From the NCBI GenBank assembly GCA_963668425.1, contig OY764332.1, positions 524,336-588,335 on the forward strand: a stretch of DNA of 64,000 nucleotides, read 5' to 3'. A program made the position numbers and the translations under genes. Origin of the DNA: Minisyncoccota bacterium. Its GTDB lineage: Bacteria > Patescibacteriota > Minisyncoccia > Phycocordibacterales > JABAAK01. This document shows, piece after piece, positions 1 through 64,000 of the stretch. Within the stretch, counting starts at the first letter, position 1. Each line of letters starts with the position of its first letter. Below the pieces are notes generated by a model that was given only the letters and a program-made list of their open reading frames with translations, had not been told where the DNA came from and ran no database searches.

Positions 1-41
1 ACAAGCGGCACACGCTTCGGACAACATATATCTCTCGCCTG

Positions 42-428
42 ATGCAGGATAAGGCAAGGATGCGGGAACTTCAGGGTAACTGGGAAAAAATTGCTGCAGT
101 GGTGGAAGAGGGGAGCTCTGAAAAATGGAAAGAGACATTGGCGCTACTGCAGGAGACGTTGGATGGTGTATTGGTTTTGTTGCGTTTTGAGGGAGAGAGT
201 CTCACGGAAAAATTGCAAAATATGGAGGAGGATGACTTGTGGAATGTTGAAAAATTATGGGAAGCAAATAGTTTGATCTTGCGAGTACAGAAACAGGTTG
301 AAGAGGATGAGTCGGTGCCGGCCATAACAGAAAAGGTGATGAAAAAAGTTGTTGCTATTCATTTGACTTCACTTGTTTGGCTCGGGTTGTTGCCACACCA
401 CCTTGATGCGCCACCGTGGGTTCCATAA
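42..428 (+). CDS. hypothetical protein (helical, acidic), possibly 5'-truncated by window edge
   Basis: 128-aa ORF; coding-like composition; no recognisable motif. Confidence 0.35.
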   Translation: MQDKARMRELQGNWEKIAAVVEEGSSEKWKETLALLQETLDGVLVLLRFEGESLTEKLQNMEEDDLWNVEKLWEANSLILRVQKQVEEDESVPAITEKVMKKVVAIHLTSLVWLGLLPHHLDAPPWVP

Positions 429-595
429 TGAAATGAATGTAAACTAATACACACATTGCTTGCAAACGTTGTGTATAGGTCGTATACTATATGATAAGTC
501 GCTAGGGACAAACATATGAAGCAGAATATAGCAATACAAACGCGAAGTATTATGTGGTATATATAATGAAACTTGCCCTGCGGCTGTAGTAGTGC

Positions 596-669
596 AGCGG
601 GGTAGAGCAGTCAGGTGGCTCGCCAGGCTCATAACCTGGAGGTCGTTGGTTCAAATCCAACCCCCGCTA
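596..669 (+). tRNA. tRNA-Met (anticodon CAT); elongator-type or tRNA-Ile2 precursor
   Basis: Cloverleaf read directly: acceptor agcgggg/ccccgct, D-arm gagc/gctc, anticodon stem ccagg/cctgg, loop cTCATAa, T-arm gttgg-ttcaaat-ccaac, discriminator A. 1-72 is A-T paired and there are not three consecutive G-C pairs in the anticodon stem, so it is not an initiator. Confidence 0.8.
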
Positions 670-979
670 CCTAATTGGAATGATGGGACACACTCCCTGT
701 CAGGTCGTGTGGTTTATTGTAGGTGTGCGCCGTTTCGGTGTGTTGTAGAGGGCTTTCCAGCCGTTGCGCGACTGAAAGGTGATCTGTTTGGTGTGCAGAG
801 TACGGTTCAAACCGACTTCTTTTCAAAAAACTTTTTATTTTGACAGGTCGGTGTTCAAGTACGATATTTAGTCGGTCGGGATCGGGGGTCGTGATATACA
901 ATGGGTAGGAATAGAAAAGGATGGCGAGTACGCGAATATGGCGAGGAAGAGAGTGAAATTAATAAAAAAGTAATGCGTA

Positions 980-1285
980 GTGTGGTATACTAAGCGTATG
1001 AAGAGAACAAAAGCAGGACAGAAGAAGCATGATGAGAGTGTAAAGAGAAGTGCTGATGCATATAAACAGCGTGGTTACGATGTAAGAGCGGATATACCGG
1101 GAGAAAAAAAGCCTAAGAATATAGGGGGGTATATTCCAGATATCATTGCTAAAAAAGGGAAGAAAGAGACTGTTGTTGAAATTGAAACAAGAAAAACGGC
1201 AACTACTGATAAAAAACAACAACAGGCATTTAAGAATTATGCAGACAAAAAGAGTGGGAGAAAGTTTACAAAAAAAATAATTTAG
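980..1285 (+). CDS. hypothetical small Lys-rich basic protein
   Basis: 101-aa ORF, about 25% Lys/Arg; lies between tRNA-Met and its 3' direct repeat. Confidence 0.45.
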   Translation: MWYTKRMKRTKAGQKKHDESVKRSADAYKQRGYDVRADIPGEKKPKNIGGYIPDIIAKKGKKETVVEIETRKTATTDKKQQQAFKNYADKKSGRKFTKKII

Positions 1286-1571
1286 CACAGCATTCTCTCC
1301 TCCAGACTTTTGAGGAGTGTTAGCGGAGCAAAAGGATGGAGGTGTAGATGGCGAAGTGAAGTGGTATCGTCCACTACTGAGCGGGACTCGCACCTTTCAC
1401 CTTTCCAATTTTCTTTTTCAATTTATCCGCCGCCCCTTTCCGTGTGCGCTTTCATTTGACAGAAATGGGTACAAAACAAGGAGAGTATATTTTTACTGAA
1501 AAGGTGAAAACACAGGAGCAACATACCTTCTTGCAACACGATACAATGAAGAAGAGAACTGGTATACATTC

Positions 1572-1805
1572 TTGTCTCATGCAAACGGGATAAAGGCTAT
1601 CAGTCAGAATACTGGACCAGGTGGTGATTTGGATGTGTTTATAGAAGATGACGATAAAGTGACAACGCTAAAAGAAGCATACAAAAATGAAATATTACTT
1701 GAGGCAGATGTGGAAAATAACAATGCGAGGAATAGTTATGCTTCTTTGTCAAAATCAATTGAAGAAGGTCTTGGAGAAATTGTTGGAGAAGATTTCATTG
1801 AGTAA
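1572..1805 (+). CDS. hypothetical small acidic protein
   Basis: 77-aa ORF followed by an intrinsic terminator. Confidence 0.4.
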   Translation: MSHANGIKAISQNTGPGGDLDVFIEDDDKVTTLKEAYKNEILLEADVENNNARNSYASLSKSIEEGLGEIVGEDFIE

Positions 1806-1844
1806 TACCTTCTTTGCTTCTGCAAATAAGCAATTACAGCAAAT

Positions 1845-1882
1845 AGCACGGCACTGATATATTTGTGCCGTGCTATTTTTTT
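1845..1882. terminator. bidirectional rho-independent terminator between convergent genes
   Basis: agcacggcac-N10-gtgccgtgct, a 10-bp perfect stem, followed by atttttttt. Confidence 0.6.
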
Positions 1883-1895
1883 ACTTATTTTGATC

Positions 1896-2597
1896 TCAAC
1901 CAGCATTATCTTCTGTCTCGGGCAGTGGGTCAAGAGGGTAGATAAAAGCAAATCGGTTGCGTGGATTAGAAGGATTAAATAGTCGATCTTCATTTTTGTT
2001 CATAGTATCACTCAATCTGCTGGAGATGATCCACAGCCCAATACCAGTTTTTTGGTGAGGGGATGTGTCATCTCGAACGATATTAAATATTCTCGGAACA
2101 CCGTCAGGGTATACAGTAATTGCTTCAGTTGCCACAAAAAATTCACTAAGGAATTCGTTATCTGATTGGTCGGGTTGTTCTGTAAATTGCAGGCGTATTT
2201 GCACTGCAACTTCAGGTGAGCATGGCAGAAGACCACATTTTTTTCCTCTCTCAATGATGTCATCCAAGGTGACTAACTCGTTTTTAGCAAATTCCATGTC
2301 ACGCAAGGAAAGCACAACTATTGCAACTTCACCTTTATCTTTTGCAATTGGGAAGTCGGGGTGAGAGAGTGCCTGTGCTGATAATGCATCTACAAGAAAT
2401 GCTTTTTTCTGTAAATCTTGAAGCAGATCATTACCAGTTGCATGTGTTCTGAGCATCACGTTGGGAAAAGGAATGTTCCAGTCCTTTCCGTGGCACTCTT
2501 CTGATCCTTCTTCCCACGCGCAGGAGACAAGAAGGGCCGAGGTTAATATGGTGTATAGTAGTAAAAGGGTTTCTATAGAAAAGGTAAGGTTTTTCAT
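1896..2597 (-). CDS. putative lipoprotein
   Basis: The ORF-track 297-aa ORF runs antisense through the tRNA repeat. A better start is the internal ATG at 2597, with AAGGAGA RBS 6 nt upstream. The N-terminus MKNLTFSIETLLLLYTILTSALLVSCAW has a lipobox L-V-S-C. Confidence 0.55.
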   Translation of the reverse strand: MKNLTFSIETLLLLYTILTSALLVSCAWEEGSEECHGKDWNIPFPNVMLRTHATGNDLLQDLQKKAFLVDALSAQALSHPDFPIAKDKGEVAIVVLSLRDMEFAKNELVTLDDIIERGKKCGLLPCSPEVAVQIRLQFTEQPDQSDNEFLSEFFVATEAITVYPDGVPRIFNIVRDDTSPHQKTGIGLWIISSRLSDTMNKNEDRLFNPSNPRNRFAFIYPLDPLPETEDNAG

Positions 2598-2704
2598 TAC
2601 GTTCTCCTTGTTTTGAATACTTCTAATGTAGAGTGTACAATAATATATGCAATGTGCCAAGGGTTGCATGTGAGGATTCACCACAGTAGTTTTGGATATT
2701 TTTA

Positions 2705-2736
2705 AGGTCGTTGGTTCAAATCCAACCCCCGCTACC
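2705..2736. repeat. 32-bp direct repeat identical to the 3' end of tRNA-Met (640-671); attL/attR-like duplication
   Basis: aggtcgttggttcaaatccaacccccgctacc occurs at 640-671 and at 2705-2736. Confidence 0.75.
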
Positions 2737-2820
2737 AAAGTGGGTAGCAGAGATGCCCTTGTTGTTAGTGTGGTAGCAGGGGCTGACATTTTCTAATTAA
2801 ATGATCAAACCCCCACTACA

Positions 2821-3252
2821 GTGGGGGAAGGAGAAAAGATTTTGACAGTAAAAGAAGAAAGAAGAGAGAAGAGAAGAAAAATGAGACCGATGGTGTTTGT
2901 GGGTTTTCTCACTTTTTGTATTGGTTTGATTTTCGGTGCATTCGTGACAACTATCTCACCTAAAGAGACAGAGATTTCAGAGATTACCAGTTCTCTGGAG
3001 ATTAAAGAGGTCACAGTGCCACTGAAATCGACGGTTACCCATGAAGAAATTACTATCAGTCAGTATGTTGTCAATGAGCTTGGATCTCTGTCTCACGAGA
3101 TTAAGATGGCGGAAAAGATTCACAAGGGCTTGTACGTCATCGTGAATACCGCTACCCCTGATCGGGAGTTTCCTGAGCTTCCGAGCATCCTTGAGATTGC
3201 TCTGGAGATCAAAGAGACAGGTTACTTTGATTTAATGTCCCACCTTAAGTAA
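2821..3252 (+). CDS. small membrane protein (1 TM); GTG start at 2821 or ATG at 2881
   Basis: Charged N-terminus, then hydrophobic helix MRPMVFVGFLTFCIGLIFGAFV; the 3' end runs into the repeat/terminator unit. Confidence 0.45.
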   Translation: MGEGEKILTVKEERREKRRKMRPMVFVGFLTFCIGLIFGAFVTTISPKETEISEITSSLEIKEVTVPLKSTVTHEEITISQYVVNELGSLSHEIKMAEKIHKGLYVIVNTATPDREFPELPSILEIALEIKETGYFDLMSHLK

Positions 3253-3378
3253 GTTCATTTAATAACGGCTTCTGATGCGTTCGCGCATTGGGAGCCAATT
3301 TTTATATATATATTGTGTTATTAAGGGGATAGTATATTGCTGAGGTTTGGGTCAAGTTGTGTTTTTGCTGAAGAAGGA
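3250..3378. repeat. about 125-bp repeat unit, copy 1 (gene 3' end + bidirectional terminator + 3' end of a minus-strand gene)
   Basis: Near-identical to 3766-3902; a truncated third copy lies at 3527-3560. Confidence 0.7.
3267..3303. terminator. rho-independent terminator (13-bp stem, UUCG tetraloop)
   Basis: ggcttctgatgcg-ttcg-cgcattgggagcc followed by aattttt. Confidence 0.6.
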
Positions 3379-3408
3379 AAACCCTTGTTTATGGGGATAT
3401 AGAGGGGG

Positions 3409-3437
3409 TTGACAAATAGATATGTATATTGTATACT
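3409..3437 (+). promoter_or_regulatory. sigma70-type promoter
   Basis: TTGACA at 3409-3414, 17-nt spacer, TATACT at 3432-3437. Confidence 0.5.
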
Positions 3438-3492
3438 ATAGTCAGTGATGATGTATATTCAATCCCGATTATTATCGGGAAAGGAGAAAGCA

Positions 3493-3543
3493 ATGATAAG
3501 AGTATTTTTAGCTATTCTTAGTTTCGTTAGTAAGCTCATTTAA
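3493..3543 (+). CDS. 16-aa mini-ORF (MIRVFLAILSFVSKLI), possibly a leader peptide or the remnant 5' end of a deleted cassette gene
   Basis: AAGGAG RBS 6 nt upstream; sits downstream of the promoter above; its 3' end lies inside the truncated repeat copy. Confidence 0.25.
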   Translation: MIRVFLAILSFVSKLI

Positions 3544-3576
3544 TAACGGCTTCTGCGCATATAAGGAGAAAAAACT

Positions 3577-3774
3577 ATGGTTAAAGTAAGAGTAAGAGTT
3601 GTTATTTCGGTACTGGCCCTGGTTGCAGTATTTAGTTTTGGTGTACTTTCGGGTGTAATGGCTCCTGCCATCATGCAGGTGCCGGATGCGCCACCGGTTT
3701 CGGAGGATGAGGTATGCGATGCATACTCCCCGCAACAGCACCTCATTCTTGAGGAACTGAACGGGAGTAAGTAA
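3577..3774 (+). CDS. small secreted peptide (65 aa, Sec signal peptide)
   Basis: AAGGAGA RBS; N-terminus MVKVRVRVVISVLALVAVFSFGVLSGVMA, then an acidic 36-aa tail with one Cys; the stop is embedded in repeat copy 2. Confidence 0.5.
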   Translation: MVKVRVRVVISVLALVAVFSFGVLSGVMAPAIMQVPDAPPVSEDEVCDAYSPQQHLILEELNGSK

Positions 3775-3902
3775 GCTCATTTAATTTTTTAACGGCTTCT
3801 GATGCGTTCGCGCATTGGGAGCCAATTTTTTTATATATATTGTGTTATTAAGGGGATAGTATATTGCTGAGGTTTGGGTCAAGCTGTGTTTTTTGTTGAA
3901 GG
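3766..3902. repeat. about 125-bp repeat unit, copy 2
   Basis: Near-identical to 3250-3378. It also contains the last 12 codons (…QLDPNLSNILSP) of the minus-strand gene 3848-4732. Confidence 0.7.
3793..3831. terminator. bidirectional rho-independent terminator (second copy)
   Basis: Same 13-bp stem and UUCG loop as 3267-3303, followed by a T-tract. Confidence 0.6.
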
Positions 3903-4732
3903 AATTTGATGAGATCGTTCATTCTTTCTTGTTGTTCTGGCATGTTGGTCATGATATGGTTTAGTGATTGGTAGAGTGAGTTGATCAGTTTTGTGAATAG
4001 GTCATCACAGATACCCTCAATGTCTTCATCGTAGTCAACATCAATTTTTGCTAGATCGTCAATGAATTTTGTGATTTCTTTTCTTGGCATGGAGAGGTAC
4101 GCAAGTGGTGCGTCTCCTCGTTTTAATTCACTCGGATACCACTTTTTGTCTTCTTGGTTGAGGGCGATGCCATATTTGATTGTTTTTTCTTCTTTGTTTC
4201 TTTTGACAATGTTGTTTAATTTTGAGCCCTGGATAATGTTGTCTCTATTTGAATTTGTTTCATCAATTGCACAGATTACCTGTCCTGTTTCCTCATCAAT
4301 GATCAAAGAGTCAACGCCATCAAATATATCGGTATGTCGTGCTGTTGGAACAATAGATATCTTTTTTGCGTTTAGTGCGTAGTGGAAGATGACAGAAACC
4401 GCTTTTTCAAAGGTTTCGGCTATTTTGTTCATTTTCTCATGGTCTGGATTTTTTGTCGCATCACTACGGGCGAATTTTTCTTCTAGTTGTGTGATTTTTT
4501 CTTTGTCTTGTTCTACCTCTTCTTTTGTGTAGTATCCTGTGTCTGCGAACCAATCCATGCTTACCTCGCTACCTGTGTCTGTGCCGATCCCCAGTGATGA
4601 TTCAAAGTATGTGCCAACTTTTTTCAATAGTGAGTCAAGATTTTTAAGTCCTTCAGGATTGAGCTCTAATGACTCTTTTTTTTCTGCAGAGGCGCGTGGC
4701 TTTTCCCAACGATTCTTTCTCATTGTGGGCAT
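3848..4732 (-). CDS. hypothetical protein, paralog of 4826-5933
   Basis: 294-aa ORF; shares the motif D-x-x-G-x-D-x-h-h-I-D-x-x-T-G-x-x-h-x-h-I-D-x-T with the next gene (DIFDGVDSLIIDEETGQVICAIDET vs GDIRGGYDIVGIDRNTGKTAFVIDVT). Confidence 0.55.
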   Translation of the reverse strand: MPTMRKNRWEKPRASAEKKESLELNPEGLKNLDSLLKKVGTYFESSLGIGTDTGSEVSMDWFADTGYYTKEEVEQDKEKITQLEEKFARSDATKNPDHEKMNKIAETFEKAVSVIFHYALNAKKISIVPTARHTDIFDGVDSLIIDEETGQVICAIDETNSNRDNIIQGSKLNNIVKRNKEEKTIKYGIALNQEDKKWYPSELKRGDAPLAYLSMPRKEITKFIDDLAKIDVDYDEDIEGICDDLFTKLINSLYQSLNHIMTNMPEQQERMNDLIKFLQQKTQLDPNLSNILSP

Positions 4733-4825
4733 TGTAGCACAAGATTAGCGGGCGTGAGTGGTAGTGATGATGGAGATTGCCGGTTGGTAAGTGAGTTTGG
4801 TGGTGATGAGGGGTGTGTTCAGTTT

Positions 4826-5933
4826 TTATACCATTTCCCAAAAAAGCTCAGGGTCAACACCTGCTTTTTCAGCAAGCACTTCTTCTACTTCATAGAATCT
4901 ATCCGTTAGATCTTCGATACGCCCTCTCCATTCTTCAATTTCAGATTGTACTTTTTCAGGTACTGATTTCCATTGAGATTTTTCTTCAGGAGATAGCATT
5001 CCGTATAGCCCTCCGACCCTTCTTTGGATTTTTGGCATGTTAAAAAAATTACGCTTTTCGTCTGGATCATAGATATGACTGATGTCATCCAATGATTTCA
5101 TTAACCTTTGAACAAGGTATAGAGTATTTTCAAAATCTTTTTTTGACGGCTCTTCAAATGATTGACTCATTCGGTCAATAATGTTCATAAGGTTATCTTC
5201 ACCTTTTGAATTCCTATCTGGCAGTGAAATGGATAGTAGGGGTGTCATAACAGAGTATGTTGGTGTGTATGTGTCGTCGTTTTGTTCTTTGTATCCATCG
5301 TACACCACCACACCATTTCTGTTGTTCTGGTATACCTTTTCTATTTTTTCTTCGTTTATAGGATGGTCCGGGTTATTTTTACCGAGGGTAACATCAATAA
5401 CAAATGCTGTTTTGCCGGTATTGCGGTCTATGCCAACTATGTCATACCCCCCCCTAATGTCACCGTAGAGATTGGAGCGGTAAAAGTAAAACTCTTCAGA
5501 AAGACATTTTGTTAATTCAGCAATAATGATTTTTTCGGCAAGATCTGATCGTTTTTTTATCTCATGCTCTTCTGAAGTTTCGCCTGCCTTAAACTGCTCC
5601 TGTTTTTTCTTTACGTATGTAATTTGTTTTTTTAGTATTTCCACTGGGAAAATGCCAGCATGGTTTTTGATTAGGTTTCTTCCGCTTTTTTGAGATAGTG
5701 GTATGCCGACCTCTTTAAGCATGTTTGTGTTGGACTCGCGTGCGGTGAGTAACTTTTCTGACCTCATGGCAATTTGGCGTTGCTCCTCTGGTGTGCGGTA
5801 TTGTTCTTTTTTGCGGTAGGTGTCGCGTTTTTGAGTAGAGTTCAGGCGTGCATTGCTTGCTTTGTCAGGAGAAAAAACTCTGTTTGCTGTCGGTTTGCTT
5901 ATTCTTCTTTCCATGTTTGGCATGTTACTGACA
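4826..5933 (-). CDS. hypothetical protein, paralog of 3848-4732 (start trimmed to ATG 5933)
   Basis: The ORF-track version (to 6061) overlaps the upstream gene by 38 nt and has a non-protein-like N-terminus; the internal Met MPNMERR is the more plausible start. Confidence 0.5.
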
Positions 5934-6023
5934 GTATGCCTTTTGTTTTTTCTGGTTGCGATACAAATACACATTGGGGAAGTGTTGTGTGCCACTTGTC
6001 TGAGATGGATGGGGTGATTGTTG

Positions 6024-6449
6024 TTAGGTTGAGAGAGGGTGGTTGTTGCTGTCTCCGGCATCGTGGCTGTCTTTAGTGCGTTGCTGTTGTGTGTGTGCTA
6101 TAACGCCTACTATGTAGAGGAGGGAAGGGAGTGTGATGACTGCAAGGAGTGCCACACTTCCTGGTGTTGCACTTGTAAGGAGGAGTGCTACGTTTGCAAG
6201 TGACAGGGTAAGATGTGCGACAGCAAGATATATCACTGGCTTAATGGCGTAGCGAATAATGAATCCGAGGAGCATAAATGGCATGGCAATGAAATTAACC
6301 AGTGCCCACCCAATATATAATAGGAGTACCATTTGGTGCGCGCTTCCAGTTTCCTGTAGCAGGAAGAGGACGAGTATTGAGATTGGTATTACCAGCGCTG
6401 TTACTACAATACCTGCCACCCGTATGCTTTTTACTGTTATTGGTTTCAT
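6024..6449 (-). CDS. integral membrane protein (4 predicted TM helices)
   Basis: 141 aa, very hydrophobic, hydrophilic C-terminal tail. Confidence 0.5.
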   Translation of the reverse strand: MKPITVKSIRVAGIVVTALVIPISILVLFLLQETGSAHQMVLLLYIGWALVNFIAMPFMLLGFIIRYAIKPVIYLAVAHLTLSLANVALLLTSATPGSVALLAVITLPSLLYIVGVIAHTQQQRTKDSHDAGDSNNHPLST

Positions 6450-6522
6450 GGCTATAGTATAGTATATATACTCGGGTATCTCTACATTGCCATTTTAGAT
6501 ATTGGGTGCTATGCTGTGAATA

Positions 6523-7428
6523 ATGAATGAACGTAGTAAAGGAGGGCTGGGTATCTTGTTTTTCTATATTGGCGCTGGTATTGCTTTGGCGGTTTCAGTT
6601 GTTTCTGGCATTCTCGTTGCTTTTGATCTTATTGATCGCCTTGCTTCTTATGAGACCCTTACTTGGTATCAGTTGTCTTCTACTGGTATGCCGGTGCGGG
6701 CTGCTTTTTTGTTGATCTCCTTTATTGTTCTCGTTGGTGTTGTGCGAAAGATGCGTGGTGCTGTGTATGAGTATCAGGGGACTGTTTGGTATACCCTTTG
6801 TAGGACGATTATATTTATCATTCTTACCGCTTCTGTTGTGCTTGTTGCCGTCGCTGTTTCTGTGTTATTCGGCGGACTCTTTTCAGGTGATATATCGTTG
6901 TCTGGTTTTTTGAAGTCGGTTTTTGTTGTTGGTGTTGGGTCAGCGGTATTTTACTACTATCGTGGTGTTTTGCATGGTGTATGGCGCTCGCAGAAGAAGC
7001 GGGAACGGATATTTGTTGTTGTGATGAGTATGCTTGTTGCTGGTATTGTTGTCGGCGCAGTTGTTGCCTTTGATCCGCTTAGTCGTCCGGCACTGCAGAA
7101 GGTGTATGATACGATTTCCTGTCTTGAGCGGCTAGATTCTCATTTGAAGGGTGCATATCTTGAAGAAAATAAAATTCCCGTAGGTGAGTTGTCTGATGAT
7201 GCTCTCTCGGATATTTTGCCACATTATGTTGCATGGGAAACAGAAGTGGATTGTAGTGCTATGGGAATCTCTTATGAGCAAATTGATACATCTCACTATC
7301 GTTTGTGTGCATCTTTTGAGGTGTTGCCAGAAGGTGTTGCGCATGGGCACTATCCGCATCGTTTTCGTGTGCAGGAAATCGGAGAGAGTTGTTTTGAGGA
7401 GGATGCTGATCGGAGAGATTTGTTTTGA
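6523..7428 (+). CDS. integral membrane protein (6-7 TM) with soluble C-terminal domain
   Basis: 301 aa; multiple hydrophobic helices, then a Cys/His-containing tail; divergent from 6449 across an AT-rich promoter region. Confidence 0.55.
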   Translation: MNERSKGGLGILFFYIGAGIALAVSVVSGILVAFDLIDRLASYETLTWYQLSSTGMPVRAAFLLISFIVLVGVVRKMRGAVYEYQGTVWYTLCRTIIFIILTASVVLVAVAVSVLFGGLFSGDISLSGFLKSVFVVGVGSAVFYYYRGVLHGVWRSQKKRERIFVVVMSMLVAGIVVGAVVAFDPLSRPALQKVYDTISCLERLDSHLKGAYLEENKIPVGELSDDALSDILPHYVAWETEVDCSAMGISYEQIDTSHYRLCASFEVLPEGVAHGHYPHRFRVQEIGESCFEEDADRRDLF

Positions 7429-7499
7429 GGAGGGTGCTGATAGGTAGTGCTTGAGAAGTATCAGTTGAAAAAGGACGTTGTGCTTTTGTGGTATTGGTA

Positions 7500-7636
7500 T
7501 ATACTATATGTATGATCCGAAGACAGCAGGTTGCGATATTTGGTGGCAGTATCGTCGTAAAACCTGCCGAGGTTTCAACTCTTGTATGATATACCTATAT
7601 CATACTGAGGCGGATCAGAATGACTAACAGATTATT
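7500..7636 (+). promoter_or_regulatory. possible L10 (rplJ) leader / autoregulatory 5' UTR
   Basis: About 140 nt of structured, ORF-free sequence immediately upstream of rplJ, where the L10(L12)4-binding leader lies in other bacteria; not validated. Confidence 0.3.
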
Positions 7637-8125
7637 ATGGCAATATCAAGAACAAAGAAAGAAGTAGTGATTGATCAGTTGAAGGATATTTTTGATACCG
7701 CACGAACTATTGTGTTTGTGCAGTTTGATAAAGTAACCGCCGAAGAGGCAAATACACTTCGTGGTGTATGTGTCGATGAAGGTGTTGGCTATCTTGTTGC
7801 GAAAAAGACGCTTATTCGTAAAGCGTTTGCTGATTCATCCTTTGCTGGTGCATTGCCGGAGATGGATGGTGAGGTTGCGCTTGCATATGGTGATGACATG
7901 CTTGCTCCGGCGAGATTGATGGGTGAGCAGGGCAAGGTGTTGGGAGAGCGTTTAGCTATTGTCGGTGGTGTGTTTGAGAAAGCGTTGGTATCACAGGAGA
8001 AGATGCAGTCAATTGCGGCTATTCCGCCACTTGAAACGCTGTACGCGCAGTTTCTCACCGTTATCCGTGCGCCAGTGCAAGGATTTGCCTCAGTGCTTGG
8101 TCAAATTGCTGATACAAAAGCATAA
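7637..8125 (+). CDS. rplJ: 50S ribosomal protein L10
   Basis: N-terminus MAISRTKKEVVIDQLKD and overall length are typical of uL10. Confidence 0.9.
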   Translation: MAISRTKKEVVIDQLKDIFDTARTIVFVQFDKVTAEEANTLRGVCVDEGVGYLVAKKTLIRKAFADSSFAGALPEMDGEVALAYGDDMLAPARLMGEQGKVLGERLAIVGGVFEKALVSQEKMQSIAAIPPLETLYAQFLTVIRAPVQGFASVLGQIADTKA

Positions 8126-8155
8126 TTATTTTTATTACATACTAACATACATATC

Positions 8156-8662
8156 ATGTCTGAAGAAAAAGATACACAAGAGGAAAAAGAAGAAGTGCAG
8201 CCGGCAGAGGCACCAGAGCCAAAGAAGGATGATGCACAGCCCGCTGATGCTGATCAGGTGGACTCTGATGACAGTGAAGAAGAAGTTGTTGTACCTGAGC
8301 GGTTTCAGAAGATTGTCGCGGAGATAGAGCAGATGAGTGTGCTTGATCTGCATGAATTAGTGCAGGTGTTTGAGAAGAAGTTTGGTGTTTCTGCCGCTGC
8401 GATTGCAGCTGCACCTGCTGCTGGAGGCGCTGATGGTGATGATGCTGGTGGAGGGCTGGTGACGGTAAAGCTGGAGGATGCTGGAGCAACTAAAATTCAA
8501 GTGATTAAGGTAGTGAAGGAGGTACTTGGACTTGGACTGAAAGAGGCGAAAGACCTTGTTGATGCCGCGCCGAAAGATTTGAAAGAAGGTATTACTGGTG
8601 AGGAAGCGGAAGAGTTGAAAGGAAAGCTTGAGGAGGCCGGAGCAAAGGTAAGTGTTGCATAG
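8156..8662 (+). CDS. rplL: 50S ribosomal protein L7/L12 with about 50-aa acidic N-terminal extension
   Basis: Canonical NTD ([26 protein letters not shown]) and CTD ([33 protein letters not shown]…EEAGAKVSV); preceded by [47 protein letters not shown]. Confidence 0.9.
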
Positions 8663-8708
8663 GCGTTGCGGTAGTGTATAGATATAGCGATTACACCCTG
8701 ACAGAGAG

Positions 8709-8728
8709 GCACTGAGAAGTGCTTTTTT
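8709..8728 (+). terminator. weak rho-independent terminator after rplL
   Basis: gcact-gaga-agtgc followed by tttttt. Confidence 0.35.
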
Positions 8729-8753
8729 GTTGGGGTGTGATATTATTATAGAT

Positions 8754-9374
8754 ATGAACGACCAACAAGACCCACTGTACAGTATTATTGGTGATATGAC
8801 TCGTGTGAAGATGCTTCGGATTTTTACCCTGAATAAGGACTCTTTGTATGTTGCTAGTGATTTTACCAAAGCACTTCGGAAGCGAGAACAGTCAATTAAG
8901 GAATCTTTGAGATGGCTTGAGCAGGACGGTATTATTGTGAAAAAGAAACTGCCTGTGGCAGAGAGAAAAAGTAAAGGGATTCGTGAGTTGAAGGGGCATG
9001 GGTTCAATAAGCGGTATGCGCATAGGGAGTTTTTAGATATGCTTATCAGGGAATCGTTGCCGACAGAAAAGGATGTGCTCGCTAAAAAAATAGTGCGAGT
9101 GCCGGGGGTGCGATGTGTTGTCACTACTGATGTGTTTGTTGAGAAACGTGGTGGGTGCGTTGATCTTATGGTTGCTTCTGCGGAAAATAATGAGTCGCAT
9201 CTTCAGGATATGGTTCAGTCGGCGGAGCGATCTATTGGTCGGGAGTTGCGGTGTGTGTTTTTAACGGTGAATGATTTGCTACATCGCATACATACAAACG
9301 ATCGGTTTATACGGAGTATATTGGAGGAAAAACATACTATACACCTTGATAAAATCGGCCTACCCCAAACGTGA
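8754..9374 (+). CDS. hypothetical protein with N-terminal winged-helix-like region
   Basis: ATG at 8754 (the ORF-track start at 8727 is TTG); the segment MTRVKMLRIFTLNKDSLYVASDFTKALRKREQSIKESLRWLEQDGIIVKK resembles a wHTH. Confidence 0.45.
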   Translation: MNDQQDPLYSIIGDMTRVKMLRIFTLNKDSLYVASDFTKALRKREQSIKESLRWLEQDGIIVKKKLPVAERKSKGIRELKGHGFNKRYAHREFLDMLIRESLPTEKDVLAKKIVRVPGVRCVVTTDVFVEKRGGCVDLMVASAENNESHLQDMVQSAERSIGRELRCVFLTVNDLLHRIHTNDRFIRSILEEKHTIHLDKIGLPQT

Positions 9375-9476
9375 AAAACCTTCTTACCCACTACTACTAC
9401 AGTGGTATACTAACAAGTGTAGAGGGCTTTTGCTCACTACACAATTATACAGATCTGTAATACATACTTAATTATT

Positions 9477-10154
9477 ATGTTTAGTGTAGCGTTATTATCA
9501 TCAAGTGCTCAAAAGTTACTTGCTATTGTCTTCGGCATCTTACCACAGCTTATTGTCGCGATACTGATTGTACTCGTTGGGTGGGTAGTAGGCTGGCTCT
9601 TAGAACGGACCTTGCGAACCGTATTTCGCACCGTACCGGTCTTTGATGAGACCTTACGAAACATCGGTCTTGACAAGGTACTGGAACGCGCAGGCATGCG
9701 TGTTGACCTCGGTAAGTTCTTCGGTGTCATCGTCAAGGTATTCGTCATGTTTGCCTTCCTCCTTGCCGCCTTTGATGTCCTCGGCTTCGGCGAGATCAAC
9801 ACCTTCTTAACTGAAACTGTCCTTGCCTACATCCCGAATGTCATCTCTGCTGCGTTAGTGATGGTACTCGGTCTGATTGTCGCTGACTTCGTCAGTAAAA
9901 TCGTCTCAGGCAGTGCAAAAGTCATCAAGGTACATGCAGGCCTTGCAACAAAAATCACCAAATGGTCAATCATCATCTTCTCTGCCCTCATCGCTTTCTC
10001 AGAACTCGGTGTCGCTCAGGAGATCATTCAGGCAACCATCGGTGGCATCATCGCCGCAATCTCCCTTGCTCTCGGACTTGCCTTCGGTCTCGGCGGACAA
10101 CAAGCCGCCTCTGACTTCTTAGACAAAGTAAAAGGAGACATATCACACCGATAA
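9477..10154 (+). CDS. membrane protein with repeated conserved-TM-helix segments (MscS-family N-terminal-like)
   Basis: 225 aa; four similar hydrophobic helices (ILIVLVGWVVGWLLER, FVMFAFLLAAFDVLGF, ALVMVLGLIVADFVSK, IIIFSALIAFSELGV). Confidence 0.5.
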   Translation: MFSVALLSSSAQKLLAIVFGILPQLIVAILIVLVGWVVGWLLERTLRTVFRTVPVFDETLRNIGLDKVLERAGMRVDLGKFFGVIVKVFVMFAFLLAAFDVLGFGEINTFLTETVLAYIPNVISAALVMVLGLIVADFVSKIVSGSAKVIKVHAGLATKITKWSIIIFSALIAFSELGVAQEIIQATIGGIIAAISLALGLAFGLGGQQAASDFLDKVKGDISHR

Positions 10155-10189
10155 CCGAATCAAAAAAAACAAGCACTTGTTTTACAAAG

Positions 10190-10218
10190 ATCATCGCACT
10201 CGTTGCGATGATTTTTGT
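10190..10218 (+). terminator. rho-independent terminator
   Basis: atcatcgca-ctcgt-tgcgatgat, a 9-bp perfect stem, followed by ttttt. Confidence 0.6.
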
Positions 10219-10267
10219 TTGTTGTGTGGATGGCGCTTTTAGTGGTGGTTGGTTATACAATGGGGTG

Positions 10268-11746
10268 TTAGGTTACTAGGTTTTTAACCGTTTTGTAAAT
10301 TTCTACCATTGCGAGCGTGTCAAGTTTGCAGTATTCCAGAAGAGCGTTTTTTATTGTGTCGTGTTTCGTGCTGTTTTTTTCCTCAACCATTGCAAACCAC
10401 CGCTCCATTGCCTGTGTGCCGTCTTGAATAGCAAGGTTTTCATATGAGAGATTTGGACAAAGCACAGGAAGCACTTTTTTAATAGAAGTTGAGCCGCAGA
10501 ATGCCGCATCAGTGTATGCTTCTTTGAATACATCCTCCAAGTCAACCATGCGGTCATTAGCGTTCTGTAGCATTTCAGCATACTGCGGATACATTTTTGC
10601 CATTTTTGTATTTATTTTTTTTTCATAACTTGCATGCCATGAGACAATAGACCCCACATCCTTGACCATTTCACAGAATGCCTGTAGCACTTTTTCAATC
10701 CCGGAAAGGTTCTCGTTTAAGTACTCTTTGTGTGTAAGCGTGTTGTTGGCGTCCAATATATGTAGTGAAAATTGAAACGGTATGTGTTGCCACGGCTTTG
10801 TGCCTATAATTTTTGGCACTGCATTTATTGCTGCCTCATAGTCAAAGAAATAGAGTGGAAAAACCATTTCAGCAAGCATGCTCTGTATCTTCTCCTCATC
10901 AATTTGAGCATTCTTTTCAATCACTGATCGTACTTGTCGGCGTTGTCGGTCGTTCAGCTCAATATCATCGGTAACGTCTTCTATCTTTTGTATATCACGA
11001 TCCAGCAGTATACATAACTTTTTTTCACGTATATTACCGATTTCCCATACAGATTGCTCGGGAAGCACGTTGTTGAAATATTCAAATGCATCACAGTGAT
11101 TTGCTTTGGTTTTTCTGAAACAAGGACATCCGCCTTCCTCTATACGCTCTGCCTGTAAAAGTGAAAGCGCATTGTTAATTTCCACTTCTGTCTCGTCGTA
11201 TATCTTTTTTATTTCTTCGGTAACGTCAATTTTCTTAAGGAGTTTTTGCGGATCTATCTCTATCTCTCGCACATAGTTACTATCGGTATGCATAATGAAC
11301 ACCTTTTCAACACGCATGCCGGATCGCTCAAATGTGATTTTTTGAAAACACGCATCCTTGAGATGGTTGTGCTTTTTATCTTTTTTGATGCTGGTGGATG
11401 CTTTTACCTCATGCAGGTTATATGACCCATCATCGTTTCTGGAAAGGATGTCTGCCCGCGCGAACAATCCGTCTTCAGTTAGCACTGTTGCTTGGAACAA
11501 CGTTTTTGTTTTTTGTATGATTGCGTCTTGTGTTTTTGCCATAGATGTATCAATGGTGGGTGGCAACGACACACCGTCAGGGAACAACATTTGTGCGTAT
11601 CGTTCAACTTCATACCCCTCGCGGGTAATTTTTTTCAAAAAATCACTGAATGCTTTATGCGGGTAGATCTTTGGCTTATGTTTGCGTAGCCACAATGACT
11701 TTGGGCATTGTAAGTAGTGCACAAAGTCGGTCTTAGTGAGATACAT
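10268..11746 (-). CDS. DUF2779-family protein with N-terminal PD-(D/E)xK (RecB/Cas4-like) nuclease motifs
   Basis: N-terminus MYLTKTDFVHYLQCPKSLWL is typical of the family; D…EVK motif (ARADIL…YNLHEVKAS); C-terminal Cys cluster CPCF…HCDAF; start overlaps the htrA stop by 1 nt. Confidence 0.55.
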   Translation of the reverse strand: MYLTKTDFVHYLQCPKSLWLRKHKPKIYPHKAFSDFLKKITREGYEVERYAQMLFPDGVSLPPTIDTSMAKTQDAIIQKTKTLFQATVLTEDGLFARADILSRNDDGSYNLHEVKASTSIKKDKKHNHLKDACFQKITFERSGMRVEKVFIMHTDSNYVREIEIDPQKLLKKIDVTEEIKKIYDETEVEINNALSLLQAERIEEGGCPCFRKTKANHCDAFEYFNNVLPEQSVWEIGNIREKKLCILLDRDIQKIEDVTDDIELNDRQRRQVRSVIEKNAQIDEEKIQSMLAEMVFPLYFFDYEAAINAVPKIIGTKPWQHIPFQFSLHILDANNTLTHKEYLNENLSGIEKVLQAFCEMVKDVGSIVSWHASYEKKINTKMAKMYPQYAEMLQNANDRMVDLEDVFKEAYTDAAFCGSTSIKKVLPVLCPNLSYENLAIQDGTQAMERWFAMVEEKNSTKHDTIKNALLEYCKLDTLAMVEIYKTVKNLVT

Positions 11747-11749
11747 ATT

Positions 11750-12994
11750 TTATTCAGTTGGAGCTCTTGTAAGTGTGGCAGTGATTTGTTTTTCAGCACC
11801 GTGACGGAGAATTGTAAGCGTGATAGATTGACCGACCTGTTTTTGTCGGATGTGTGCGCTCAGCGATGCTCCGCGTTCTATTTTGACACCGTCAATCTCA
11901 AGGATGATATCGTTTTCTACAATACCGGCAATGTCTGCGGGAGATCCGGGAATAACCGCGAGATCTTCCTGTGTTTCTCCGCGTGCGACAAGCGCGCCAT
12001 AGGCAACTGAGAGGTCATTCTTCTTTTGTAGACGTTCAGTTATTGCTATATAGCGGATACCGAGGTATGGTTTAATGATTTCTCCGTGTTCCTGCACTGA
12101 TGTGACTATCATTTTGATGGTATTACTGGAGAGAGCAAAGCCGATATTTTCTGCACCCCGTTGCACCGCGACATTGACTCCTATCACTTTGCCACTGAGG
12201 TCAAGCAGAGGGCCACCGGAATTGCCGGGATTAATTGCGGCATCGGTTTGGATAACCCCTTCCAGCATCTCTGATTTGCCGAATGCATTTCCTGCAATTA
12301 TTGAACGGGATAATCCGGATACCACACCGACTGAGACGGAGTTTTGAAATTCAGTAAGCGCATTGCCGATCGCAATAACAGTTTGTCCTGCCTTCACGGT
12401 GTCAGAGTTGCCAAATTCAAGATATGAAAAACCCTTGTCTTCCACTTTGAGTACTGCAATGTCAAATGTCGTGTCCCGTGCCAGCACTTTTGCGTTGTGT
12501 GTTTCTCCGTTGTTAGTGAGGATGGTGTATTCGGCGTTTGTATCGCTGACGACATGGCGATTGGTAACAAGCAGACCGTCAGAGGATACAAAGAAACCGG
12601 ATCCACCCCCAACTTCACGTTTTTCAATGCCGTTTTGTCGTTGTCGTGGCACCCGGAAACTGAAACCCCCACCAAAAAAATCCTCAAATGGATCAAGTTT
12701 TTCATAGTACTGCTCAATGACCGGGACATCTTTAGTGATAACAATTGAAACAACTGCCGGGTTAGATTGTTCCACTATGTCAATAATGCGGGACTCCTCT
12801 CCGACAGAGTCGCGTAGTAGTATATTCTGTGTTTCGCTATCGGTGCTTTTCTCGGATGTGCGTGTGAGGGATAGTGCGCCATGTGTTTTGTGCTGGTATA
12901 TAGCAGTAAACATTGTCAGCATTACTGTGCAGGTAGCAACACTAACCGCGATGCTGAGTATAATAGTTGTTTTGTGTTTTTTAAGTAATTTCAT
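11750..12994 (-). CDS. htrA: HtrA/DegP-family periplasmic serine protease with C-terminal PDZ domain
   Basis: Trypsin-fold catalytic motifs TNRHVV (His), DIAVLKV (Asp) and GNSGGPLL (Ser); N-terminal TM anchor; PDZ-like C-terminus. Confidence 0.9.
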   Translation of the reverse strand: MKLLKKHKTTIILSIAVSVATCTVMLTMFTAIYQHKTHGALSLTRTSEKSTDSETQNILLRDSVGEESRIIDIVEQSNPAVVSIVITKDVPVIEQYYEKLDPFEDFFGGGFSFRVPRQRQNGIEKREVGGGSGFFVSSDGLLVTNRHVVSDTNAEYTILTNNGETHNAKVLARDTTFDIAVLKVEDKGFSYLEFGNSDTVKAGQTVIAIGNALTEFQNSVSVGVVSGLSRSIIAGNAFGKSEMLEGVIQTDAAINPGNSGGPLLDLSGKVIGVNVAVQRGAENIGFALSSNTIKMIVTSVQEHGEIIKPYLGIRYIAITERLQKKNDLSVAYGALVARGETQEDLAVIPGSPADIAGIVENDIILEIDGVKIERGASLSAHIRQKQVGQSITLTILRHGAEKQITATLTRAPTE

Positions 12995-13126
12995 ACGTTA
13001 GTGCAGATATTTTTAGTATACATTTGGTAGTATAGCAAACACTATTTTGGCTGTTATCATAATCCACTGCTTTGATACACTGTTGTTTTTCAAGCGGTGG
13101 AAAGGGTGTGGTATAGTGTTGATGTT

Positions 13127-13858
13127 ATGGAGAAGAAAAGTATTGTCTACAGTGTGCTTGTTGGGCTTATGTTGGTGATTGTTGTTGGGTTGTTGTGGGT
13201 TCTTGATCAACAGGCGGCACCAAAGCGGGAAGCATATGCAAATCTTGCGCAATGTTTGTCAGAAGCAGAAGTAATTTTTTATGGTGCGTTCTGGTGCCCT
13301 GCATGCGCGCAACAAAAAGCAATGTTTGGAGGATCGGCTAAAAAACTGCCATATAAGGAGTGTTCACTGCCGGATAGGACACAGAATGAGTTATGTACCG
13401 AAGCTGAGATAGCAAATTATCCGGTGTGGGAGTTTGCACGAGAAAATGACGAAGTGTATCGGTGTGGCGGGATAGTTAGTCCAGAGGTGTTAGCGCATTT
13501 GTCTGGCTGTCCGTTGCCGACATATGAAGGTGTGGATAGTACCGTTGCTGGACTATACGAACGACTGGTCGTTGAGACAACGACTGATTCGTTAAAAAGG
13601 CGGGGTGTACCTGCAGAGACAATACAAGAGACCATTGATTCGGTAGATGAAGCGGTTACCGCGTATCTAGCGGACACCTATGGAACAACAATTGATAGTA
13701 CCGATAACGTTGAGCATCTGCTCACTGCTGTTGCGGAGACATTGCACAGTTGTGCGCCGTTTGAAAAACAAGATGAGGAAGCAGTGCTTGAAATTGAGAA
13801 TGCTGAAATAGAATTGGTGCCTGCAGAAGAAGTTGATTCTGAAGGTGGTGCGGAGTAG
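13127..13858 (+). CDS. membrane-anchored thioredoxin-fold thiol:disulfide oxidoreductase
   Basis: ATG at 13127 (the ORF-track start at 13097 is GTG); TM helix, then an FWCPAC redox motif; extended -10 TGGTATAGT 9 nt upstream of the ATG, no SD. Confidence 0.55.
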   Translation: MEKKSIVYSVLVGLMLVIVVGLLWVLDQQAAPKREAYANLAQCLSEAEVIFYGAFWCPACAQQKAMFGGSAKKLPYKECSLPDRTQNELCTEAEIANYPVWEFARENDEVYRCGGIVSPEVLAHLSGCPLPTYEGVDSTVAGLYERLVVETTTDSLKRRGVPAETIQETIDSVDEAVTAYLADTYGTTIDSTDNVEHLLTAVAETLHSCAPFEKQDEEAVLEIENAEIELVPAEEVDSEGGAE

Positions 13859-13860
13859 TC

Positions 13861-14514
13861 ATGAGCATACAACACATTATCAAAGAACCGCAACATCATG
13901 CGTATATTGTGTTTGGCTATATGCCGAATGAGTTGGGTGTGGAGCAGCGTGAAGGATTGTTTGTTATAGAAACGGAAAAGGGGCTGGGAGTTGGTGAGGT
14001 GCGGGAGTTGCAACAGTATGCGTTTCAGTCAACCGGTGCACAAGAGAGAAAGATTGTGCTGAGTGCATCAGGCATTACCCATCAGGCACAAAATGCGTTA
14101 CTGAAAGTGATGGAAGAGGTTAGTGACGGTACCTATTTTTTTCTGTGTTTGCCACAGGGAACAGATGTGTTGAGTACGTTGCTTTCACGGTGCTACATTA
14201 TTAGTCGGAGTGATACTGCTTTGGAGTCAGAGAATCAATCGGAGCATTTTACCTCGTTTATCAATGCGTCTGCGAAGGGGCGACTTGCTGTGCTGGATGC
14301 GATTTGGGATATGGGAGAGGGTGCGCGACATAGTGCGATTTTGCAACTGCTACAATCTATTGAGCAATACATACATCAGAGTATTAGGCGTGATGGAGAG
14401 GGCGGGCGTGAAAAAATTATGCGTTACAGGCGAGTAACACAAAACTTGCGGCGTGGTATCTATGATGGTGCGCTGCACAAAAGCACCCTACAGGCACTGG
14501 CGTTTTGTGCATAG
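13861..14514 (+). CDS. short DNA polymerase III delta-prime (HolB)-like clamp-loader subunit
   Basis: ITHQAQNALLKVMEE matches the AxNALLKxLEEP sensor region of clamp-loader AAA+ subunits; only 217 aa. Confidence 0.45.
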   Translation: MSIQHIIKEPQHHAYIVFGYMPNELGVEQREGLFVIETEKGLGVGEVRELQQYAFQSTGAQERKIVLSASGITHQAQNALLKVMEEVSDGTYFFLCLPQGTDVLSTLLSRCYIISRSDTALESENQSEHFTSFINASAKGRLAVLDAIWDMGEGARHSAILQLLQSIEQYIHQSIRRDGEGGREKIMRYRRVTQNLRRGIYDGALHKSTLQALAFCA

Positions 14515-14544
14515 TGTCAATCTTTGGTATACTGTTTACACTAT

Positions 14545-16398
14545 ATGAAGCTGGATGAGGTACGAAGACGGTTCCTAGATTTTATGCGGGAGCGAGGTCA
14601 TAGCGTGATTGGATCCGCGCCGCTGGTACCGCAAGAGGATGCGACAACACTGTTTACTGGGTCAGGTATGCAACCATTAGTGCCGTATTTGCTGGGGAAA
14701 GAGCATCAACAGGGTTCACGGTTGGCAAATTCACAGAAATGTTTTCGGGCGAATGATATTGAGGAGGTTGGTGACAACAGGCATACGACTTTTTTTGAAA
14801 TGCTAGGAAATTGGTCGCTTGGTGACTACTTCAAAGAAGAGCAGGTGGAGCAGATTTTTATTTTTTTGACTGATGTGGAGAAAGGGCTGGGGTTTGATCC
14901 GCAACGGCTATATGTGACAGTGTTTTCTGGTGATGCGTCATTGGGCATTCCGCGAGATGAGGTATCCGCGGAGAAATGGCGTGCATTATTTGCAGATGTC
15001 GGTATTGATGCTGGTATCGCGCATATCGGCTCGCAGGAGGATGGAGATGAGCAGGGAATGAAATCTGGTGATCGGATATTTTACTATGATGCGAGCAAAA
15101 ATTGGTGGAGTCGCTCGGGGGAGCCGGAGGCAATGCCGGTCGGCGAACCGGGAGGCCCTGATTCAGAGGTGTTCTATGATTTTGGGGAAGAGCACACCGA
15201 TCCGGCATTTGCACACCTGAAGCCACACCCGAATACCGACTCTGGGCGGTTCGTTGAGATTTGTAACTCAGTGTTTATGGAGTATGTGCGAACCAAAGAT
15301 GGCTTTCAGCCACTACCAAAGAAAAATGTTGATTTCGGAGGTGGCTTGGAGCGGATGACTGCGGCAACAGAGCATACACCAGATATTTTTAAGATTGATG
15401 TATTTAACGAGTTGTTGCAGTCACTCGTTGAGATGAGTGGTATTTCATATGACGATCAGCCGGAACCATTCCGTATAATTGCTGACCACCTGCGGAGCGC
15501 GGTGTTTGCTGTTGCAGATGGCGTAGTGCCGTCAAACACGGATCGGGGGTATGTACTGCGACGATTAATTCGTGAAGCACTATACAACCTGCGGTATGTG
15601 CTGAAGATTGAGACAGGTTCGCTTGCATCGCTCTCTGAGTATTGTGTTGCAGTGTACCGTGATGCCTATCCTGAAGTTGCCACAACAGCGATCAAGCAAA
15701 CAATTACTGATGAAGAAGAGCAGTTTACAAAGACCCTGCGAAACGGAATGCGGGAATTGGAGCGGATACTGAAGAGTAAGTCACTTGATGGAAAAGCAGT
15801 ATTTATGTTACAGAGTTCATATGGATTTCCGAAGGAGTTGACAGTCACTTTGGCAAAAGAGAAAGGAGTTACTGTTTCCTTGCGCGGATATGATGAGGAG
15901 ATGGAGAAACATCGTGCGCTGTCCCGACAGGCAAGTGAAGGGAAGTTTAAAGGAGGTTTGTCGGACACAAGTGACATGAGTGTGAAATATCACACAACAA
16001 CACACCTACTGCATCAGGCGCTGCGAGATGTGTTAGGAGATGGCGTGGAGCAAAAAGGGTCAAATATCACGCCGGAGCGATTGCGTTTTGACTTTTCGCA
16101 TGCTGAAAAAATGACTGACGAGCAAAAAAAACAGGTTGAGGGTATTGTGAATGAAAAGATACAGGCAGCATTGCCGATAGCATACAAAGATATGCCCTTT
16201 GAGGAGGCGCGGGCGTTGGGCGCCATCGGCGTGTTTTCATATGACGATATTGTGCGGGTGTATTCTGTCGGTGACTATAGCAAGGAGTTTTGTGGGGGTC
16301 CACATGTTGAAAATACTTCTGATCTTGGGATATTTCAGATTAAGAAGGAGGAGGCGGTGGGAAGTGGGGTGCGGAGGATTAAGGCGATACTTACATGA
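14545..16398 (+). CDS. alaS: alanine--tRNA ligase, compact form lacking the C-Ala domain
   Basis: The start aligns with E. coli AlaRS (MKLDEVRRRFLDFMRERGH vs [21 protein letters not shown]); also HTTFFEMLGNWSLGDYFK, the editing-domain HTTTHLLHQAL and CGGPHV motifs, and a GVRRIKAILT C-terminus (E. coli GVRRIEAVTG), after which the protein ends. Confidence 0.9.
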   Translation: MKLDEVRRRFLDFMRERGHSVIGSAPLVPQEDATTLFTGSGMQPLVPYLLGKEHQQGSRLANSQKCFRANDIEEVGDNRHTTFFEMLGNWSLGDYFKEEQVEQIFIFLTDVEKGLGFDPQRLYVTVFSGDASLGIPRDEVSAEKWRALFADVGIDAGIAHIGSQEDGDEQGMKSGDRIFYYDASKNWWSRSGEPEAMPVGEPGGPDSEVFYDFGEEHTDPAFAHLKPHPNTDSGRFVEICNSVFMEYVRTKDGFQPLPKKNVDFGGGLERMTAATEHTPDIFKIDVFNELLQSLVEMSGISYDDQPEPFRIIADHLRSAVFAVADGVVPSNTDRGYVLRRLIREALYNLRYVLKIETGSLASLSEYCVAVYRDAYPEVATTAIKQTITDEEEQFTKTLRNGMRELERILKSKSLDGKAVFMLQSSYGFPKELTVTLAKEKGVTVSLRGYDEEMEKHRALSRQASEGKFKGGLSDTSDMSVKYHTTTHLLHQALRDVLGDGVEQKGSNITPERLRFDFSHAEKMTDEQKKQVEGIVNEKIQAALPIAYKDMPFEEARALGAIGVFSYDDIVRVYSVGDYSKEFCGGPHVENTSDLGIFQIKKEEAVGSGVRRIKAILT

Positions 16399-16458
16399 GG
16401 TGCGTTTGTGTGGTGCTGTTTATGGACACTATATAAAAAATGCGTTATACTTCTGAGT

Positions 16459-17439
16459 GTGAAAATATCTTTTGTTGGAAAAGGTGGTGCAGGTAAAACA
16501 ACACTTGCTTCCTTGACGGCACGTTATCTTGCCTCAAAGCAGTTTCCTGTGCTTGTGATTGATGCTGATATAAATCAGCATATGGGATATTCGCTTGGAT
16601 TGCATGAGGATGCGTGTGCTGCTATCCCAAAGATGGGGCTGGAGATGGAAAAGATCAAGGAATATTTGCGTGGCACTAATAGTCGTATTGGTGCTATAGA
16701 GGAGATGGCGAAAACCACGCCGCCGGGTACCGGCTCACGACTGTTGACCGTTACAGAGGAAAACCCAATATACAAGCATTTTGTGCGGGACGTTGATGGT
16801 GTTCGTTTGATGACTGTTGGCGCGCTTTCAGAGAAGGACATTGGAGTGAAGTGTTATCATGCAAGCACTGGTTCTGTTGAACTGTTTTTGAATCATTTGA
16901 TAGATGTAGAGCGTGAGTATGTGCTTGTTGATATGACTGCCGGCACAGATGCATTTGCATCGGGGTTGTTTACTCGGTTTGATGTGACTTTTCTTGTCGT
17001 TGAACCAACGGTAAAATCAGTGAGTGTGTATAAGCAGTACAAGGCGTATGCGGAGCAGTATGCTATTTGTATTCGGGTGATAGGGAACAAGGTGAGGGAT
17101 ACATCAGATGCAACCTTTATACAGAGAGAGGTTGCAGATGATTTGGTGGCACTGTTTCAGGATTCACCGTATGTGCAATCTTTTGAACGAGGGGATACGC
17201 AACCGATTTCGTACCTTGAACCAGAAAATGAGAATGCGGTATCTGCGGTTGTGGAGGAAATTGATACAAAGGAGAAGGATTGGGAGAAGTTTTATGATCA
17301 GGCAGTTGTGTTTCATCGGAAAAATGCAGAAAGTTGGGCGAATTCTGCCTTAGGGGTTGACATAACTGAGCAGGTTGATCCATCATACTCTTTGATGGAT
17401 GAAGTGGTGCGTATGCAGCCAGCTCACACGATACAATGA
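16459..17439 (+). CDS. ParA/MinD/CooC-family P-loop ATPase
   Basis: The deviant Walker A KGGAGKTT sits at residues 7-14 if the GTG at 16459 is the start (VKISFVGKGGAGKTT); VLVIDADINQ Walker B-like motif; the ORF-track start at 16408 is another GTG overlapping the alaS stop. Confidence 0.65.
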   Translation: MKISFVGKGGAGKTTLASLTARYLASKQFPVLVIDADINQHMGYSLGLHEDACAAIPKMGLEMEKIKEYLRGTNSRIGAIEEMAKTTPPGTGSRLLTVTEENPIYKHFVRDVDGVRLMTVGALSEKDIGVKCYHASTGSVELFLNHLIDVEREYVLVDMTAGTDAFASGLFTRFDVTFLVVEPTVKSVSVYKQYKAYAEQYAICIRVIGNKVRDTSDATFIQREVADDLVALFQDSPYVQSFERGDTQPISYLEPENENAVSAVVEEIDTKEKDWEKFYDQAVVFHRKNAESWANSALGVDITEQVDPSYSLMDEVVRMQPAHTIQ

Positions 17440-17509
17440 AGTTTTTGTGTTGTGTGAGCTGGCTGTTGAGGCAGTCAGTAAAATTATATTAAAACCCAGG
17501 AGGTTTACT

Positions 17510-17899
17510 ATGTCTTTACCGTCGGTAAGTACCGTTTTGGTATCCAAGGGTTTGTCGCTTGATACGGCGACAGAAGATCAATTGCAAAGCGTCATCATTG
17601 AGGCGGTGCAGGAGGATTTGCCCGTTGGCTATGCAAATATTGAGCGTATGGTGAATGAGTTGCATCAAGGTGCTTCGCGGCGGGTTCGGTACACACTGGA
17701 CCCAATCTCTGAAGCAGGTAAGCAGTTTATCCGATTGCTTGCTTCGGATGCTGTGCGGAGAGTGCTGGAGCGACATTTTCGAGTGCGGCTCGGATTTTAC
17801 AATTGCTGTACCGGCATTGTCGTTCGTGAGAATGGTGTTCTGAAAATGACCCTGCGTGAGCAGGTAGCATTACAGAGTCCAGATTCCCTTGACTGTTAA
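17510..17899 (+). CDS. hypothetical protein
   Basis: A strong AGGAGG RBS 7 nt upstream of the internal ATG; the ORF-track start at 17399 runs through the preceding gene. Confidence 0.5.
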   Translation: MSLPSVSTVLVSKGLSLDTATEDQLQSVIIEAVQEDLPVGYANIERMVNELHQGASRRVRYTLDPISEAGKQFIRLLASDAVRRVLERHFRVRLGFYNCCTGIVVRENGVLKMTLREQVALQSPDSLDC

Positions 17900-17906
17900 T
17901 TTTACA

Positions 17907-17937
17907 CTCCGTTGCATTATGCAGCGGAGTTTTTTTA
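17907..17937 (+). terminator. rho-independent terminator
   Basis: ctccgttgca-tta-tgcagcggag (10-bp stem with one G-U) followed by ttttttt. Confidence 0.6.
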
Positions 17938-18201
17938 TGCCCTTATGTACCCGCTGTTAATTCAAAAGATTTGCCTTAGATACGGGCTTAGAGGGAGTTA
18001 TCCACTTATACAGCATACTATTCTGTATATTGGCAAAAGTGTAAAACTGGTGTTTAGGGTGTGTGTATGTTGTACATTATATATAAGTATGTCTACTTTG
18101 TGATTTTAAGATGAACACCCTGTGTTTGATCTTCGTAGAATACTGGCGAGAGAGGTAGGGAGTATTATATGTTTTTACACTTTGGCATGCTGTGATTTAG
18201 T

Positions 18202-18867
18202 ATGGTAAGAACAAAGATGATTGTGGCTGCCCTTGCTGTAGGGTTGTTGATTGCTGGTGTGCTTTATTCACAAAGGGCAGCTGGCATTGAGGGCAAGGAA
18301 TGTACGCTGTTTATTGGTATAGGAAAATTGTCTCCATTGACTGGAAGAATATTGTTAGTGTTACCCAATTCGCTTATGTCACTGGAATGCTGGGCTGATT
18401 ACGCAAGACCAGAATGGATTGATATTGATTTTGTATTTCTATCTGGCACGGAGGACGGTGGCACAGGAGGTGAAATGACACAGTTGACCAAAGGAGGGAA
18501 AATGCGGGCAAGATACCTGCCTGCAAACAATGTGTACGCCACAGAAAAACTGCCGCCAATAGAAGAGTTGAAACAGAGTTTTGAAAAGAGTTTTGAAAAC
18601 AAATACATCCTCTTAAAGGGAGTTGGGCTAACATCCTACGGAGGAATGGAGCCAAAGTTGTTTCAATGTGGAGAAGTAGGATGTTTGGTGAATCTGGATA
18701 GAGATAAAAAGTACTCACACGTCTACACGCCACAGAAGAAAAAGAAAAGGGGTGGAGGATTTAGAATTATCAGCAACAGGAACAAGGAGTTAGCAGTGAG
18801 GTCGCATGTTGACAGGTTGCTGAAACCTGTGCTTGGTATTGTAGGAGGTGTTGCCCCTATGTGGTAA
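18202..18867 (+). CDS. secreted hypothetical protein, paralog A
   Basis: Signal peptide MVRTKMIVAALAVGLLIAGVLYS; shares ECWADYARPEWIDI, SYGGMEPKLF, YSHVYTPQKKKKRGGGFRIISNR and an identical C-terminus PVLGIVGGVAPMW with the next gene. Confidence 0.55.
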   Translation: MVRTKMIVAALAVGLLIAGVLYSQRAAGIEGKECTLFIGIGKLSPLTGRILLVLPNSLMSLECWADYARPEWIDIDFVFLSGTEDGGTGGEMTQLTKGGKMRARYLPANNVYATEKLPPIEELKQSFEKSFENKYILLKGVGLTSYGGMEPKLFQCGEVGCLVNLDRDKKYSHVYTPQKKKKRGGGFRIISNRNKELAVRSHVDRLLKPVLGIVGGVAPMW

Positions 18868-18922
18868 GTTTTTCACACCGCAAAAGACAGCACTGTTTTA
18901 CACAACGTATACTACAGTCAGC

Positions 18923-19573
18923 ATGAAAGGGACGCTTACATTCTCTGTTTTATTTGCAACGTTACTATTTTTTGTCGCTTTTCTCAGCACCACGTTCACA
19001 CCTGTTGTAGAGGCAGTAGAGGGGAAGGAATGTTATTTCTATGCTGAAAATTTTTTGACAGATGACAACAGGGTTGAACTGATAGCAGAGCCAGCGTGGG
19101 AATGCTGGGCTGATTACGCAAGACCAGAATGGATTGATATGCATTACATCATAGTATCTGCTGAAGATATTGATGGACTCACTGAGCACACCCAATTGAC
19201 CAAAGAAAGAAAGGTGCGTGCAAAAAGCAAGGATGGCGATCACAGGGAATACATTACAAGCAGATTTCCACAGATAGAAGAGTTAAAGAAGGATTTTAGA
19301 GTCGGCTTTGAGAATCAGTACCTTTTTATCAAGACAACGGGGCTGTCCTCGTATGGAGGAATGAGACCAACGCTTTTCTTTTGCGGAGAAGGATGCCTTA
19401 CCTACTTAGATGACAATAGTAGATATTCACACGTGTACAAGCCAAAAAGAAAAAGAGGTGGAGGATTTAGAATTATCAGCAACAGGGGCGAGGGGTCGGC
19501 AGTAAGGTCACATGTAACGCCACTGAAAGAACCTGTGCTTGGTATTGTAGGAGGTGTTGCCCCTATGTGGTAG
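18923..19573 (+). CDS. secreted hypothetical protein, paralog B
   Basis: Start at the internal ATG 18923 (MKGTLTFSVLFATLLFFVAFLST signal peptide); same conserved blocks and C-terminus as paralog A. Confidence 0.55.
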   Translation: MKGTLTFSVLFATLLFFVAFLSTTFTPVVEAVEGKECYFYAENFLTDDNRVELIAEPAWECWADYARPEWIDMHYIIVSAEDIDGLTEHTQLTKERKVRAKSKDGDHREYITSRFPQIEELKKDFRVGFENQYLFIKTTGLSSYGGMRPTLFFCGEGCLTYLDDNSRYSHVYKPKRKRGGGFRIISNRGEGSAVRSHVTPLKEPVLGIVGGVAPMW

Positions 19574-19826
19574 GTTTTTCACACGGCTCACATCGCTTTT
19601 ATTTGGTATTTATTGCTTGTAGCATATGTATTCTCATTGGATTGTAAGGGGATGCTTCATAAAGTAAGGGGATGTTGCTGAAAATGTTGCAAAGAGGTAT
19701 ACTACTAATGGAGGTTTTAATAATTGTTGCTATATAACGCAAGGATATATTGCGGATTTTCGGTGGATATAGCAAGTAAGCCGTACATATGCAAAAAGTC
19801 CTTGTTCAACACTTTTGGAGGTATGT

Positions 19827-20216
19827 ATGTCATACACATTGCCACATGCGTTACACGAGCGTATAAGAAAAGATTCTTTACGGTTTACCAGTATACAGAA
19901 GATTACGGCACCGCTTGAGAGCATTAATTCCATGCGGGCATTTAGCTTTCTGGTGTCTGGGCAGGTTGATGCGCCATATGAAGAGGTGTCTCGACAAGAG
20001 ATCACCTTTTATGATAAATATGGAGATGAGGTCGGTGTTTGTTTGCAGCAGGGTCACTTCATGTCTGCATGGTGCAGTGACTCTAGCTATACTGATGGAG
20101 GTGAGACGGTGGAAGAAGCGCTGGCTCGCCTTGATGACGATACCATCTCTTTTATTTTTGTAGTGTTTTACAACCATAGCAAGATTAAAAGCATTAGGGT
20201 GTATAACGTGGCGTAA
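19827..20216 (+). CDS. hypothetical protein
   Basis: ATG at 19827 with a GGAGG RBS 6 nt upstream (the ORF-track start is TTG at 19815). Confidence 0.45.
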   Translation: MSYTLPHALHERIRKDSLRFTSIQKITAPLESINSMRAFSFLVSGQVDAPYEEVSRQEITFYDKYGDEVGVCLQQGHFMSAWCSDSSYTDGGETVEEALARLDDDTISFIFVVFYNHSKIKSIRVYNVA

Positions 20217-20343
20217 TGCTTTTATTCTTTGTTCTCCTGGGGAGTGTCCGTGTACGGATGCTCCCTATTTTTATGCTATCTATGCAAAAGCAGTGTGCTA
20301 CACGCTGTGTCATTTTTTATTCTGTATACTACCTATTAGGTAT

Positions 20344-21339
20344 ATGAAGCGGGTTGCTATAAACGGTTTCGGACGAATCGGACGAGCATTTTTTCGTCTT
20401 GCATTTGCGTGTAAGGATATTGAGGTGGTTGTGATAAATGATTTAATGGATATTGAGGCGGCGGCATATTTGTTGCGGTATGATTCTGTATATAGAAGAT
20501 TTGTACCAGAAGTCTCTGTCAGTGAAGATGCACTACAGGTCGGTGCAAAAGAAGTGTCGTGGCTATCAACGAAAAATCCGACTGAGCTGCCGTGGCGCTC
20601 TATGGATATTGATGTGGTGATAGAAGCGACGGGGGTGTTTGCCTCATACGAAAAAGCATACATGCACATCATCGCCGGAGCAAAACACGCACTTATTACT
20701 GCGCCGGTTACTGGTGATCCGCCGGAAAACGTGCAGGCAGGGACAGCGCTCTTTGGTATCAATGAAGATGCCGTGCGTAACTGTTCAGTTTCATCAAATG
20801 CATCCTGCACGACTAATGCGGTTGGATTGCCACTTGACCTGCTGGACAAGGAGATCGGTGTGGAGAGCGCTCTTTTGAATACGATACACAGCTATACCGC
20901 AACGCAGCAAACAGTTGACAGTCCCTCAAGAAAGAGTGACCTGCGGTATGGACGTGCTGCGGCTGTCAATATCATCCCAGCTTCAACTGGTGCCGCAATA
21001 GCAACAACAAAAGTGTTGCCGTCAATGCGAGGTAAATTTGATGGTATTGCTCTGCGAGTGCCAACCATTACTGCCTCTTTGGTTGATCTGACCTTTGTTA
21101 CAAAAAAGAAAACAACCGTTGCAGAGATACATGAGGTGTTGAAACGGGGTACTAATGCATTATTTTCCACCACTACTGACCCTGTTGTTTCATCTGATAT
21201 TATTGGTGAACCGTTTGTGTCTATCGCTGATTTATCTATGACACGAGTGGTGAATGGTACCTTGGCAAAGGTGCTATTGTGGTATGACAATGAAATGGGA
21301 TATGCACAGTCACTTATTGAGCGTACAAAACACCTATGA
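20344..21339 (+). CDS. gapA: glyceraldehyde-3-phosphate dehydrogenase, type I
   Basis: INGFGRIGR NAD-binding motif, SNASCTTN catalytic-Cys motif, WYDNEMGYA C-terminal motif; start at MKRVAINGFG. Confidence 0.9.
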   Translation: MKRVAINGFGRIGRAFFRLAFACKDIEVVVINDLMDIEAAAYLLRYDSVYRRFVPEVSVSEDALQVGAKEVSWLSTKNPTELPWRSMDIDVVIEATGVFASYEKAYMHIIAGAKHALITAPVTGDPPENVQAGTALFGINEDAVRNCSVSSNASCTTNAVGLPLDLLDKEIGVESALLNTIHSYTATQQTVDSPSRKSDLRYGRAAAVNIIPASTGAAIATTKVLPSMRGKFDGIALRVPTITASLVDLTFVTKKKTTVAEIHEVLKRGTNALFSTTTDPVVSSDIIGEPFVSIADLSMTRVVNGTLAKVLLWYDNEMGYAQSLIERTKHL

Positions 21340-21782
21340 GTACTATTATTCTTGCAACAGATCATGCGGGGTTTGCACTGAAGGAGCATGTCAAACAGTT
21401 CCTTGAGAAAAACGGGCATACCGTCAAGGATGTTGGTGCGCGTGCATTGGACCCTGATGATGACTATCCGAAGTATATGCGAGCTGCAGCGAAGATGTTG
21501 CTGAGTACGCCTGATTCGTTTGGTATTGTCTTTGGTGGATCGGGGCAAGGTGAAGCGATGGTGATGAATCGCCGGCAAGGTATACGGGCGATTGTATATA
21601 CCACCTCTAACCCTGATATTGTAAAAGTTGGTCGGGAGCACAATAATGCGAATGTGCTGTCTATGGGTGCGCGGTTTTTGAGTGTTGCCCAAGCGGAAGT
21701 AGCGGCTGAAGTGTTCCTCTCAACAGCGTTTTCCAATGAAGAGCGGCATGAGCGGAGAGTTACGCAAATAGATTCTGGGTAA
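21336..21782 (+). CDS. rpiB: ribose-5-phosphate isomerase B
   Basis: ATDHAGFALKE, GSGQGE, NRRQGIRA and HNNANVLSMGARF are RpiB/LacAB hallmarks; overlaps the gapA stop by 4 nt. Confidence 0.85.
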   Translation: MSTIILATDHAGFALKEHVKQFLEKNGHTVKDVGARALDPDDDYPKYMRAAAKMLLSTPDSFGIVFGGSGQGEAMVMNRRQGIRAIVYTTSNPDIVKVGREHNNANVLSMGARFLSVAQAEVAAEVFLSTAFSNEERHERRVTQIDSG

Positions 21783-21804
21783 GTGGTGGTACTATGTACA
21801 CTAT

Positions 21805-22527
21805 ATGAAAATGACTATCACTCCTGCTATCTTGGAGCAGTCCTTTGATGCTATTTTGGAGGCGGCACATCGTGTGAAAGGTACTGCTGCATCTGTGCAG
21901 ATAGATGTTATTGATGGCGTGTATGCGACAAATGCAACATGGCCTTTTTTAGCGGATAAGCATGCTGACACTGGTGGTGCCAAGGTTGGAGATCTCGTGC
22001 ATGTGTCAGAAAAGCAGTTGGCGGATAAAGCGGAATGTCTGTACGGCTTAGATATGCCATTTGAATTGGACTTGATGATTCAGAATCCTGAGGATTCATT
22101 AGGGGTATGGCTTTTGACTGATGCGACCCGATTGATTATTCACCGAACATCAACACAGTATATTTCGTACTGTATACATCGGGTAAAAGATGACGGACGG
22201 GAGGTGTATCTTGGACTAACTGCCAATGATACGCTTGAAGGCGTTTCCTCGGCACTTGACATGGTTGATGGTGTGCAGTGTATGGGGATAGCGGAGATAG
22301 GAAAGCAGGGAGAGCCGTATAACGAGCGGATTGAAACACTCATTGCAGAAATTCATGCAGCATACCCCTCACTGCCGATACAGGTTGATGGTGGAGTGTC
22401 TGCGCAAACAATGCCGCGGCTCTTGGAGGTGGGGGTAACGCAATTTGCAGCTGGCTCTGCGCTGTTCCAAGGAGATGTAAAGGAAAATTTTACGACACTG
22501 CAGGAATCTGTGCGTGCACACGCATAG
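21805..22527 (+). CDS. rpe: ribulose-phosphate 3-epimerase-family protein (divergent)
   Basis: ITPAILE…IDVIDG…LDLMIQNPE…QVDGGV pattern of the Rpe TIM barrel; sits in an operon context with rpiB. Confidence 0.65.
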   Translation: MKMTITPAILEQSFDAILEAAHRVKGTAASVQIDVIDGVYATNATWPFLADKHADTGGAKVGDLVHVSEKQLADKAECLYGLDMPFELDLMIQNPEDSLGVWLLTDATRLIIHRTSTQYISYCIHRVKDDGREVYLGLTANDTLEGVSSALDMVDGVQCMGIAEIGKQGEPYNERIETLIAEIHAAYPSLPIQVDGGVSAQTMPRLLEVGVTQFAAGSALFQGDVKENFTTLQESVRAHA

Positions 22528-22634
22528 GGTATGCCACACTCCTCGTCTTTTTTACCCTTGTACCCATGTCTTCAACTGTGCTCGTCACTGCCGTGTCGTG
22601 GGGTGGTGTCTAATGTGCGATATACTAAACACAT

Positions 22635-23402
22635 ATGAGGAATGTTGCTGTTGCCTTGACCTATTCACGGTTGTTTCATGTCGCATCAGTTGTATTTGAT
22701 GTGGTGGGTATCACCTATTTTATCTGGGCATTCTTTTTTCTTTCTGAGCCGCTTGTGCTATTTGAGATATTGCTCGGGATTTTTTTTGCTATGGAGTATG
22801 TCTTGTTGCTGCTTGCGAGTGAAAAATGGTGGCAGTACATCAGACATCCTCTTGCGATTTCCAATGCACTGATTATTGTTGGGTATTTAGCTGCGCCGCT
22901 GTGGAACTTTGGTTTTTTGCGTATTTTGCGGGTATTTCGGATCATCCAACTGTATCAGATTATTCCAGACATACGGATGTTCACTAACCGAATTGTTTTT
23001 TGGGAAAAATTGTTTGCAACGCTCATTCATGTGTGTGTGCTGGTATTTATTATCACAAAAGTAGTGTTTGTACTGCAAGCGAATATTAATGCCGACATTG
23101 AAACAATATTTGATGCGTTTTATTTCACCATTAATGCGATTACAAAAGTGGGGGATGGGGACTCTATCACCCTAGTCGGTGTGCAAGGGAAGGTGCTGAC
23201 ATTAATTATTGCTTTCTTGAGCTTGTCTATTTTTGTGCAACTATTAGACACCGCTCGTGAGGTGCAGCAGATTCGTCTGACGCGAAAGAAAAGAGGCAAA
23301 CGGAAAAATGGCAAATGGAAAAAGGGCGAAGAGATATATACCGAACATTTGTGTACGTACTGTGATATCAAAAATAGAGATAAGTTTGCCTCTTGTAAGT
23401 AA
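22635..23402 (+). CDS. ion-channel-family membrane protein (K+-channel-like pore)
   Basis: Multiple TM helices; Arg-rich S4-like segment FLRILRVFRIIQLYQ; pore-loop and selectivity-filter-like TINAITKVGDGD; basic C-terminal tail. Confidence 0.55.
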   Translation: MRNVAVALTYSRLFHVASVVFDVVGITYFIWAFFFLSEPLVLFEILLGIFFAMEYVLLLLASEKWWQYIRHPLAISNALIIVGYLAAPLWNFGFLRILRVFRIIQLYQIIPDIRMFTNRIVFWEKLFATLIHVCVLVFIITKVVFVLQANINADIETIFDAFYFTINAITKVGDGDSITLVGVQGKVLTLIIAFLSLSIFVQLLDTAREVQQIRLTRKKRGKRKNGKWKKGEEIYTEHLCTYCDIKNRDKFASCK

Positions 23403-23417
23403 CTAAAGGATCTGCAT

Positions 23418-23630
23418 CTATTGTGTTGAAGAGTGTCCGACAGTGTTTACATATTTTGGGCTTACATTACGTATTTCATACCCTTTTCCGCACTCATTTT
23501 TCTCATCCATGGCGTAGCGTGTGAATTCGTCCATGGAGGTAAAGCGCGCCACCTCACTGCCGTCTGATTTCTTTATTAATATGATGTTCTTGTTGTTGTT
23601 CATGTGAGTAGTATGTCTGCCGTTGTTCAA
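23418..23630 (-). CDS. hypothetical small protein (weak)
   Basis: 70-aa ORF convergent with the channel gene; no motif. Confidence 0.2.
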   Translation of the reverse strand: MNNGRHTTHMNNNKNIILIKKSDGSEVARFTSMDEFTRYAMDEKNECGKGYEIRNVSPKYVNTVGHSSTQ

Positions 23631-23733
23631 AGTGTCAATGTGGGGTGGGTGTTGTGATTTTTTGGTGGTTGGGGTTTGTGTCGGTGTGTAAAAGGGGTTT
23701 TTGTTTCTGTATGCAGTGGTGTATTCTGTGAGT

Positions 23734-24123
23734 ATGTATGAAGATAAAAAGGTAGTGGTATCGGGAGCAGTCCTTGTCGTTGCGCTTGCTGTCGTTGCGC
23801 TGTTGATGTGGGGAGTGCCGACTTATAACGTGTGGCAGAAGGAGCTGAGTGGTAAGGCAGAGTTGCGGGAAGCGGAATGGAATAAACAGATACTGGTAGA
23901 GCAGGCAAAGGCAGAAAAAGAGTCAGCGACACTTTACGCTGAAGCAGAGATAGAAAGAGCCAAGGGAGTGGCAGAGAGCAACAAGATAATCGCTGGTGGT
24001 TTGCAAAATAATGAAGCGTATCTCAGGTACCTCTACATCACTACACTGAAAGATCTTGAGACCAAGTTGATCTACGTGCCGACTGAAGCGGGGTTGCCTA
24101 TACTTGAGGCAGGCAGAAAGTAA
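23734..24123 (+). CDS. small membrane-anchored protein with SPFH/band-7-like coiled segment
   Basis: ATG at 23734; one TM helix, then AELREAEWNKQILVEQAKAEKESATLYAEAEIERAKGVAES, resembling the HflK/C-type AEAE repeat. Confidence 0.3.
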   Translation: MYEDKKVVVSGAVLVVALAVVALLMWGVPTYNVWQKELSGKAELREAEWNKQILVEQAKAEKESATLYAEAEIERAKGVAESNKIIAGGLQNNEAYLRYLYITTLKDLETKLIYVPTEAGLPILEAGRK

Positions 24124-24502
24124 TCAGTCGCTATCTACGTTGGAGATTGTGCGGGGGGAGGGTGTAGCGGTGTGGTGAGAGGTGTCGTTGGTTTTAAGTC
24201 CTCATTCTCAAAGAAAGATGGGAAGCGGTATACTTTTGAGTATGTTGATGGAAAGAAAAAAGCCAAGAAGGTGTCGGATACACGAAGGCGGGCGGCGAGG
24301 AGAGCGTATAGGAGAAAGAAGAAGAAGGCGAGCGTACCGGAGAAGCGTAAAGCCAAGTAAAACTGCACGAACAATTGTGCATTTGCGTACAAACTGATAC
24401 TGATATATACTGTTCTTGAAAGCCCCGCCTACTACTATTTGTGGCAGTAGTGAAGTGTTGACACTGGAAGTTCTCTTCAAATTTACAGACAACACCTCAT
24501 GT

Positions 24503-24775
24503 ATGAAAAAGGTAAGGGCAAAGAAGGAAAATAGTGATAGAGTGCGATGGGTTGTTGCGGAGCGTTTAGGATTTCCGTGGGGACACTGGTACGCAGCTGA
24601 ATCCGGCTCATGGATGGAAGAAAGCATCAAGAAAGCGAAATTCTTTGAGTCATTTTCTGAGGCACTAAAAGCACTGGAAGAGAGACATCGTATTAACGGT
24701 TATTATCGTAATAAGGATATGCATGATCGTAGATGGAAGTGTGTCAAAATTATTCCAGTGTTATTGAAGGATTAA
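24503..24775 (+). CDS. hypothetical protein
   Basis: 90-aa ORF from the internal ATG (MKKVRAKKENSDRVRWVV…); TTGACA at 24456. Confidence 0.4.
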   Translation: MKKVRAKKENSDRVRWVVAERLGFPWGHWYAAESGSWMEESIKKAKFFESFSEALKALEERHRINGYYRNKDMHDRRWKCVKIIPVLLKD

Positions 24776-24783
24776 TAAAAAAA

Positions 24784-24801
24784 GGGCAGCAATTGCTGCC
24801 C
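24784..24801. terminator. perfect 18-bp palindrome; terminator for the minus-strand lipoprotein gene
   Basis: gggcagcaa/ttgctgccc; the T-tract is on the minus-strand side (taataaaaaaa on plus). Confidence 0.5.
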
Positions 24802-24825
24802 CTATTGGTTGGGTTAATGGTCATG

Positions 24826-25044
24826 TCAGTCACTCTCCCTGGTCACGGCACTGTCTAGATTGCCGTCAGAGACAATCTGCGTTTTCTCATCGTCCTCTTC
24901 AACGACAATCTCGACGGTGCCGTCATCGTGGATGAGCAGTGCACGCTCTCCACAGCCGGCTAAAAACAGTAAGATGAGTAGCGTTAGGACAATACCGACT
25001 ATGACGAGTCCTACAGCCAGACCGGAGGTTTTTAGGTCAAACAT
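24826..25044 (-). CDS. small lipoprotein
   Basis: AAGGAGAG RBS; signal peptide with an LAGC lipobox (LLFLAGCGE); acidic mature part. Confidence 0.6.
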   Translation of the reverse strand: MFDLKTSGLAVGLVIVGIVLTLLILLFLAGCGERALLIHDDGTVEIVVEEDDEKTQIVSDGNLDSAVTRESD

Positions 25045-25210
25045 TGTACTCTCCTTTATTATAAACGAACTACTTCTATGCCTATATTATAACCCCTATA
25101 CCTATATTTGTCAATATGATTGCCATTGCGTATACTAAAAACAGGTCTTTTTAAGGTATTTCCGTTTTACGGAAACGATCCTTCCTTAGACCCATAACGT
25201 TGTTCAAAAC

Positions 25211-25235
25211 CCCCACTTCGGTGGGGATTTTGTTT
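25211..25235. terminator. terminator-like hairpin in a 600-bp ORF-free region
   Basis: ccccac-ttcg-gtgggg flanked by A/T tracts on both sides. Confidence 0.4.
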
Positions 25236-25318
25236 TAATGCATAGAAAAGCGGGCATAAACAGGGAAAATCGTTTTTATACCCGCATTTCCTCAAAAAAG
25301 CGGGTACAAAAAAGGGTT

Positions 25319-25347
25319 TTGACAATATAATTACATCGGTATATACT
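25319..25347 (+). promoter_or_regulatory. sigma70-type promoter (TTGACA-17-TATACT); also contains TATAAT
   Basis: TTGACA at 25319-25324, 17-nt spacer, TATACT at 25342-25347; the 14-mer ttgacaatataatt recurs at 25568. Confidence 0.45.
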
Positions 25348-25354
25348 GATAATA

Positions 25355-25558
25355 AACCGCATGGCTCCTCCTTTCGATTACGTATTGATTGGTGCTGTTG
25401 GCAAATTCTCACGCTCGAGATCATCGCTCTCGTAGGGTTAGAAACTCCCTGATACATCAGTTGCGGCGATCATAAGTAGCGCACGCCCTCCCTAACGGGT
25501 TTGAGGCGCAGAAATACGCTACTCCGGTTAGCAAAATCCTCACTTCGGTTGGGTTTTT
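25355..25558 (+). ncRNA. candidate about 200-nt structured RNA or cis-regulatory leader (promoter-to-terminator, no ORF)
   Basis: Bounded by the promoter above and a hairpin plus T-tract at 25534-25558 (cctcac-ttcg-gttggg-ttttt); the only ORF is antisense junk; identity unassigned. Confidence 0.3.
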
Positions 25559-25567
25559 GTTGAGGTA

Positions 25568-25596
25568 TTGACAATATAATTGCGTTGTGTAATCAG
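25568..25596 (+). promoter_or_regulatory. second copy of the ttgacaatataatt promoter element
   Basis: TTGACA at 25568-25573 with TATAAT overlapping downstream; precedes the AGGAGG RBS of the gene at 25652. Confidence 0.35.
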
Positions 25597-25651
25597 TTGC
25601 CCTGATGATTAGGTTTCCAGCGGGACTTTATTTTTTATAGGAGGTGAAAGT

Positions 25652-25855
25652 ATGCTGATAGTTGTTACGCTGATAGTTGTTATAGCGGCTTTTGTTTGGA
25701 TTGTCGCTATTACAGAGTTTTTTCACAAAGTGAACATCATGGATCTTAAAAGTTTTGGGACTGTTGCAGGGTTCATTGTAGTTGGCATAATGACTGGCGT
25801 AATCTTGACGTTAATTGTGCTGGCTTTTTTGAGTGGACGAATCTTCTCAGGATGA
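25652..25855 (+). CDS. small two-TM membrane protein (67 aa)
   Basis: AGGAGG RBS; MLIVVTLIVVIAAFVWIVAI … FIVVGIMTGVILTLIVLAFL. Confidence 0.55.
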   Translation: MLIVVTLIVVIAAFVWIVAITEFFHKVNIMDLKSFGTVAGFIVVGIMTGVILTLIVLAFLSGRIFSG

Positions 25856-25993
25856 GAAGAGGTGCACAAAGTTAGATAAAATATTGGAAGAGGTAAAAAC
25901 ATGCTGATAATCGCTGTTTCTTTAGTAACTGCTGGCATTACATTTGGTGTCGCAGGTTTGATTGAAAAACTGATTGAAAGATAGGAGGTAGGT

Positions 25994-26146
25994 ATGTTGA
26001 CAATGTTTCAATCTCTGTTGCTTCTGTTCGTTGTTCTCTTTGCTCCTGTGGTGATCTCTACGGTTAGGAGCAAAAAGCAGTACAAACGTAATAAGGAACG
26101 ATTAAACGACCAAATGTATGGACGGAAACACAGAAGCCACGAGTAA
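25994..26146 (+). CDS. small single-TM membrane protein (50 aa) with basic tail
   Basis: AGGAGG RBS 5 nt upstream; MLTMFQSLLLLFVVLFAPVVIS then KKQYKRNKERLNDQMYGRKHRSHE; I prefer this over the antisense 183-aa low-complexity ORF in the track. Confidence 0.5.
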   Translation: MLTMFQSLLLLFVVLFAPVVISTVRSKKQYKRNKERLNDQMYGRKHRSHE

Positions 26147-26161
26147 AATCGTGGCTTTTTC
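26136..26161 (+). terminator. rho-independent terminator
   Basis: gccacga-gtaaaa-tcgtggc followed by tttttc. Confidence 0.6.
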
Positions 26162-26164
26162 AAA

Positions 26165-26560
26165 TAATATGGGCTTGTTGTAGTGGTGCGTGGCGGCGGT
26201 GTTTGTTGTGTGCGTGGGAGTGGTGTGGTGTGTGGAGTGGTGCTGGATGGAAGATGGAGGATTTGCATGTATTGGGATGGGGGTTGTGCGGAGGTGTGTG
26301 GGAGTGGTGAGAGGTGGTGTGTGTTGTGTGCGTGATGTGGAGCGATGTGAAAAAAGATGGAGGGTTTGCATGTATTGGGATGTGGAGGTGGTGATGGAGG
26401 TTGTGTGGGAGCGGCGAGAGGTGGTGTGTGTTGTGTGCGTGGGAGTGGTGAGAGGTGGTGTGTGGGAGTGGTGAGAGGTGTTGCGTGTTGCTCAGATGTT
26501 GTTTTGTTGTGTGGATGTGTGCACTTTGTACACAAACAGATGTATGTGTCGTGTGACATG
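26165..26560. repeat. GT-rich low-complexity repeat region with two about 105-bp tandem units containing the conserved 45-bp motif gatggagg(a/g)tttgcatgtattgggatg
   Basis: Motif copies at about 26250 and 26355; a third copy is at 39741. Confidence 0.6.
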
Positions 26561-26604
26561 TAGTAGAATACTGTTAGTTATTAATTTAAGATACTTGTGT
26601 GTGT

Positions 26605-29600
26605 ATGAATATTTCTTTGTTTCGTAGTGTTCCGCGTCTTGTTCTCTTCGGTATAGGGGTACTGCTTGCGTTGTATGTCGGTGTAACGGTTGTGTATGCA
26701 GCCACACTGGCAAGTAATACCGGTCAAACAGATGGCGGTAATCAACTTATGAACAGCACTACTGGATTGGGACAGGTGTTTACAACAGGTACTGCGCCAA
26801 GCACCCTTACGTCTGTTACCTTTGAGGTAGTTCTTGCAGCATTACAGAGTGACACTGCTCACCTTGAGGTTAGCGTACAAGGATTGAATTCTTCAGGAGA
26901 CCCGGATGGCGAAGATCTGGCATCAGTGGATTTCTTTGGTGCTACTGGTCATGACCCTATTGAGTCAACGGGAACTGTGACTGCCACCTTTGGTAATGCG
27001 CTTTCGTTGCGACCAAGTACTAGCTATGCCATTGTCTTTGACTATACTAGCACTATGCAGATCAGGGGCACCGCTGCAACTGCTGAGGACTCCTCATCTA
27101 ATGGTTGGACAATCGGAAATGTAATTCACTCTCACGATCGCTCTAGCGGTTGGTCATCAGGCACAGCTGGCGCTCTTGAGTTGGAATTTGTTGGTGATAT
27201 TGTTACTACTGCGGTATATCTTGACAGCTCCTCAGACACTGAAACAGTTACTACTGCCAATATTGCTAGCGCGAGTACTGTAGATAACCATACCAGTGAC
27301 TACACGCCAGAGCTGCAGTTGGTTGGTTTTACTTCGGGTGCTACCGTTACTGTTACGGCGACATCTGGCTCTCAAACAGATAGAGTTGTAACAAGGTCAG
27401 GTGACGGCGCGGTAACACTCCCGCCACTTGTGCCAGGGACTTGGGCGATTAGTGCTACTGATGGCACTAATACTGCCGCGACTCTTACTATAAAGATTGA
27501 GGCGTTGGCGCCTTTGCGGCTTGCGCGACCTGGTTCTGCTCAATCCAACCGTATTCATGATGGCACTTATAACGGTGTTTCCCAACCCTTTACTACAGGA
27601 TCTGATTCGTATCTTCTCACAGGCCTTTCGTATACGGTTGGGATTTTATCGCCTTCAAGCAATTCAAGTGCGACCTTTTCTGTTGCCATTCAGGGAGATG
27701 ATGGTGAGGGAAATCCTGATGGTATTCCGCTTACATATGTTGCTGTAGATCATGGTGACATTGAGTCAATAGGAGATAAGAATGTTACCTTTCCTGATGG
27801 CGGTGTTAGGTTAGCACCCTCTACGCAGTACCATGTGGTATTTCGTTACTCTTCTAACACGGCTGATCTTCGGCTTGCATTTCGGCAGATCTTTTCTCAA
27901 CCGCCGACGTCTTCTGCTGGATGGAGTTTTTCAGGTCAATCCATTGGCTACCGCGTTAGTGACAGTTCCTGGGTTGATCATCTTAACTGGAGCGGTCATT
28001 ATCTGCAGTTGGGATTTTTTGGGTTTGATACTGATGACTCTCGTGCAATTATTCTAGAATCTGCTTCAGACACAGGATCAAGTAATTCTGATGGCATAAC
28101 AAGTGACTTTACTCCTTCTGTCACAGTTTCTGGGTTTGGTGATGATGAAAGAGTAACCGTTTTGTTTGCTAATGCCGATACTACTACTTCTCCAATATCT
28201 CTGGTAGCAAATCTTGGGGATGGAGATATCTTGGGTACGCGTTCATTTGCAGAAGGGGTGTGGAAGGCGTATGCACGAACGACAGTGGGTGGTGCTATTA
28301 TTTCTACCCCTGCCACACGGATAGAGATTGACAGAACAGCCCCAGCACTCTCTGGTGCAGTTGCTATAGGTGTGACCGGTGATACTACCCCTGACTTTAC
28401 TTTTACCTCTTCTGAGGCAGGAACAATTGTAGTAGGGGGGAGCTGTGTCTCTACTGATACGGTACTGCAAGAAGGGGAAAATACTATTACCTTTACCACA
28501 GCACTTACTGCCGGTACTACCTACTCTGACTGTACTATTACACCAACAGACGTGGCAGGAAATCAAGGTACCGCTCTAACAGTTCCGTCTTTTACTGTCC
28601 TTTCGCAATTGGTTTCTAATGAAGGGGAATCTAGTTCAGACGGTAATATTATTGGAGGGAATAGTGAGTATGTAATGGCAAATAGGATTACTGTTTCAAG
28701 TACTGTCACTGCCCCTTATACCCTTGAACAGCTATTTTTCAATGTTAGCACGGCAGCACCGACAGCCACCACTGGTGATTTTACGGTTAGTGTGCAACAA
28801 GAGCATTCTAGCGAACAGCGTCCAGGCGGTACGGATCTTGCCACTGTCACTATTCCAAGTAGCGATCATGCGTACCTTGAGAGTACAGGGGTAAAGAGCG
28901 TAACCTTTTCTTCCCCCGCGATATTGCAACCAGGTGTGGACTATTGGGTGGTATTTTCCTATTCTAATACCTCTTCGGCAAGCACCTTTAGCTTAGCGCG
29001 GACTACGTCTGCCAATCAAGCAGGATTGACTGGTTGGGGCATAGGAGATGTTTGTCGTCAAACTAGTTCCACAGATTCTACTTGGACAGATTGTGCCGGT
29101 AGTTCGGTGCTAGTGGTTGGGCTGTATGGAAGAGAGATAGCACAAAGCGTTGCCCTGAAGACCAGTTCAGACACAGGGGAGAGTACCTCTGACAATATAA
29201 CAAACGACGCAACACCTACTATTGTAATTGATGGGTTTGATAGCACTCCGGCGATAACCGTTACGGCAGATCACGCTTCTGCGGCTGATGTTACTGTGAG
29301 TCGTGATGGTGACGGTGATGTTACTCTTGGGACGCTTGCAGACGGTACCTGGACGATTACCGCTAGTGCTGGGGGGAATACCTCTCCGGCATTAACCATA
29401 TATGTTGACACCACTGATCCATCTGTTTCGGCGTTAACGACAGCAACATTTTTCACAGGGCACCTTGGTAGCTCTGATACCTATATCAATAAGGCGGATA
29501 GTGACGCGAGTGCACAAGCTCTCTTTACGGCGCCTACCGGCTCTGACACCCATGGAAGCTACCGCTTCTTTTATGCGGTAGTGTCGTCAAGTACCGACTG

Positions 29601-32600
29601 TTCTACGCAGAGTATTACTGCTACTGCCATTCCTGAAACTGATGATGTGACCACTGATGGCACCTACAAGGCATGTGTTACGGTAGAGGACGTGGCGGGG
29701 AATACACAAACTCTTACTTCTCCTACCTTTACCAGAGACACCGTGGTGCCGGTGCTCTCTCAACCTTTAAGTATTGGCTCTGTTTCAAATCCTACCCCTG
29801 CCTTTACCTTCACCTCTTCTGAGGTAGGAGCAGTGACAGTTGGCGGGTCATGTAGTGCCGGTGCCGCGACTGCGACTGCATCGGCTACTACCATCACACT
29901 ATCAACGCTTTCCCCCGGTACCTACGGCAACTGTACTGTGACGGTTACCGATGTTGCAGGCAACGCGTCTGCCGCATTGTCTATTCCAAGCTTTACTATC
30001 ATCGCAGCGTCAATCACTATTAGCATGTCATCTGATCCCGCGAAACTTCGTGTTGCTATTGCGACCGTTACGGGAGATAGTCCGTCAGACCTGCTCTGGG
30101 CACTCTATGATCCGAATGCTACTCCTACTCCTACCTGTGCCGGCTCTACTAGTAATGTGGTATGGGACGCTAATCAGTCATACACCTCAGGCGCTGAGGT
30201 ATTCGTGGGTACTGTAGAAGCAGACAACGGAAAGAAGGTGTGTTTCAGGGCAACTGTCAACGGTGCTGTTATATACCAATCATCGGATGCTATTGTCGGT
30301 ATTGACAGGACTCCGCCCGTTGCGCCAACACAAACCCCTGACCTTGTTGCAGCTGGTGATACTGGGTCTTCTGACACTGACAATATTACAAACCAAACCA
30401 CCGGTCTTAGTTTTACTATTGGTGGACTTGCAGCAGAAAACGGTGGTGTCGTAACATTCTGGTCAGGGTCAACAAGTCTTGAAATTGCTCGTATTAATAA
30501 TGGTACTGCTACTGTGACTGGTGTTATACTTGCTGAAGGAGTTCATGAGATCACCGCAAGAGCCATTGATGTGGCAGCAAACACAGGACCTGCCTCTCCC
30601 GCGCTAACAGTAACAGTTGATACCACGGCACCTGCTGCCCCTGGTATTGCACTGTCTTCTGACACAGGAAGTAGTTCCAGTGACAAAAAGACCAATGATG
30701 CCACCCTCGCTATCTCTAGTATTGAGGCAGGGGCAACCTGGGAGTACAAGCTGGACACTAATGGTGACAGTGATACTGATAACGATGGTAATCCAGCGAC
30801 AAACGATGATTTGGATGGTATAAGTTTTTCTAGTGGTACTGGTACCACAATCCCAAAAACAGCATTTTCTGGCGCGACGGATGGTATACAGCGGGTACTG
30901 GCGCGTCAAACAGACGTAGCAGGAAACATCTCAGCGAGTTCAGCAGTATTTGACTTTACCTTGGACACCACAAACCCTACTATTGCTAACCCTGTACATG
31001 CCACAGTACTGGCTTCCAATGCTGGGTATCTCAACCTTGCGGGGTTTGCTGGCACCCCTCAGGATCTGGTTCTTGCAGCTGTTGCCACAGATGCCGGAGG
31101 TTCGGTGACTGTTACCTATGCGGTGGGAGCAGGATCTACTCCTGATTGTTCAGCAAACACCTTGACGTATGCATCTGCTATCCCGCAGACCGATGATGTG
31201 ACAGGGGCTGATGGAGATTACTCCGTATGTGTGAAAGGGGTTGATGTGGCGGGGAATATTCATTATGCTAAGACCTCCTTTATAAAAGACACCACCCCAC
31301 CGGCACAGATAACCGCCCTTGATCTGGTGACCGCTGAGGACACGTATGCGGATGTTAATGGTGATGGTGCCTACAATAGTTCTGTTGACTTTGGTTCAAA
31401 TACGGACAACATTACGTCAGACGATGATGTTACCTTTACCATGTCAGGGAAACAAGGATCAGGATCTCTTGTAATTACTGCGGACCCTGCGACAGCGGGC
31501 TCTATTGATAAACAGAAACGTATTACGTTATCCTCTTCAAATTCTGCTAATAGCGTGGCGCATGCGTTTGATTTTAGTGGTGATGATGACACCTATAGTG
31601 TTACAGCAGTACAGATCGACCGTGCGGGAAACCCGTCAACGCCATCAGCAGCGTTATCAGTAACCATAGATACGACTGCACCGAATCTCACTCCAACCAT
31701 TGACCTTAAAGCGAGTTCGGATACAGGAGTAAGCAACACTGACAACTATACCAACGCTGAGCAAATGGAATTTACCATTGGATCGCTTACTGAGGCAAAT
31801 CTGCGTGCTATTTTGAAAGCTGGGAGCACTGTTCTCTCTTCGCAAACTGGCGGGTTCGCGGATTATGCGACTGCAACTACTACTGATTTGACATGGGATA
31901 ACCGTACCGTTAAGAGTGAAGCCGATACCACGATTGGTGTTGTGCTCTACGACCAGGCGGGTAACAAACAAGATTTTACTAGTTCACTGACGGTGTACCC
32001 TGACTATACGGTGAGTGCGCCATTTTTCTCTAGGCATAGTTCACACGATTCAGGAGCGAGTAATTCAGATGGTATCACAAACAATCAACAGCTTGCATTT
32101 ACTCTTGCATCTGTTGAGGTAAAGACCACAAACCGAGGAAACGGTGCGCAGGTTACGGTTTACGATGACAGCTCAACCACCTCGGACCCAAGTGCCGGAT
32201 CTGCTGTTGCCTTGGCATCTGAGGTGGGGCATAGTAATGCTGACGTTACCAATAGCTCACATCTATTGACAACTAGTAAATCAGATTATGCTAACGGAAA
32301 GCACACCTTCTATGCGTGTCAGGAAGATGATGCAGGAAACAGCGCATGCTCATTGGCGGCACCATGGGTAGTTGACATTACCGCGCCAGATGCACCGGGG
32401 GCACCAGATTTACACCAAGATGATGACTCGCGAGGAGCGCATGCAAACAGCGCCCGTGACGGTACTGATGAGGATGACATTACCAACAGTACCACAGAAC
32501 TTGATTTTGCTGTGCAGGCATCAGGATCAAACGTAGAGACAAACGGGGCACATGACCAGCACCAGATACGCTTTTACCTGTGGACTAAGGCAGACGCAGC

Positions 32601-35600
32601 GGACACTTCGGTTGGGGATAGTGAACTCACCGAGCTCAAATCAGTTGCTGTAGATGCCGCATCTAACATACAAACCATTAGTGATGCTGGCTATGTTGCC
32701 AATGGAGAGCGTGGAGCAACAAAGCAGCTCTACACCTCAACAGATACTGCCCTTACCGATGGTTTCCACTACTTTGTCGCCAAGCAGTATGATGTGGCAG
32801 GTAACCTCTCGGCAGTATCAGACGCATTGCGTATATTTGTTGACACACAAGCACCGGACTCTATTACCGTTGACCCAACCCTGCACCCAACCAGTGACTC
32901 TGGAACATCAGACAATGACAAGCAAACCTCATCAGTAGATCTGCTTTTCACTTTTAATCCAACACCAATGTCAGGAGACATTGACTACTTTGAGGTACGA
33001 AGAAAGCGACTCAATAGCGATTTGTCCTCTGCGGAAACCACCTTTACCTACCCGTCAGACGCAGACACCGTAGAGCAGACATCGTATGAGTTCCTTGCAA
33101 AAAACGCAGCCCAAAGCGCTCTTGTCGCAGAGGCAGGGAACACCTACGCAGACGGTGCTTACGCATCTGGTGGTGCCGTGAAGATCTCCGCCATGGATAT
33201 CTCACACTTTAACACCTGGTATGCCTTCAGCATCTATGCCGTTGACATCGCCGGAAACGTGCGACAAGGTTCTAACTCTACCAACGTGCGTATTTTAGTA
33301 CCACCACCAACTCCTACCAAGATGGACCTGTCAGCTACCAAGGACTCAGGAGCACTAGACACAGACAACACTACCAATGAAACCTCTTGGACACTATCTG
33401 GTAGCTATCAGAACACCTCACAAGCAGAGCAAGACAATGACGCAGCAGCCGGCGTAAAAAGAATTGTCGTTAGTGTTAGTAAGCTTGACAGTCAGAATCA
33501 AGCAACAGAAACCCTCACCCACACCTTTACCACAGACACTGACCAAAACTTAACCAACGACATTGCTGTGCCATCTAATGCAAATGATCCCTACACCTAC
33601 ACCTACACCTTTGACGCCACCACCTTCACCACTCTAGAGGACGGTGCTTACCTTGTCACCGCAGCAGCTTACAACAGTGCAGGAGAAACAGGAGGACAGT
33701 CAGCTTCACTGACCATCACCCTTGATAGAGTCGCACCAACACCAGAGGAGCACATCACCCTACGTACCAAGTCCTTTACCGGATCAACCAACCAAGAATA
33801 TATCTTCTCCTACGCAAACCCATCAAACAACGAGCCAAACGCATCAATTGTTCTGGCAGACGCAGACGGTGCTACTGTCAGGACCCTTGACAGCACAAAC
33901 CCTACCTACACCCACACAACCGCCAATGCTATCACCGAATACACCGCAACGTACATTGATGCAGCAGGAAACAGTTCAGAAGCAGTTACCCTCCTTGCCG
34001 TATCACTCCCCCCAACCCTCACCTCGTATACCACCGCGACAAACAGCTACATCGTTATCGCCGCACCCCAGCAAGGAGCAACTATCGCCACAACCACACA
34101 GTACAACGCACAGTCATCCAACCTCTGTGATCCAACTGGATCACGCATTAGTGCGGCAACCTTTGCAACAAATGAAATCAAGACATCAGTAACCACGGAC
34201 TACTGTGTAGAAGCAGTGGACTCAGCAGGGAACGTCAGAACTATTAGAATTAAAGCAGACGCAAACGATCTCATCGCAAACGCTGCAGTACATGACGAAG
34301 ATGATGCAGGAAGCAGTCAGCATGACAACAAGACAAATATCCCAAACCCACGATACACCGCAACCACCCTACCAGGTTCAACGGTACGCATGCAGTCAAG
34401 AATACAAGCATCTCCAGCAAACACTTGGACAGACATACACACCGTTACCGCAGACGCAGACACCGGTATGTTTACCATCCAAACTATTCTTCCTGACCCG
34501 GTAACCGCTGATGCTGTTGTAGAGCTTCAGGGCTTTGTCAGTAACGCAACACTCGGCACCTCTGCGATTGGTCCTATTACCCTTTCTCCTGTTACCCTTG
34601 ACGTGACCGCACCTCAGGCACCCAGCGCCCCTGCCCTTGCAGCAGGAGACGACACGGGGTCAGTGAACAGTGATGCTGTTACCAGCACCACCACTAACCT
34701 CACCTTTGCCTACACCGGTCTTTCAGCGGAGAATGGAGGGTTTGTGAGAATGTATGCAGGTTCAACCCTCTTAGGTGCAACTGTTATCGCATCTGGCAGC
34801 GCCTCTGTTTCCATTACCCTCGCAGAAGGTGTCCACACCCTTGTCGCAAAGCTCATTGACGAGGCAGGGAATGAAGGACCCGCATCACCACCCCTTACCG
34901 TGACGATAGACACTACCGATCCAGCTATCACTATCATCCGACTCAATGATGAGGACACCACCATTGATGTAAACACCAGATTCATCGCAGTAGCAGCAGA
35001 TCAGACATCTCTCATCTTCAAGGTAGCTGAGGAGACCAAGGCATCCTGTACCGCACGCACCATAGATGCAAACACCGCATACACATCAGGAGCTCTGTAT
35101 GACCCGAGTGACTCTTCAACAAATGGCTACTGTTTCGTTGTCACCGACCTAGCAGGCAACAGAGCAACTATGCACACCGATGACGCTATTGAAGGAGTCG
35201 GCTCCTTTGCTATCCAAGGAGGCACAGACGAATCAGGAACACTCTACACCACCTCAGGTACCAAGACCATCACCGGTGTTACTGCACCAGAGGCACAGGT
35301 ACTCATCAAGCTGGCAGACGCAACAGATGACCCCTCAACGTACACCACCAGTAACCTGCAGGACACCTCATTTGCAACCATCTCCTTTGCTATACCAACC
35401 GGCGAGACAACCTTTGAGCAACCCCTCAGTATTGGATCAGGTGACACCGGCAAGAAGGTGGTCGGATGGATATGGACGGATGCAGCTGATGCAACCACTG
35501 CAACCCCAGCAATCACCCTCGGTACCTTGACGGTAGACGACACTGCACCAACTATTACCGCAGGAGTCATCGCATCAAGCAACGCAAACCCCGCCTTTGC

Positions 35601-37440
35601 AAAGCAAGGAGACACTATCACCGCATCCTTTACTACCTCAGAAGCAATCATCGCAGAGACCACCACTATCAACGGCATCCCCGCATCCTGTTCTGACACC
35701 AACAACACCTTCTCCTGTGCTGCAACCCTTACCAACGTAGCGACTGAAGGACCTGCAACGGTTGTAATAGCGGTCACTGACAAAGCAGGGAATACCACGA
35801 ACAGAACTATCACCAACCCCGACATCACCGTAGATGCTATGGCACCAGCAGTAACCATCACCAACCTCAGAACAAAACACCTCGCCACAACTGGCACTCA
35901 AACCTTTACCCTCACTATTACCGATACCAACCAAATCAACCCCGGTACCTACGTCTTCACCGCAACCGGAGCAACCCTTTCAACCTGTCAGATTGTTGTA
36001 CCGGCAACCAGCAACAACGAACAAACAACCTGTACCATCACCACCTCTTCGGCTACAGACGGCACCGCTGTGTCACTGACCGTACCAACCCTCACTGATG
36101 CCTCAGGAAACACCAAAGTATCTCACCAGACAACCCTCGGCTACGTAGACACCCAAGCACCAACCATCACCTCAATCACCTCATTTGACGACTCACGAAC
36201 AAAGAAGTTTTCCTTTACCGTAGCTGTAACCCACAACCAACACACAAGCAACACCAACCCAGAAACCCTCACCGCAGTATTTTCAGGAGATTGCAGTAGA
36301 TTTGAAGCAGAGACAGATACCTGGACCGGTACCACCACCGGCACCTACACCACTACCTTCTCCGCACCAAAAGGTACATACAAAACCTGTACTCTCGCTC
36401 TCAGAGATGAAGCAGGTAACACCTCAGCAACCCAGACCTTTGACCAGTTCACTGTCAAAGGTGGAGGAGGGATAGGGCGTATCGGAGACGTTGCCCGCAA
36501 TGCTATCTCCTCCCTCTTTGATGTGTTTGATGGAGCTGAGCAGCCAACCCCAACCCCAATTGTCCCACCAACAACACCTGTCTTTGACATCGGACAACCG
36601 GGACAACAAGAGCAAACGGCTGCGTTTATTGAAGAGGCAACCTCCTTCACCAGAGACCTCACCATTGGCTCAATCGGAGAAGATGTCAGAGCACTCCAGA
36701 AGATGCTCAACACCCTCGGCTTCATCGTGTCTACAACCGGAGCAGGATCTCCAGGAGCAGAGAGTACTTACTTTGGCGAGAAGACCAGACAAGCCCTCAT
36801 TCGTTATCAAGAGGCAAACAGTATTACTCCAGCATTCGGTTACTTTGGACCACGTACCAGAGCGCATATACAAGGACAAGGACAACTTCAGCCAACAGCA
36901 CCAGTAGAAGAGGTTAGATCATTTGTTGATACAGCGACAGAAGAAGAGCAACAACCAGCACCAACAGTGTCTACTGTAGCTGAAGAGGCACCCTTTGCCG
37001 GCTTTACCAGAGACCTCACTATCGGCTCAGTCGGAGCAGATGTCAGAGCACTCCAAAGCATGCTCAACACCCTTGGCTTTATCGTGTCTACAACTGGAGC
37101 AGGATCTCCAGGAGCAGAGAGTGTCTACTTTGGCGAGAAGACCAGACAAGCCCTTATCCGTTACCAAGAGGCAAACAGTATCACCCCGGCATTAGGTTAC
37201 TTTGGACCACGTACCAGAGCGCAGGTACAAAGGAAGCAACCAGTAGAAGAAGTTAGATCATCTATTGAAACGGCAGAACAAGAGGAAGAGGAGCGACGAG
37301 AACAACAGCCGTCTCCTGAACAACAGCAACAAGCACAGCCGACACAAGAGCAAGAAGGGGATGTCACGGACTATGAACCAATCACTAACCCACTATTCCG
37401 TGTGCGTACACTGCCTTCCCATGGAGCACCAAGTTTTTAG
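26605..37440 (+). CDS. giant surface protein 1 (3611 aa): N-terminal anchor, three copies of a non-Ig about 150-aa module, Ig-like tandem repeats, two C-terminal peptidoglycan-binding domains
   Basis: ATG at 26605 (the track start at 26599 is GTG). The hydrophobic N-terminus is RLVLFGIGVLLALYVGVTVVYAA. More than 30 repeats end in …(V/I)D(T/R)TAP and carry SSDTGSSNSDGITSDFTPSVTVSG-type bacterial Ig-like motifs. Two PG_binding_1-like repeats follow (FTRDLTIGSIGEDVRALQKMLNTLGF…GYFGPRTRA), and the protein ends LFRVRTLPSHGAPSF. Confidence 0.85.
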   Translation: MNISLFRSVPRLVLFGIGVLLALYVGVTVVYAATLASNTGQTDGGNQLMNSTTGLGQVFTTGTAPSTLTSVTFEVVLAALQSDTAHLEVSVQGLNSSGDPDGEDLASVDFFGATGHDPIESTGTVTATFGNALSLRPSTSYAIVFDYTSTMQIRGTAATAEDSSSNGWTIGNVIHSHDRSSGWSSGTAGALELEFVGDIVTTAVYLDSSSDTETVTTANIASASTVDNHTSDYTPELQLVGFTSGATVTVTATSGSQTDRVVTRSGDGAVTLPPLVPGTWAISATDGTNTAATLTIKIEALAPLRLARPGSAQSNRIHDGTYNGVSQPFTTGSDSYLLTGLSYTVGILSPSSNSSATFSVAIQGDDGEGNPDGIPLTYVAVDHGDIESIGDKNVTFPDGGVRLAPSTQYHVVFRYSSNTADLRLAFRQIFSQPPTSSAGWSFSGQSIGYRVSDSSWVDHLNWSGHYLQLGFFGFDTDDSRAIILESASDTGSSNSDGITSDFTPSVTVSGFGDDERVTVLFANADTTTSPISLVANLGDGDILGTRSFAEGVWKAYARTTVGGAIISTPATRIEIDRTAPALSGAVAIGVTGDTTPDFTFTSSEAGTIVVGGSCVSTDTVLQEGENTITFTTALTAGTTYSDCTITPTDVAGNQGTALTVPSFTVLSQLVSNEGESSSDGNIIGGNSEYVMANRITVSSTVTAPYTLEQLFFNVSTAAPTATTGDFTVSVQQEHSSEQRPGGTDLATVTIPSSDHAYLESTGVKSVTFSSPAILQPGVDYWVVFSYSNTSSASTFSLARTTSANQAGLTGWGIGDVCRQTSSTDSTWTDCAGSSVLVVGLYGREIAQSVALKTSSDTGESTSDNITNDATPTIVIDGFDSTPAITVTADHASAADVTVSRDGDGDVTLGTLADGTWTITASAGGNTSPALTIYVDTTDPSVSALTTATFFTGHLGSSDTYINKADSDASAQALFTAPTGSDTHGSYRFFYAVVSSSTDCSTQSITATAIPETDDVTTDGTYKACVTVEDVAGNTQTLTSPTFTRDTVVPVLSQPLSIGSVSNPTPAFTFTSSEVGAVTVGGSCSAGAATATASATTITLSTLSPGTYGNCTVTVTDVAGNASAALSIPSFTIIAASITISMSSDPAKLRVAIATVTGDSPSDLLWALYDPNATPTPTCAGSTSNVVWDANQSYTSGAEVFVGTVEADNGKKVCFRATVNGAVIYQSSDAIVGIDRTPPVAPTQTPDLVAAGDTGSSDTDNITNQTTGLSFTIGGLAAENGGVVTFWSGSTSLEIARINNGTATVTGVILAEGVHEITARAIDVAANTGPASPALTVTVDTTAPAAPGIALSSDTGSSSSDKKTNDATLAISSIEAGATWEYKLDTNGDSDTDNDGNPATNDDLDGISFSSGTGTTIPKTAFSGATDGIQRVLARQTDVAGNISASSAVFDFTLDTTNPTIANPVHATVLASNAGYLNLAGFAGTPQDLVLAAVATDAGGSVTVTYAVGAGSTPDCSANTLTYASAIPQTDDVTGADGDYSVCVKGVDVAGNIHYAKTSFIKDTTPPAQITALDLVTAEDTYADVNGDGAYNSSVDFGSNTDNITSDDDVTFTMSGKQGSGSLVITADPATAGSIDKQKRITLSSSNSANSVAHAFDFSGDDDTYSVTAVQIDRAGNPSTPSAALSVTIDTTAPNLTPTIDLKASSDTGVSNTDNYTNAEQMEFTIGSLTEANLRAILKAGSTVLSSQTGGFADYATATTTDLTWDNRTVKSEADTTIGVVLYDQAGNKQDFTSSLTVYPDYTVSAPFFSRHSSHDSGASNSDGITNNQQLAFTLASVEVKTTNRGNGAQVTVYDDSSTTSDPSAGSAVALASEVGHSNADVTNSSHLLTTSKSDYANGKHTFYACQEDDAGNSACSLAAPWVVDITAPDAPGAPDLHQDDDSRGAHANSARDGTDEDDITNSTTELDFAVQASGSNVETNGAHDQHQIRFYLWTKADAADTSVGDSELTELKSVAVDAASNIQTISDAGYVANGERGATKQLYTSTDTALTDGFHYFVAKQYDVAGNLSAVSDALRIFVDTQAPDSITVDPTLHPTSDSGTSDNDKQTSSVDLLFTFNPTPMSGDIDYFEVRRKRLNSDLSSAETTFTYPSDADTVEQTSYEFLAKNAAQSALVAEAGNTYADGAYASGGAVKISAMDISHFNTWYAFSIYAVDIAGNVRQGSNSTNVRILVPPPTPTKMDLSATKDSGALDTDNTTNETSWTLSGSYQNTSQAEQDNDAAAGVKRIVVSVSKLDSQNQATETLTHTFTTDTDQNLTNDIAVPSNANDPYTYTYTFDATTFTTLEDGAYLVTAAAYNSAGETGGQSASLTITLDRVAPTPEEHITLRTKSFTGSTNQEYIFSYANPSNNEPNASIVLADADGATVRTLDSTNPTYTHTTANAITEYTATYIDAAGNSSEAVTLLAVSLPPTLTSYTTATNSYIVIAAPQQGATIATTTQYNAQSSNLCDPTGSRISAATFATNEIKTSVTTDYCVEAVDSAGNVRTIRIKADANDLIANAAVHDEDDAGSSQHDNKTNIPNPRYTATTLPGSTVRMQSRIQASPANTWTDIHTVTADADTGMFTIQTILPDPVTADAVVELQGFVSNATLGTSAIGPITLSPVTLDVTAPQAPSAPALAAGDDTGSVNSDAVTSTTTNLTFAYTGLSAENGGFVRMYAGSTLLGATVIASGSASVSITLAEGVHTLVAKLIDEAGNEGPASPPLTVTIDTTDPAITIIRLNDEDTTIDVNTRFIAVAADQTSLIFKVAEETKASCTARTIDANTAYTSGALYDPSDSSTNGYCFVVTDLAGNRATMHTDDAIEGVGSFAIQGGTDESGTLYTTSGTKTITGVTAPEAQVLIKLADATDDPSTYTTSNLQDTSFATISFAIPTGETTFEQPLSIGSGDTGKKVVGWIWTDAADATTATPAITLGTLTVDDTAPTITAGVIASSNANPAFAKQGDTITASFTTSEAIIAETTTINGIPASCSDTNNTFSCAATLTNVATEGPATVVIAVTDKAGNTTNRTITNPDITVDAMAPAVTITNLRTKHLATTGTQTFTLTITDTNQINPGTYVFTATGATLSTCQIVVPATSNNEQTTCTITTSSATDGTAVSLTVPTLTDASGNTKVSHQTTLGYVDTQAPTITSITSFDDSRTKKFSFTVAVTHNQHTSNTNPETLTAVFSGDCSRFEAETDTWTGTTTGTYTTTFSAPKGTYKTCTLALRDEAGNTSATQTFDQFTVKGGGGIGRIGDVARNAISSLFDVFDGAEQPTPTPIVPPTTPVFDIGQPGQQEQTAAFIEEATSFTRDLTIGSIGEDVRALQKMLNTLGFIVSTTGAGSPGAESTYFGEKTRQALIRYQEANSITPAFGYFGPRTRAHIQGQGQLQPTAPVEEVRSFVDTATEEEQQPAPTVSTVAEEAPFAGFTRDLTIGSVGADVRALQSMLNTLGFIVSTTGAGSPGAESVYFGEKTRQALIRYQEANSITPALGYFGPRTRAQVQRKQPVEEVRSSIETAEQEEEERREQQPSPEQQQQAQPTQEQEGDVTDYEPITNPLFRVRTLPSHGAPSF
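32383..37440. repeat. about 5-kb segmental duplication, copy in giant gene 1 (near-identical to 49069-54579)
   Basis: Long runs of nucleotide identity; the identical 156-aa and 94/139-aa out-of-frame ORFs in the track at 33722/50396 and 32654/49328 are by-products of the duplication. Confidence 0.8.
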
Positions 37441-37461
37441 TCACTGAACGCTCTTAGATAT

Positions 37462-37831
37462 ATGACAACCACTATAACAGAGCCATATAGAAAGGGACAA
37501 ATAACCACACCCATCAGCAAACCCTTTCTTGACGAAGCCATTGAGCCGTCAGAGAGTAAGCGTATGAGGTGTGCTAAAGGTGCCTCTTTTGCATCTCAGA
37601 TACTAAGAGGAGATGTTGTTGACGCAGTTAACAAAAAGACTAATCCAATCTTGTATACATGGAAATAATGGGAGAGCTTTAATACCTTTTGCGGGTTCAG
37701 GTTCAGAATGTGTCGTGGCAGAATCTCTTGGCATAGGATATGTAGGTATAGAAATAAATCCTGAATATGTTGAATATGCTGAAAAATGGTTACTTTCATA
37801 CAAAAGGCGACTATCCCTTGACACCGCGTGA
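37462..37831 (+). pseudogene. DNA methyltransferase C-terminal fragment (frameshifted remnant)
   Basis: Two overlapping frames; the second encodes ALIPFAGSGSECVVAESLGIGYVGIEINPEYVEYAEKW, which is the motif I (DPFxGSGTT-like) and GIE…PEY C-terminal region of beta-class N4/N6 MTases, with no N-terminal catalytic half. Confidence 0.5.
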
Positions 37832-37899
37832 TAACGCAGGGTGCAAAACTGGTGCTGTGGCGTGGAAAACAATTGTACAATGTATACAAAGACCAATGT

Positions 37900-38703
37900 A
37901 TGCCTTCTCCAAACTTCAAGCCAAATACGCTTTTCAATGAAAATTGTGTTGAGACTATGTCTCGCATTGATGACTGCAGTGTAGACATGATATTAACATC
38001 ACCTCCGTATGATGATATGCGGGAATATGATGGAAACACTTTTACAGAGTTTGAAACAATAGCCAAAGAGGTATACAGGATAGTAAAGGTTGGTGGTGTT
38101 GTTGTATGGGTCATATCTGACCAAACAAAAAACGGAGATGAGACCGGAACATCTTTTAAGCACGCACTGTATTTCAAGGAAACAGGATTTAAACTTTTTG
38201 ATACAATGATTTACTTAAAGCCACCAAGAGGAGCATGTGGCAGTAATAAAACCTATTGGCAATCTTTTGAATACATGTTTGTATTCAGCAAGGGTTCCCC
38301 AAAAACAATCAATCTCCTAATGGACAGAGAGAACAAGGATGAGCGTACTGGCGATACAGGCACAAAAAGAATGTTTAATGGAACAAGGAAAAAGATAAAA
38401 AGGGGCGGCTATGGCAGGCTAGGCAGAAGAACAAATGTTTGGGAATACAAGGTCGGAAGAGGGCATTCGTCAAAAGATGACATTGCATACGAGCATCCTG
38501 CAATTTTCCCAGAAAAGCTTGCAGAAGACCACATACTTTCATGGAGCAATGAATGCGACTTAATCTATGATCCTTTTATGGGCAGCGGCACAACCGCAAA
38601 GATGTCTATCTTAAATGGTAGAAGATTTATAGGAAGTGATATGTCTCAAAAGTATTGTGCGATAGCGAAAAAAAGGATAACAATGTATGAAAAAAAGGTG
38701 TAG
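37900..38703 (+). CDS. beta-class DNA methyltransferase (N4-cytosine or N6-adenine; SPPY motif)
   Basis: Motif IV TSPPY precedes motif I DPFMGSGTT (beta arrangement); the N-terminus LFNENCVETMSRIDDCSVDMILTSPPY matches the typical MTase lead-in; start at ATG 37900 (the track start is GTG 37828). Confidence 0.8.
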   Translation: MPSPNFKPNTLFNENCVETMSRIDDCSVDMILTSPPYDDMREYDGNTFTEFETIAKEVYRIVKVGGVVVWVISDQTKNGDETGTSFKHALYFKETGFKLFDTMIYLKPPRGACGSNKTYWQSFEYMFVFSKGSPKTINLLMDRENKDERTGDTGTKRMFNGTRKKIKRGGYGRLGRRTNVWEYKVGRGHSSKDDIAYEHPAIFPEKLAEDHILSWSNECDLIYDPFMGSGTTAKMSILNGRRFIGSDMSQKYCAIAKKRITMYEKKV

Positions 38704-39067
38704 GGAGTGTAAAAAGTCAAAAAATGAAGAGCATTTTGCAAGAAATCAGTTTGGCAAAAATAACCGTGTGCTTCGCAGACCTGTGTGCAAGGAGTGCTAT
38801 GGCAAAAAAATAAAAATAAAACCGAGAGAAAGAAAGAAGTTTGAGAGAAAAAATCCAAAACCAAGCATAGGCGATTGCTTTGAATGCCCAATATGTCAAC
38901 AGTGTTTTGAAAGACAGCACCGTAATGATGTGGTGCTTGACCACAATGATATTACTGGTGAAATACGTGGGTGGCTTTGTAACAGTTGTAACACAAGTTT
39001 GGGCAAATTCAAAGACAGTGTTATTATACTTAAACGTGCAATACGGTGGATAAAAGGTACACTTTAA
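38687..39067 (+). CDS. endonuclease VII-family (HNH-like) nuclease with N-terminal Zn ribbon
   Basis: VLDHNDITGEIRGWLCNSCNTSLG matches the T4 endoVII core HLDHDH…VRGLLCNLCN…G; N-terminal CRECKK…CKECYG and CFECPICQQC CxxC pairs; overlaps the MTase stop by 17 nt. Confidence 0.75.
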   Translation: MKKRCRECKKSKNEEHFARNQFGKNNRVLRRPVCKECYGKKIKIKPRERKKFERKNPKPSIGDCFECPICQQCFERQHRNDVVLDHNDITGEIRGWLCNSCNTSLGKFKDSVIILKRAIRWIKGTL

Positions 39068-39224
39068 AGGTGTGAGCAAAAAAGCATTTCTAAAACTTTT
39101 GAACAAAACCCTTACACCCGTGAAAGTAACACCTGAAACAAAGGCATAGAAGAAAGACAGTGGTTGTAACGAAAAGCAGACTCATCAACGTACCTCTGTA
39201 GGTACTTCCGAGAAACAAAGTGGT

Positions 39225-39330
39225 GTGTCGGTGTGTTGTGATTTTTTTTGTTTTTTTTGTTGGGTGGTGTGTCGGTGTGTTGTGATTTTTTTGTTTTTTT
39301 TTTTGGGGTGGGTGGTGTGTAAAAGCGTGG
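39225..39330. repeat. tandem duplication of a GT-rich about 48-bp unit
   Basis: gtggtgtgtcggtgtgttgtgattttttt(t)gtttttttt occurs twice in a row. Confidence 0.6.
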
Positions 39331-39367
39331 TTTGCGGTGGTTATGGTGGTGTTATACTGTTTTTGTT

Positions 39368-39643
39368 ATGGGTTTTGATACTTCAATTATTATCTATACC
39401 GCTCTTCCGGGTATGGTCGGTGGGTTGGTGCGGGGATTGATTGGGATTTCTAAACATGTGGTGCGGGATAAGGAGCCGTTTCATCTTCCCAAGTTGTTGT
39501 TTTCGTTGTTGTTGGCAGTGCTTGTCGGGAGTGTGGCAGGTGCACTGACTGAGGGGGATTGGCGGGTGGCGTTGCTTGCTGGTTTTGCCGGGACTGATGT
39601 GTTGGAGTCATTGTGTAAGACGCGTTTGTTAAAGTCCTCATAG
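39368..39643 (+). CDS. small two-TM membrane protein (91 aa), function unknown
   Basis: MGFDTSIIIYTALPGMVGGLVRGLIGI … LLFSLLLAVLVGSVAGALT; no RBS; low confidence. Confidence 0.3.
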   Translation: MGFDTSIIIYTALPGMVGGLVRGLIGISKHVVRDKEPFHLPKLLFSLLLAVLVGSVAGALTEGDWRVALLAGFAGTDVLESLCKTRLLKSS

Positions 39644-39723
39644 GTGTTGAGAGAGGGCGCGATGAGATGGCGCTTGTTGCGGGTGTGTGGCATGGTTGGT
39701 TGTGGTGAAGGGAGGTGATGTAG

Positions 39724-39781
39724 TGCGATGTGAAAAAAAAGATGGAGGGTTTGCATGTATTGGGATGGTGAGTGGTATGGG
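39724..39781. repeat. third copy of conserved 45-bp motif gcgatgtgaaaaaaaagatggagggtttgcatgtattgggatg
   Basis: Same motif as at about 26250 and 26355, again about 150-250 bp upstream of a giant-gene start. Confidence 0.6.
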
Positions 39782-39912
39782 ACGAAGTAAACGGTTATTA
39801 CAAAAATAATGTGTGAACAGTTTTACACATGGCAAACCATACTAAAGAAAAGAATAGAGATATACTATACATTAAGTGAGTAAGTAAAGAGCTCTAATAT
39901 TATCAGATATAT

Positions 39913-42900
39913 ATGATACGTACTATAGCAGTGCCACATACAAAAGGTAAAGGTCTTGCAAAATATATACTCCTCAACGGAGTCCTTCTTTTTATACTTC
40001 TCCTTTCAACCGTCTCAGCGCAAGCAGTAGTATTGGTGAGTAACTTTGGGCAAACTGCAGAACCTACTGGTGGTATTGAATTAACAGGTAGTGCCTACTT
40101 TCATCAAGAGTTTACTACGCCTGCTGGTAGTGATAGCTATACTCTTACTAGTGTTGAACTAAATGTAGTACAAGCAGCTTCAGCTGATCAAGTGAACAAA
40201 ACAGTAATCGTTCATATGTATGAGGTTGATACAACAAATACAGGTAACGATACTCGTCTCGCTACAGTAACCTCTTCACCCGGATTTTTTGATAGCGTCG
40301 GAGATAAGACGTTTGATTTTTCGGATAGTGATGTAACGTTAGCACCTAATACCACCTACGCTGTAAGATTGAGAGGTTCTGGTTATTTGACAGATCCCTT
40401 TAGTGCCGGTGGTATTGTTCCTCATATTAGAAGGCATTCAGACACAGATGAAGATGCTGGAGGTCTCGCAGGTTGGACTATAGCAAATAATGTTTTTTTT
40501 GTAAACTTAGATACCACAAGCACCAGTGCCATACTATCTATGCGCTTAAATGGTGAATTACAACAAGAAGAAGGCATTTCACTTTTATCCTCTTCAGACT
40601 CAGGTTCTTCTGACACCGACAACATCACCAATGACAATACTCCAGAACTCCTTCTTGCAGGATTTACTGATGGTGCAACAGTAACAGTAACCGCAGATCA
40701 TGCTACTGCAGCTGATGTAACTGCTAGTCGTACAGGTGACGGAAGTGTCACTCTGGCAACACTCGCTGACGGTGAATGGGCACTATCAGCAACAGATACA
40801 ACAAACATACACACCCTTACTATTACTGTAGACACTAGTGCTCCCACCGCCATCACTAGTGTCAGCTCTATACCAACCGGATCCGATACCACTCCTGACC
40901 TATCCTTCACCGCACCAGAAGCAGGGACCTTGGTAGCAAATAGTGCGTGTGGTATCACTGCAGAGGCAGTTACATCTGGATCAAACACCATCACGCTGAC
41001 TGCACTTGCTCCTGCCATCTACGCCTCCTGTACCATTCAGATGGCTGATGTAGCAGGAAATAATTCGCCAACAGCAAACATTCCTTCCTTTACGATCACA
41101 GGACCAACAATTGATCTTAAATCCACTTCAGACACAGGAACTTCTGACACCGACAACATCACCAGGGACAATACGCCAACCTTCACTGTCTCAGGACTTA
41201 GTGGAACAGTAACAGTAACTGCAGATCACGCTACTGAAGCTGATGTAACTAACACAAGATCTGGTAATGGAGACGTTACCCTAGGAGCACTTGCCGATGG
41301 CGTGTGGTCAGTATCAGCAAGCGATGGAACCACTACCACCCCTTCCATTAGCGTTACTATAGACCTTGTGGGTCCTGCTAGTCTCATCACCGGTGTCAGC
41401 TCTATAGGGACTACATCGGATACCACTCCTGACTTAACCTTCACTACACCAGAAGCAGGAACCTTAGTAGCAAATACTGCGTGTGGTATCACTGCACAAG
41501 CAGTCATAGCTGGAGAAAACACCATCACGCTAACTGCACTTGCTCCTGGAACCTACGGCTCTTGTACCATTGAGATGACTGATATAGCAGGAAACTATGC
41601 AATCCCAGCAACAAGTATTCCTTCTTTTACAATCACAGGACCAGCCGTTGATCTTAAAGCAAGCTCAGATTCAGGAAGTTCTGACACCGACAACATTACC
41701 AACGACAATACGCCAACCTTCACTGTCTTAGGTCTTGATAATAGTGCAACAGTAACAGTAACTGCAGATCATGCTACTTTAACTGATGTAACTGCTACAA
41801 GATCTGGTAATGGAGACGTTACCTTAGGAACACTTGCCGATGGCGTGTGGTCAGTATCAGCATCAGATGGAACCACTACCACCTCTTCTATCAGTGTTAC
41901 CATAAACTATTCTGGTGCTCCTGGCAGGATTGCTAGCATTAGTGCTATAGGGACAACATCGGATACCACTCCTGACCTAACCTTTACTACAGTAGAGGCA
42001 GGAACCTTAGTAGCAAATACTGCGTGTGGTATCACTGCACAAGCAGTCATACTTGGAGAAAATACCATCACCCTTACTGAACTTACTAATGGCACCTACA
42101 GCACCTGTCAAATCACGATGACTAATGTAGCAGGAAACGCTTCAGTACCAGCAAACATTCCTTCCTTTACCATTACAGGACCATCAATTGACCTTAAAGC
42201 AGGCTCAGACTCAGGTTCTTCAAACACCGACAACCTTACCAACGACAATACGCCAACCTTCACCGTTTCAGGACTTAGTGGAACAGTAACAGTAACCGCA
42301 GATCATGCTACTTTAACTGATGTAACTGCTACAAGAACTGGTAATGGAGACGTTACCCTAGGAACACTTGCTGATGGCGTGTGGTCAGTATCAGCAAGCG
42401 ATGGAACAACTACCACCCCTTCTATCAGTGTTACTATAGACACTTTGGGTCCTGCTACTTTTACTAGCAGTATCAGCTCTATTGGTACTACAGCAGATAC
42501 CACTCCTGACCTTACCTTTACTTCATCAGAAGCAGGAATAGTGCAATCAAATACTGCGTGTGGTATCACTGCACAAGAAGTTACATCTGGATCAAACACT
42601 ATCACGCTTACAGAACTTGCTCCTGGCACCTATAGCACTTGTGTTATTTGGATGATAGATCTAGCAGGAAATCCTTCATCAAATACACCCATCCCCTCCT
42701 TTACAATCATAGTACCAGCAGTTGATCTTAAGGCAAGCTCAGATTCAGGAAGTTCTGACACCGACAACATTACCAACGACAACACACCAACCTTCACTGT
42801 TTCAGGCCTTGATAATAGTGCGCAGGTGAGGGTAGGTGCATCTCAGTCTGGTGAAACTAATGTAACTGCCTCAAGAACTGGTAATGGAGATGTTACGCTC

Positions 42901-45900
42901 CCAACACTTGCAGAGGGGGTATGGACAGTATCAGCAACCGATGGAACCACTATCACCTCTACTATCAGCGTTACTATAGATACAGTTGCGCCATTAAAAC
43001 CAGGCACTCCTACCATTGCCTCTTCTAGTTATGACACAGGTACTTCAAGCAGTGACTATATCACCAGTAACACCCGCCCCCTCTTTACCTCAGCTCCCAG
43101 TGAATCAGTTTTTGCTGAATACACAATTGGTTCTACTGTTTTCCCCGTTTCTGCACGCGGTACTTATACTTTTAGACCAACATCGGCATTAGCAGATGGG
43201 GTACACAGCATATCAGTAATATCAATTGACCTTGCAGGAAACAGATCCGTTGCTTCAGGTACCCGCTCCTTTGCTATTGACACTACTGCTCCTGCTATCA
43301 CTGGTGTCGGTAGTATAGGGACAACAGCAGATAATACCCCTGATCTCTCCTTCACCGCGTCAGAAGCAGGAGTACTGGTAGCGAATAGTGGGTGTGGTAT
43401 TACTGCAGCAACCGTTACAAGTGGAGCAAATACTATTACGCTAACCGCATTTACTCCTGCCACCTACGCCTCTTGTACTATCAACATGAGTGATGTAGCA
43501 GGAAACTCAGGGACAGCAGTCAGTATTCCTTCCTTTACAATCACAGGACCAGACGTTGATCTTAAAGCAAGCTCAGACACAGGAACTTCTGACACCGACA
43601 ACATCACCAACGACAATACGCCAACCATCACTGTTTTAGGGTTTGATGATAGTGCAACAATAACAGTAGTTGCAGATCATGCTACTGCAGCTGATGTAAG
43701 TACCTCAAGATCTGGTAATGGAGACGTTACGCTCCCAACACTCGCTGATGGTGAATGGGCAATAACAGTAACAGACGGATCCAGTATCGTAACTCACAAT
43801 ATTACCGTAGACACCACTGACCCCACTGCCATCACTAATGTCGGTAGTATAGGGAGTGTAACGGATGCCACTCCTGACTTAACCTTTACTACACCAGAAG
43901 CAGGAGTGTTAGTAGCGAATGGTGGTTGTGGTATCACTGCACAAGCAGTTACCTCTGGATCAAACACCATCACCCTTACTGCACTTACTAATGGAACCTA
44001 CGCCTCTTGTACCATTCAGATGGCTGATGTAGCAGGAAATAATTCGCCAACAGCAGCCATTCCTTCCTTTACAATCACAGGACCAGCAATTGATCTTAAA
44101 GCAAGCTCAGATTCAGGAGATTCTGACACCGATAACGTCACCAACGACAATACACCAACCTTCACCGTTTCAGGACTTAGTGGAACAACAATAATAGTAA
44201 CCGCAAGTCAGACCGGTGAGAATGATGTAACTAAACTAATATCTGGTAATGGAGACGTTACGCTAGGAACACTTGTAGATGGCGTGTGGTCAGTAGTAGC
44301 ATCAAATGGAACCACTACCACCCCTGCCATTAGCGTTACGATAGATACAGTTGCACCATTAAAATCAGGCACTCCTACCATTACCCCTCGTTCTCTAGAC
44401 ACAGGTATCTCAAACACCGACCATATCACCAGTAACACCCGCCCCAGCTTTACCTCACCTCCCCGTGAAACATCACTTTTTCTTGAGTTCACACTTGATT
44501 CTACTGTTCTCCCCCTTACTAGACGTGGCGGTGCTACTTTTAGACCAGCATCAGCATTAGCAGATGGGGTATACAACATCTCAGCAATATCAATTGACCT
44601 TGCAGGAAACAGATCACCTGCTTCAGATACCCGTTCCTTTACTATAGACACCACCGTCCCTGTTATCTCTAACGTTGGTTCTATACCCACTTCAATAGAT
44701 ACCACCCCTGACCTTACCTTCACCGCATCAGAAGCGGGAGTACTGGTAGCAAATACTGCGTGTGGTATTACTGCACAAGCAGTTACATCTGCATCAAACA
44801 CTATCACGCTCACCGCACTTACTCCTGCCACCTATAACACATGTACTATCAACATGAAAGATGTAGCAGGAAACACAGGAACGGCAGTCAGTATTCCTTC
44901 CTTCACCATTGCAGATGGACCAATCGTTGATCTTAAGGCAAGCTCAGATTCAGGTTCCTCAGACACTGACAACATTACCAATGACGATACACCAACCATC
45001 ACCGTCTCAAACTATGTGAGCGGTGCAAGTGTAACGGTAACCGCAAGTCAGACCGGTGAGACCAATGTAACTGCTTCCCGCACTGGTAATGGAGATGTTA
45101 CGTTAGGAACACTTGCCGAGGGGGTATGGACAGTATCAGCAACCGATGGAACTACTACTTCAAATGAAATTGAAATTACGATAGATACCACTGTGCCATC
45201 GAAGCGTGCGCTTGTTACTATTGATACAGGTATTTCAAACTCAGATGGTATCGTCAATGATAATACGCCAGGTATTTCTATTCATGGAGTACTTCTTACT
45301 GGCTTCACCGTTCGATGGACAATTGATGGTAGTGTTGACTCCTCTATAACTACAGATTCTTTTATTTCTGCAACACTCTCAGAAGGATCACATACGTTTG
45401 CGGTAGAAATTTTTGATATTGCAGGAAATAAATCACCCATCTCAGACACCCTTACCCTTATTATTGACACTACTGTTCCTGTTATTTCCGGTGTTAGTAG
45501 TATAGGGACAACAGCAAATAATGTTCCCGAGCTTACCTTCACTGCATCAGAAGCAGGAGTACTGGTAGCAAATACTGCGTGTGGTATCACTGCACAAGCA
45601 GTTACAAGTGGATCAAACACTATCACATTAACAGAATTAGCTATCGCCACCTATGCCTCTTGTACTATCAACATGAGTGATGTAGCAGGAAACACAGGAA
45701 CAGCAGTCAATGTTCCTTCCTTCACTATTCAAGCAGGACCAAGGATAGACCTCAAAGCTAGTTCAGATTCAGGAAGTTCTAACACTGACAACATCACCAA
45801 TCACAGTACACCAATTTTCATCATTTCAGGATTTGATACTAGTGCAGCACTAAGAATGACCGCAACACATGCTACTGCAGATGCTGTAACGACCCATCAC

Positions 45901-48900
45901 ACTGGTAACGGAGAGGTTCTAACGTCGTCAGAACTTGTCGATGGCGTGTGGTCAGTATCAGTAGCAACAACAGATGGAACCGTTACCTCTCCTTCTATCA
46001 GCGTTACGATAGATAAAACTGCACCAACAAAACCATATACTGCAAATCTTTTTAATTTATCTGATACAGGTTCCTCAAACACCGACAACATCACCAACGA
46101 TACCACCCCAGACATTGGACAGGATCAAACTGAAACTCAAACAGATATTACCTATGAATGGACTGTTGATGGTGTGATTGATACATCAGTAACAGGATCA
46201 ACCTACACTCCCAGCACAGCACTTACCGAAGGAAGCCACACTTTCTTAATAAAACTTGTTGACACTGCAGGAAACAAATCACCCTCCTCAGATAACTTCA
46301 GCATCACTATTGATACTACTGACCCTACTATCTCCGGTATTAGTGCTATAGGGACTACCTTTGACGATACTCCTGACCTTACCTTCACTACATCAGAAGC
46401 AGGAGTACTGGTAGCAAATAGTGGGTGTGGTATTACTGCAAAAACCGTTACAAGTGGAACAAACACTATCACGCTCACCACACTCTCTCGTACAACTCAC
46501 GCTTCTTGTACCATTCAGATGACTGACGTAGCAGGGAACACAGGAGATGCAACAGTCATTGGCTCCTTCACCATTGAAACAGGAGGTATCGCTATTGCTG
46601 CACTTGCCACTTCTCATGCACCTTCAAGGGAAGCTACGGCAACCGTAACGGGTTCTAGTCCTTCTGGACTCAACTGGGCACTCTTTGATCCAGGAGCAAC
46701 TCCTGCAGAGACCTGTGGTAGTGGTCTCACTTTTTCAAATACCTACACCTCAGAAACAGCAGTTACTATTGCTTCTGCTGAAGCAGATAACGGAAAGAAG
46801 GCCTGTTTCAGAGCAACCGTAAGTGGTACCACTGTATACCAAGAGACAGATACTATCGCCGGAATTGATGCTACCAACCCTTCAGCACTTCTTACGCTTC
46901 AGACACAACTAGGAAGTGGTTCAAAAACAGCCTTCACCACCGCTACCTCAAACATCTTCTTCAAAGTAGGAGACAAATTCATTCTTACTGATGCAAGTAC
47001 TGATACAGGAGGAAGTGGTATAGATACATCGACAAGAGGTCTTACCCTTACCAGAGGCACCCAACAACAACACACTGATGGTAATGCTACTACTGAAACA
47101 ACCACAGCTTCAGCCGGTGCATGGACCTACACCGTAGGAGCAGGAGACAACGGTATTCTCAAATATGACTATTCAATTTCAGATAGAGCAGGGAACTCTG
47201 GCAGTGCTGACCTCACCATTACCAACCTCTTTATTGACACCACCGCACCAACCGCCCCTATACTAGACCTTGACACCGCAAGTGACTCAGGATTCTTACA
47301 GGGTGACAACCTCACCAATGACACCACTCCAAGCTTTACTATTACTAACCCAACCGCTCAAATCACAGGAAGTGCAATAAACAACGAAGCAGGAAAATCA
47401 GAAGAAGTCATTGAATGGCACATGACCGCCGCAGGATCTTCAACCTTCACCAAACAAACAGGTAGTGCTACCACCTTCACCCCAGCAACAGCACTCACCG
47501 ATGGAGTCTACAAAATCAAAGCACTCTTCAAAGACAAAGCAGGAAACACCACCGAGTCAACCGTCATCACCTTTACCATAGACACCGCCGCACCAGCCAA
47601 GCCGCCTGTTCCTGGGTTTTTCGACGGTGACACGGGTATTTCAAGCACAGATAACATTACCAATAACAACTCATCATTTATTATAGGTGCTACTTCTTCT
47701 GAACCTTCTAACGCTACGTTTGAATGGACACTTAATTCTGACGTACAGAGCATACCTTCTATTGGCTTTTCCCCAACGTCAGCACTCGCCGATGGAGTGT
47801 ACACCATATCAGTAAAAATTACTGATGCTGCAGGAAACCAGTCACCTGCTTCAGATGACTTTACCTTTACCATTGATACTACTGCTCCTAGTGCACCTTC
47901 TAGCATAGAGACGGGATTTATTATCAACAACGCCACTCCCACTATTGCCTTTGATGCTACCACCGGCACCAATGACATCGGTGCATACAAGGTACACGTC
48001 ATCACAAACACCACCCTCACTGATGAAACCTGTCCTGCAAAAGCAGTCACTACTGACACGCTTACTACCTTTGCAAATACCGTCACTTCTGCTGCTGCTG
48101 GTGTTACCTTCTTCACCGGACCAACAGCACTCACCGAAGGGAAGTACTGTGTCTACATAGAACAATCTGACATAGCAGGGAACCGAGTAATCTCTTCAGC
48201 AGAAGTACTCTATATTGACACTACTCCAATTGATGTAAGTGGTATCGTAGTAGACCTTCTTGATGCATTTGACTCTACCCGTCCGGAGGTAACAGAAGAT
48301 GGAGAAAGTGACAGTGATGGTGTATGGACACCAGGAAAAACAGATGACTACACCAAAGAGACCACCGTAACGATAGAGATATCAAATATTCCTGTTGAAA
48401 CAATCATGGGAAAGAGGAGAAACGTAGGCCTTCTCTTATTGCTTCCTGATCTAACTCCCACCGTTGCTACCCGTGCTCCAGACTTTGAAAATCCTACCAC
48501 CGATACCGTCTCCCACACCTTTACGGGCGTTTCACTCATAGGGCATGCCACCACTGCCTACCTACCAAACAATAACCTTTTACTCCTTTCAATCTATGAT
48601 CAGGCAGGAAATAGCGCTGTAATCAACAGAAACTTTGTAGCAGACACAGAAACAAAAGCACCAAACACTCCTAATCTTGCAGCAACAAGTGATTCAGGAG
48701 CTTTAGATACCGATAATTACACAAACGCTGAATACCTGGATATTGTCGTAGAGGATGATGATGGAGATACAAACAGAGAATACCCAACTATCGTACGACT
48801 CTACACCTGGGTAGACACTGCAACCAATGCAGGTGTAGTAGATGCATCAGAGCTTACCCCCGTACAAGTAGAAGCAAGCCCAAGTGACACCACCGATAAC

Positions 48901-51900
48901 CTTGCAGCAACCCCTTACCTCCTGAAAGGTTCAAGCGCAGGAGCAGACGTAACCTTCCAAAACGTAGTCCTCCCAGAAGGCACCCATCTCCTCGTAGCAG
49001 GACAAATAGATAAAGCAGGTAACGATGAGGCATACTCACCAGCACTCACCATCACCGTAGACAGAACTGCACCAGATGCACCGGGGGCACCAGATTTACA
49101 CCAAGATGATGACTCTCGAGGAGTGCATGCAAACAGTGCGCGTGACGGTACTGATGAGGATGACATTACCAACAATACCACAGAACTTGATTTTGCCGCG
49201 CAGGCATCAGGAACAAGCGGAGCACATGACCAGCACCAGATACGCTTTTACCTGTGGACTAAGGCAGACGCAGCGGACACTTCGGTTGGGGATAGTGAAC
49301 TCACCGAGCTCAAATCAGTTGCTGTAGATGCCGCATCTAACATACAAACCATCAGTGATGCTGGCTACACCGCCAATGGAGAGCGTGGAGCAGCAAAGCA
49401 GCTCTACACCTCAACAGATACCGCCCTTACCGATGGTTTCCACTACTTTGTCGCAAAGCAGTATGATGTGGCAGGTAACCTCTCGGCAGTATCAGACGCG
49501 TTGCGTATATTTGTTGACACACAAGCACCAGACCCTATTACCGTTGACCCAACCTTGCACCCAACCAGTGACTCTGGAGCATCAAACAATGACAAGCAAA
49601 CCTCATCAGCAGATCTGCTTTTCACTTTTAATCCAACACCAATGTCAGGAGACATTGACTACTTTGAGGTACGAAGAAAACGACTCAATAGCGACCTATC
49701 GGACGCGGAAACCACCTTTACCTACCCGTCAGACGCAGACACCGTAGAGCAGACATCGTATGAGTTCCTTGCAAAAAACGCAGCCCAAAGTGCTCTTGTC
49801 GCAGAGGCAGGGAACACCTACGCAGACGGAGCTTACGCATCTGGTGGTGCCGTGAAGATCTCCGCCATGGATATCTCACACTTTAACACCTGGTATGCCT
49901 TCAGCATCTATGCCGTTGACATCGCCGGAAACGTGCGACAAGGTTCTAACTCTACCAACGTGCGTATTTTAGTACCACCACCAACTCCTACCAAGATGGA
50001 CCTGTCAGCTACCAAGGACTCAGGAGCACTAGACACAGACAACACTACCAATGAAACCTCTTGGACACTATCTGGTAGCTATCAGAACACCTCACAAGCA
50101 GAGCAAGACAATGACGCAGCAGCCGGCGTAAAAAGAATTGTCGTTAGTGTTAGTAAGCTTGACAGTCAGAATCAAGCAACAGAAACCCTCACCCACACCT
50201 TTACCACAGACACTGACCAAAACTTAACCAACGACATTGCTGTGCCATCTAATGCAAATGATCCCTACACCTACACCTACACCTTTGACGCCACCACCTT
50301 CACCACTCTAGAGGACGGTGCTTACCTTGTCACCGCAGCAGCTTACAACAGTGCAGGAGAAACAGGAGGACAGTCAGCTTCACTGACCATCACCCTTGAT
50401 AGAGTCGCACCAACACCAGAGGAGCACATCACCCTACGTACCAAGTCCTTTACCGGATCAACCAACCAAGAATATATCTTCTCCTACGCAAACCCATCAA
50501 ACAACGAGCCAAACGCATCAATTGTTCTGGCAGACGCAGACGGTGCTACTGTCAGGACCCTTGACAGCACAAACCCTACCTACACCCACACAACCGCCAA
50601 TGCTATCACCGAATACACCGCAACGTACATTGATGCAGCAGGAAACAGTTCAGAAGCAGTTACCCTCCTTGCCGTATCACTCCCCCCAACCCTCACCTCG
50701 TATACCACCGCGACAAACAGCTACATCGTTATCGCCGCACCCCAGCAAGGAGCAACTATCGCCACAACCACACAGTACAACGCACAGTCATCCAACCTCT
50801 GTGATCCAACTGGATCACGCATTAGTGCGGCAACCTTTGCAACAAATGAAATCAAGACATCAGTAACCACGGACTACTGTGTAGAAGCAGTGGACTCAGC
50901 AGGGAACGTCAGAACTATTAGAATTAAAGCAGACGCAAACGATCTCATCGCAAACGCTGCAGTACATGACGAAGATGATGCAGGAAGCAGTCAGCATGAC
51001 AACAAGACAAATATCCCAAACCCACGATACACCGCAACCACCCTACCAGGTTCAACGGTACGCATACAGTCAAGAGTGCAAGCATCTCCAGCAAACACTT
51101 GGACAGACATACACACCGTTACCGCAGACGCAGACACCGGTATGTTTACCATCCAAACTATTCTTCCTGACCCAGTAACCGCTGATGCTGTTGTAGAGCT
51201 TCAGGGCTTTGTCAGTAACGCAACACTTGGCACCTCTGCGATTGGTCCTATTACCCTTTCTCCTGTTACCCTTGACGTGACCGCACCTCAGGCACCCAGC
51301 GCCCCTGCCCTTGCAGCAGGAGACGACACGGGGTCAGTGAACAGTGATGCTGTTACCAGCACCACCACTAACCTCACCTTTGCCTACACCGGTCTTTCAG
51401 CGGAGAATGGAGGGTTTGTGAGAATGTATGCAGGTTCAACCCTCTTAGGTGCAACTGTTATCGCATCTGGCAGCGCCTCTGTTTCCATTACCCTCGCAGA
51501 AGGTGTCCACACCCTTGTCGCAAAGCTCATTGACGAGGCAGGGAATGAAGGACCCGCATCACCACCCCTTACCGTGACGATAGACACTACCGATCCAGCT
51601 ATCACTATCATCCGACTCAATGATGAGGACACCACCATTGATGTAAACACCAGATTCATCGCAGTAGCAGCAGATCAGACAACCCTCATCTTCAAGGTAG
51701 TTGAGGAGACCAAGGCGTCCTGTACTGCACGCACCATAGATGCAAACACCGCATACACATCAGGAGCACTGTTTAACCCAAGCGACTCTTCAACAAATGG
51801 CTACTGTTTCGTTGTCACCGACCTAGCAGGCAACAGAGCAACTATGCACACCGATGACGCTATTGAAGGAGTCGGCTCCTTTGCTATCCAAGGAGGCACA

Positions 51901-54579
51901 AACGAATCAGGAACACTCTACACCACCTCAGGTACCAAGACCATCACCGGTATTACCGCACCAGAGGCACAGGTACTCATCAAACTGGCAGACGCAACAG
52001 ATGACCCCTCAACGTACACCACCAGTAACCTGCAGGACACCTCATTTGCAACCATCTCCTTTGCTATACCAACCGGCGAGACAACCTTTGAGCAACCCCT
52101 CAGTATTGGATCAGGTGACACCGGCAAGAAGGTGGTCGGATGGATATGGACGGATGCAGCTGATGCAACCACTGCAACCCCAGCAATCACCCTCGGTACC
52201 TTGACGGTAGACGACACTGCACCAACTATTACCGCAGGAGTCATCGCATCAAGCAACGCAAACCCCGCCTTTGCAAAGCAAGGAGACACTATCACCGCAT
52301 CCTTTACTACCTCAGAAGCAATCATCGCAGAGACCACCACTATCAACGGCATCCCCGCATCCTGTTCTGACACCAACAACACCTTCTCCTGTGCTGCAAC
52401 CCTTACCAACGTAGCGACTGAAGGACCTGCAACGGTTGTAATAGCGGTCACTGACAAAGCAGGGAATACCACGAACAGAACTATCACCAACCCCGACATC
52501 ACCGTAGATGCTATGGCACCGGCAGTAACCATCACCAACCTCAGAACAAAACACCTCGCCACAACTGGCACTCAAACCTTTACCCTCACCCTTACCGATA
52601 CCAACCAAATCAACCCCGGTACCTACGTCTTCACCGCAACCGGAGCAACCCTTTCAACCTGTCAGATTGTTGTACCGGCAACCAGTAACAACGAACAAAC
52701 AACCTGTACCATCACCACCTCTTCTGCTACAGACGGCACCGCTGTATCACTGACCGTACCAACCCTCACTGATGCCTCAGGAAACACCAAAGTATCTCAC
52801 CAAACAACCCTCGGCTACGTAGACACCCAAGCACCAACCATCACCTCAATCACCTCATTTGACGACTCACGAACAAAGAAGTTTTCCTTTACCGTAGCTG
52901 TAACCCACAACCAACACACAAGCAACACCAACCCAGAAACCCTCACCACAGTATTTTCAGGAGATTGTAGTAGATTTGAAGCAGAGACAGATGCCTGGAC
53001 AGGTACCACCACCGGTACCTACACCACTACCTTCTCCGCACCAAAAGGTACATACAAAACCTGTGCTCTCGCTCTCAGAGATGAAGCAGGTAACACCTCA
53101 GCAACCCAGACCTTTGACCAGTTCACTGTCAAAGGTGGAGGAGGGATAGGACGTATCGGAGACGTAGCCCGCAATGCTATCTCCTCCCTTTTTGATGTAT
53201 TTGACGGAGCTGAACAAGCGGAACAGACACCAACCCCAACCACCGCACCAACCCCACCTGTCTTTGACATCGGGCAACCGGGACAGCAAGAGCAAATACT
53301 CTTCACCAGAGACCTCACCATCGGCTCAATCGGAGAAGATGTCAGAGCACTCCAAAGCATGCTTAACACCCTTGGCTTCATCGTATCTACAACCGGAGCA
53401 GGATCTCCAGGAGCAGAGAGTACTTACTTTGGCGAGAAGACCAGACAAGCCCTCATTCGTTATCAAGAGGCACACAGTATTACTCCAGCATTCGGTTACT
53501 TTGGACCACGTACCAGAGCGCATATACAAGGACAAGGACAGCAATTACCAGAGGCGACTACACCAACGACACAACCCTTTGCGGCAGAGCAACAAGCACC
53601 AGTAGCGTCTGTTGTCGTTGAGGAAGCAATCTTCTTTATCAGAGACCTCACCATCGGCTCAGAGGGAGCAGATGTCAAAGCACTCCAAAGCATGCTCAAC
53701 ACCCTTGGCTTCATCGTATCTACAACCGGAGCAGGATCTCCAGGAGCAGAGAGTATTTACTTTGGCGAGAAGACCAGACAAGCCCTTATTCGTTACCAAG
53801 AGGCAAACAGTATCACCCCGGCATCGGGCTACTTCGGACCACGTACCAGAGCACAGATACAAAGGCAGCAACTCGTAAGAAGTGCGGTAGAAGAGGTTAG
53901 ATCATCTATTGAAACGGCAGAACAAGAGGAAGAGGAGCGACGAGAACAACAGTCATCTCCTGAACAACAGCAACAAGCACAACCGACACAAGAGCAGACA
54001 ACGGGCTATGTGTCAATTGCCGACACACTACACAGAGTGAATCAATCAACTTTTGGTGGAGCGCCAACTCTTTCACAGGAGCAATCAGCACAACAACAAG
54101 TATTGTCATTTATTGAAGAGGCACCCTTTGCCGGCTTTACCAGAGACCTCACTCTTGGCTCAGAAGGAGCAGATGTCAAAGCACTCCAAAGCATGCTTAA
54201 CAATCTCGGCTTCATCGTATCTACAACCGGAGCAGGATCTCCAGGAGAGGAGGGCACTTACTTTGGCGAGAAGACCAGACAAGCCCTTATTCGTTATCAA
54301 GAGGCAAACAGTATCACCCCGGCATCGGGCTACTTCGGATCACGTACCAGAGCACAGATACAAGGACAGCAACCAGCACCAGTAGAAGAAGTCAGATCAT
54401 CTGTTGAAACGGCAGAACAAGAAGAAGAGGAGCGACGAGAACAACAGGTATCTCCTGAACAACAGCAACAAGCACAACCAACACAACAGGAAGAAGAGGA
54501 TGCCGCGGACTATGAACCAATTACTGACCCACTATTCCGTGTGCGTACACTGCCTTCCCATGGAGCGCCAGAATTTTAG
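39913..54579 (+). CDS. giant surface protein 2 (4888 aa): signal peptide, one N-terminal non-Ig module, more than 45 Ig-like repeats, three C-terminal peptidoglycan-binding domains
   Basis: N-terminus MIRTIAVPHTKGKGLAKYILLNGVLLFILLLSTVSAQA. Repeats of about 90-100 aa carry DLKASSDSGSSDTDNITNDNTPTFTVSGL … VTIDTTAP. Three PG_binding_1-like repeats lie near 53300, 53630 and 54130. The C-terminus is LFRVRTLPSHGAPEF. Confidence 0.85.
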   Translation: MIRTIAVPHTKGKGLAKYILLNGVLLFILLLSTVSAQAVVLVSNFGQTAEPTGGIELTGSAYFHQEFTTPAGSDSYTLTSVELNVVQAASADQVNKTVIVHMYEVDTTNTGNDTRLATVTSSPGFFDSVGDKTFDFSDSDVTLAPNTTYAVRLRGSGYLTDPFSAGGIVPHIRRHSDTDEDAGGLAGWTIANNVFFVNLDTTSTSAILSMRLNGELQQEEGISLLSSSDSGSSDTDNITNDNTPELLLAGFTDGATVTVTADHATAADVTASRTGDGSVTLATLADGEWALSATDTTNIHTLTITVDTSAPTAITSVSSIPTGSDTTPDLSFTAPEAGTLVANSACGITAEAVTSGSNTITLTALAPAIYASCTIQMADVAGNNSPTANIPSFTITGPTIDLKSTSDTGTSDTDNITRDNTPTFTVSGLSGTVTVTADHATEADVTNTRSGNGDVTLGALADGVWSVSASDGTTTTPSISVTIDLVGPASLITGVSSIGTTSDTTPDLTFTTPEAGTLVANTACGITAQAVIAGENTITLTALAPGTYGSCTIEMTDIAGNYAIPATSIPSFTITGPAVDLKASSDSGSSDTDNITNDNTPTFTVLGLDNSATVTVTADHATLTDVTATRSGNGDVTLGTLADGVWSVSASDGTTTTSSISVTINYSGAPGRIASISAIGTTSDTTPDLTFTTVEAGTLVANTACGITAQAVILGENTITLTELTNGTYSTCQITMTNVAGNASVPANIPSFTITGPSIDLKAGSDSGSSNTDNLTNDNTPTFTVSGLSGTVTVTADHATLTDVTATRTGNGDVTLGTLADGVWSVSASDGTTTTPSISVTIDTLGPATFTSSISSIGTTADTTPDLTFTSSEAGIVQSNTACGITAQEVTSGSNTITLTELAPGTYSTCVIWMIDLAGNPSSNTPIPSFTIIVPAVDLKASSDSGSSDTDNITNDNTPTFTVSGLDNSAQVRVGASQSGETNVTASRTGNGDVTLPTLAEGVWTVSATDGTTITSTISVTIDTVAPLKPGTPTIASSSYDTGTSSSDYITSNTRPLFTSAPSESVFAEYTIGSTVFPVSARGTYTFRPTSALADGVHSISVISIDLAGNRSVASGTRSFAIDTTAPAITGVGSIGTTADNTPDLSFTASEAGVLVANSGCGITAATVTSGANTITLTAFTPATYASCTINMSDVAGNSGTAVSIPSFTITGPDVDLKASSDTGTSDTDNITNDNTPTITVLGFDDSATITVVADHATAADVSTSRSGNGDVTLPTLADGEWAITVTDGSSIVTHNITVDTTDPTAITNVGSIGSVTDATPDLTFTTPEAGVLVANGGCGITAQAVTSGSNTITLTALTNGTYASCTIQMADVAGNNSPTAAIPSFTITGPAIDLKASSDSGDSDTDNVTNDNTPTFTVSGLSGTTIIVTASQTGENDVTKLISGNGDVTLGTLVDGVWSVVASNGTTTTPAISVTIDTVAPLKSGTPTITPRSLDTGISNTDHITSNTRPSFTSPPRETSLFLEFTLDSTVLPLTRRGGATFRPASALADGVYNISAISIDLAGNRSPASDTRSFTIDTTVPVISNVGSIPTSIDTTPDLTFTASEAGVLVANTACGITAQAVTSASNTITLTALTPATYNTCTINMKDVAGNTGTAVSIPSFTIADGPIVDLKASSDSGSSDTDNITNDDTPTITVSNYVSGASVTVTASQTGETNVTASRTGNGDVTLGTLAEGVWTVSATDGTTTSNEIEITIDTTVPSKRALVTIDTGISNSDGIVNDNTPGISIHGVLLTGFTVRWTIDGSVDSSITTDSFISATLSEGSHTFAVEIFDIAGNKSPISDTLTLIIDTTVPVISGVSSIGTTANNVPELTFTASEAGVLVANTACGITAQAVTSGSNTITLTELAIATYASCTINMSDVAGNTGTAVNVPSFTIQAGPRIDLKASSDSGSSNTDNITNHSTPIFIISGFDTSAALRMTATHATADAVTTHHTGNGEVLTSSELVDGVWSVSVATTDGTVTSPSISVTIDKTAPTKPYTANLFNLSDTGSSNTDNITNDTTPDIGQDQTETQTDITYEWTVDGVIDTSVTGSTYTPSTALTEGSHTFLIKLVDTAGNKSPSSDNFSITIDTTDPTISGISAIGTTFDDTPDLTFTTSEAGVLVANSGCGITAKTVTSGTNTITLTTLSRTTHASCTIQMTDVAGNTGDATVIGSFTIETGGIAIAALATSHAPSREATATVTGSSPSGLNWALFDPGATPAETCGSGLTFSNTYTSETAVTIASAEADNGKKACFRATVSGTTVYQETDTIAGIDATNPSALLTLQTQLGSGSKTAFTTATSNIFFKVGDKFILTDASTDTGGSGIDTSTRGLTLTRGTQQQHTDGNATTETTTASAGAWTYTVGAGDNGILKYDYSISDRAGNSGSADLTITNLFIDTTAPTAPILDLDTASDSGFLQGDNLTNDTTPSFTITNPTAQITGSAINNEAGKSEEVIEWHMTAAGSSTFTKQTGSATTFTPATALTDGVYKIKALFKDKAGNTTESTVITFTIDTAAPAKPPVPGFFDGDTGISSTDNITNNNSSFIIGATSSEPSNATFEWTLNSDVQSIPSIGFSPTSALADGVYTISVKITDAAGNQSPASDDFTFTIDTTAPSAPSSIETGFIINNATPTIAFDATTGTNDIGAYKVHVITNTTLTDETCPAKAVTTDTLTTFANTVTSAAAGVTFFTGPTALTEGKYCVYIEQSDIAGNRVISSAEVLYIDTTPIDVSGIVVDLLDAFDSTRPEVTEDGESDSDGVWTPGKTDDYTKETTVTIEISNIPVETIMGKRRNVGLLLLLPDLTPTVATRAPDFENPTTDTVSHTFTGVSLIGHATTAYLPNNNLLLLSIYDQAGNSAVINRNFVADTETKAPNTPNLAATSDSGALDTDNYTNAEYLDIVVEDDDGDTNREYPTIVRLYTWVDTATNAGVVDASELTPVQVEASPSDTTDNLAATPYLLKGSSAGADVTFQNVVLPEGTHLLVAGQIDKAGNDEAYSPALTITVDRTAPDAPGAPDLHQDDDSRGVHANSARDGTDEDDITNNTTELDFAAQASGTSGAHDQHQIRFYLWTKADAADTSVGDSELTELKSVAVDAASNIQTISDAGYTANGERGAAKQLYTSTDTALTDGFHYFVAKQYDVAGNLSAVSDALRIFVDTQAPDPITVDPTLHPTSDSGASNNDKQTSSADLLFTFNPTPMSGDIDYFEVRRKRLNSDLSDAETTFTYPSDADTVEQTSYEFLAKNAAQSALVAEAGNTYADGAYASGGAVKISAMDISHFNTWYAFSIYAVDIAGNVRQGSNSTNVRILVPPPTPTKMDLSATKDSGALDTDNTTNETSWTLSGSYQNTSQAEQDNDAAAGVKRIVVSVSKLDSQNQATETLTHTFTTDTDQNLTNDIAVPSNANDPYTYTYTFDATTFTTLEDGAYLVTAAAYNSAGETGGQSASLTITLDRVAPTPEEHITLRTKSFTGSTNQEYIFSYANPSNNEPNASIVLADADGATVRTLDSTNPTYTHTTANAITEYTATYIDAAGNSSEAVTLLAVSLPPTLTSYTTATNSYIVIAAPQQGATIATTTQYNAQSSNLCDPTGSRISAATFATNEIKTSVTTDYCVEAVDSAGNVRTIRIKADANDLIANAAVHDEDDAGSSQHDNKTNIPNPRYTATTLPGSTVRIQSRVQASPANTWTDIHTVTADADTGMFTIQTILPDPVTADAVVELQGFVSNATLGTSAIGPITLSPVTLDVTAPQAPSAPALAAGDDTGSVNSDAVTSTTTNLTFAYTGLSAENGGFVRMYAGSTLLGATVIASGSASVSITLAEGVHTLVAKLIDEAGNEGPASPPLTVTIDTTDPAITIIRLNDEDTTIDVNTRFIAVAADQTTLIFKVVEETKASCTARTIDANTAYTSGALFNPSDSSTNGYCFVVTDLAGNRATMHTDDAIEGVGSFAIQGGTNESGTLYTTSGTKTITGITAPEAQVLIKLADATDDPSTYTTSNLQDTSFATISFAIPTGETTFEQPLSIGSGDTGKKVVGWIWTDAADATTATPAITLGTLTVDDTAPTITAGVIASSNANPAFAKQGDTITASFTTSEAIIAETTTINGIPASCSDTNNTFSCAATLTNVATEGPATVVIAVTDKAGNTTNRTITNPDITVDAMAPAVTITNLRTKHLATTGTQTFTLTLTDTNQINPGTYVFTATGATLSTCQIVVPATSNNEQTTCTITTSSATDGTAVSLTVPTLTDASGNTKVSHQTTLGYVDTQAPTITSITSFDDSRTKKFSFTVAVTHNQHTSNTNPETLTTVFSGDCSRFEAETDAWTGTTTGTYTTTFSAPKGTYKTCALALRDEAGNTSATQTFDQFTVKGGGGIGRIGDVARNAISSLFDVFDGAEQAEQTPTPTTAPTPPVFDIGQPGQQEQILFTRDLTIGSIGEDVRALQSMLNTLGFIVSTTGAGSPGAESTYFGEKTRQALIRYQEAHSITPAFGYFGPRTRAHIQGQGQQLPEATTPTTQPFAAEQQAPVASVVVEEAIFFIRDLTIGSEGADVKALQSMLNTLGFIVSTTGAGSPGAESIYFGEKTRQALIRYQEANSITPASGYFGPRTRAQIQRQQLVRSAVEEVRSSIETAEQEEEERREQQSSPEQQQQAQPTQEQTTGYVSIADTLHRVNQSTFGGAPTLSQEQSAQQQVLSFIEEAPFAGFTRDLTLGSEGADVKALQSMLNNLGFIVSTTGAGSPGEEGTYFGEKTRQALIRYQEANSITPASGYFGSRTRAQIQGQQPAPVEEVRSSVETAEQEEEERREQQVSPEQQQQAQPTQQEEEDAADYEPITDPLFRVRTLPSHGAPEF
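49069..54579. repeat. about 5-kb segmental duplication, copy in giant gene 2 (matches 32383-37440; 12-nt indel and an extra PG-binding repeat)
   Basis: Collinear near-identity; QASGSNVETNGAHDQ in copy 1 vs QASGTSGAHDQ in copy 2. Confidence 0.8.
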
Positions 54580-54713
54580 TCATTGAATACTCTCTTTTAT
54601 CGTAAGATTGCACAGTGATGGTGTGGTCATTGTCTGCCTTGCTGTCTCTCATCTGTCTGATGGATGTTGCGTTGGATGAGGTGCTGTAGTAGTGTTATAG
54701 TGTCTTTTATCTG

Positions 54714-55014
54714 TAACGTGTAAAAATATCCTTATTCTATAGGATATTATTTTGTGTGTTGGATAAATGTCTTTAGTTTACAAGGTTTTTGTGTGTGTTT
54801 ACAGTATGCTGTTAAGTGTAACGTGTAAAAATATCCTTATTCTATAGGATATTATTTTGTGTGTTGGATAAATGTCTTTAGTTTACAAGGTTTTTTTGTG
54901 TGTTTACAGTATGCTGTTAAGTGTAACGTGTAAAAATATCCTTATTCTATAGGATATTATTTTGTGTGTTGGATAAATGTCTTTAGTTTACAAGGTTTTT
55001 TTGTGTGTTTACAG
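54714..55014. repeat. three tandem 105-bp repeats, each with the perfect palindrome aatatcct-N8-aggatatt
   Basis: Unit starts at 54714, 54819 and 54924; the units are near-identical; the third is truncated just before the downstream start codon. Confidence 0.8.
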
Positions 55015-55033
55015 TGTATGGTACTATGATGTT

Positions 55034-56005
55034 ATGGATAAGAAAGAAACCACAGAAGAACATCTGTTGCGCTTGCTTGAACAGAAAAGAAGCCCTACTT
55101 CTCTTTCTGAGGAGGTTGGTGTTAGTCGACAAAACATACATCGTTATTTAGATGCCTTCATAAAACGGGGGATAGTGGAAAAATTTGGCATTCCGCCTTC
55201 TGTCTATTACATCAAACGAACACCACATATACTTGATACATTTGCATATCTAACGCCGGCAGGAGATTTGCTTGAGGGAGATGAAGCGTTTGTTGCGTGG
55301 TCCAGGAGAAATCTTAAAAAATTGACATTGCATGAGAAGGAGGAGCGGTATATGAAATTGATGGAAGCATTGGAGAGCAAAAAGGACCAAGGGTTCTTTT
55401 CCCTGATCGGCAAGTTATCTGCATTAGAGGAAATTGGTGAGACAATACACCTTTCTTCTCTTAAGGTGATTGAGCTCTCTAGATTGGAGGATTTTGGTCG
55501 AACACACCTTCAGTATTTGTTGGAATCCGCGAAATCTGTAAAGAATACAGAACGCAGAGAGCCCGGTATGCGTGCTGTTGGAAAGATTATTGATAGAGTG
55601 TTTCCTAAGATAGAGCGCCATGCTGCACAAATGGAGGTTGATGCGGTAGCTTTTGTGCCTCATACGCTGAAGAGGGGTGTTCAGCTGATGGAAGAGATAA
55701 AAAAGGAATGGAAGAAAAAATCCACTATACCAGTTATAGAAGTGAAAAAAATATTTGGGTCTGAGGCAAGGGAGCAAAAAAGCATTAAGGACGTTAGGGA
55801 GCGAATTGAGAATGCTGAAAAAACCTTTCAAGTAACTGCCGGTCCATCGTATGAAAACGTTATGCTTGTGGATGATTTTATTGCTTCGGGGGCAACGCTC
55901 AATCAGGTTGCAAAAGAGATACAAGGGGTACGCGAAGCAGAACAGGTGTTTGGATTGGCGCTGGTAGGAGAGGAGAAAGGGTATTCGGTTATACGGAGCG
56001 TGTAG
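55034..56005 (+). CDS. PurR-like regulator: N-terminal winged HTH + C-terminal type I phosphoribosyltransferase domain
   Basis: HTH region LLRLLEQKRSPTSLSEEVGVSRQNIHRYLDAFIKRGIVEK; PRPP-binding motif VMLVDDFIASGATL; start at ATG 55034 (MDKKETTEEHL), just after the repeats. Confidence 0.55.
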   Translation: MDKKETTEEHLLRLLEQKRSPTSLSEEVGVSRQNIHRYLDAFIKRGIVEKFGIPPSVYYIKRTPHILDTFAYLTPAGDLLEGDEAFVAWSRRNLKKLTLHEKEERYMKLMEALESKKDQGFFSLIGKLSALEEIGETIHLSSLKVIELSRLEDFGRTHLQYLLESAKSVKNTERREPGMRAVGKIIDRVFPKIERHAAQMEVDAVAFVPHTLKRGVQLMEEIKKEWKKKSTIPVIEVKKIFGSEAREQKSIKDVRERIENAEKTFQVTAGPSYENVMLVDDFIASGATLNQVAKEIQGVREAEQVFGLALVGEEKGYSVIRSV

Positions 56006-56363
56006 TTTGCTGTGAGGTTTGTTGTTGCCTGCCTTGGCGTGTCTTGTTTGTCTGATGGATGAGGATTGTTGTTGCGTTTGTTTCTTGTAGCTACCAAACA
56101 AGTCCACGGACTTGCCGTTGCAGTTGTAAAAAAACGAACACTGCACCGAACTACCCATGAACAAGCATTACTCAAGGTAAACATGCCGAGGTACATTGCC
56201 ATATCTTTGTACGATAAAAACGAAATAAACGGTTATTACAAAAATAATGTGTGAAAAGTTTTATACACAATACACTTTTAGTAAAGCAAAGAAAAGAATA
56301 GAATAGAGATATACTAGTAGTAATGGTGAGTAAGTAAAGAATTCTAAATTGTCAGATATATAT

Positions 56364-59300
56364 ATGATACGTACTATGGCAGTGCCACATACAAAAGGTA
56401 AAGGTCTTGCAAAATATATACTCCTCAACGGAGTCCTTCTTTTCATACTTCTCCTTTCAACCGTTTCAGCGCAAGCGCAAACCGTTGACCTTGCCACTGC
56501 ATCAGACACTGGTATAACATCAGGCGGTGTAGCATCAACAGACAAGATTACTAGTGACACCACACCAGATATTGTAATAACTGGATACAGTTCTGGAGAT
56601 ACCATAACCGTAACCGCAACACATGCAACTGCAAGTGATGTAACGGCAACCATAACAGGAAATGGAACGGTAACCCTCGGAGCCCTTGCCGAGGGGGTCT
56701 GGAGTATAACAGCAGACGCAGGAGGGACAAGCTCTAACACTCTAGAGATAACGGTGCTTGCTGAACTGGTAAGCACGATGGGGCAGAGTGATGATGGTGG
56801 AGTAGTACAGGTGGGTAGACATTCGGGTACTGAGACAAGAAAGGTAGCTCAAAAATTTACAACAGGAAGAGCAGGATACACAGTAAAAGAAATACATTTT
56901 GACGTAGCAACAGCATACAACGACGGAGGTAATAACCAAAATATTGAACTAGAAATAATGACAGCAAACGGAGATAACCCTGGTTCAAGAGTAGGAGGTA
57001 TCCTCAACGGCTTTACAGAGTCATCTGTGACTGTCGGTGACTATAAATATGAAATTCCGTCGAATAAATGGGTCACTCTTGCACCAAACACTGAGTATTT
57101 CCTAGTATTTCAAATAAAATTTCTTGCTATCAGTACTTTTAGCCTACAGCAAACGGCAAGTAATGCCGAAACTGGTCTACCAGAGTGGTCTATGGAAGAT
57201 GCATGTAGAACAACAGTCGTTCTGTCACAGAGTCATCTTTTCGGTAGTGCAGGTACTTGGGGGAACTGTGCAAGTGACGCTACAGTAAAATTAGGTCTAT
57301 ACGGTAATACAAATCCTTCCGTTTTCCTCAAAGCAAGCTCAGACACAGGTTCCTCAAACATCGACAACATTACCAACGACGTTACACCAACCTTCACTGT
57401 CTCAGGACTTGATGATAATGAATTAGTAACAGTAACTGCAACTCAGGCTGGTGAGACTACTGCAATTAGAGCAAGAAGTGGTAATGGAGACATTACACTC
57501 CCAACACTTGCCAATGGCGTGTGGAGAGTGAGGGCAGGCGATGGAACCACTACCACCCCTTACATTAGCGTTACTATAGACCGTACGAGTCCTACTGCCA
57601 TCACTAGTGTCAGTAGTATAGGGACTGTAGCGGATACCACTCCTGACGTAACCTTTACTACACCAGAAGCAGGAGTATTGGTGGCGAATAGTGCGTGTGG
57701 TATCACTGCAGAGGCAGTTACATCTGGAACAAATACCATCACCCTTACTGCACTTACTAATGGAACCTACGCCTCTTGTACTATCCAGATGGCTGATGTA
57801 GCAGGAAATACTTCACCTACAGCAACCATTCCTTCCTTTACAATCACAGGACCAGCAATTGATCTTAAGTCCGCTTCAGACACAGGAACTTCTGACACCG
57901 ACAACATTACCAACGACGTTACACCAACCTTCACTGTCTCAGGACTTGATGACAATGCAACAGTAAGATTAGCTGCATCTCAGTCGGGTGAGACTAATGT
58001 AACTGGCTCAAGAACTGGTAATGGAGACGTTACGCTAGGAACACTTGTAGAGGGTGTATGGTCAGTAGCAGCAACCGACGGAACCACTGTCATAACTCTC
58101 GATATTACCGTAGACACCACTGCCCCTACTGCTATCACCAGCATAAGCTCTATACCAACTGGAACCGATACCACTCCTGACCTTACCTTCACTGCATCAG
58201 AAGCGGGAGTACTAGTAGCGAATACTGCGTGTGGTATCACTGCAGAGGCAGTCACAACTGGATCAAGCACTATCACGCTGACTGCACTTGCTCCTGGCAC
58301 CTACGCCTCTTGTACTATCCAGATGGCTGATGTAGCAGGAAATACTTCACCTACAGCAACCATTCCTTCCTTTACAATCACAGGACCAATCATTGATCTT
58401 AAGGCAAGCTCAGATTCAGGAAATTCTGACACCGACAACATTACCAATGACGATACACCAACCTTCACCGTTACAGGACTTGATGGTGGTGCAACAGTAA
58501 CAGTAACCGCAAGTAAATCTGGGGAGACCAGTGTAACTAACACAAGAACTGGTAATGGAGACGTTACCCTAGGAACACTTGTAGATGGCGTGTGGTCAGT
58601 GTCGGCATCAGATGGAACAACTACCACCTCTTCCATTAGCGTTACGATAGATACAGTTGCACCAACAAAGCCAAGCACTCCTACCATTGCCTCTCCTTCT
58701 CATGACACAGGTATCTCAAGCACCGACTATATTACCAGCAACACCCGCCCCGTCTTTCACGCAGCTCACGCTGAAACAGTTTTTGCTGAACACACACTTG
58801 ATTCTACTGTTCTCCCCCTTGCTGAATATGGTGCTCATGCCTTTACATCAGCATCGGCATTAGCAGATGGGGTACACACCCTCTCAGTAATATCAATTGA
58901 CCTTGCAGGAAACAGATCACCTGCTTCAGATACCCGTTCCTTTACCATTGACACTACTGCTCCTGTTATCTCTGCTGTTAGTAGTATAGGGTCAACAATA
59001 GATACCACTCCTGATCTTTCCTTCACCACATCAGAAGCAGGAACCTTAGTAGCGAATAGTGCCTGTGGTATCACTGCACAAGCAGTTACAAGTGGATCAA
59101 ACACTATCACATTAACAGAATTAAGTGTCGCCACCTATGCCTCTTGTACTATCAACATGAGTGATGTAGCAGGAAACACAGGAACAGCAGTCAGTATTAC
59201 TTCTTTTACCATTCAATTAGGACCAAAAATAGTCCTCAAAACTGCTTCAGATTCAGGAAGTTCTAACACTGACAACATCACCAATCACACCACACCAATT

Positions 59301-62300
59301 TTCATCGTTTCAGGATTTGATTCTAGTGCAGCAGTAGTAGTAACCGCAACACATGCTACTGCAGATACTGTAAGGGGTTTTGGGGATACAACTGGTAACG
59401 GAGAAGTTATAGTGCCGTCAAACCTTGCCGATGGTGTGTGGACAGTAACAGCAGCAGCAAATATAAGTGGAACCATTATCTCCTCTCCTCCTATCAGCGT
59501 TACGATAGATACCGCTGCACCAGGGAAACCAGCTACCCCCACACTTGCCCAAACAAGCGATAGTGGTGTTTCAAACTCAGATGATATCACTAAGATCACT
59601 AACCCGCTTGTTGGTACCACTACTACCGGTGAAGGGTATGTATACGAATGGACTGTTAACGGTACTGTTCTTACCGGCTCTACTACATTTCATACCAATA
59701 CTGGAGTACTTGCAGGGGGAACACACACTGCATCAGTAAAAGTTACTGATGCTGCAGGAAACCAATCCGTTGCTTCAGATGACTATACCTTTACCGTTGA
59801 CACTACTGTTCCCACTATCTCCAATGTCGGATCTATTGGAACTACCTTTGACGATGCTCCTGACCTTGCCTTCACCACATCAGAAGCAGGAGTATTGGTA
59901 GCAAATAGTGGGTGTGGTATTACTGCAGCAACCGTTGCAAGTGGAGCAAATACCATCACCCTTACTACACTTACTAATGGCACCTACGGCTCTTGTACCA
60001 TTCAGATGAGTGATGTAGCAGGAAATACTTCACCTACGGCAAGTATCCCTTCCTTTACCATTGAAACAGGAGGTATCGCTATTGCTGCACTTGCCACTTC
60101 TCATGCACCTTCAAGGGAAGCTACGGCAACCGTAACAGGTTCTAGTCCTTCTGGACTCAACTGGGCACTCTTTGATCCAGGAGCAACCCCTGCAGAGACC
60201 TGTGGTAGTGGTCTTACCTTTACAAGCACCTACGTCTCAGAAACAGCAGTTACTATCGCTTCTGCTGAAGCAGACAATGGAAAGAAGGCCTGTTTCAGAG
60301 CAACCGTAAGTGGTACTACTGTATACCAAGAGACAGATACTATCGCCGGAATTGATGCTACCAACCCTTCAGCACTCCTCACCCTTCAGACACAACTAGG
60401 AAGTGGTTCAAAAACAGCATTCACCACTGCTACCTCAAACATCTTCTTCAAAGTAGGAGACAAATTCATTCTCACTGACGCAAGTACTGATGCAGGAAGT
60501 GGTATAGATACATCGACAAGAGATCTTACCCTTACCAGAGGCACACAACAACAACACACTGACGGAAGTGCTACTACTGAAACAACCACAGCTTCAGCTG
60601 GTGCATGGACCTACACCGTAGGAGCAGGAGACAACGGTATTCTCAAATATGACTATTCAATTTCAGACAGAGCAGGGAACTCTGGCAGTGCTGAACTCAC
60701 CATCACCAACCTCTTTGTTGACACCACCGCACCAACCGCCCCTGTAATAGACCTTGACGACGAAAGTGACTCAGGTTCTTCAAACGCCGACAATAACACC
60801 AATGACACCACTCCAAGCTTTACTATTACTAACCCAACAGCTCGCATCACAGGAAGTGCAATAAACAACGAAGCAGGAAAATCAGAAGAAGTCATTGAAT
60901 GGCACATGACCGTCGCAGGATCCTCAACCTTCACCAAACAAACAGGTAGTGCTACCACCTTCACTCCAGGGACAGCACTCACCGATGGGGTCTACAAAAT
61001 CAAAGCACTCTTCAAAGACAAAGCAGGAAACACCACCGAGTCAACCGTCATCACCTTCACCATAGACACCACCGCACCAGGAAAGCCAGCGGCTCCTGGG
61101 TTTTTCTTCGGCGACACGGGTATTTCAGACACAGATAACATTACCAATAACGACAGAGGAATTATTATAAGAGTTACTACTTCTGAACCGTTTCCCGCTT
61201 CTAAAGCTGAATGGACACTTAATTCTGAAGTACAACCTGTAATCGGCAGTAGTTATGTCCCATTAACACCACTCTCCGATGGAGTGTACACCATATCAGT
61301 AAAAATTACTGATACTGCAGGAAACCAATCACCTGCTTCAGATGACTTTACCTTTACCATTGATACTACTCCTCCAACTGCTCCTTCTAATACACCTTTT
61401 GATGTTTTCGGTGACACTACTCCTGATATTACCTTTGAAGCTAGCACCGGTACCAATGACATCGGAGCATACAAGGTACATGTCATCACAAACACTACCC
61501 TCACTGATAAAACTTGTCCTGCAAAAACAGTTACTACTGACACGCTTGCTGCCTTTGCAAACACCGTCACTTCTTCTGATGCTAGTGTTACCTTCACTCC
61601 AGGGACAGCACTCACCGAAGGGAAGTACTGTGTCTACATAGAACAATCTGACGTAGCAGGGAACCGAGTAATCACTCCAGGAAAAGCAATCTACATTGAC
61701 ACCACTCCAATTGATGTAAGTGGTATCGTAGTAGACCTTCTTGATGCATTTGACTCTACCCGTCCGGAGGTAACAGAAGATGGAGAAAGTGACAGCGATA
61801 GTGTATGGACACCAGGAAAAACAGATGACTATACCAAAGAGACAACCATAAGTGTAGAGGTATCAAATATTCCTGTTGAAACCATCATGGGAGAGAGGAG
61901 AAAATTTTCTGTGGTTGACGCCCATAGTGGCACTTTTTTTGTAATTGAGACCCCCACCACAGATACATTTTCTCAGACATTTACTGGTCTCACACTAACA
62001 GGGCATGCAACTGTTTCATACAAAGCAAAGAACAATGTTAGATATATAACCTTTACTGACCTTGCAGGAAATTCCTCTCGGCTTAGATATGACTTAGAGG
62101 CAGACGCAGAAACAAAAGCACCAAACACTCCTAATCTTGCAGCAACCAGTGATTCAGGAGCTTTAGATACCGATAATTACACAAACGCTGAATACCTGGA
62201 TATTGTCGTAGAGGATGATGATGGAGATACAAACAGAGAATACCCAACTATCGTACGACTCTACACCTGGGTAGACACTGCAACCAATGCAGGTGTAGTA

Positions 62301-64000
62301 GATGCATCAGAGCTTACCCCCGTACAAGTAGAAGCAAGCCCAAGTGACACCACCGACAACCTTGCAGCAACCCCTTACCTCTTGAAAGGTTCAAGTGCAG
62401 GAGCAGACGTAACCTTCCAAAACGTAGTCCTCTCAGAAGGCACCCACCTCTTAGTAGCAGGACAAATAGATAAAGCAGGTAACGATGAGGCATACTCACC
62501 AGCACTCACCATCACCGTAGACAGAACTGCACCAGATGCACCGGGGGCACCAGATTTACACCAAGATGATGACTCTCGAGGAGTGCATGCAAACAGTGCG
62601 CGTGACGGTACTGATGAGGATGACATTACCAACAATACCACAGAACTTGATTTTGCCGCGCAGGCATCAGGAACAAGCGGAGCACATGACCAGCACCAGA
62701 TACGCTTTTACCTGTGGACTAAGGCAGACGCAGCGGACACTTCGGTTGGGGATAGTGAGATCACCGAGCTCAAATCAGTTGCTGTAGATGCCGCATCTAA
62801 CATACAAACCATCAGTGATGCTGGCTACACCGCCAATGGAGAGCGTGGAGCAGCAAAGCAGCTCTACACCTCAACAGATACCGCCCTTACCGATGGTTTC
62901 CACTACTTTGTCGCAAAGCAGTATGATGTGGCAGGTAACCTCTCGGCAGTATCAGACGCGTTGCGTATATTTGTTGACACACAAGCACCAGACCCTATTA
63001 CCGTTGACCCAACCTTGCACCCAACCAGTGACTCTGGAGCATCAAACAATGACAAGCAAACCTCATCAGCAGATCTGCTTTTCACTTTTAATCCAACACC
63101 AATGTCAGGAGACATTGACTACTTTGAGGTACGAAGAAAACGACTCAATAGCGACCTATCGGACGCGGAAACCACCTTTACCTACCCGTCAGACGCAGAC
63201 ACCGTAGAGCAGACATCGTATGAGTTCCTTGCAAAAAACGCAGCCCAAAGTGCTCTTGTCGCAGAGGCAGGGAACACCTACGCAGACGGAGCTTACGCAT
63301 CTGGTGGTGCCGTGAAGATCTCCGCCATGGATATCTCACACTTTAACACCTGGTATGCCTTCAGCATCTATGCCGTTGACATCGCCGGAAACGTGCGACA
63401 AGGTTCTAACTCTACCAACGTGCGTATTTTAGTACCACCACCAACTCCCACCAAGATGGACCTGTCAGACACCAAGGACTCAGGAGTACTAGACACAGAC
63501 AACACCACCAATGAAACCTCTTGGACACTATCTGGTAGCTATCAGAACACCTCACAAGCAGAGCAAGACAATGATGCAGCAGCCGGCGTAAAAAGAATTG
63601 TCGTTAGTGTTAGCAAACTTGACAGTCAGAATCAAGCAACAGAAACCCTCACCCACACCTTTACCACAGACACTGACCAAAACTTAACCAACGACATTGC
63701 TGTACCATCTAATGCAAATGATCCCTACACCTACACCTACACCTTTGATGCCACCACCTTCACCACTCTAACGGACGGTGCTTACCTTGTCACCGCAGCA
63801 GCCTACAACAGCGCAGGAGAAACAGGAGGACAGTCAGCTTCACTGACCATCACCCTTGATAGAGTCGCACCAACACCAGAGGAGCACATCACCCTACGCA
63901 CTAAGGCCTTTACCGGATCAACCAACCAAGAATACCTCTTCTCCTACGCAAACCCATCAAACAACGAGCCAAACGCATCAATTGTTCTGGCAGACGCAGA
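56364..64000 (+). CDS. giant surface protein 3 (partial, more than 2540 aa, continues beyond the window)
   Basis: N-terminus MIRTMAVPHTKGKGLAKYILLNGVLLFILLLSTVSAQA is near-identical to giant 2. The frame stays open to the window end, so it is absent from the ORF track, which lists only closed ORFs. It has the same Ig-like repeat motifs and long blocks matching giant 2. Confidence 0.8.
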   Translation, partial: MIRTMAVPHTKGKGLAKYILLNGVLLFILLLSTVSAQAQTVDLATASDTGITSGGVASTDKITSDTTPDIVITGYSSGDTITVTATHATASDVTATITGNGTVTLGALAEGVWSITADAGGTSSNTLEITVLAELVSTMGQSDDGGVVQVGRHSGTETRKVAQKFTTGRAGYTVKEIHFDVATAYNDGGNNQNIELEIMTANGDNPGSRVGGILNGFTESSVTVGDYKYEIPSNKWVTLAPNTEYFLVFQIKFLAISTFSLQQTASNAETGLPEWSMEDACRTTVVLSQSHLFGSAGTWGNCASDATVKLGLYGNTNPSVFLKASSDTGSSNIDNITNDVTPTFTVSGLDDNELVTVTATQAGETTAIRARSGNGDITLPTLANGVWRVRAGDGTTTTPYISVTIDRTSPTAITSVSSIGTVADTTPDVTFTTPEAGVLVANSACGITAEAVTSGTNTITLTALTNGTYASCTIQMADVAGNTSPTATIPSFTITGPAIDLKSASDTGTSDTDNITNDVTPTFTVSGLDDNATVRLAASQSGETNVTGSRTGNGDVTLGTLVEGVWSVAATDGTTVITLDITVDTTAPTAITSISSIPTGTDTTPDLTFTASEAGVLVANTACGITAEAVTTGSSTITLTALAPGTYASCTIQMADVAGNTSPTATIPSFTITGPIIDLKASSDSGNSDTDNITNDDTPTFTVTGLDGGATVTVTASKSGETSVTNTRTGNGDVTLGTLVDGVWSVSASDGTTTTSSISVTIDTVAPTKPSTPTIASPSHDTGISSTDYITSNTRPVFHAAHAETVFAEHTLDSTVLPLAEYGAHAFTSASALADGVHTLSVISIDLAGNRSPASDTRSFTIDTTAPVISAVSSIGSTIDTTPDLSFTTSEAGTLVANSACGITAQAVTSGSNTITLTELSVATYASCTINMSDVAGNTGTAVSITSFTIQLGPKIVLKTASDSGSSNTDNITNHTTPIFIVSGFDSSAAVVVTATHATADTVRGFGDTTGNGEVIVPSNLADGVWTVTAAANISGTIISSPPISVTIDTAAPGKPATPTLAQTSDSGVSNSDDITKITNPLVGTTTTGEGYVYEWTVNGTVLTGSTTFHTNTGVLAGGTHTASVKVTDAAGNQSVASDDYTFTVDTTVPTISNVGSIGTTFDDAPDLAFTTSEAGVLVANSGCGITAATVASGANTITLTTLTNGTYGSCTIQMSDVAGNTSPTASIPSFTIETGGIAIAALATSHAPSREATATVTGSSPSGLNWALFDPGATPAETCGSGLTFTSTYVSETAVTIASAEADNGKKACFRATVSGTTVYQETDTIAGIDATNPSALLTLQTQLGSGSKTAFTTATSNIFFKVGDKFILTDASTDAGSGIDTSTRDLTLTRGTQQQHTDGSATTETTTASAGAWTYTVGAGDNGILKYDYSISDRAGNSGSAELTITNLFVDTTAPTAPVIDLDDESDSGSSNADNNTNDTTPSFTITNPTARITGSAINNEAGKSEEVIEWHMTVAGSSTFTKQTGSATTFTPGTALTDGVYKIKALFKDKAGNTTESTVITFTIDTTAPGKPAAPGFFFGDTGISDTDNITNNDRGIIIRVTTSEPFPASKAEWTLNSEVQPVIGSSYVPLTPLSDGVYTISVKITDTAGNQSPASDDFTFTIDTTPPTAPSNTPFDVFGDTTPDITFEASTGTNDIGAYKVHVITNTTLTDKTCPAKTVTTDTLAAFANTVTSSDASVTFTPGTALTEGKYCVYIEQSDVAGNRVITPGKAIYIDTTPIDVSGIVVDLLDAFDSTRPEVTEDGESDSDSVWTPGKTDDYTKETTISVEVSNIPVETIMGERRKFSVVDAHSGTFFVIETPTTDTFSQTFTGLTLTGHATVSYKAKNNVRYITFTDLAGNSSRLRYDLEADAETKAPNTPNLAATSDSGALDTDNYTNAEYLDIVVEDDDGDTNREYPTIVRLYTWVDTATNAGVVDASELTPVQVEASPSDTTDNLAATPYLLKGSSAGADVTFQNVVLSEGTHLLVAGQIDKAGNDEAYSPALTITVDRTAPDAPGAPDLHQDDDSRGVHANSARDGTDEDDITNNTTELDFAAQASGTSGAHDQHQIRFYLWTKADAADTSVGDSEITELKSVAVDAASNIQTISDAGYTANGERGAAKQLYTSTDTALTDGFHYFVAKQYDVAGNLSAVSDALRIFVDTQAPDPITVDPTLHPTSDSGASNNDKQTSSADLLFTFNPTPMSGDIDYFEVRRKRLNSDLSDAETTFTYPSDADTVEQTSYEFLAKNAAQSALVAEAGNTYADGAYASGGAVKISAMDISHFNTWYAFSIYAVDIAGNVRQGSNSTNVRILVPPPTPTKMDLSDTKDSGVLDTDNTTNETSWTLSGSYQNTSQAEQDNDAAAGVKRIVVSVSKLDSQNQATETLTHTFTTDTDQNLTNDIAVPSNANDPYTYTYTFDATTFTTLTDGAYLVTAAAYNSAGETGGQSASLTITLDRVAPTPEEHITLRTKAFTGSTNQEYLFSYANPSNNEPNASIVLADA
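60061..61100. repeat. about 1-kb block near-identical to 46567-47600 of giant gene 2
   Basis: Begins ttgaaacaggaggtatcgctattgctgcacttgccacttctcatgcacc in both; the protein segment is IETGGIAIAALATSHAPSREATATVTGSSPSGLNWALFDPGATPAETCGSGLTF. Confidence 0.75.
62100..64000. repeat. third copy of the shared 3' block (collinear with 48641-50540 and with 32383-33870)
   Basis: cagacgcagaaacaaaagcaccaaacactcctaatcttgcagcaac and downstream sequence are shared; the ORF-track by-product ORFs 62788-63207 equal 49328-49747. Confidence 0.75.

Follow-up and report, generated by a model that had tools for sequence, protein, structure and literature searches.

Little is known of how most CPR bacteria (Patescibacteria) recognize and hold on to partner cells, except for a few Saccharibacteria in culture, in which type IV pili have been implicated. 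Fibrillar adhesins follow a known plan that comprises a signal peptide, an adhesive tip, a stalk of Ig-like domains and a wall anchor; the sortase-anchored, Ig-repeat members of monoderms reach several thousand residues (PMC8286594). The anchors of known fibrillar adhesins are of the LPXTG/sortase, SLH, LysM or choline-binding type, and Monzon et al. (2021) included PG_binding_1 in their search for anchors, with no example reported in the text (PMC8286594). A cluster of consecutive genes in Apilactobacillus kunkeei (Giant1-5) encodes extracellular proteins of 3,000–8,000 aa which account for about 6% of a small genome, carry N-terminal binding domains and diversify via recombination (PMC12863079). 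Giant surface proteins of 1,392–4,163 aa have been predicted in Vampirococcus lugosii and proposed to act in host recognition/attachment (PMC8080830), and highly expressed proteins with peptidoglycan-binding domains (PGBDs) of Paceibacteria have been proposed for host attachment (PMC10936435). Finally, the RTX/T1SS adhesins LapA, SiiE, and MpIBP (PMC6272769, PMC5550230, PMC7493085) are acidic proteins in which a long stalk of Big-type Ig domains projects ligand-binding modules; they carry a C-terminal RTX/T1SS signal, are retained in the outer membrane by their N-terminus and have their ligand region near the C-terminus.

The locus described here lies in a window of 64,000 nucleotides (the whole stretch of DNA that was analysed) of a Minisyncoccota bacterium. 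An AlaRS 83% identical to that of a Candidatus Kaiserbacteria MAG, together with the 0.70-Mb contig, bears out the CPR-like origin supposed from the bare letters. All features given below are on the forward strand. The window contains three genes for giant surface proteins: g1 (26599–37440), whose product has 3613 aa if translation starts at a GTG and 3611 aa if it starts at ATG 26605, the latter being the form of the public protein P0151; g2 (39913–54579; 4888 aa); and g3, which starts at ATG 56364 and runs past the window end at 64000, so that the window contains its first 2545 aa at least. The complete g3 product is the public protein P0024 (3739 aa; 100% identity across the overlap). The three products are strongly acidic (pI about 4.1–4.5) and rich in Thr, Ala, and Ser.

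A first interpretation without database searches (the sequence-only reading) had described a tandem array of three genes that occupy 58% of the window. The genes are indeed co-oriented, but unrelated genes lie between them and a fourth member is found outside the window; likewise, the 58% applies to the span 26605–64000, whereas g1, g2, and g3 together account for 33,146 nt or 52% of the window. The fourth paralogue (P0161, 2002 aa) is encoded on the source contig and, in a sister strain, a 2002-aa paralogue directly follows the g3 orthologue; therefore the array consists of four genes, which make up about 6% (6.1%) of the 696,550-bp contig.

Each of g1, g2, and g3 has exactly one strongly hydrophobic segment, located at the N-terminus and followed by a putative cleavage site (VYA before A, or AQA before V or Q), which agrees with the signal peptide or TM anchor claimed for each protein. 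In g1 this segment, a predicted signal peptide or signal anchor, covers aa 1–34 (26599–26700), with cleavage expected from the AXA rule between VTVVYA and AT. Because the hydrophobic h-regions are long (about 20 aa), the segments may be uncleaved signal anchors instead of cleaved signal peptides. A scan for hydrophobic segments found no C-terminal TM in any of the three proteins.

The signal is followed by one to three N-terminal modules that are not Ig-like, as the sequence-only reading had recognized (three, one, and one copies in g1, g2, and g3, respectively); they are, however, already catalogued as the choice-of-anchor R domain of NCBIfam (NF041539), whose curated cut-off of 30 bits is passed by all five. 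The g1 modules comprise aa 51–187 (26749–27159; 44.8 bits), aa 321–460 (27559–27978; 47.4 bits) and aa 691–831 (28669–29091; 43.8 bits), the g2 module aa 58–205 (40084–40527; 70 bits) and the g3 module, which is preceded by one Big_13 domain, aa 155–291 (56826–57236; 59.8 bits). Fold prediction, suggested earlier as a check on this module, gave a confident jelly-roll model for the g2 copy (pLDDT 89.5). The model is akin to lectin, CBM, and phage receptor-binding domains at the level of the fold, with 8–17% identity and no single ligand class, and it also matches phage tail-fiber and minor-tail proteins in BFVD. The choice-of-anchor R modules are considered the candidate binding tip.

About 2,600 cluster representatives contain the choice-of-anchor R domain, and many of these are long proteins with several copies. 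Elsewhere it is found alongside SWM_repeat, Big_5, fn3, and cadherin-like domains in extracellular proteins that are large and built of many repeats. Most of the NF041539 members found combine many copies of it with SWM_repeat, fn3 or cadherin-like domains and, in contrast to the proteins studied here, have neither Big_13 arrays nor PGBDs; choice-of-anchor R, Big_13, and PG_binding_1 occur together in about six cluster representatives among the best 150 matches. The domain is not among the adhesive domains listed by Monzon et al. (2021), and its likeness to binding modules is at fold level only. The family profile gave no significant match among PDB sequences, a text search of the literature retrieved no paper with the phrase 'choice-of-anchor R', and a word-index homologue search with the g2 module, in an index saturated by low-complexity words, returned no matches. 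A crude regular-expression search of 150 family members found essentially no LPXTG or PEP-CTERM tails, so the name of the family lends no support to C-terminal anchoring.

The bulk of each protein is a stalk of bacterial Ig-like domains, the dozens of repeats noted earlier. Big_13 (Pfam PF19077; gathering score 27 bits) is matched far above its threshold in g1, g2, and g3 (280.8, 713.9, and 415.6 bits; E-values of 6e-85, 8e-220, and 6e-127; 11, 18, and 10 stretches, respectively), and iterated custom HMMs map 17, 31, and 18 Ig-like segments, respectively; the domains are put at about 20 in g1 and at least 31 in g2. In g2 a two-domain unit of about 179 aa, made of a Big_13 and a two-cysteine Ig-like domain, is repeated in tandem between 40576 and 46587, with DNA repeats 75–80% identical. 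The long reiterated motif SSDSG...TFTVSG reported for all three genes occurs nine times in g2 and four times in g3, when up to six mismatches are allowed, but only in loose form in g1. All three proteins thus possess the tandem-repeat stalk of fibrillar adhesins. Periscope proteins, surface proteins of variable repeat length (PMC9704523), are defined by near-identical tandem DNA repeats and by repeat-number variation between strains; the g3 orthologue of a 92%-identical strain has 4383 aa as against 3739 aa, but the intragenic DNA repeats are just 75–80% identical.

At the C-terminal end, Pfam PG_binding_1 (PF01471; gathering score 23 bits) is found twice in g1 (36646–36873 and 37003–37230; 72.8 bits) and three times in g2 (53302–53529, 53635–53862, and 54136–54363, within 53302–54363; 113.6 bits), where acidic E/Q-rich linkers separate the domains; P0161 scores 80.4 bits and complete g3 (P0024) has two such domains by a custom HMM. 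The two or three peptidoglycan-binding domains claimed for the ends of both complete genes are therefore real, and profile searches, the check on which that interpretation had been made to depend, recovered both the Ig-like and the PG_binding_1 domains. The PGBDs are 86–97% identical between copies. Their profile identified no solved structure by sequence in the PDB, and in metagenomes it detected six loci, of which the two with usable flanks (L088 and L090) encode PGBD proteins of only small size (442 and 858 aa). An FtsI-type PBP carried by a related genome suggests that the lineage has peptidoglycan, and it is plausible that the giants are tethered by their C-terminus to the wall of their own cell with the N-terminus facing outward.

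Downstream of the PGBDs g1 ends with a conserved tail, DYEPITNPLFRVRTLPSHGAPSF (37369–37437), which is not an LPXTG, TM or PEP-CTERM signal and whose motif also occurs in g2, g3 (P0024), P0003, and P0043. Assignment to the sortase-anchored (LPXTG) class was discarded, as no TM comes after the tail RTLPSHGAPSF and relatives lack the LPXTG-type motif. Also rejected were the SLH-anchored S-layer class (no SLH match in Pfam scans), the RTX/T1SS adhesin class (no HemolysinCabind/RTX in Pfam scans and no T1SS genes among the neighbors scanned in the window) and a hidden catalytic or toxin domain, of which Pfam and NCBIfam scans of the whole proteins and of their unannotated segments gave no sign.

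Conservation is distributed very unevenly along these proteins. Some 1,400 aa of C-terminal sequence form, together with the anchor, a block that is 94–100% identical among g1, g2, and g3, whereas the N-terminal halves are merely 15–45% identical, and the paralogues show sharp mosaic breakpoints. At the DNA level the g1 block, that is, proximal stalk and anchor (32371–37352), is 95.4% identical to the g2 block (49057–53996) and 95.2% identical to the part of the g3 block that precedes the window end (62517–64000). A dS of 0.04 and an identical stretch of 900 nt between paralogues suggest gene conversion within the block. Between strains dN/dS is 0.16–0.39, which shows that the giant genes are functional and under purifying selection. 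A segment of 438 aa in the constant block (g1 aa 2775–3212) retains 66–70% identity in distant orthologues whose overall identity is 35–39%; its structure model, of moderate quality (pLDDT 64.7) and too weak for a fold search, is all-beta without any sign of an enzyme fold. No relative was found when peptides of the constant block were compared with species-representative genomes, nor any match in metagenomes, and a word-index search with the 839-aa C-terminal region, in an index saturated by low-complexity words, gave seven matches with no giants among them.

Blocks of about 5 kb with 95–100% identity raise the question of whether a single giant gene, or strain variants, had been wrongly joined as tandem copies. 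In another sample the assembly does break inside the constant block, and the g1 orthologue is frameshifted at the junction. Against such an artefact are the N-terminal halves, only 15–45% alike, the different numbers of modules (three, one, and one choice-of-anchor R domains; two, three, and two PGBDs), the different genes held by the g1–g2 and g2–g3 spacers and the presence of all the giant genes on one contig. Moreover, independent contigs confirm both ends of the array, namely the junction from the upstream syntenic region into g1 and that from g3 through the fourth gene to the downstream region. At the same position, marked by GAPDH, RpiB, RPE, and an ion channel, two giant genes stand side by side in a more distant genome of 647 kb, and P0002, P0003, P0032, and P0043 of relatives have their architecture in common with g1–g3. 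Since the array recurs in syntenic position in other assemblies, an artefact is highly improbable, and the three copies are distinct, as had been assumed. In one relative, the second giant gene of locus L082 has the PGBD anchor and no detectable choice-of-anchor R domain.

Taken together, the giants are probably paralogous, Sec-exported fibrillar (stalk) adhesins tethered non-covalently to the cell wall. They would be exported by the N-terminal signal peptide, with cleavage probably after VYA or AQA, and the two or three C-terminal PG_binding_1 domains, with their acidic E/Q-rich linkers, would grip the peptidoglycan of the producing cell. The proximal stalk, which is all-beta, highly conserved, and some 1,400 aa long, would act as a common base, from which the variable array of Big_13 and two-cysteine Ig-like domains would lengthen the molecule; with about 40 or more domains, g2 could extend for roughly 150 nm or more, a length on the scale of a CPR cell. 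The target bound by the one to three distal choice-of-anchor R jelly-rolls would most likely be a glycan or another surface polymer, either of a putative host cell or of a substrate. The four paralogues would thereby offer four tips and lengths on one base that gene conversion keeps homogeneous. A role in host attachment, as advanced in the sequence-only reading, is plausible. More tentatively, the array may serve a Kaiserbacteria-like episymbiont as a set of cassettes that sets its host range. The constant, PG_binding_1-anchored base would carry exchangeable lectin-like choice-of-anchor R tips and Ig stalks that vary in length, and recombination among the four paralogues and between strains would shuffle the tips and so change the hosts or surfaces open to attachment; in that case this CPR lineage would use PG_binding_1 as a main wall anchor not described before for fibrillar adhesins, and choice-of-anchor R would be a new family of adhesive domains.

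Two other functions have been weighed against that of a wall-tethered adhesin. The proteins could form a structural envelope, a fibrous coat or S-layer-like spacer anchored to peptidoglycan that serves in protection, cell spacing or filtration and has no specific ligand. Such a coat would fit the large investment (6.1% of the contig) and the very acidic, Thr-, Ala-, and Ser-rich composition, and S-layer proteins are attached non-covalently to the wall through SLH-type domains in an analogous manner. The thick fibrous coat of Vampirococcus, moreover, has been credited to giant proteins (PMC8080830). Against a coat are the four paralogues with strongly diverged tips on one constant base, the likeness of the distal domains to lectins and receptor-binding modules and the Pfam scans, which detected neither SLH nor lattice-forming domains; tandem-Ig stalks, besides, are typical of adhesins (PMC8286594). 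On balance, a purely structural function seems unlikely. Polarity could also be the reverse, with an uncleaved N-terminal anchor in the CPR membrane and distal PG_binding_1 domains that take hold of a host or prey cell by its peptidoglycan or a related polymer of its wall. The long h-regions of about 20 residues would suit this arrangement, as would PGBDs conserved at 86–97% between copies, as expected for a conserved ligand, and Kuroda et al. (2024) suggested a part in attachment to host cells for the PGBD proteins of Paceibacteria (PMC10936435). On the other side, the hydrophobic segment is followed by an AXA-type cleavage site and the hypervariable lectin-like modules are N-terminal, a position that fits a distal tip and not a membrane-proximal segment. 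Peptidoglycan, furthermore, is not exposed in Gram-negative hosts and is mostly lacking in archaeal ones. Reversed polarity is accordingly judged improbable.

As wall-tethered adhesins, the giants are most likely an unusual variant of fibrillar adhesins and not a new kind of protein, and the earlier statement that they belong to no standard adhesin class was overstated. An anchor listed by Monzon et al. (2021) is present, and the N-terminal hydrophobic segment with its AXA site points to an export signal. They resemble the monoderm fibrillar adhesins in the order of their parts and in size and differ from them in their non-covalent PG_binding_1 repeats, their choice-of-anchor R tip and the CPR organism that carries them. 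With the A. kunkeei cluster the array shares its proportion of a small genome, the N-terminal binding domains and the signs of recombination, but there is no evidence of homology: the tips of Giant1-4 are beta-solenoids (SRRP-like) instead of jelly-rolls, and phylum, stalk domains, and anchoring are different. The Vampirococcus and Paceibacteria proteins have in common with it very large surface, or PGBD-bearing extracellular, proteins in CPR bacteria of reduced genome; the former are, however, built of WD40, PKD, DUF11, integrin, and fibronectin domains, the latter (PMC10936435) are described as enzyme-like and not as Ig-repeat giants, and neither report (PMC8080830, PMC10936435) describes a tandem array of paralogues on a constant base. 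The RTX adhesins, similar in acidity and Big-type stalk, have the opposite polarity, whereas g1–g3 possess an N-terminal Sec-type signal and no RTX repeats. The locus therefore extends known principles to an understudied group without overturning current ideas: it supplies concrete attachment candidates, with a defined tip domain and a defined anchor, in a Paceibacteria-type lineage, and the contrast between its constant base and its variable tips predicts where specificity resides. If the proposed function is correct, the choice-of-anchor R domain would gain its first lead as to function, and PG_binding_1 would join the anchors actually used by fibrillar adhesins.

The spacers of the array harbor a few additional genes, and promoter and terminator scans of three spacers gave scores not above those of shuffled controls. 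Type IV pilus genes lie near the array. Between g1 and g2 there is an insertion (37613–39067) with a methylase fragment, an intact N6_N4 DNA methylase (37828–38703) and an endonuclease VII (38687–39067), which is probably mobile and outside the giant-protein system; for the equivalent spacer of L082 only a 91-aa gene, a small TM ORF, is listed. The region between g2 and g3 encodes a protein with wHTH and ComF-like phosphoribosyltransferase (PRTase) matches (54977–56005), all of them under the curated cut-offs. Upstream of g2, a small ORF of 103 aa (39332–39643) encodes a predicted membrane protein without a Pfam family in the Pfam scan; because its homologues adjoin giant genes at two other loci (75% aa identity in L082; two copies with 52–54% in L081), it is possibly an accessory gene of the giants.

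An ORF scan recovers three co-oriented giant genes on the forward strand, of the sizes assigned to them in the sequence-only reading: g1 (26599..37440), complete, with 3613 aa from a GTG start or 3611 aa if translation begins at ATG 26605; g2 (39913..54579), complete, with 4888 aa; and g3, open from the ATG at 56364 to the end of the window (at least 2545 aa). The 58% of the window attributed to these genes holds for the span 26605-64000, whereas the coding sequence itself amounts to 33,146 nt (52%). The Ig-like and peptidoglycan-binding domains first recognized from the sequence alone are recovered by Pfam as Big_13 stretches in all three proteins (11 in g1, E 6e-85; 18 in g2, 8e-220; 10 in g3, 6e-127) and as C-terminal PG_binding_1 domains (PGBDs; two in g1, three in g2). 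Iterated HMMs built from the three proteins delimit 17, 31, and 18 Ig-like segments in g1, g2, and g3, respectively, plus a non-Ig module in five copies (g1 aa 51-187, 321-460, and 691-831; g2 aa 58-205; g3 aa 155-291), in agreement with the one to three N-terminal modules per gene initially described. Each protein contains a single strongly hydrophobic segment, located at the N-terminus as expected for the signal peptide or membrane anchor proposed earlier, and followed by VYA-A in g1 and AQA-V/Q in g2 and g3; none of the three has a C-terminal hydrophobic segment. The long motif reported as reiterated throughout occurs in nine copies in g2 and four in g3 but is matched only loosely in g1. 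Pfam and NCBIfam scans detected neither catalytic nor toxin domains in the giant proteins, unannotated segments included. After the last PGBD and an acidic linker every family member carries a conserved tail, DYEPITxPLFRVRxxxxxGAPxF (window 37369-37437 and 54508-54576; also the C-termini of the public proteins P0003, P0043, and P0011), which corresponds to no known sorting signal; P0003 carries it twice, and g2 also has a degenerate version in its interior.

Judged from public assemblies, the array is larger and more structured than the three genes described initially, with four members. The public protein P0024 (3739 aa) shows 100% identity to g3 across all 2545 residues and finishes with two PGBDs and a tail as in g1, and is therefore the complete g3. 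The public copies of g1 and g3 share one contig of 696,550 bp, which also encodes a fourth paralogue (P0161, 2002 aa), so that a count of three is correct for the window but not for the contig. In a sister strain from another sample the orthologue of the fourth gene begins 291 bp past that of g3 (contig L084). The four proteins sum to 14,242 aa, equivalent to 42.7 kb and 6.1% of the contig, a share unusually large for a genome of 0.7 Mb.

The array is a real, well-defined feature, and its origin as an assembly artefact, a concern raised in the sequence-only reading, is very improbable given that the copies are distinct in tip content, PGBD number, and spacer genes, and that other assemblies reproduce the arrangement. 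One contig of the sister strain (L085, 96–97% identical) is collinear from AlaRS into g1, and a second from the same sample (L084) covers the g3 orthologue and the fourth gene together with the genes downstream of them. In a more distant genome of 647,271 bp (L082), two giant Big_13 and PGBD genes stand side by side at the corresponding GAPDH-RpiB-RPE-ion channel site, and the public proteins P0002, P0003, and P0032 (4,473–5,549 aa) show the same architecture. L085 ends inside the near-identical C-terminal stretch termed here the constant block, as expected of a 5-kb repeat; in the same contig (15786-18296) a frameshift interrupts the g1 orthologue precisely where the variable part meets the constant one, a caution on local sequence quality that does not affect the arrangement. 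The g3 orthologue in L084 (1-9709) has 4383 aa vs. 3739 aa, which suggests repeat-number variation between strains.

Protein alignments reveal a mosaic with a sharp boundary: g1 aa ~1950-3350, g2 aa ~3075-4470, and g3 aa ~2030-3480 are 94–100% identical, whereas the N-terminal halves share 15–45% identity; beyond the constant block, extra blocks are common to g2 and g3. At the DNA level the block shared by g1 and g2 is 95.4% identical across 5 kb, with dS 0.04, dN 0.008 and one 900-nt stretch without differences, values that point to continuing gene conversion in addition to purifying selection. A 438-aa segment of this block (g1 aa 2775-3212) retains 66–70% identity in orthologues that are only 35–39% identical overall, which means that the base of the protein is constrained beyond homogenization inside one genome. 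Between strains dN/dS is 0.39 for the variable half of g1, 0.16 for the constant block and 0–0.18 for neighbouring housekeeping genes, showing that the giant genes are functional and under weaker constraint in their distal half. For part of the constant block, prediction yields an all-beta structure model of moderate quality.

The N-terminal module has no Pfam match; all five copies, however, correspond to the choice-of-anchor R domain NF041539 of NCBIfam (70 bits for g2; 44.8, 47.4, and 43.8 for g1; 59.8 for g3; curated cut-off 30 bits). An exhaustive profile search at E<=1e-3 places this domain in 2,602 cluster representatives, many of which measure 1,000–6,600 aa and have up to 16 copies. 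Representatives that were sampled combine it with SWM_repeat, Big_5, fn3 or cadherin-like domains and are thus large extracellular repeat proteins. The fold prediction called for earlier gave a confident all-beta AlphaFold model (pLDDT 89.5, pTM 0.87; 42-sequence alignment), and the module is best described as a catalogued, uncharacterized domain with a predicted jelly-roll fold. Foldseek searches against viral models return for the most part uncharacterized phage proteins, the annotated matches including minor-tail, tip-attachment, and collagen-repeat proteins. Neither a solved structure matching by sequence nor a paper naming the domain was found. In a crude screen of 150 members almost none had LPXTG or PEP-CTERM tails, and the anchoring argument implied by the name is consequently unsupported.

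The best-supported interpretation is that the giant proteins constitute a family of Sec-exported fibrillar adhesins, for which adhesive function, polarity, and target are those we infer. The C-terminal PG_binding_1 repeats would hold the adhesin on the cell's own peptidoglycan, with the conserved proximal stalk at the base, the variable Ig stalk above it and the choice-of-anchor R modules as tips. This polarity is favoured by the AXA sites following the N-terminal hydrophobic segment, the lack of any other membrane segment, and the location of the constant part at the C-terminus and of the variable, lectin-like part at the N-terminus; the reverse orientation, with PGBDs gripping the wall of a host, is accordingly quite improbable. 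A fibrous coat with no adhesive role is also unlikely; the fold relatives of choice-of-anchor R are mostly ligand- or receptor-binding modules, a lead toward putative binding rather than proof of it.

The proteins had been considered outside the standard adhesin classes. Their overall plan is that of fibrillar adhesins (PMC8286594), and the array is not a categorically new system; the novelty lies in the variant, an inferred fibrillar adhesin with a PG_binding_1 anchor and choice-of-anchor R tips, encoded in a four-gene array whose constant base is kept uniform by gene conversion. PG_binding_1 was among the anchor domains searched in the survey of that class, the text of which gives no example (PMC8286594). 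The closest system-level analogue is Giant1-5 of Apilactobacillus kunkeei, in which five genes of 3,000–8,000 aa follow one another and make up ~6% of the 1.5-Mb genome; their binding domains are N-terminal and recombination drives their diversification (PMC12863079). No homology to the array is evident. Host-attachment factors proposed earlier in the CPR include the giant surface proteins of Vampirococcus (PMC8080830) and highly expressed PGBD proteins of Paceibacteria (PMC10936435). RTX/T1SS adhesins have an Ig stalk in common with the giant proteins but differ in their opposite polarity and secretion route, and the defining features of RTX/T1SS, LPXTG, and SLH proteins were looked for in the giant proteins and not found.

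The g1-g2 spacer contains a C-terminal DNA methylase fragment (37613..37831) and an intact N6_N4 methylase gene (37828..38703) that overlaps a gene for endonuclease VII (38687..39067). They resemble an insertion, since only a 91-aa gene is listed in the equivalent spacer of L082, and 37613-39067 probably represents a cassette of mobile or phage origin. Just upstream of g2, a 103-aa ORF for a small membrane protein with no Pfam family (39332-39643) belongs to a set of ~90–103-aa ORFs adjoining giant genes in three loci, this one included. In L082 the homologue (22782-23099, 75% aa identity) sits between two giant genes, and another giant-gene locus, L081, has two (3111-3407 and 4339-4638, 52–54%); because of this conservation the small protein is a possible accessory factor. 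ATPase genes of type IV pilus/T2SS type (MshEN, T2SSE) follow giant genes at a distance of 2–6 kb in L083, a further such locus, and in L084 (25895-27565 and 21767-23477, respectively), and a weak T4SS_pilin-like ORF lies immediately 3' of the fourth paralogue in L084.

The 5' leader and signal-peptide region is 86% identical between g2 and g3 (39782-40025 vs. 56220-56476), and their signal peptide recurs in the fourth paralogue, a pattern that suggests a common promoter and export cassette; the leader of g1 is different. GT-rich, C-poor tracts with a 107-bp tandem repeat precede g1 (26170-26520) and g2 (39220-39780), with no Rfam match; they contain the 27-nt motif GATGGAGGGTTTGCATGTATTGGGATG at 26253, 26356, and 39741 (none expected by chance), which is absent upstream of g3. 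Between g2 and g3, an ORF combining wHTH and ComF-like PRTase domains (54977..56005) is preceded by 2.9 copies of a 105-bp unit (54712-55015, 99% identity). The palindrome TATCCTTATTCTATAGGATA is present in every copy, as are a weak promoter-like site and the initial codons of this ORF.

The array is flanked by housekeeping genes (L10, L7/L12, HtrA, GAPDH, RPE, tRNA-Met, and a short AlaRS of 624 aa). This AlaRS shares 83% identity with its counterpart in the Candidatus Kaiserbacteria MAG JAPOOC010000008.1, and the other 79 best matches (49–59% identity) are nearly all Patescibacteria/CPR by name, which, together with the 696,550-bp contig, bears out the earlier view of a reduced-genome, CPR-like organism. 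Four "dark" ORFs of 294–411 aa without Pfam match, typical of CPR, are found at 1896..2789 (-), 3848..4732 (-), 4826..6061 (-), and 6523..7428 (+). The ~2.7 kb from the ion-channel gene to g1 (23415-26171), mostly unalignable with L085 although the remainder is 95–97% identical, are strain-variable and contain small ORFs.

Follow-up and report, generated by a model that had tools for sequence, protein, structure and literature searches.

Three giant genes in tandem

The DNA analysed here, a window of 64,000 nt from an uncultured, ultra-small bacterium of the Patescibacteria/CPR (Kaiserbacteria/Paceibacteria type), contains a tandem family of three paralogous genes predicted to encode giant cell-surface proteins. 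The genes (g1, g2 and g3) are neighbours, all on the + strand, and their predicted products are secreted proteins with Big_13 Ig-like repeats. According to the ORF list, Pfam and an alignment of the head domains, g1 (26599-37440) encodes 3,613 aa in the order signal peptide, two copies of a head domain, Big_13 repeats and two C-terminal PG_binding_1 (peptidoglycan-binding) domains. g2 (39913-54579; 4,888 aa; ORF list and Pfam) comprises a signal peptide, a head domain, 17 Big_13 matches and three PG_binding_1 domains. g3 (56364-64000; at least 2,545 aa) is still open where the window ends; its orthologue in a sister strain is 4,383 aa long.

Domains were called when PF19077 (Big_13) and PF01471 (PG_binding_1) scored above the Pfam gathering score. 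For g1 this gave 280.8 bits for Big_13 (9 stretches) and 72.8 bits for PG_binding_1 (2 stretches), and for g2 713.9 bits (17) and 113.6 bits (3), respectively. The PG_binding_1 repeats at the two C-termini occupy 36589-37245 in g1 (Pfam, repeat family D4 and protein alignment) and 53245-54378 in g2 (Pfam, repeat finding and protein alignment), so that the difference of two versus three repeats, already seen in an earlier sequence-only reading of this DNA, was recovered. The head domain is an unnamed beta-sandwich of ~170 aa, as judged from the alignment of its copies. It had no match in Pfam, NCBIfam or PDB sequences and just three partial homologues were found. The domain content suggests that the products are located and function at the cell surface, where the PG-binding domains would anchor them and the heads may bind a ligand or a host. 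Within the 64-kb window, recA or other recombination genes were absent, scans for promoters and terminators gave scores at or near background, and an Rfam scan returned one tRNA and nothing else.

The shared 3' module and the upstream parts

The presence of kilobase-scale, near-identical blocks among the giant genes had been claimed in the sequence-only reading. Comparison of 26001-64000 with itself by blastn revealed such blocks with scores far beyond chance. Positions 32371-37352 of g1 matched 49057-53996 of g2 at 95.4% identity over 5,001 columns (151 mismatches, 13 gaps, 7,992 bits). After the indel of a PG-binding repeat the g1/g2 block resumed (36981-37454 versus 54114-54593, 87.7%) and it ended 14 nt beyond the stop codon in both genes. 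Similarly, 32371-33866 of g1 matched 62517-64000 of g3 at 95.2%. On the basis of blastn and sliding identity, to which a protein alignment was added for g2, three copies of the shared 3' module were delimited, all on the + strand: copy 1 in g1 (32371-37454; 1,689 aa, consisting of a degenerate Ig-like stalk and a PG-binding anchor), copy 2 in g2 (49057-54593), which has one additional PG-binding repeat of ~500 nt, and copy 3 in g3 (62517-64000), which is cut by the window end. No additional copies of the block were present in 1-26000 of the window.

The left edge of the module is sharp. At 32371/49057, identity climbs from ~40% to 95% over a distance of 100 nt, which places the start of the g1/g2 block slightly upstream of the 32383/49069 originally proposed. 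This edge coincides exactly with the junction motif VD(I/R)TAPDAPGAPDL at aa 1925 of g1, aa 3049 of g2 and aa 2052 of g3, and module copy 1 begins at the Ig-domain junction VDITAPDAPGAPDL. g3 had been thought to share the block from 62100 onward; the sharing is real, but g1-like sequence starts only at 62517, and what starts near 62100 is the near-identity of g2 and g3 (48645/62105). Likewise, the description of the g1/g2 block as nearly identical holds for the overall value of 95.4% but conceals a patchwork, in which individual windows of 100 nt have identities between 91 and 100%. A reported 12-nt indel was located by four-way alignment at 32527-32538 (+ strand). It is an in-frame insertion (SGSNVETNGAHDQ versus SGTSGAHDQ) that occurs only in g1 and is missing in g2, g3 and the sister-strain gene g2'.

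Upstream of the module the genes differ. The 5' part of g1 (26599-32370, + strand) had no nucleotide-level match in g2 or g3 by self-blastn, and the N-terminal 500 aa of g1 and g2 were 33% identical by BLASTP. Hence, identity is not uniform over the whole genes: the N-terminal regions of the paralogues show 33-41% identity at the protein level, versus 95-100% at the nucleotide level in the 3' block. g2 and g3 have a 5' leader and signal-peptide segment in common (39782-40025 and 56220-56476, both + strand; 86% identical by blastn), and their signal peptides are identical at 37/38 positions. This is followed in g2 by an array of diverged Big_13 units (40546-46621, + strand; repeat families D1-D3 and blastn), which are 61-84% identical, have spacings of 534/834 nt and are paralogous to g3 57291-60108. 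By self-blastn, g2 45413-50540 and g3 58897-64000 are collinear (88.2% over 5,162 columns). The portion of this homology that lies before the module (g2 45413-49056 versus g3 58897-62516, + strand; sliding identity and four-way strain comparison) is a mosaic with 47-100% identity per 100 nt. It includes a patch at 46557-47600 of 93-96% and an island of some 300 nt (g2 48354-48645) that has diverged to 54-62% identity with g3; from 48645 onward g2 and g3 are 96-100% identical. The separate 1-kb block that had been noticed at 46567-47600 and 60061-61100 does exist (92-96%), as one patch within the collinear 5.1-kb g2/g3 homology.

Probable exchange between the copies

The longest identical run between g1 and g2 was found at 33157-34391 (+ strand; 49831-51065 in g2). 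Over these 1,235 nt, no differences between g1 and g2 were present, while about 30 sites set the sister gene g2' apart from both, and g3 differed at 19 sites, counted up to the window end. The run covers 30 consecutive polymorphic sites, with 86 g1/g2 differences elsewhere, and in a permutation of the longest identical run none of 20,000 trials gave one as long (P<5e-5). On both sides it is flanked, within read length, by copy-specific variants. These site patterns point to a recent conversion tract. Between 33231 and 34383 all polymorphic sites have g1 equal to g2 with g2' differing, and g3 sides with g2' at 8 of them. At the left end of the tract the closest relative of g2 switches. In the interval 33156-33315 (+ strand; equivalent to 49830-49989 in g2 and 63290-63449 in g3) g2 changes from g3-like to g1-like, the informative sites of type g2=g3 and g1=g2 numbering 39:2 to the left and 0:19 to the right (Fisher P=1e-13). 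The differences between copies showed no adenine specificity.

The sister strain L001 (ENA ERZ21861969 ctg18633l), from another sample, is 96.3% identical over 10.7 kb. Its contig ends inside g2', and no g1 orthologue of the sister strain was found; the strain comparison took in g2' and g3', and the direction of each conversion event is only suggested. In the shared block, dS between g1 and g2 within the genome (0.054) is lower than that between g2 and g2' of the two strains (0.076); the flanking single-copy wHTH gene gave a dS of 0.046 between strains. As the paralogues are thus closer than the orthologues, this indicates that the last exchange took place later than the strain split. Comparison of dN/dS in shared and unique segments, which had been proposed as a check, yielded 0.15-0.19 for the module and 0.49-0.57 for the upstream g2/g3 segment; the module, with a dN/dS of about 0.17, is under purifying selection. 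Between g3 and g3' dS varies from 0 to 0.37 along the gene, and homologous recombination between strains also contributes and could explain part of the strain-level pattern. In g3 58644-59817 dN/dS between strains exceeds 1, repeat number differs by ~1.9 kb, and g2' carries a 2-nt frameshift outside any simple-sequence tract.

The same pattern of a homogenised 3' block recurs in an independent lineage. In L002, a distant relative from a different organism and sample, the module has 34-36% protein identity to the one studied here, and two tandem genes (1429-9795 and 10001-18298) share 3679-9746/12194-18270 at 98.4% over 6,078 nt. Within this block, tracts of 1.6 and 2.8 kb at 100% occur next to patches of 82-98%, and the block begins at the homologous junction DT(T/I)PPTAPSIPDL. 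Conservation of the module as a unit was seen in P0002, P0003, P0005 and P0006 (88-96% query coverage, 31-39% identity). L084 and L085 have a single-copy module and L091 another architecture; L083 was set aside as a further case, since this 'circular' contig, with 2x coverage and a 9-kb period at 97.7%, is probably an artefact. No close relatives of the module were found in GTDB species genomes or, with a single-protein query, in JGI metagenomes, and profile A1 had only five weak generic Big_13 matches in the latter. With respect to base composition, GC3 is higher in the shared block (0.46-0.47) than in the variable parts (0.30-0.37), housekeeping genes having 0.40-0.47, and in L002 it is 0.25 in the shared block and the variable part alike. 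GC-biased gene conversion was dropped as an idea because the GC3 of the block equals that of housekeeping genes and L002 shows no difference between block and variable part.

The mosaic of tracts with non-uniform identity, the switch of the closest pair, the greater likeness of paralogues than of orthologues and the recurrence in a second lineage bear out the gene conversion or segment exchange that the sequence-only reading had suspected. Very probably, repeated gene conversion has led to concerted evolution of the 5-kb 3' module among g1, g2 and g3. Each protein would begin with a Sec-type signal peptide, followed by a distal part that diverges between the genes (head domain plus Big_13 Ig-like repeats in varying number) and by a conserved C-terminal module of ~1,700 aa, in which an Ig-like stalk and two to three PG_binding_1 domains presumably hold on to the cell wall non-covalently. 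Homologous recombination between the direct-repeat copies, repeated, patchy and non-reciprocal, would keep the 5-kb module nearly identical within the genome. The conversion tracts would end at or downstream of the conserved Ig-domain junction and, as they are confined to the junction and what follows it, the 5' parts would be free to diverge and to change repeat number. Such exchange presumably depends on RecA, and it may be of adaptive value. An extension of this reading, that the stalk-and-anchor module of 5-6 kb is maintained as a recombination platform by which host-binding heads of CPR episymbionts are exchanged, duplicated, deleted and re-assorted among tandem giant adhesin genes and between strains, seems unlikely, although less so than the alternatives considered below. 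If true, it would mean a modular route to new host or surface specificity in minimal genomes, found in two or more lineages with only ~35% identity between their modules at the protein level.

Antigenic or phase variation operating on multi-kb cassettes had been put forward as a possible mechanism. The paralogues would then be cassettes of a programmed system, in which frequent shuffling of multi-kb segments changes the exposed surface. Such a system should have an expression site and silent cassettes, yet no silent or truncated donors were found: the ORFs of g1 and g2 are complete, g3 possesses both start codon and signal peptide and stays open to the window end, and g2 and g3 even have the 5' leader in common. 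The mosaic central segment of g2/g3 fits programmed variation, as do the dN/dS above 1 in g3 58644-59817 and the ~1.9 kb repeat-number difference between strains; however, the most homogenised DNA encodes the conserved stalk and anchor and not a variable region. Similarly, the frameshift in g2' could be taken for a phase switch, but it does not lie in a simple-sequence tract, and the only slippage-prone tracts observed were T8-T11 runs about 620 nt upstream of g2. Recombinase, invertase and reverse transcriptase were absent from the ORFs scanned, and no inverted repeats of at least 14 nt were present in the intergenic regions (25400-26700, 37400-40000 and 54500-56450). A diversity-generating retroelement finds no counterpart either, as the ORFs scanned had no reverse-transcriptase domain and the differences are not adenine-specific. 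Therefore, even for predicted surface proteins of a probable episymbiont, we regard programmed variation as improbable.

It is still less probable that mixed reads of co-existing strains or paralogues produced false identical tracts and mosaics during assembly or consensus calling. The genome is metagenome-derived, a 96%-identical strain is present in another sample, the sister contig stops inside g2' and the related contig L083 looks artefactual at 2x coverage. Against this, the ORFs are uninterrupted (3,613 codons in g1, 4,888 in g2 and at least 2,545 open codons in g3), the same layout was assembled independently in L001 and L002, and the copy-specific variants lie within read length of the identical tract. 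Moreover, the contig names of the type ctg...l and ctg...c look like the linear and circular labels of a long-read assembler, and such reads would span the 5-kb repeat. Least credible of all is a single segmental duplication that gave the three genes one 3' end, followed by plain divergence under strong purifying selection without exchange, for although the block is collinear, ends together with the gene and has a low dN/dS (0.15-0.19), purifying selection leaves synonymous sites unprotected, 1,235 identical nt lie beside flanks with a dS of around 0.05-0.1, the closest pair switches along the block (P=1e-13), and the g1-g2 dS of 0.054 is below the g2-g2' value of 0.076, which places exchange after the strain split.

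Known systems and scope

Concerted evolution of the module among g1, g2 and g3 has its nearest parallel in the bab and hom genes of Helicobacter pylori. There the conserved segment is an outer-membrane domain far shorter than 5 kb, unlike the 5-kb Ig-like stalk and PG-binding anchor found here. For babA/babB and homA/homB, intrastrain similarity limited to a 3' segment was described as concerted evolution, with 5' and middle parts that follow orthology or diverge and with intragenomic conversion that leads to chimeric genes (PMC3960876). As in babA/babB(/babC) and homA/homB, the 3' block is more alike in paralogues than in orthologues, and g2 has the make-up of a chimera, g3-like in one part and g1-like in another. 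The bab loci are dispersed, whereas g1, g2 and g3 are in tandem; bab expression is also switched by dinucleotide repeats, none of which were seen at g1, g2 and g3; and the host here is an uncultured CPR bacterium.

In cassette antigenic variation by segmental gene conversion, as in Neisseria pilE/pilS, Borrelia vlsE, Mycoplasma genitalium mgpB/MgPar, Anaplasma msp2 and Treponema tprK, promoterless partial donors feed one expressed gene by one-way, high-frequency transfer into hypervariable regions. The likeness to the present locus is in homologous recombination among repeated surface-protein copies that gives mosaic genes. Here, in contrast, g1 and g2 are complete, g3 starts like a complete gene, and it is the conserved region that is homogenised. 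Studies on the yeast FLO and Hil/ALS adhesins report ectopic recombination resulting in chimeric alleles and in change of repeat number (PMC3512402; 10.1101/2022.02.09.479577). To that extent these, too, are recombining paralogues of repeat-rich cell-surface adhesins, but they are eukaryotic, often subtelomeric and GPI/cell-wall anchored, and they lack a homogenised anchor module on the kb scale.

The giant Ig-repeat adhesins known from cultured bacteria are usually single-copy, and some of them are anchored by cell-wall sorting. Very long surface Ig-like arrays are described in abstracts on Acinetobacter BAP, which is highly polymorphic between strains, Salmonella SiiE, which is exported by a type I secretion system, and a 7,651-aa adhesin of Mobiluncus (PMC4647330, PMC6272769, PMC10619420). 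These abstracts describe no tandem paralogues with a common 5-kb block, and the adhesins differ from g1 and g2 in having no C-terminal PG_binding_1 anchor. Exceptionally long genes are also known from the Omnitrophota, small-celled uncultured bacteria that are ultra-small or predatory, with a proposed role at cell-cell contact, in a text that mentions neither recombination, paralogues, Big_13 nor peptidoglycan binding (10.1101/2023.11.21.568195). They belong to another phylum and have another domain content than g1, g2 and g3.

For the CPR/Patescibacteria, which live on other cells, giant surface proteins are among the foremost candidates for contact with the host. To our knowledge, the evolution of the genes for such proteins in the CPR is poorly documented, and a literature search gave no paper that connects surface-protein gene conversion with Patescibacteria. 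As a mechanism, gene conversion is textbook knowledge, well known from adhesin families of other bacteria, and the advance is therefore one of scope and not of principle. By exchange, a homogenised anchor is set apart from freely evolving distal parts. In MAGs from short reads, loci of this kind will be broken up or assembled wrongly, and comparisons of such genes between strains on the basis of orthology will be misleading. The methylase neighbouring the locus has P0072 as its sole close orthologue, a 100% match, and the 696,550-nt contig listed for this identical methylase is the sole basis for a genome size that is probably ~0.7 Mb. Kilobase-scale gene conversion, for which the sister strain served as a control, is very probably active in a genome of about that size.

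Near-identical blocks among three giant genes

The three tandem giant genes for predicted surface proteins are all encoded on the + strand: g1 (26599-37440; an ORF of 3,613 aa), g2 (39913-54579; an ORF of 4,888 aa) and g3 (ATG at 56364 and no stop before 64000; 2,545 aa or more). The sequence-only reading had described near-identical blocks shared among them, which was confirmed by self-blastn. g1 32371-37352 matched g2 49057-53996 at 95.4% over 5,001 columns, g1 32371-33866 matched g3 62517-64000 at 95.2%, and g2 45413-50540 matched g3 58897-64000 at 88.2%. On the left side of the g1/g2 block, identity jumps from about 40% to about 95% inside one 100-nt window, and this abrupt edge coincides exactly with the inter-domain motif VD(I/R)TAPDAPGAPDL; the right edge lies 14 nt beyond both stop codons. 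At nucleotide level, the 5' parts of g1 matched neither g2 nor g3 (33% protein identity), and the heads of g2 and g3 share 41% protein identity. Because the 5' parts are diverged whereas the 3' block is near-identical, identity is strongly non-uniform along the genes, and the even identity over whole genes that would have refuted the sequence-only reading was not seen. A 12-nt indel (32527-32538) was found as described earlier, as was the difference in PG-binding repeats (C-terminal PG_binding_1 domains; two in g1, three in g2). The '1-kb block' at 46567-47600 is real but not separate: g2 and g3 are collinear over a longer stretch, of which it is the best-conserved patch.

Big_13 Ig-like repeats scored strongly (9 stretches in g1 and 17 in g2). 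All three genes have a signal-peptide-like start; the signal peptides of g2 and g3 are identical at 37 of 38 positions and their 5' leaders (39782-40025 and 56220-56476) share 86% nucleotide identity. The signal peptide is followed by a roughly 170-aa domain that has no name and carries the motifs Q-x-F-T-T-G, L-x-P-x-T-x-Y and G-W, present in two copies in g1 and in one each in g2 and g3. It had no sequence match in Pfam, NCBIfam or PDB. A modest structure model (pLDDT 62) predicts a beta-sandwich similar to PHR domains and to carbohydrate-binding or phage receptor-binding modules.

Probable gene conversion and the sister strain

Within the shared 3' block, g1 and g2 are identical throughout 33157-34391 (1,235 nt), with 86 differing sites elsewhere (4,174 ungapped columns). 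This tract spans 30 consecutive polymorphic sites, and an equal run was reached in 0 of 20,000 permutations. When the three copies were compared, g2 equalled g3 to the left of 33156, with g1 as the odd one out (39 sites versus 2), and g1 equalled g2 to the right of 33315, with g3 as the odd one out (19 sites versus 0). The closest pair thus switches along the block (Fisher P 1e-13), and g2 is therefore a chimera that is g3-like to about 49830 and then g1-like to 51065. The dN/dS ratio was 0.15-0.19 in the shared module, whereas the g2/g3 segment that precedes it gave 0.49-0.57. The module is thus a constrained part, but its synonymous sites are homogenised too, for which constraint by itself cannot account.

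A homologue 93% identical to the module in the protein search (P0001) is encoded on a sister-strain contig (L001; ENA ERZ21861969:ctg18633l), which matches window 47969-58651 at 96.3% identity and keeps the gene order g2', wHTH gene, g3'. In the shared block, dS was 0.054 for g1-g2 within the genome, 0.076 for g2-g2' and 0.086 for g1-g2'; for the adjoining single-copy wHTH gene it was 0.046 between strains. Paralogues that are closer than orthologues are the defining signature of concerted evolution, and their presence here implies that at least one exchange event is younger than the split of these two strains, which are about 4% apart. Between 33231 and 34383, g1 equals g2 while g2' differs at every polymorphic site, and g3 sides with g2' at 8 of them. 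The pattern suggests that in the window strain g2 was overwritten by g1-type sequence, although it is not proof of this. Exchange also extends outside the 3' block, since at 45563-45712 and 46748-46897 g2/g3 identity is 94-95% versus 87-88% for g3/g3'. Along the gene, dS of g3 versus g3' ranges from 0 to 0.37, with dN/dS above 1 at 58644-59817 of g3, and g3' has about 1.9 kb more Big_13 repeat units (L001 10700-12125 versus window ~58129-58651). Taken together, the clustered identity, the switch of the closest pair and the closeness of the paralogues support well the proposed gene conversion between paralogous giant genes.

No unit in the window matches the extra g3' units at more than about 80% identity. 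An island of about 300 nt (g2 48354-48645 versus g3 61835-62105) has 54-62% identity between flanks of 97% and 98-100%. As g2 and g2' are 99-100% identical there, the island is specific to each gene; it appears resistant to conversion. At its 3' end, at L001 ~622 (window ~48590), g2' carries two extra nucleotides (TA, outside any homopolymer) that shift its reading frame, so that gene calling split it into two ORFs (3-626 and 1157-6643); pseudogenisation, an off state or a sequencing error may lie behind the shift.

Recurrence in relatives and known systems

Four more distant homologues (P0002, P0003, P0005 and P0006) align to 88-96% of the module with 31-39% identity, so the C-terminal module of about 1,700 aa is a unit in the evolution of this family. 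P0003 and P0005 are encoded by adjacent genes on a 432.8-kb contig of a distant relative (L002). The 3' 6,078 nt of this pair are 98.4% identical and the 5' parts unalignable; the block is patchy, with two fully identical (100%) tracts, 1.6 and 2.8 kb long, beside patches at 82-98%, and its start is the homologous junction, DT(T/I)PPTAPSIPDL. The gene is single-copy, with no such repeats, in two other relatives (L084 and L085). The family thus occurs in one copy, in two, or in three or more, and it is the same module that is homogenised wherever at least two copies are arranged in tandem.

Among described systems, the nearest analogue is the pair of H. pylori adhesin families bab and hom, whose 3' segments are alike within a strain, as attributed to concerted evolution, and whose chimeras are made by intragenomic gene conversion, most likely RecA-dependent (PMC3960876). 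The giant-gene locus differs in scale (5-6 kb), tandem arrangement and lineage, and its conserved part is, unlike theirs, the Ig-like stalk and PG-binding anchor. The literature search found no Patescibacteria paper reporting such gene conversion, and a preprint on Omnitrophota giant genes (10.1101/2023.11.21.568195) mentions neither recombination nor paralogues.

Third-position GC of the giant genes was lower in their variable parts (0.30-0.37) than in the shared module (0.46-0.47), and housekeeping genes had 0.40-0.47; no such difference between shared and variable parts was seen in the L002 pair. Another contig, L083 (ENA ERZ26167708 ctg191118_2x_c; 21,053 nt, 'circular', 2x coverage), is made up solely of genes of this family and repeats itself over 9 kb at 97.7%. 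Either low coverage produced an assembly artefact, or the contig represents a tandem duplication or an excised circle of one of these genes.

The suggested programmed variation and the gene neighbourhood

The suggestion that the mosaicism serves programmed antigenic or phase variation was not supported by anything other than the mosaicism, because no recombinase, invertase or reverse transcriptase was present among the window ORFs scanned, no inverted repeats occurred in intergenic regions, and no truncated, promoterless or silent cassettes were found. An N6/N4 DNA methylase lies in the g1-g2 gap (37828-39643) together with an Endonuclease VII (HNH-type) ORF (38687-39067; 126 aa, 56 bits in Pfam) and, at 39332-39643, a small membrane ORF of 103 aa, and a wHTH/phosphoribosyltransferase-like gene (54977-56005; 342 aa) lies between g2 and g3. 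Nothing ties any of these four to sequence exchange. The g1-g2 island may be strain-specific, as a sister-strain methylase was not found and the next best match is 73% identical.

The left side of the window carries housekeeping genes (tRNA, L10, L7/L12, HtrA, a short AlaRS, GAPDH and ion channels). The AlaRS shares 83% identity with that of a 'Candidatus Kaiserbacteria' MAG and 49-59% with those of many Saccharibacteria and Paceibacterota MAGs, which places the organism among the Patescibacteria (CPR). This alanyl-tRNA synthetase (14524-16398) is just 624 aa long and stops directly after the tRNA_SAD domain, without the usual C-terminal part; matched relatives from other Patescibacteria align across equal length. 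The ORF 17399-17899 matches Pfam PF20704 'NucS shadow ORF' (64.8 bits) and may be a spurious frame over a real nucS-like gene in another frame or strand. Two - strand ORFs are probably not genes, as they have no family match and overlap a G/T-rich repeat region (26008-26559) or the methylase gene (37596-38177).

Three exact copies of a 27-nt motif, GATGGAGGRTTTGCATGTATTGGGATG, are present in the 64 kb (0 expected). Of these, two (26253-26279 and 26356-26382) lie within a 107-nt tandem repeat (1.8 copies) 220-350 nt upstream of g1, one (39741-39767) lies 146 nt upstream of g2, and none is upstream of g3; the motif may be a regulatory element common to giant genes. Just 3' of the g2 stop, a 105-nt tandem repeat (54712-55015; 2.9 copies, 99% identity) overlaps the annotated start of the wHTH/phosphoribosyltransferase-like ORF, and each unit contains an identical weak sigma-70-like match.

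What the first reader, a model, noticed from the sequence alone, without database searches (positions are those of the whole stretch)
37462..39067. Methylase pseudogene + intact SPPY DNA methyltransferase + overlapping endonuclease-VII nuclease inserted between giant genes 1 and 2
A frameshifted C-terminal MTase remnant (37462-37831) is followed by a complete beta-class MTase (TSPPY … DPFMGSGTT). Its last 17 nt overlap the start of a 126-aa protein with the phage T4 endoVII/HNH core (VLDHNDITGEIRGWLCNSCNTSLG) and Zn-ribbon CxxC pairs. Methylase and nuclease are translationally coupled, which suggests a compact R-M-like or mobile addiction or homing module. EndoVII-family nucleases are not the usual restriction partner, so this pairing is unusual. 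Its position between recombining giant genes, with GT-rich repeats at 39225-39330 on one side, raises the possibility that it is a mobile insertion or even contributes DNA breaks that promote cassette exchange.
Basis: partly seen in the sequence, partly recalled or inferred. Interest (0 to 1): 0.65.

Follow-up and report, generated by a model that had tools for sequence, protein, structure and literature searches.

The report
Hpy99I-type restriction-modification gene pair
The two overlapping genes are an ordinary restriction-modification defence system of the Hpy99I type; its one unusual feature is a very short (126-residue) cutting enzyme that lacks a domain the model enzyme needs.

Summary
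The 126-aa protein (38687-39067) is a full-length homolog of the DNA-recognition and catalytic module of the Type II restriction enzyme Hpy99I. It matches PDB 3fc3 at E 5.5e-19 with 38% identity. An AlphaFold model gives TM 0.80 to Hpy99I and 0.37 to T4 endonuclease VII. The upstream methyltransferase (37900-38703) is 46% identical over its full length to M.Hpy99I, a beta-class m4C enzyme that methylates CGWCG. H. pylori has the same M-then-R order with overlapping genes. In 71 genome loci from several bacterial phyla and from Nitrosopumilus, the same two genes are adjacent. They lie co-directionally in 45 loci and convergently in 26, and both are under strong purifying selection (dN/dS about 0.07). 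CGWCG is depleted in the window (O/E 0.54). What differs is that this clade lacks the Hpy99I N-terminal SH3 barrel, whose deletion inactivated Hpy99I, and has changed two minor-groove contact residues. The "pseudogene" is a 5'-truncated C-terminal relic of a different methyltransferase family; I found no support for a frameshift. Nothing supports a role in recombination between the giant genes, and no mobility signatures were found. Verdict: a predicted, untested R-M system that is a modest variant of a known kind.

The parts
37900..38703 (+). M gene: a beta-class DNA methyltransferase of 267 aa with motif IV TSPPY and motif I DPFMGSGTT. It is predicted to make N4-methylcytosine. An in-frame GTG at 37828 is a possible but unsupported alternative start.
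   Evidence: PF01555 matched 1-221/221, E 1.4e-38. Identical database protein P0050 of 267 aa. 46% identity over the full length to the H. pylori M.Hpy99I ortholog, E 8e-86. M.Hpy99I is a beta-class m4C enzyme acting on CGWCG (PMC3936762).
38687..39067 (+). R gene: a 126-aa beta-beta-alpha-Me (His-Me finger) nuclease made of two beta4-alpha2 Zn-Cys4 repeats. It is an SH3-less homolog of the restriction endonuclease Hpy99I. Predicted Zn ligands are C5, C8, C34, C37 and C67, C70, C98, C101. Predicted catalytic residues are D85, H86 and N102. Predicted base readers are N20, Q21 and R31.
   Evidence: phmmer against PDB 3fc3, E 5.5e-19, query 2-123. PADLOC REase_II, 9.5e-20. AlphaFold2 pLDDT 90.8. 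Foldseek TMq 0.80 to 3fc3 against 0.37 to T4 endoVII. Residue mapping.
38687..38703 (+). The 17-nt overlap between the 3' end of M and the 5' end of R. An AAGGA Shine-Dalgarno-like element lies at 38673-38677, inside M.
   Evidence: Read directly from the sequence. Overlaps of 4-56 nt occur in nearly all of the 45 co-directional homologous loci.
37613..37831 (+). A 72-aa ORF that is a 5'-truncated relic of a second, unrelated beta-class methyltransferase. Homology is limited to 37625-37792, the C-terminal AdoMet-binding motif I region.
   Evidence: PF01555 positions 169-221 only, E 1.4e-8. 71% identical to P0292, and 53-58% to the C-termini of the full-length proteins P0294 and P0300. 26% identical to the intact M.
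37462..37668 (+). A 68-aa ORF with no detectable homology. It is not shown to be part of the methyltransferase relic and may not be a gene.
   Evidence: No Pfam or PHROG hit. No match to relic-family proteins or to LexA-like proteins. No match in the related loci.
37455..39662 (.). The unique spacer between the conserved 3' end of giant gene 1 and the conserved upstream module of giant gene 2. It holds the relic, M, R, the 44-nt duplication (39220-39307) and a small membrane-protein ORF (39368-39643).
   Evidence: blastn of 37300-40100 against the rest of the window. Homology to the gene 2/3 junction ends at 37454 and resumes at 39663. GC is 0.39 for M and 0.37 for R, against 0.44 for the flanking chromosome.

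Best explanation
This is a two-gene Type IIP restriction-modification system of the Hpy99I type, sitting in the variable spacer between two paralogous giant surface-protein genes of a small-genome bacterium (probably Patescibacteria).

The methyltransferase (37900-38703) is predicted to make N4-methylcytosine in a short CG-rich palindrome. That site is most likely CGWCG or a close variant such as CGNCG, and methylation protects the host DNA.

The 126-aa nuclease (38687-39067) is predicted to act as a homodimer that encircles unmethylated sites. It would read the outer C:G and inner G:C pairs in the major groove with N20, Q21 and R31 (Hpy99I N83, Q84, R94). It would cut each strand at a single-metal beta-beta-alpha-Me site formed by D85, H86 and N102 (Hpy99I D148, H149, N165). 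Each of its two repeats is held together by a Cys4 zinc site.

Having R start 17 nt inside the end of M, behind an internal AAGGA, would tie nuclease translation to translation of the methyltransferase.

Shown here: homology of both proteins to the Hpy99I pair, the fold, conservation of the residues, linkage of the two genes, and purifying selection. Inferred: enzymatic activity, dimerisation, the exact recognition site, and the coupling mechanism.
For: - Nuclease identity. It aligns over residues 2-123 with native Hpy99I residues 65-186, which are exactly the two beta4-alpha2 repeats (E 5.5e-19; 38% identity). The structural model has pLDDT 90.8. Its top PDB match is Hpy99I at TMq 0.80, while T4 endoVII reaches only 0.37.
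- Conserved residues. All 8 Zn cysteines, D148/H149/N165 and the major-groove readers N83/Q84/R94 are invariant in 49 short-form and 116 long-form homologs, and all are present in the window protein. Residue roles are taken from PMC2699513.
- Methyltransferase identity. It is 46% identical over its full length to the H. pylori M.Hpy99I ortholog. In H. pylori that gene precedes and overlaps R.Hpy99I. M.Hpy99I makes m4C in CGWCG (PMC3936762).
- Linkage. Of the genome loci with a near-full-length nuclease homolog, 71 have an orthologous methyltransferase (43-71% identity) directly adjacent, 45 co-directional and 26 convergent. The few without one are cut by a contig end or are the most distant match.
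- Co-divergence and selection. Pairwise identities of M and R correlate (Spearman 0.77). Median dN/dS is 0.08 for R and 0.06 for M.
- Site depletion. CGWCG has O/E 0.54 in the window (3rd lowest of 32 comparable pentamer classes). It is 0.59 across 649 kb of host loci carrying the pair (2nd lowest), against 1.00 in control viral loci.
Against: - The nuclease lacks the N-terminal SH3 barrel (PF18350) of Hpy99I. Deleting residues 1-53 from Hpy99I abolished its activity and solubility (PMC2699513).
- Two of the five base-contacting residues differ systematically in this clade: D162 becomes S or N (N99 here) and R170 becomes K (K107 here). The recognition site may therefore not be CGWCG.
- CGSCG is also depleted in the host loci (O/E 0.63). 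The depletion test has no matched control genomes that lack the system.
- More than 8000 methyltransferase homologs exist, against 49 short-form and about 1200 long-form nucleases. The methyltransferase family therefore often lives without this nuclease.
- No activity or methylome data exist for this organism.
Confidence: 0.8

Rival explanations
1. The system is decaying or only half functional. The methyltransferase works as a solitary (orphan) enzyme, and the SH3-less nuclease is inactive or crippled.
For: Removing the barrel inactivated Hpy99I (PMC2699513). The best PADLOC model for the methyltransferase is an 'orphan methyltransferase' model (3.8e-90). Methyltransferase homologs far outnumber nuclease homologs. 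A decayed nuclease lies downstream of a LexA-methyltransferase fusion in L168. A methyltransferase relic lies next door, which shows that gene decay happens at this site.
Against: The ORF is intact, with every catalytic, zinc-binding and major-groove residue present. The short clade is conserved across phyla with dN/dS of about 0.08, and it stays linked to its methyltransferase in two gene orders. An inactive gene would not be kept in this way. CGWCG is depleted.
Confidence: 0.1
2. The nuclease is a free-standing homing or selfish nuclease of the EndoVII/HNH type that spreads itself and the neighbouring methyltransferase gene. It is not a defence enzyme.
For: A homing endonuclease that uses the EndoVII motif is known (F-CphI, PMC6083498). 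The cassette is found in very different neighbourhoods: a phage-like region in L001, and a two-gene island between purM-like and htpG-like genes in L003. Its GC content is lower than that of the flanking DNA.
Against: Its closest characterised relative by sequence and fold is a restriction enzyme, and the base-reading residues are conserved. It is strictly paired with one methyltransferase clade that is homologous to M.Hpy99I, including in convergent arrangements. Cultured phages and plasmids hold only distant EndoVII relatives. No target-site duplication or insertion into a homologous gene was seen. Patchy distribution and horizontal transfer are also typical of R-M systems.
Confidence: 0.05
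3. One reading: the nuclease makes breaks that promote cassette exchange between the paralogous giant genes.
For: The location between giant genes that share 89% identity over about 1800 residues. As general background (my own knowledge, not looked up here), R-M systems can stimulate recombination.
Against: The 25 CGWCG sites in the window are scattered and under-represented, not concentrated in the giant genes. Host sites would be methylated. Homologous cassettes sit in unrelated contexts without giant genes. The other giant-gene spacer carries a different gene.
Confidence: 0.02

Closest known systems
Hpy99I restriction-modification system of Helicobacter pylori J99 (R.Hpy99I, PDB 3fc3; M.Hpy99I, jhp0756; CGWCG, m4C)
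   Same: Both proteins are homologous to their Hpy99I counterparts (R 38%, M 46% identity). The gene order is the same, M then R, with overlapping genes. The R protein shares the two beta4-alpha2 Zn-Cys4 repeats, the catalytic D-H...N site and the major-groove readers N83, Q84 and R94. The M protein is a beta-class enzyme with the SPPY motif.
   Different: There is no N-terminal SH3 barrel or linker (126 aa against 190 aa), although the barrel was needed for Hpy99I activity. The minor-groove contacts are changed: D162 to N and R170 to K. Pfam PF18275 and PF18350 are not detected, so standard annotation calls the protein 'endonuclease VII' or 'hypothetical'. The specificity is untested.
Phage T4 endonuclease VII (Holliday-junction resolvase; Pfam PF02945)
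   Same: It shares the beta-beta-alpha-Me catalytic core with a Cys4 zinc site. PF02945 matches residues 66-123.
   Different: Only the C-terminal half matches. Against PDB the E-value is 0.075 and TMq is 0.37. The window protein has an extra N-terminal recognition repeat, lacks the T4 dimerisation helices, and has a methyltransferase partner.
PacI and other HNH-type Type IIP restriction enzymes
   Same: These are small homodimeric enzymes with a His-Me finger, structural Cys4 zinc sites and a single catalytic metal (PMC4081073).
   Different: PacI did not appear in the PDB sequence search (E up to 1) or the Foldseek search. According to the review, PacI uses a different general base (Tyr).
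F-CphI, an EndoVII-motif homing endonuclease of cyanophage S-PM2
   Same: It uses the EndoVII catalytic motif in a mobile-DNA setting (PMC6083498).
   Different: It is phage-borne, has no methyltransferase partner and works by homing. I did not compare the sequences directly.

Membership tests
Hpy99I-family Type IIP restriction endonuclease | A beta-beta-alpha-Me active site: Asp148 and Asn165 hold the metal, and His149 is the general base. | tested here: met
   D85, H86 and N102 align with these residues. They are invariant in 49 short-form and 116 long-form homologs. Roles are taken from PMC2699513.
Hpy99I-family Type IIP restriction endonuclease | Two beta4-alpha2 repeats, each with a structural Zn bound by two CxxC motifs. 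| tested here: met
   C5/C8/C34/C37 and C67/C70/C98/C101 are conserved. The AlphaFold2 model (pLDDT 90.8) superposes on 3fc3 with TMq 0.80. Pfam PF18275 itself is not detected for the window protein.
Hpy99I-family Type IIP restriction endonuclease | An N-terminal SH3-like beta-barrel (PF18350, residues 1-53), required for the activity of Hpy99I. | tested here: not met
   Only 1 residue precedes the position that aligns with Hpy99I residue 65. The short clade has 0-27 residues there, against 63-77 in the long clade. 38687 is the first start codon after the in-frame stop. PF18350 is absent.
Hpy99I-family Type IIP restriction endonuclease | The base-contact residues for CGWCG: N83, Q84 and R94 in the major groove, D162 and R170 in the minor groove. 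| tested here: inconclusive
   N20, Q21 and R31 are conserved. D162 is replaced by N99 and R170 by K107, and these changes are systematic in the short clade.
Hpy99I-family Type IIP restriction endonuclease | An adjacent cognate beta-class m4C methyltransferase homologous to M.Hpy99I. | tested here: met
   46% identity over the full length, E 8e-86. The two genes are adjacent in 71 loci.
Hpy99I-family Type IIP restriction endonuclease | Cleavage of unmethylated CGWCG that leaves 5-nt 3' overhangs. | not testable with these tools
   There is only indirect evidence: CGWCG has O/E 0.54 in the window and 0.59 in the host loci.
Beta-class N4-cytosine/N6-adenine DNA methyltransferase (PF01555) | Motif IV ((S/D/N)PPY) lies N-terminal, motif I (FxGxG) lies C-terminal, and the Pfam model is matched over its full length. 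| tested here: met
   TSPPY and DPFMGSGTT are present. PF01555 is matched 1-221/221 at 133.5 bits against a cut-off of 26.7.
Beta-class N4-cytosine/N6-adenine DNA methyltransferase (PF01555) | The product is N4-methylcytosine. | not testable with these tools
   Inferred from the SPPY motif and from homology to M.Hpy99I, for which m4C was shown by SMRT sequencing (PMC3936762).
T4 endonuclease VII-type junction resolvase | Similarity to T4 endoVII over the whole protein, including its helical dimerisation part. | tested here: not met
   Only residues 65-110 align (E 0.075). Foldseek gives TMq 0.37 at E 0.23.
Homing endonuclease (HNH/EndoVII-motif) | It lies within or beside a gene whose cassette-free allele carries the target, and it has no protective methyltransferase. 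| tested here: not met
   It is always paired with a methyltransferase and its flanking genes vary. No interrupted gene or target duplication is present.

The most novel reading that the evidence does not exclude
The short clade may be a naturally minimal Hpy99I-type restriction enzyme of about 126-135 aa, consisting only of the two zinc repeats. It would be active without the SH3 barrel that the prototype needs. Its altered minor-groove readout (D162 to S/N, R170 to K) could give a different specificity at the central or outer positions, for example CGNCG. At 126 aa the window protein would be a very small Type II restriction enzyme.
Probability: 0.3. Interest if true: 0.45.

Novelty: new variant of a known kind. 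Interest (0 to 1): 0.3.

Why it matters
For the genome, it matters little. It is one more horizontally acquired defence cassette in a variable spacer, and it explains the local drop in GC content and the relic next to it.

For restriction-enzyme research, the SH3-less clade shows that the two zinc repeats of Hpy99I may be enough on their own as a recognition and cleavage unit. At least 71 genome loci carry a near-full-length short-form nuclease next to its methyltransferase, and the gene is under strong purifying selection. The systematic change in the two minor-groove readers points to a possibly new specificity that can be tested directly.

For annotation, Pfam finds only an 'endonuclease VII' domain and NCBIfam finds nothing. 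The related proteins are named in the databases 'endonuclease domain-containing', 'Recombination endonuclease VII' or 'hypothetical'. Systems of this kind can therefore be missed in CPR bacteria and other uncultured lineages.

Tried and rejected
- Source contig. Exact look-ups of the methyltransferase (both starts, and P0050), the nuclease, the small membrane ORF and a housekeeping ORF all returned 'not on record'. The listing of cluster members gave no name or accession for P0050. The organism is therefore inferred only from a 696,550-nt contig and from Patescibacteria-rich methyltransferase hits.
- Empty-site or sister genomes. Two metagenome scans, one with the giant-gene C-terminus and one with the nuclease, found no relatives. 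Insertion could not be tested.
- Plasmids and cultured phages. Plasmids gave no match. Phages gave only distant EndoVII proteins, at most 31% identical over the full length.
- LexA relic. I tested whether the 68-aa ORF is a relic of a LexA-like gene, as found upstream of the pair in L166. tblastn and a profile search found nothing (best E 0.5), so I rejected the idea.
- Relic as a duplicate. The relic is not a copy of the intact methyltransferase; they are only 26% identical and belong to different families.
- Downstream features. The downstream membrane ORF, the 68-aa ORF and the 44-nt repeat do not travel with the cassette; none has a hit in the fetched loci.
- RNA and signals. No Rfam family matches 37400-39950 at E up to 1. 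Promoter and terminator scans were not above the shuffled background.
- NCBIfam. It has no model that recognises either Hpy99I or the window protein.
Full report
**1. What is in the sequence**

The ORF scan and the raw sequence show four + strand ORFs between giant ORF 1 (26599-37440) and giant ORF 2 (39913-54579):
- 37462-37668 (68 aa)
- 37613-37831 (72 aa)
- 37828/37900-38703
- 38687-39067 (126 aa)

The third ORF matches the N6/N4 DNA-methylase model PF01555 over its whole length (E 1.4e-38). It carries TSPPY near the N-terminus and DPFMGSGTT near the C-terminus, which is the beta-class motif order. An identical 267-aa database protein (P0050, from a 696,550-nt contig) and the N-termini of homologs support ATG 37900 as the start.

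The 126-aa ORF matches PF02945 (endonuclease VII) over residues 66-123 (E 3.8e-15). It begins 17 nt before the methylase stop codon, with an AAGGA 9 nt upstream.

**2. The 'pseudogene'**

Only the 72-aa ORF has methylase homology, limited to PF01555 positions 169-221. An exhaustive HMMER search found its relatives in a distinct beta-class family with a 'LIPFxGSGSEC' motif (71% identity to P0292; 53-58% to the C-termini of the full-length proteins P0294 and P0300).

tblastn with those proteins matches only 37625-37792. Nothing upstream matches in any frame. The relic is 26% identical to the intact methylase, so it is not a duplicate of it.

The 68-aa ORF has no homolog in Pfam or PHROGs, in the relic family, or among LexA-like proteins. 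This is a 5'-truncated relic of a second methylase. The 'frameshift' is not supported.

**3. What the nuclease is**

A sequence search of the PDB gives one strong hit, the restriction endonuclease Hpy99I (3fc3, E 5.5e-19). The alignment covers query residues 2-123. T4 endonuclease VII scores E 0.075, over residues 65-110 only.

The PDB chain carries a 10-residue tag, so the match corresponds to native Hpy99I residues 65-186. These are exactly the two beta4-alpha2 repeats (65-126 and 127-190) described in the structure paper (PMC2699513). PADLOC's Type II REase model matches at 9.5e-20.

An AlphaFold2 model built from 25 homologs has pLDDT 90.8. Its best PDB match is Hpy99I (TMq 0.80, 37% identity, E 4e-9), while T4 endoVII gives TMq 0.37.

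I aligned 49 short-form and 116 long-form homologs and mapped the residues named in the paper:
- All eight zinc cysteines are invariant and present in the window protein.
- The catalytic residues D148, H149 and N165 are invariant (window D85, H86, N102).
- The three major-groove readers N83, Q84 and R94 are invariant (window N20, Q21, R31).
- Two minor-groove contacts differ systematically. D162 is Asp in all long forms but Ser, Asn or Gly in the short forms (N99 here). R170 is Arg in 111 of 116 long forms but Lys in 46 of 49 short forms (K107 here).

**4. What the methylase is**

The H. pylori locus of an Hpy99I ortholog (L165) has a 272-aa PF01555 gene that ends 7 nt inside the nuclease gene. 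This is the same order as in the window. That protein is 46% identical to the window methylase over its full length (E 8e-86). SMRT methylome work assigns M.Hpy99I (jhp0756) as a beta-class enzyme that makes m4C in CGWCG (PMC3936762). Both components of the window pair are therefore homologous to the Hpy99I system.

**5. Linkage and selection**

A scan of one genome per species found 79 loci that encode relatives of the nuclease. In 71 loci with a near-full-length nuclease, an ortholog of the window methylase (43-71% identity) lies directly adjacent. In 45 of these the genes are co-directional (M then R, mostly overlapping by 4-56 nt). In 26 they are convergent, with gaps of -32 to +90 nt. Four genome loci with a longer nuclease match showed no methylase. 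In L028 and L035 the nuclease starts within about 150 nt of the locus start, and in L078 it runs to the contig end. L079 is the most distant match, at 31% identity.

The hosts include Bacteroidota, Patescibacteria, Nitrosopumilus (archaea), Alpha- and Gammaproteobacteria, Actinobacteria and Clostridia. The neighbouring genes differ from locus to locus. L001 is a phage-like region, L003 is a two-gene island between purM-like and htpG-like genes, and in L166 the pair sits beside a LexA-like gene.

Pairwise identities of the two proteins correlate (Spearman 0.77 over 1891 non-independent pairs). Median dN/dS is 0.08 for the nuclease and 0.06 for the methylase. Linkage kept across two gene orders, together with strong purifying selection, argues for a functional pair rather than a passenger nuclease.

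**6. Indirect test of the target**

I used a maximal-order Markov expectation and compared 32 classes of palindromic pentamer.

| Sequence set | CGWCG O/E | Rank (lowest first) | CGSCG O/E |
|---|---|---|---|
| Window (64 kb) | 0.54 (25 seen, 46 expected) | 3rd of 32 | 0.76 |
| Host loci carrying the pair (649 kb) | 0.59 | 2nd of 32 | 0.63 |
| Viral loci with distant EndoVII genes (625 kb, control) | 1.00 | 14th of 32 | 1.07 |

This fits a CG(N/W)CG target. The test is weak because there are no matched control genomes, and because the window avoids other palindromes even more strongly (GGCC 0.19, TCGA 0.25, AGNCT 0.20).

**7. How it differs from the known system**

Hpy99I has three Pfam domains: SH3_17 (PF18350, residues 2-54), His_Me_b4a2 (PF18275) and Endonuclease_7. 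The window protein has no SH3 part. One residue precedes the position that aligns with Hpy99I residue 65, and 38687 is the first start codon after the in-frame stop, so no N-terminal extension is possible. All 49 close homologs are 122-164 aa long and lack PF18350.

The structure paper reports that deleting residues 1-53 drastically reduced solubility and abolished activity. A conserved, selected clade without the barrel is therefore a real variant. Its activity cannot be taken for granted.

Standard annotation does not flag these proteins as restriction enzymes. Pfam gives only 'endonuclease VII'. NCBIfam gives nothing. The database names of close homologs are 'endonuclease domain-containing' or 'hypothetical'.

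**8. Genomic setting**

blastn of 37300-40100 against the rest of the window shows two boundaries. Homology with the gene 2/gene 3 junction ends at 37454, which is 14 nt past the stop codon of giant gene 1. The shared upstream module of the giant genes resumes at 39663.

The unique spacer is therefore 37455-39662. Besides the relic, M and R, it holds a two-copy 44-nt duplication (39220-39307) and a small membrane-protein ORF. Neither of those travels with the cassette elsewhere.

The spacer between giant genes 2 and 3 carries a different gene, a 342-aa ORF with winged-helix and phosphoribosyltransferase-like domains. M and R have lower GC (0.39 and 0.37) than the surrounding chromosome (0.44).

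There are no terminal repeats, integrase or transposase. No close relative or empty site could be found. Horizontal acquisition is plausible, but an insertion event is not shown. Nothing links the nuclease to recombination between the giant genes.

**9. Verdict**

The best explanation (confidence 0.8) is a Type IIP restriction-modification system of the Hpy99I type. A beta-class m4C methylase protects CGWCG-like sites, and a dimeric His-Me-finger nuclease cuts them when they are unmethylated.

The rivals are an inactive or decaying nuclease beside a solitary methylase (0.1), a homing-type selfish nuclease (0.05), and a driver of giant-gene recombination (0.02).

The kind of system is known. 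The SH3-less architecture and the changed minor-groove residues make it a modest new variant. Interest is about 0.3, and it lies mainly in a possibly minimal restriction enzyme with a possibly new specificity.

Noticed in passing
L166:2374-4373, L168:3001-4665, L169:769-2348 (Patescibacteria contigs); proteins P0058, P0083, P0124 and others: In Patescibacteria relatives the same R-M pair sits directly downstream of a LexA-like S24 peptidase gene (L166). In others the methyltransferase is fused to a full LexA (461 aa: LexA DNA-binding domain + S24 peptidase + PF01555). The fusion is followed by an intact nuclease start (L169) or a decayed nuclease (L168). This hints at SOS-linked control of an R-M system. 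No LexA relic is present in the window.
   Followed up: partly
window 1-64000: The window avoids several palindromes far more strongly than CGWCG: GGCC O/E 0.19, TCGA 0.25, and AGNCT 0.20 for both W and S centres. This suggests pressure from other restriction systems in this lineage.
   Followed up: no
window 26599-37440, 39913-54579, about 56364 to 64000: There are three tandem paralogous giant ORFs: 3613 aa, 4888 aa, and a third that stays open to the window end (more than 2540 aa). Genes 1 and 2 are 89% identical over about 1800 C-terminal residues. Genes 2 and 3 share the signal peptide and an upstream module.
   Followed up: partly
window 39220-39307: A two-copy tandem duplication of a 44-nt GT/T-rich unit (95% matches). 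It is unique in the window, absent from all fetched loci, and has no Rfam match. Its function is unknown.
   Followed up: partly
window 54977-56005: The spacer between giant genes 2 and 3 carries a 342-aa ORF with weak winged-helix HTH and phosphoribosyltransferase hits. The spacers between the giant genes therefore hold different cargo.
   Followed up: no
L011, L014, L029, L037 (Nitrosopumilus chromosomes): The same methyltransferase-nuclease pair occurs in archaeal Nitrosopumilus genomes, with the methyltransferase up to 71% identical to the window's. This indicates transfer of the cassette between domains. In L029 and L037 my script found no start codon for the nuclease.
   Followed up: no
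L166 versus L001/L006, compared with window 37900-39067: The partner lineages are not strictly congruent. The window methyltransferase is closest (73%) to that of L166, whose nuclease is only 44% identical and carries an extra N-terminal zinc ribbon. The closest nucleases (64%) sit next to methyltransferases that are 62-63% identical.
   Followed up: no
P0291-P0303 (relatives of window 37613-37831): Many of the best matches to the methyltransferase relic are themselves short proteins of 65-164 aa that hold only the C-terminal motif I region. Either fragments of this family are common, or these are partial gene calls.
   Followed up: no
L064:5141-6355: The methyltransferase and nuclease matches lie in the same reading frame, with a stop inside the nuclease match. 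This is probably a degraded copy of the pair.
   Followed up: no
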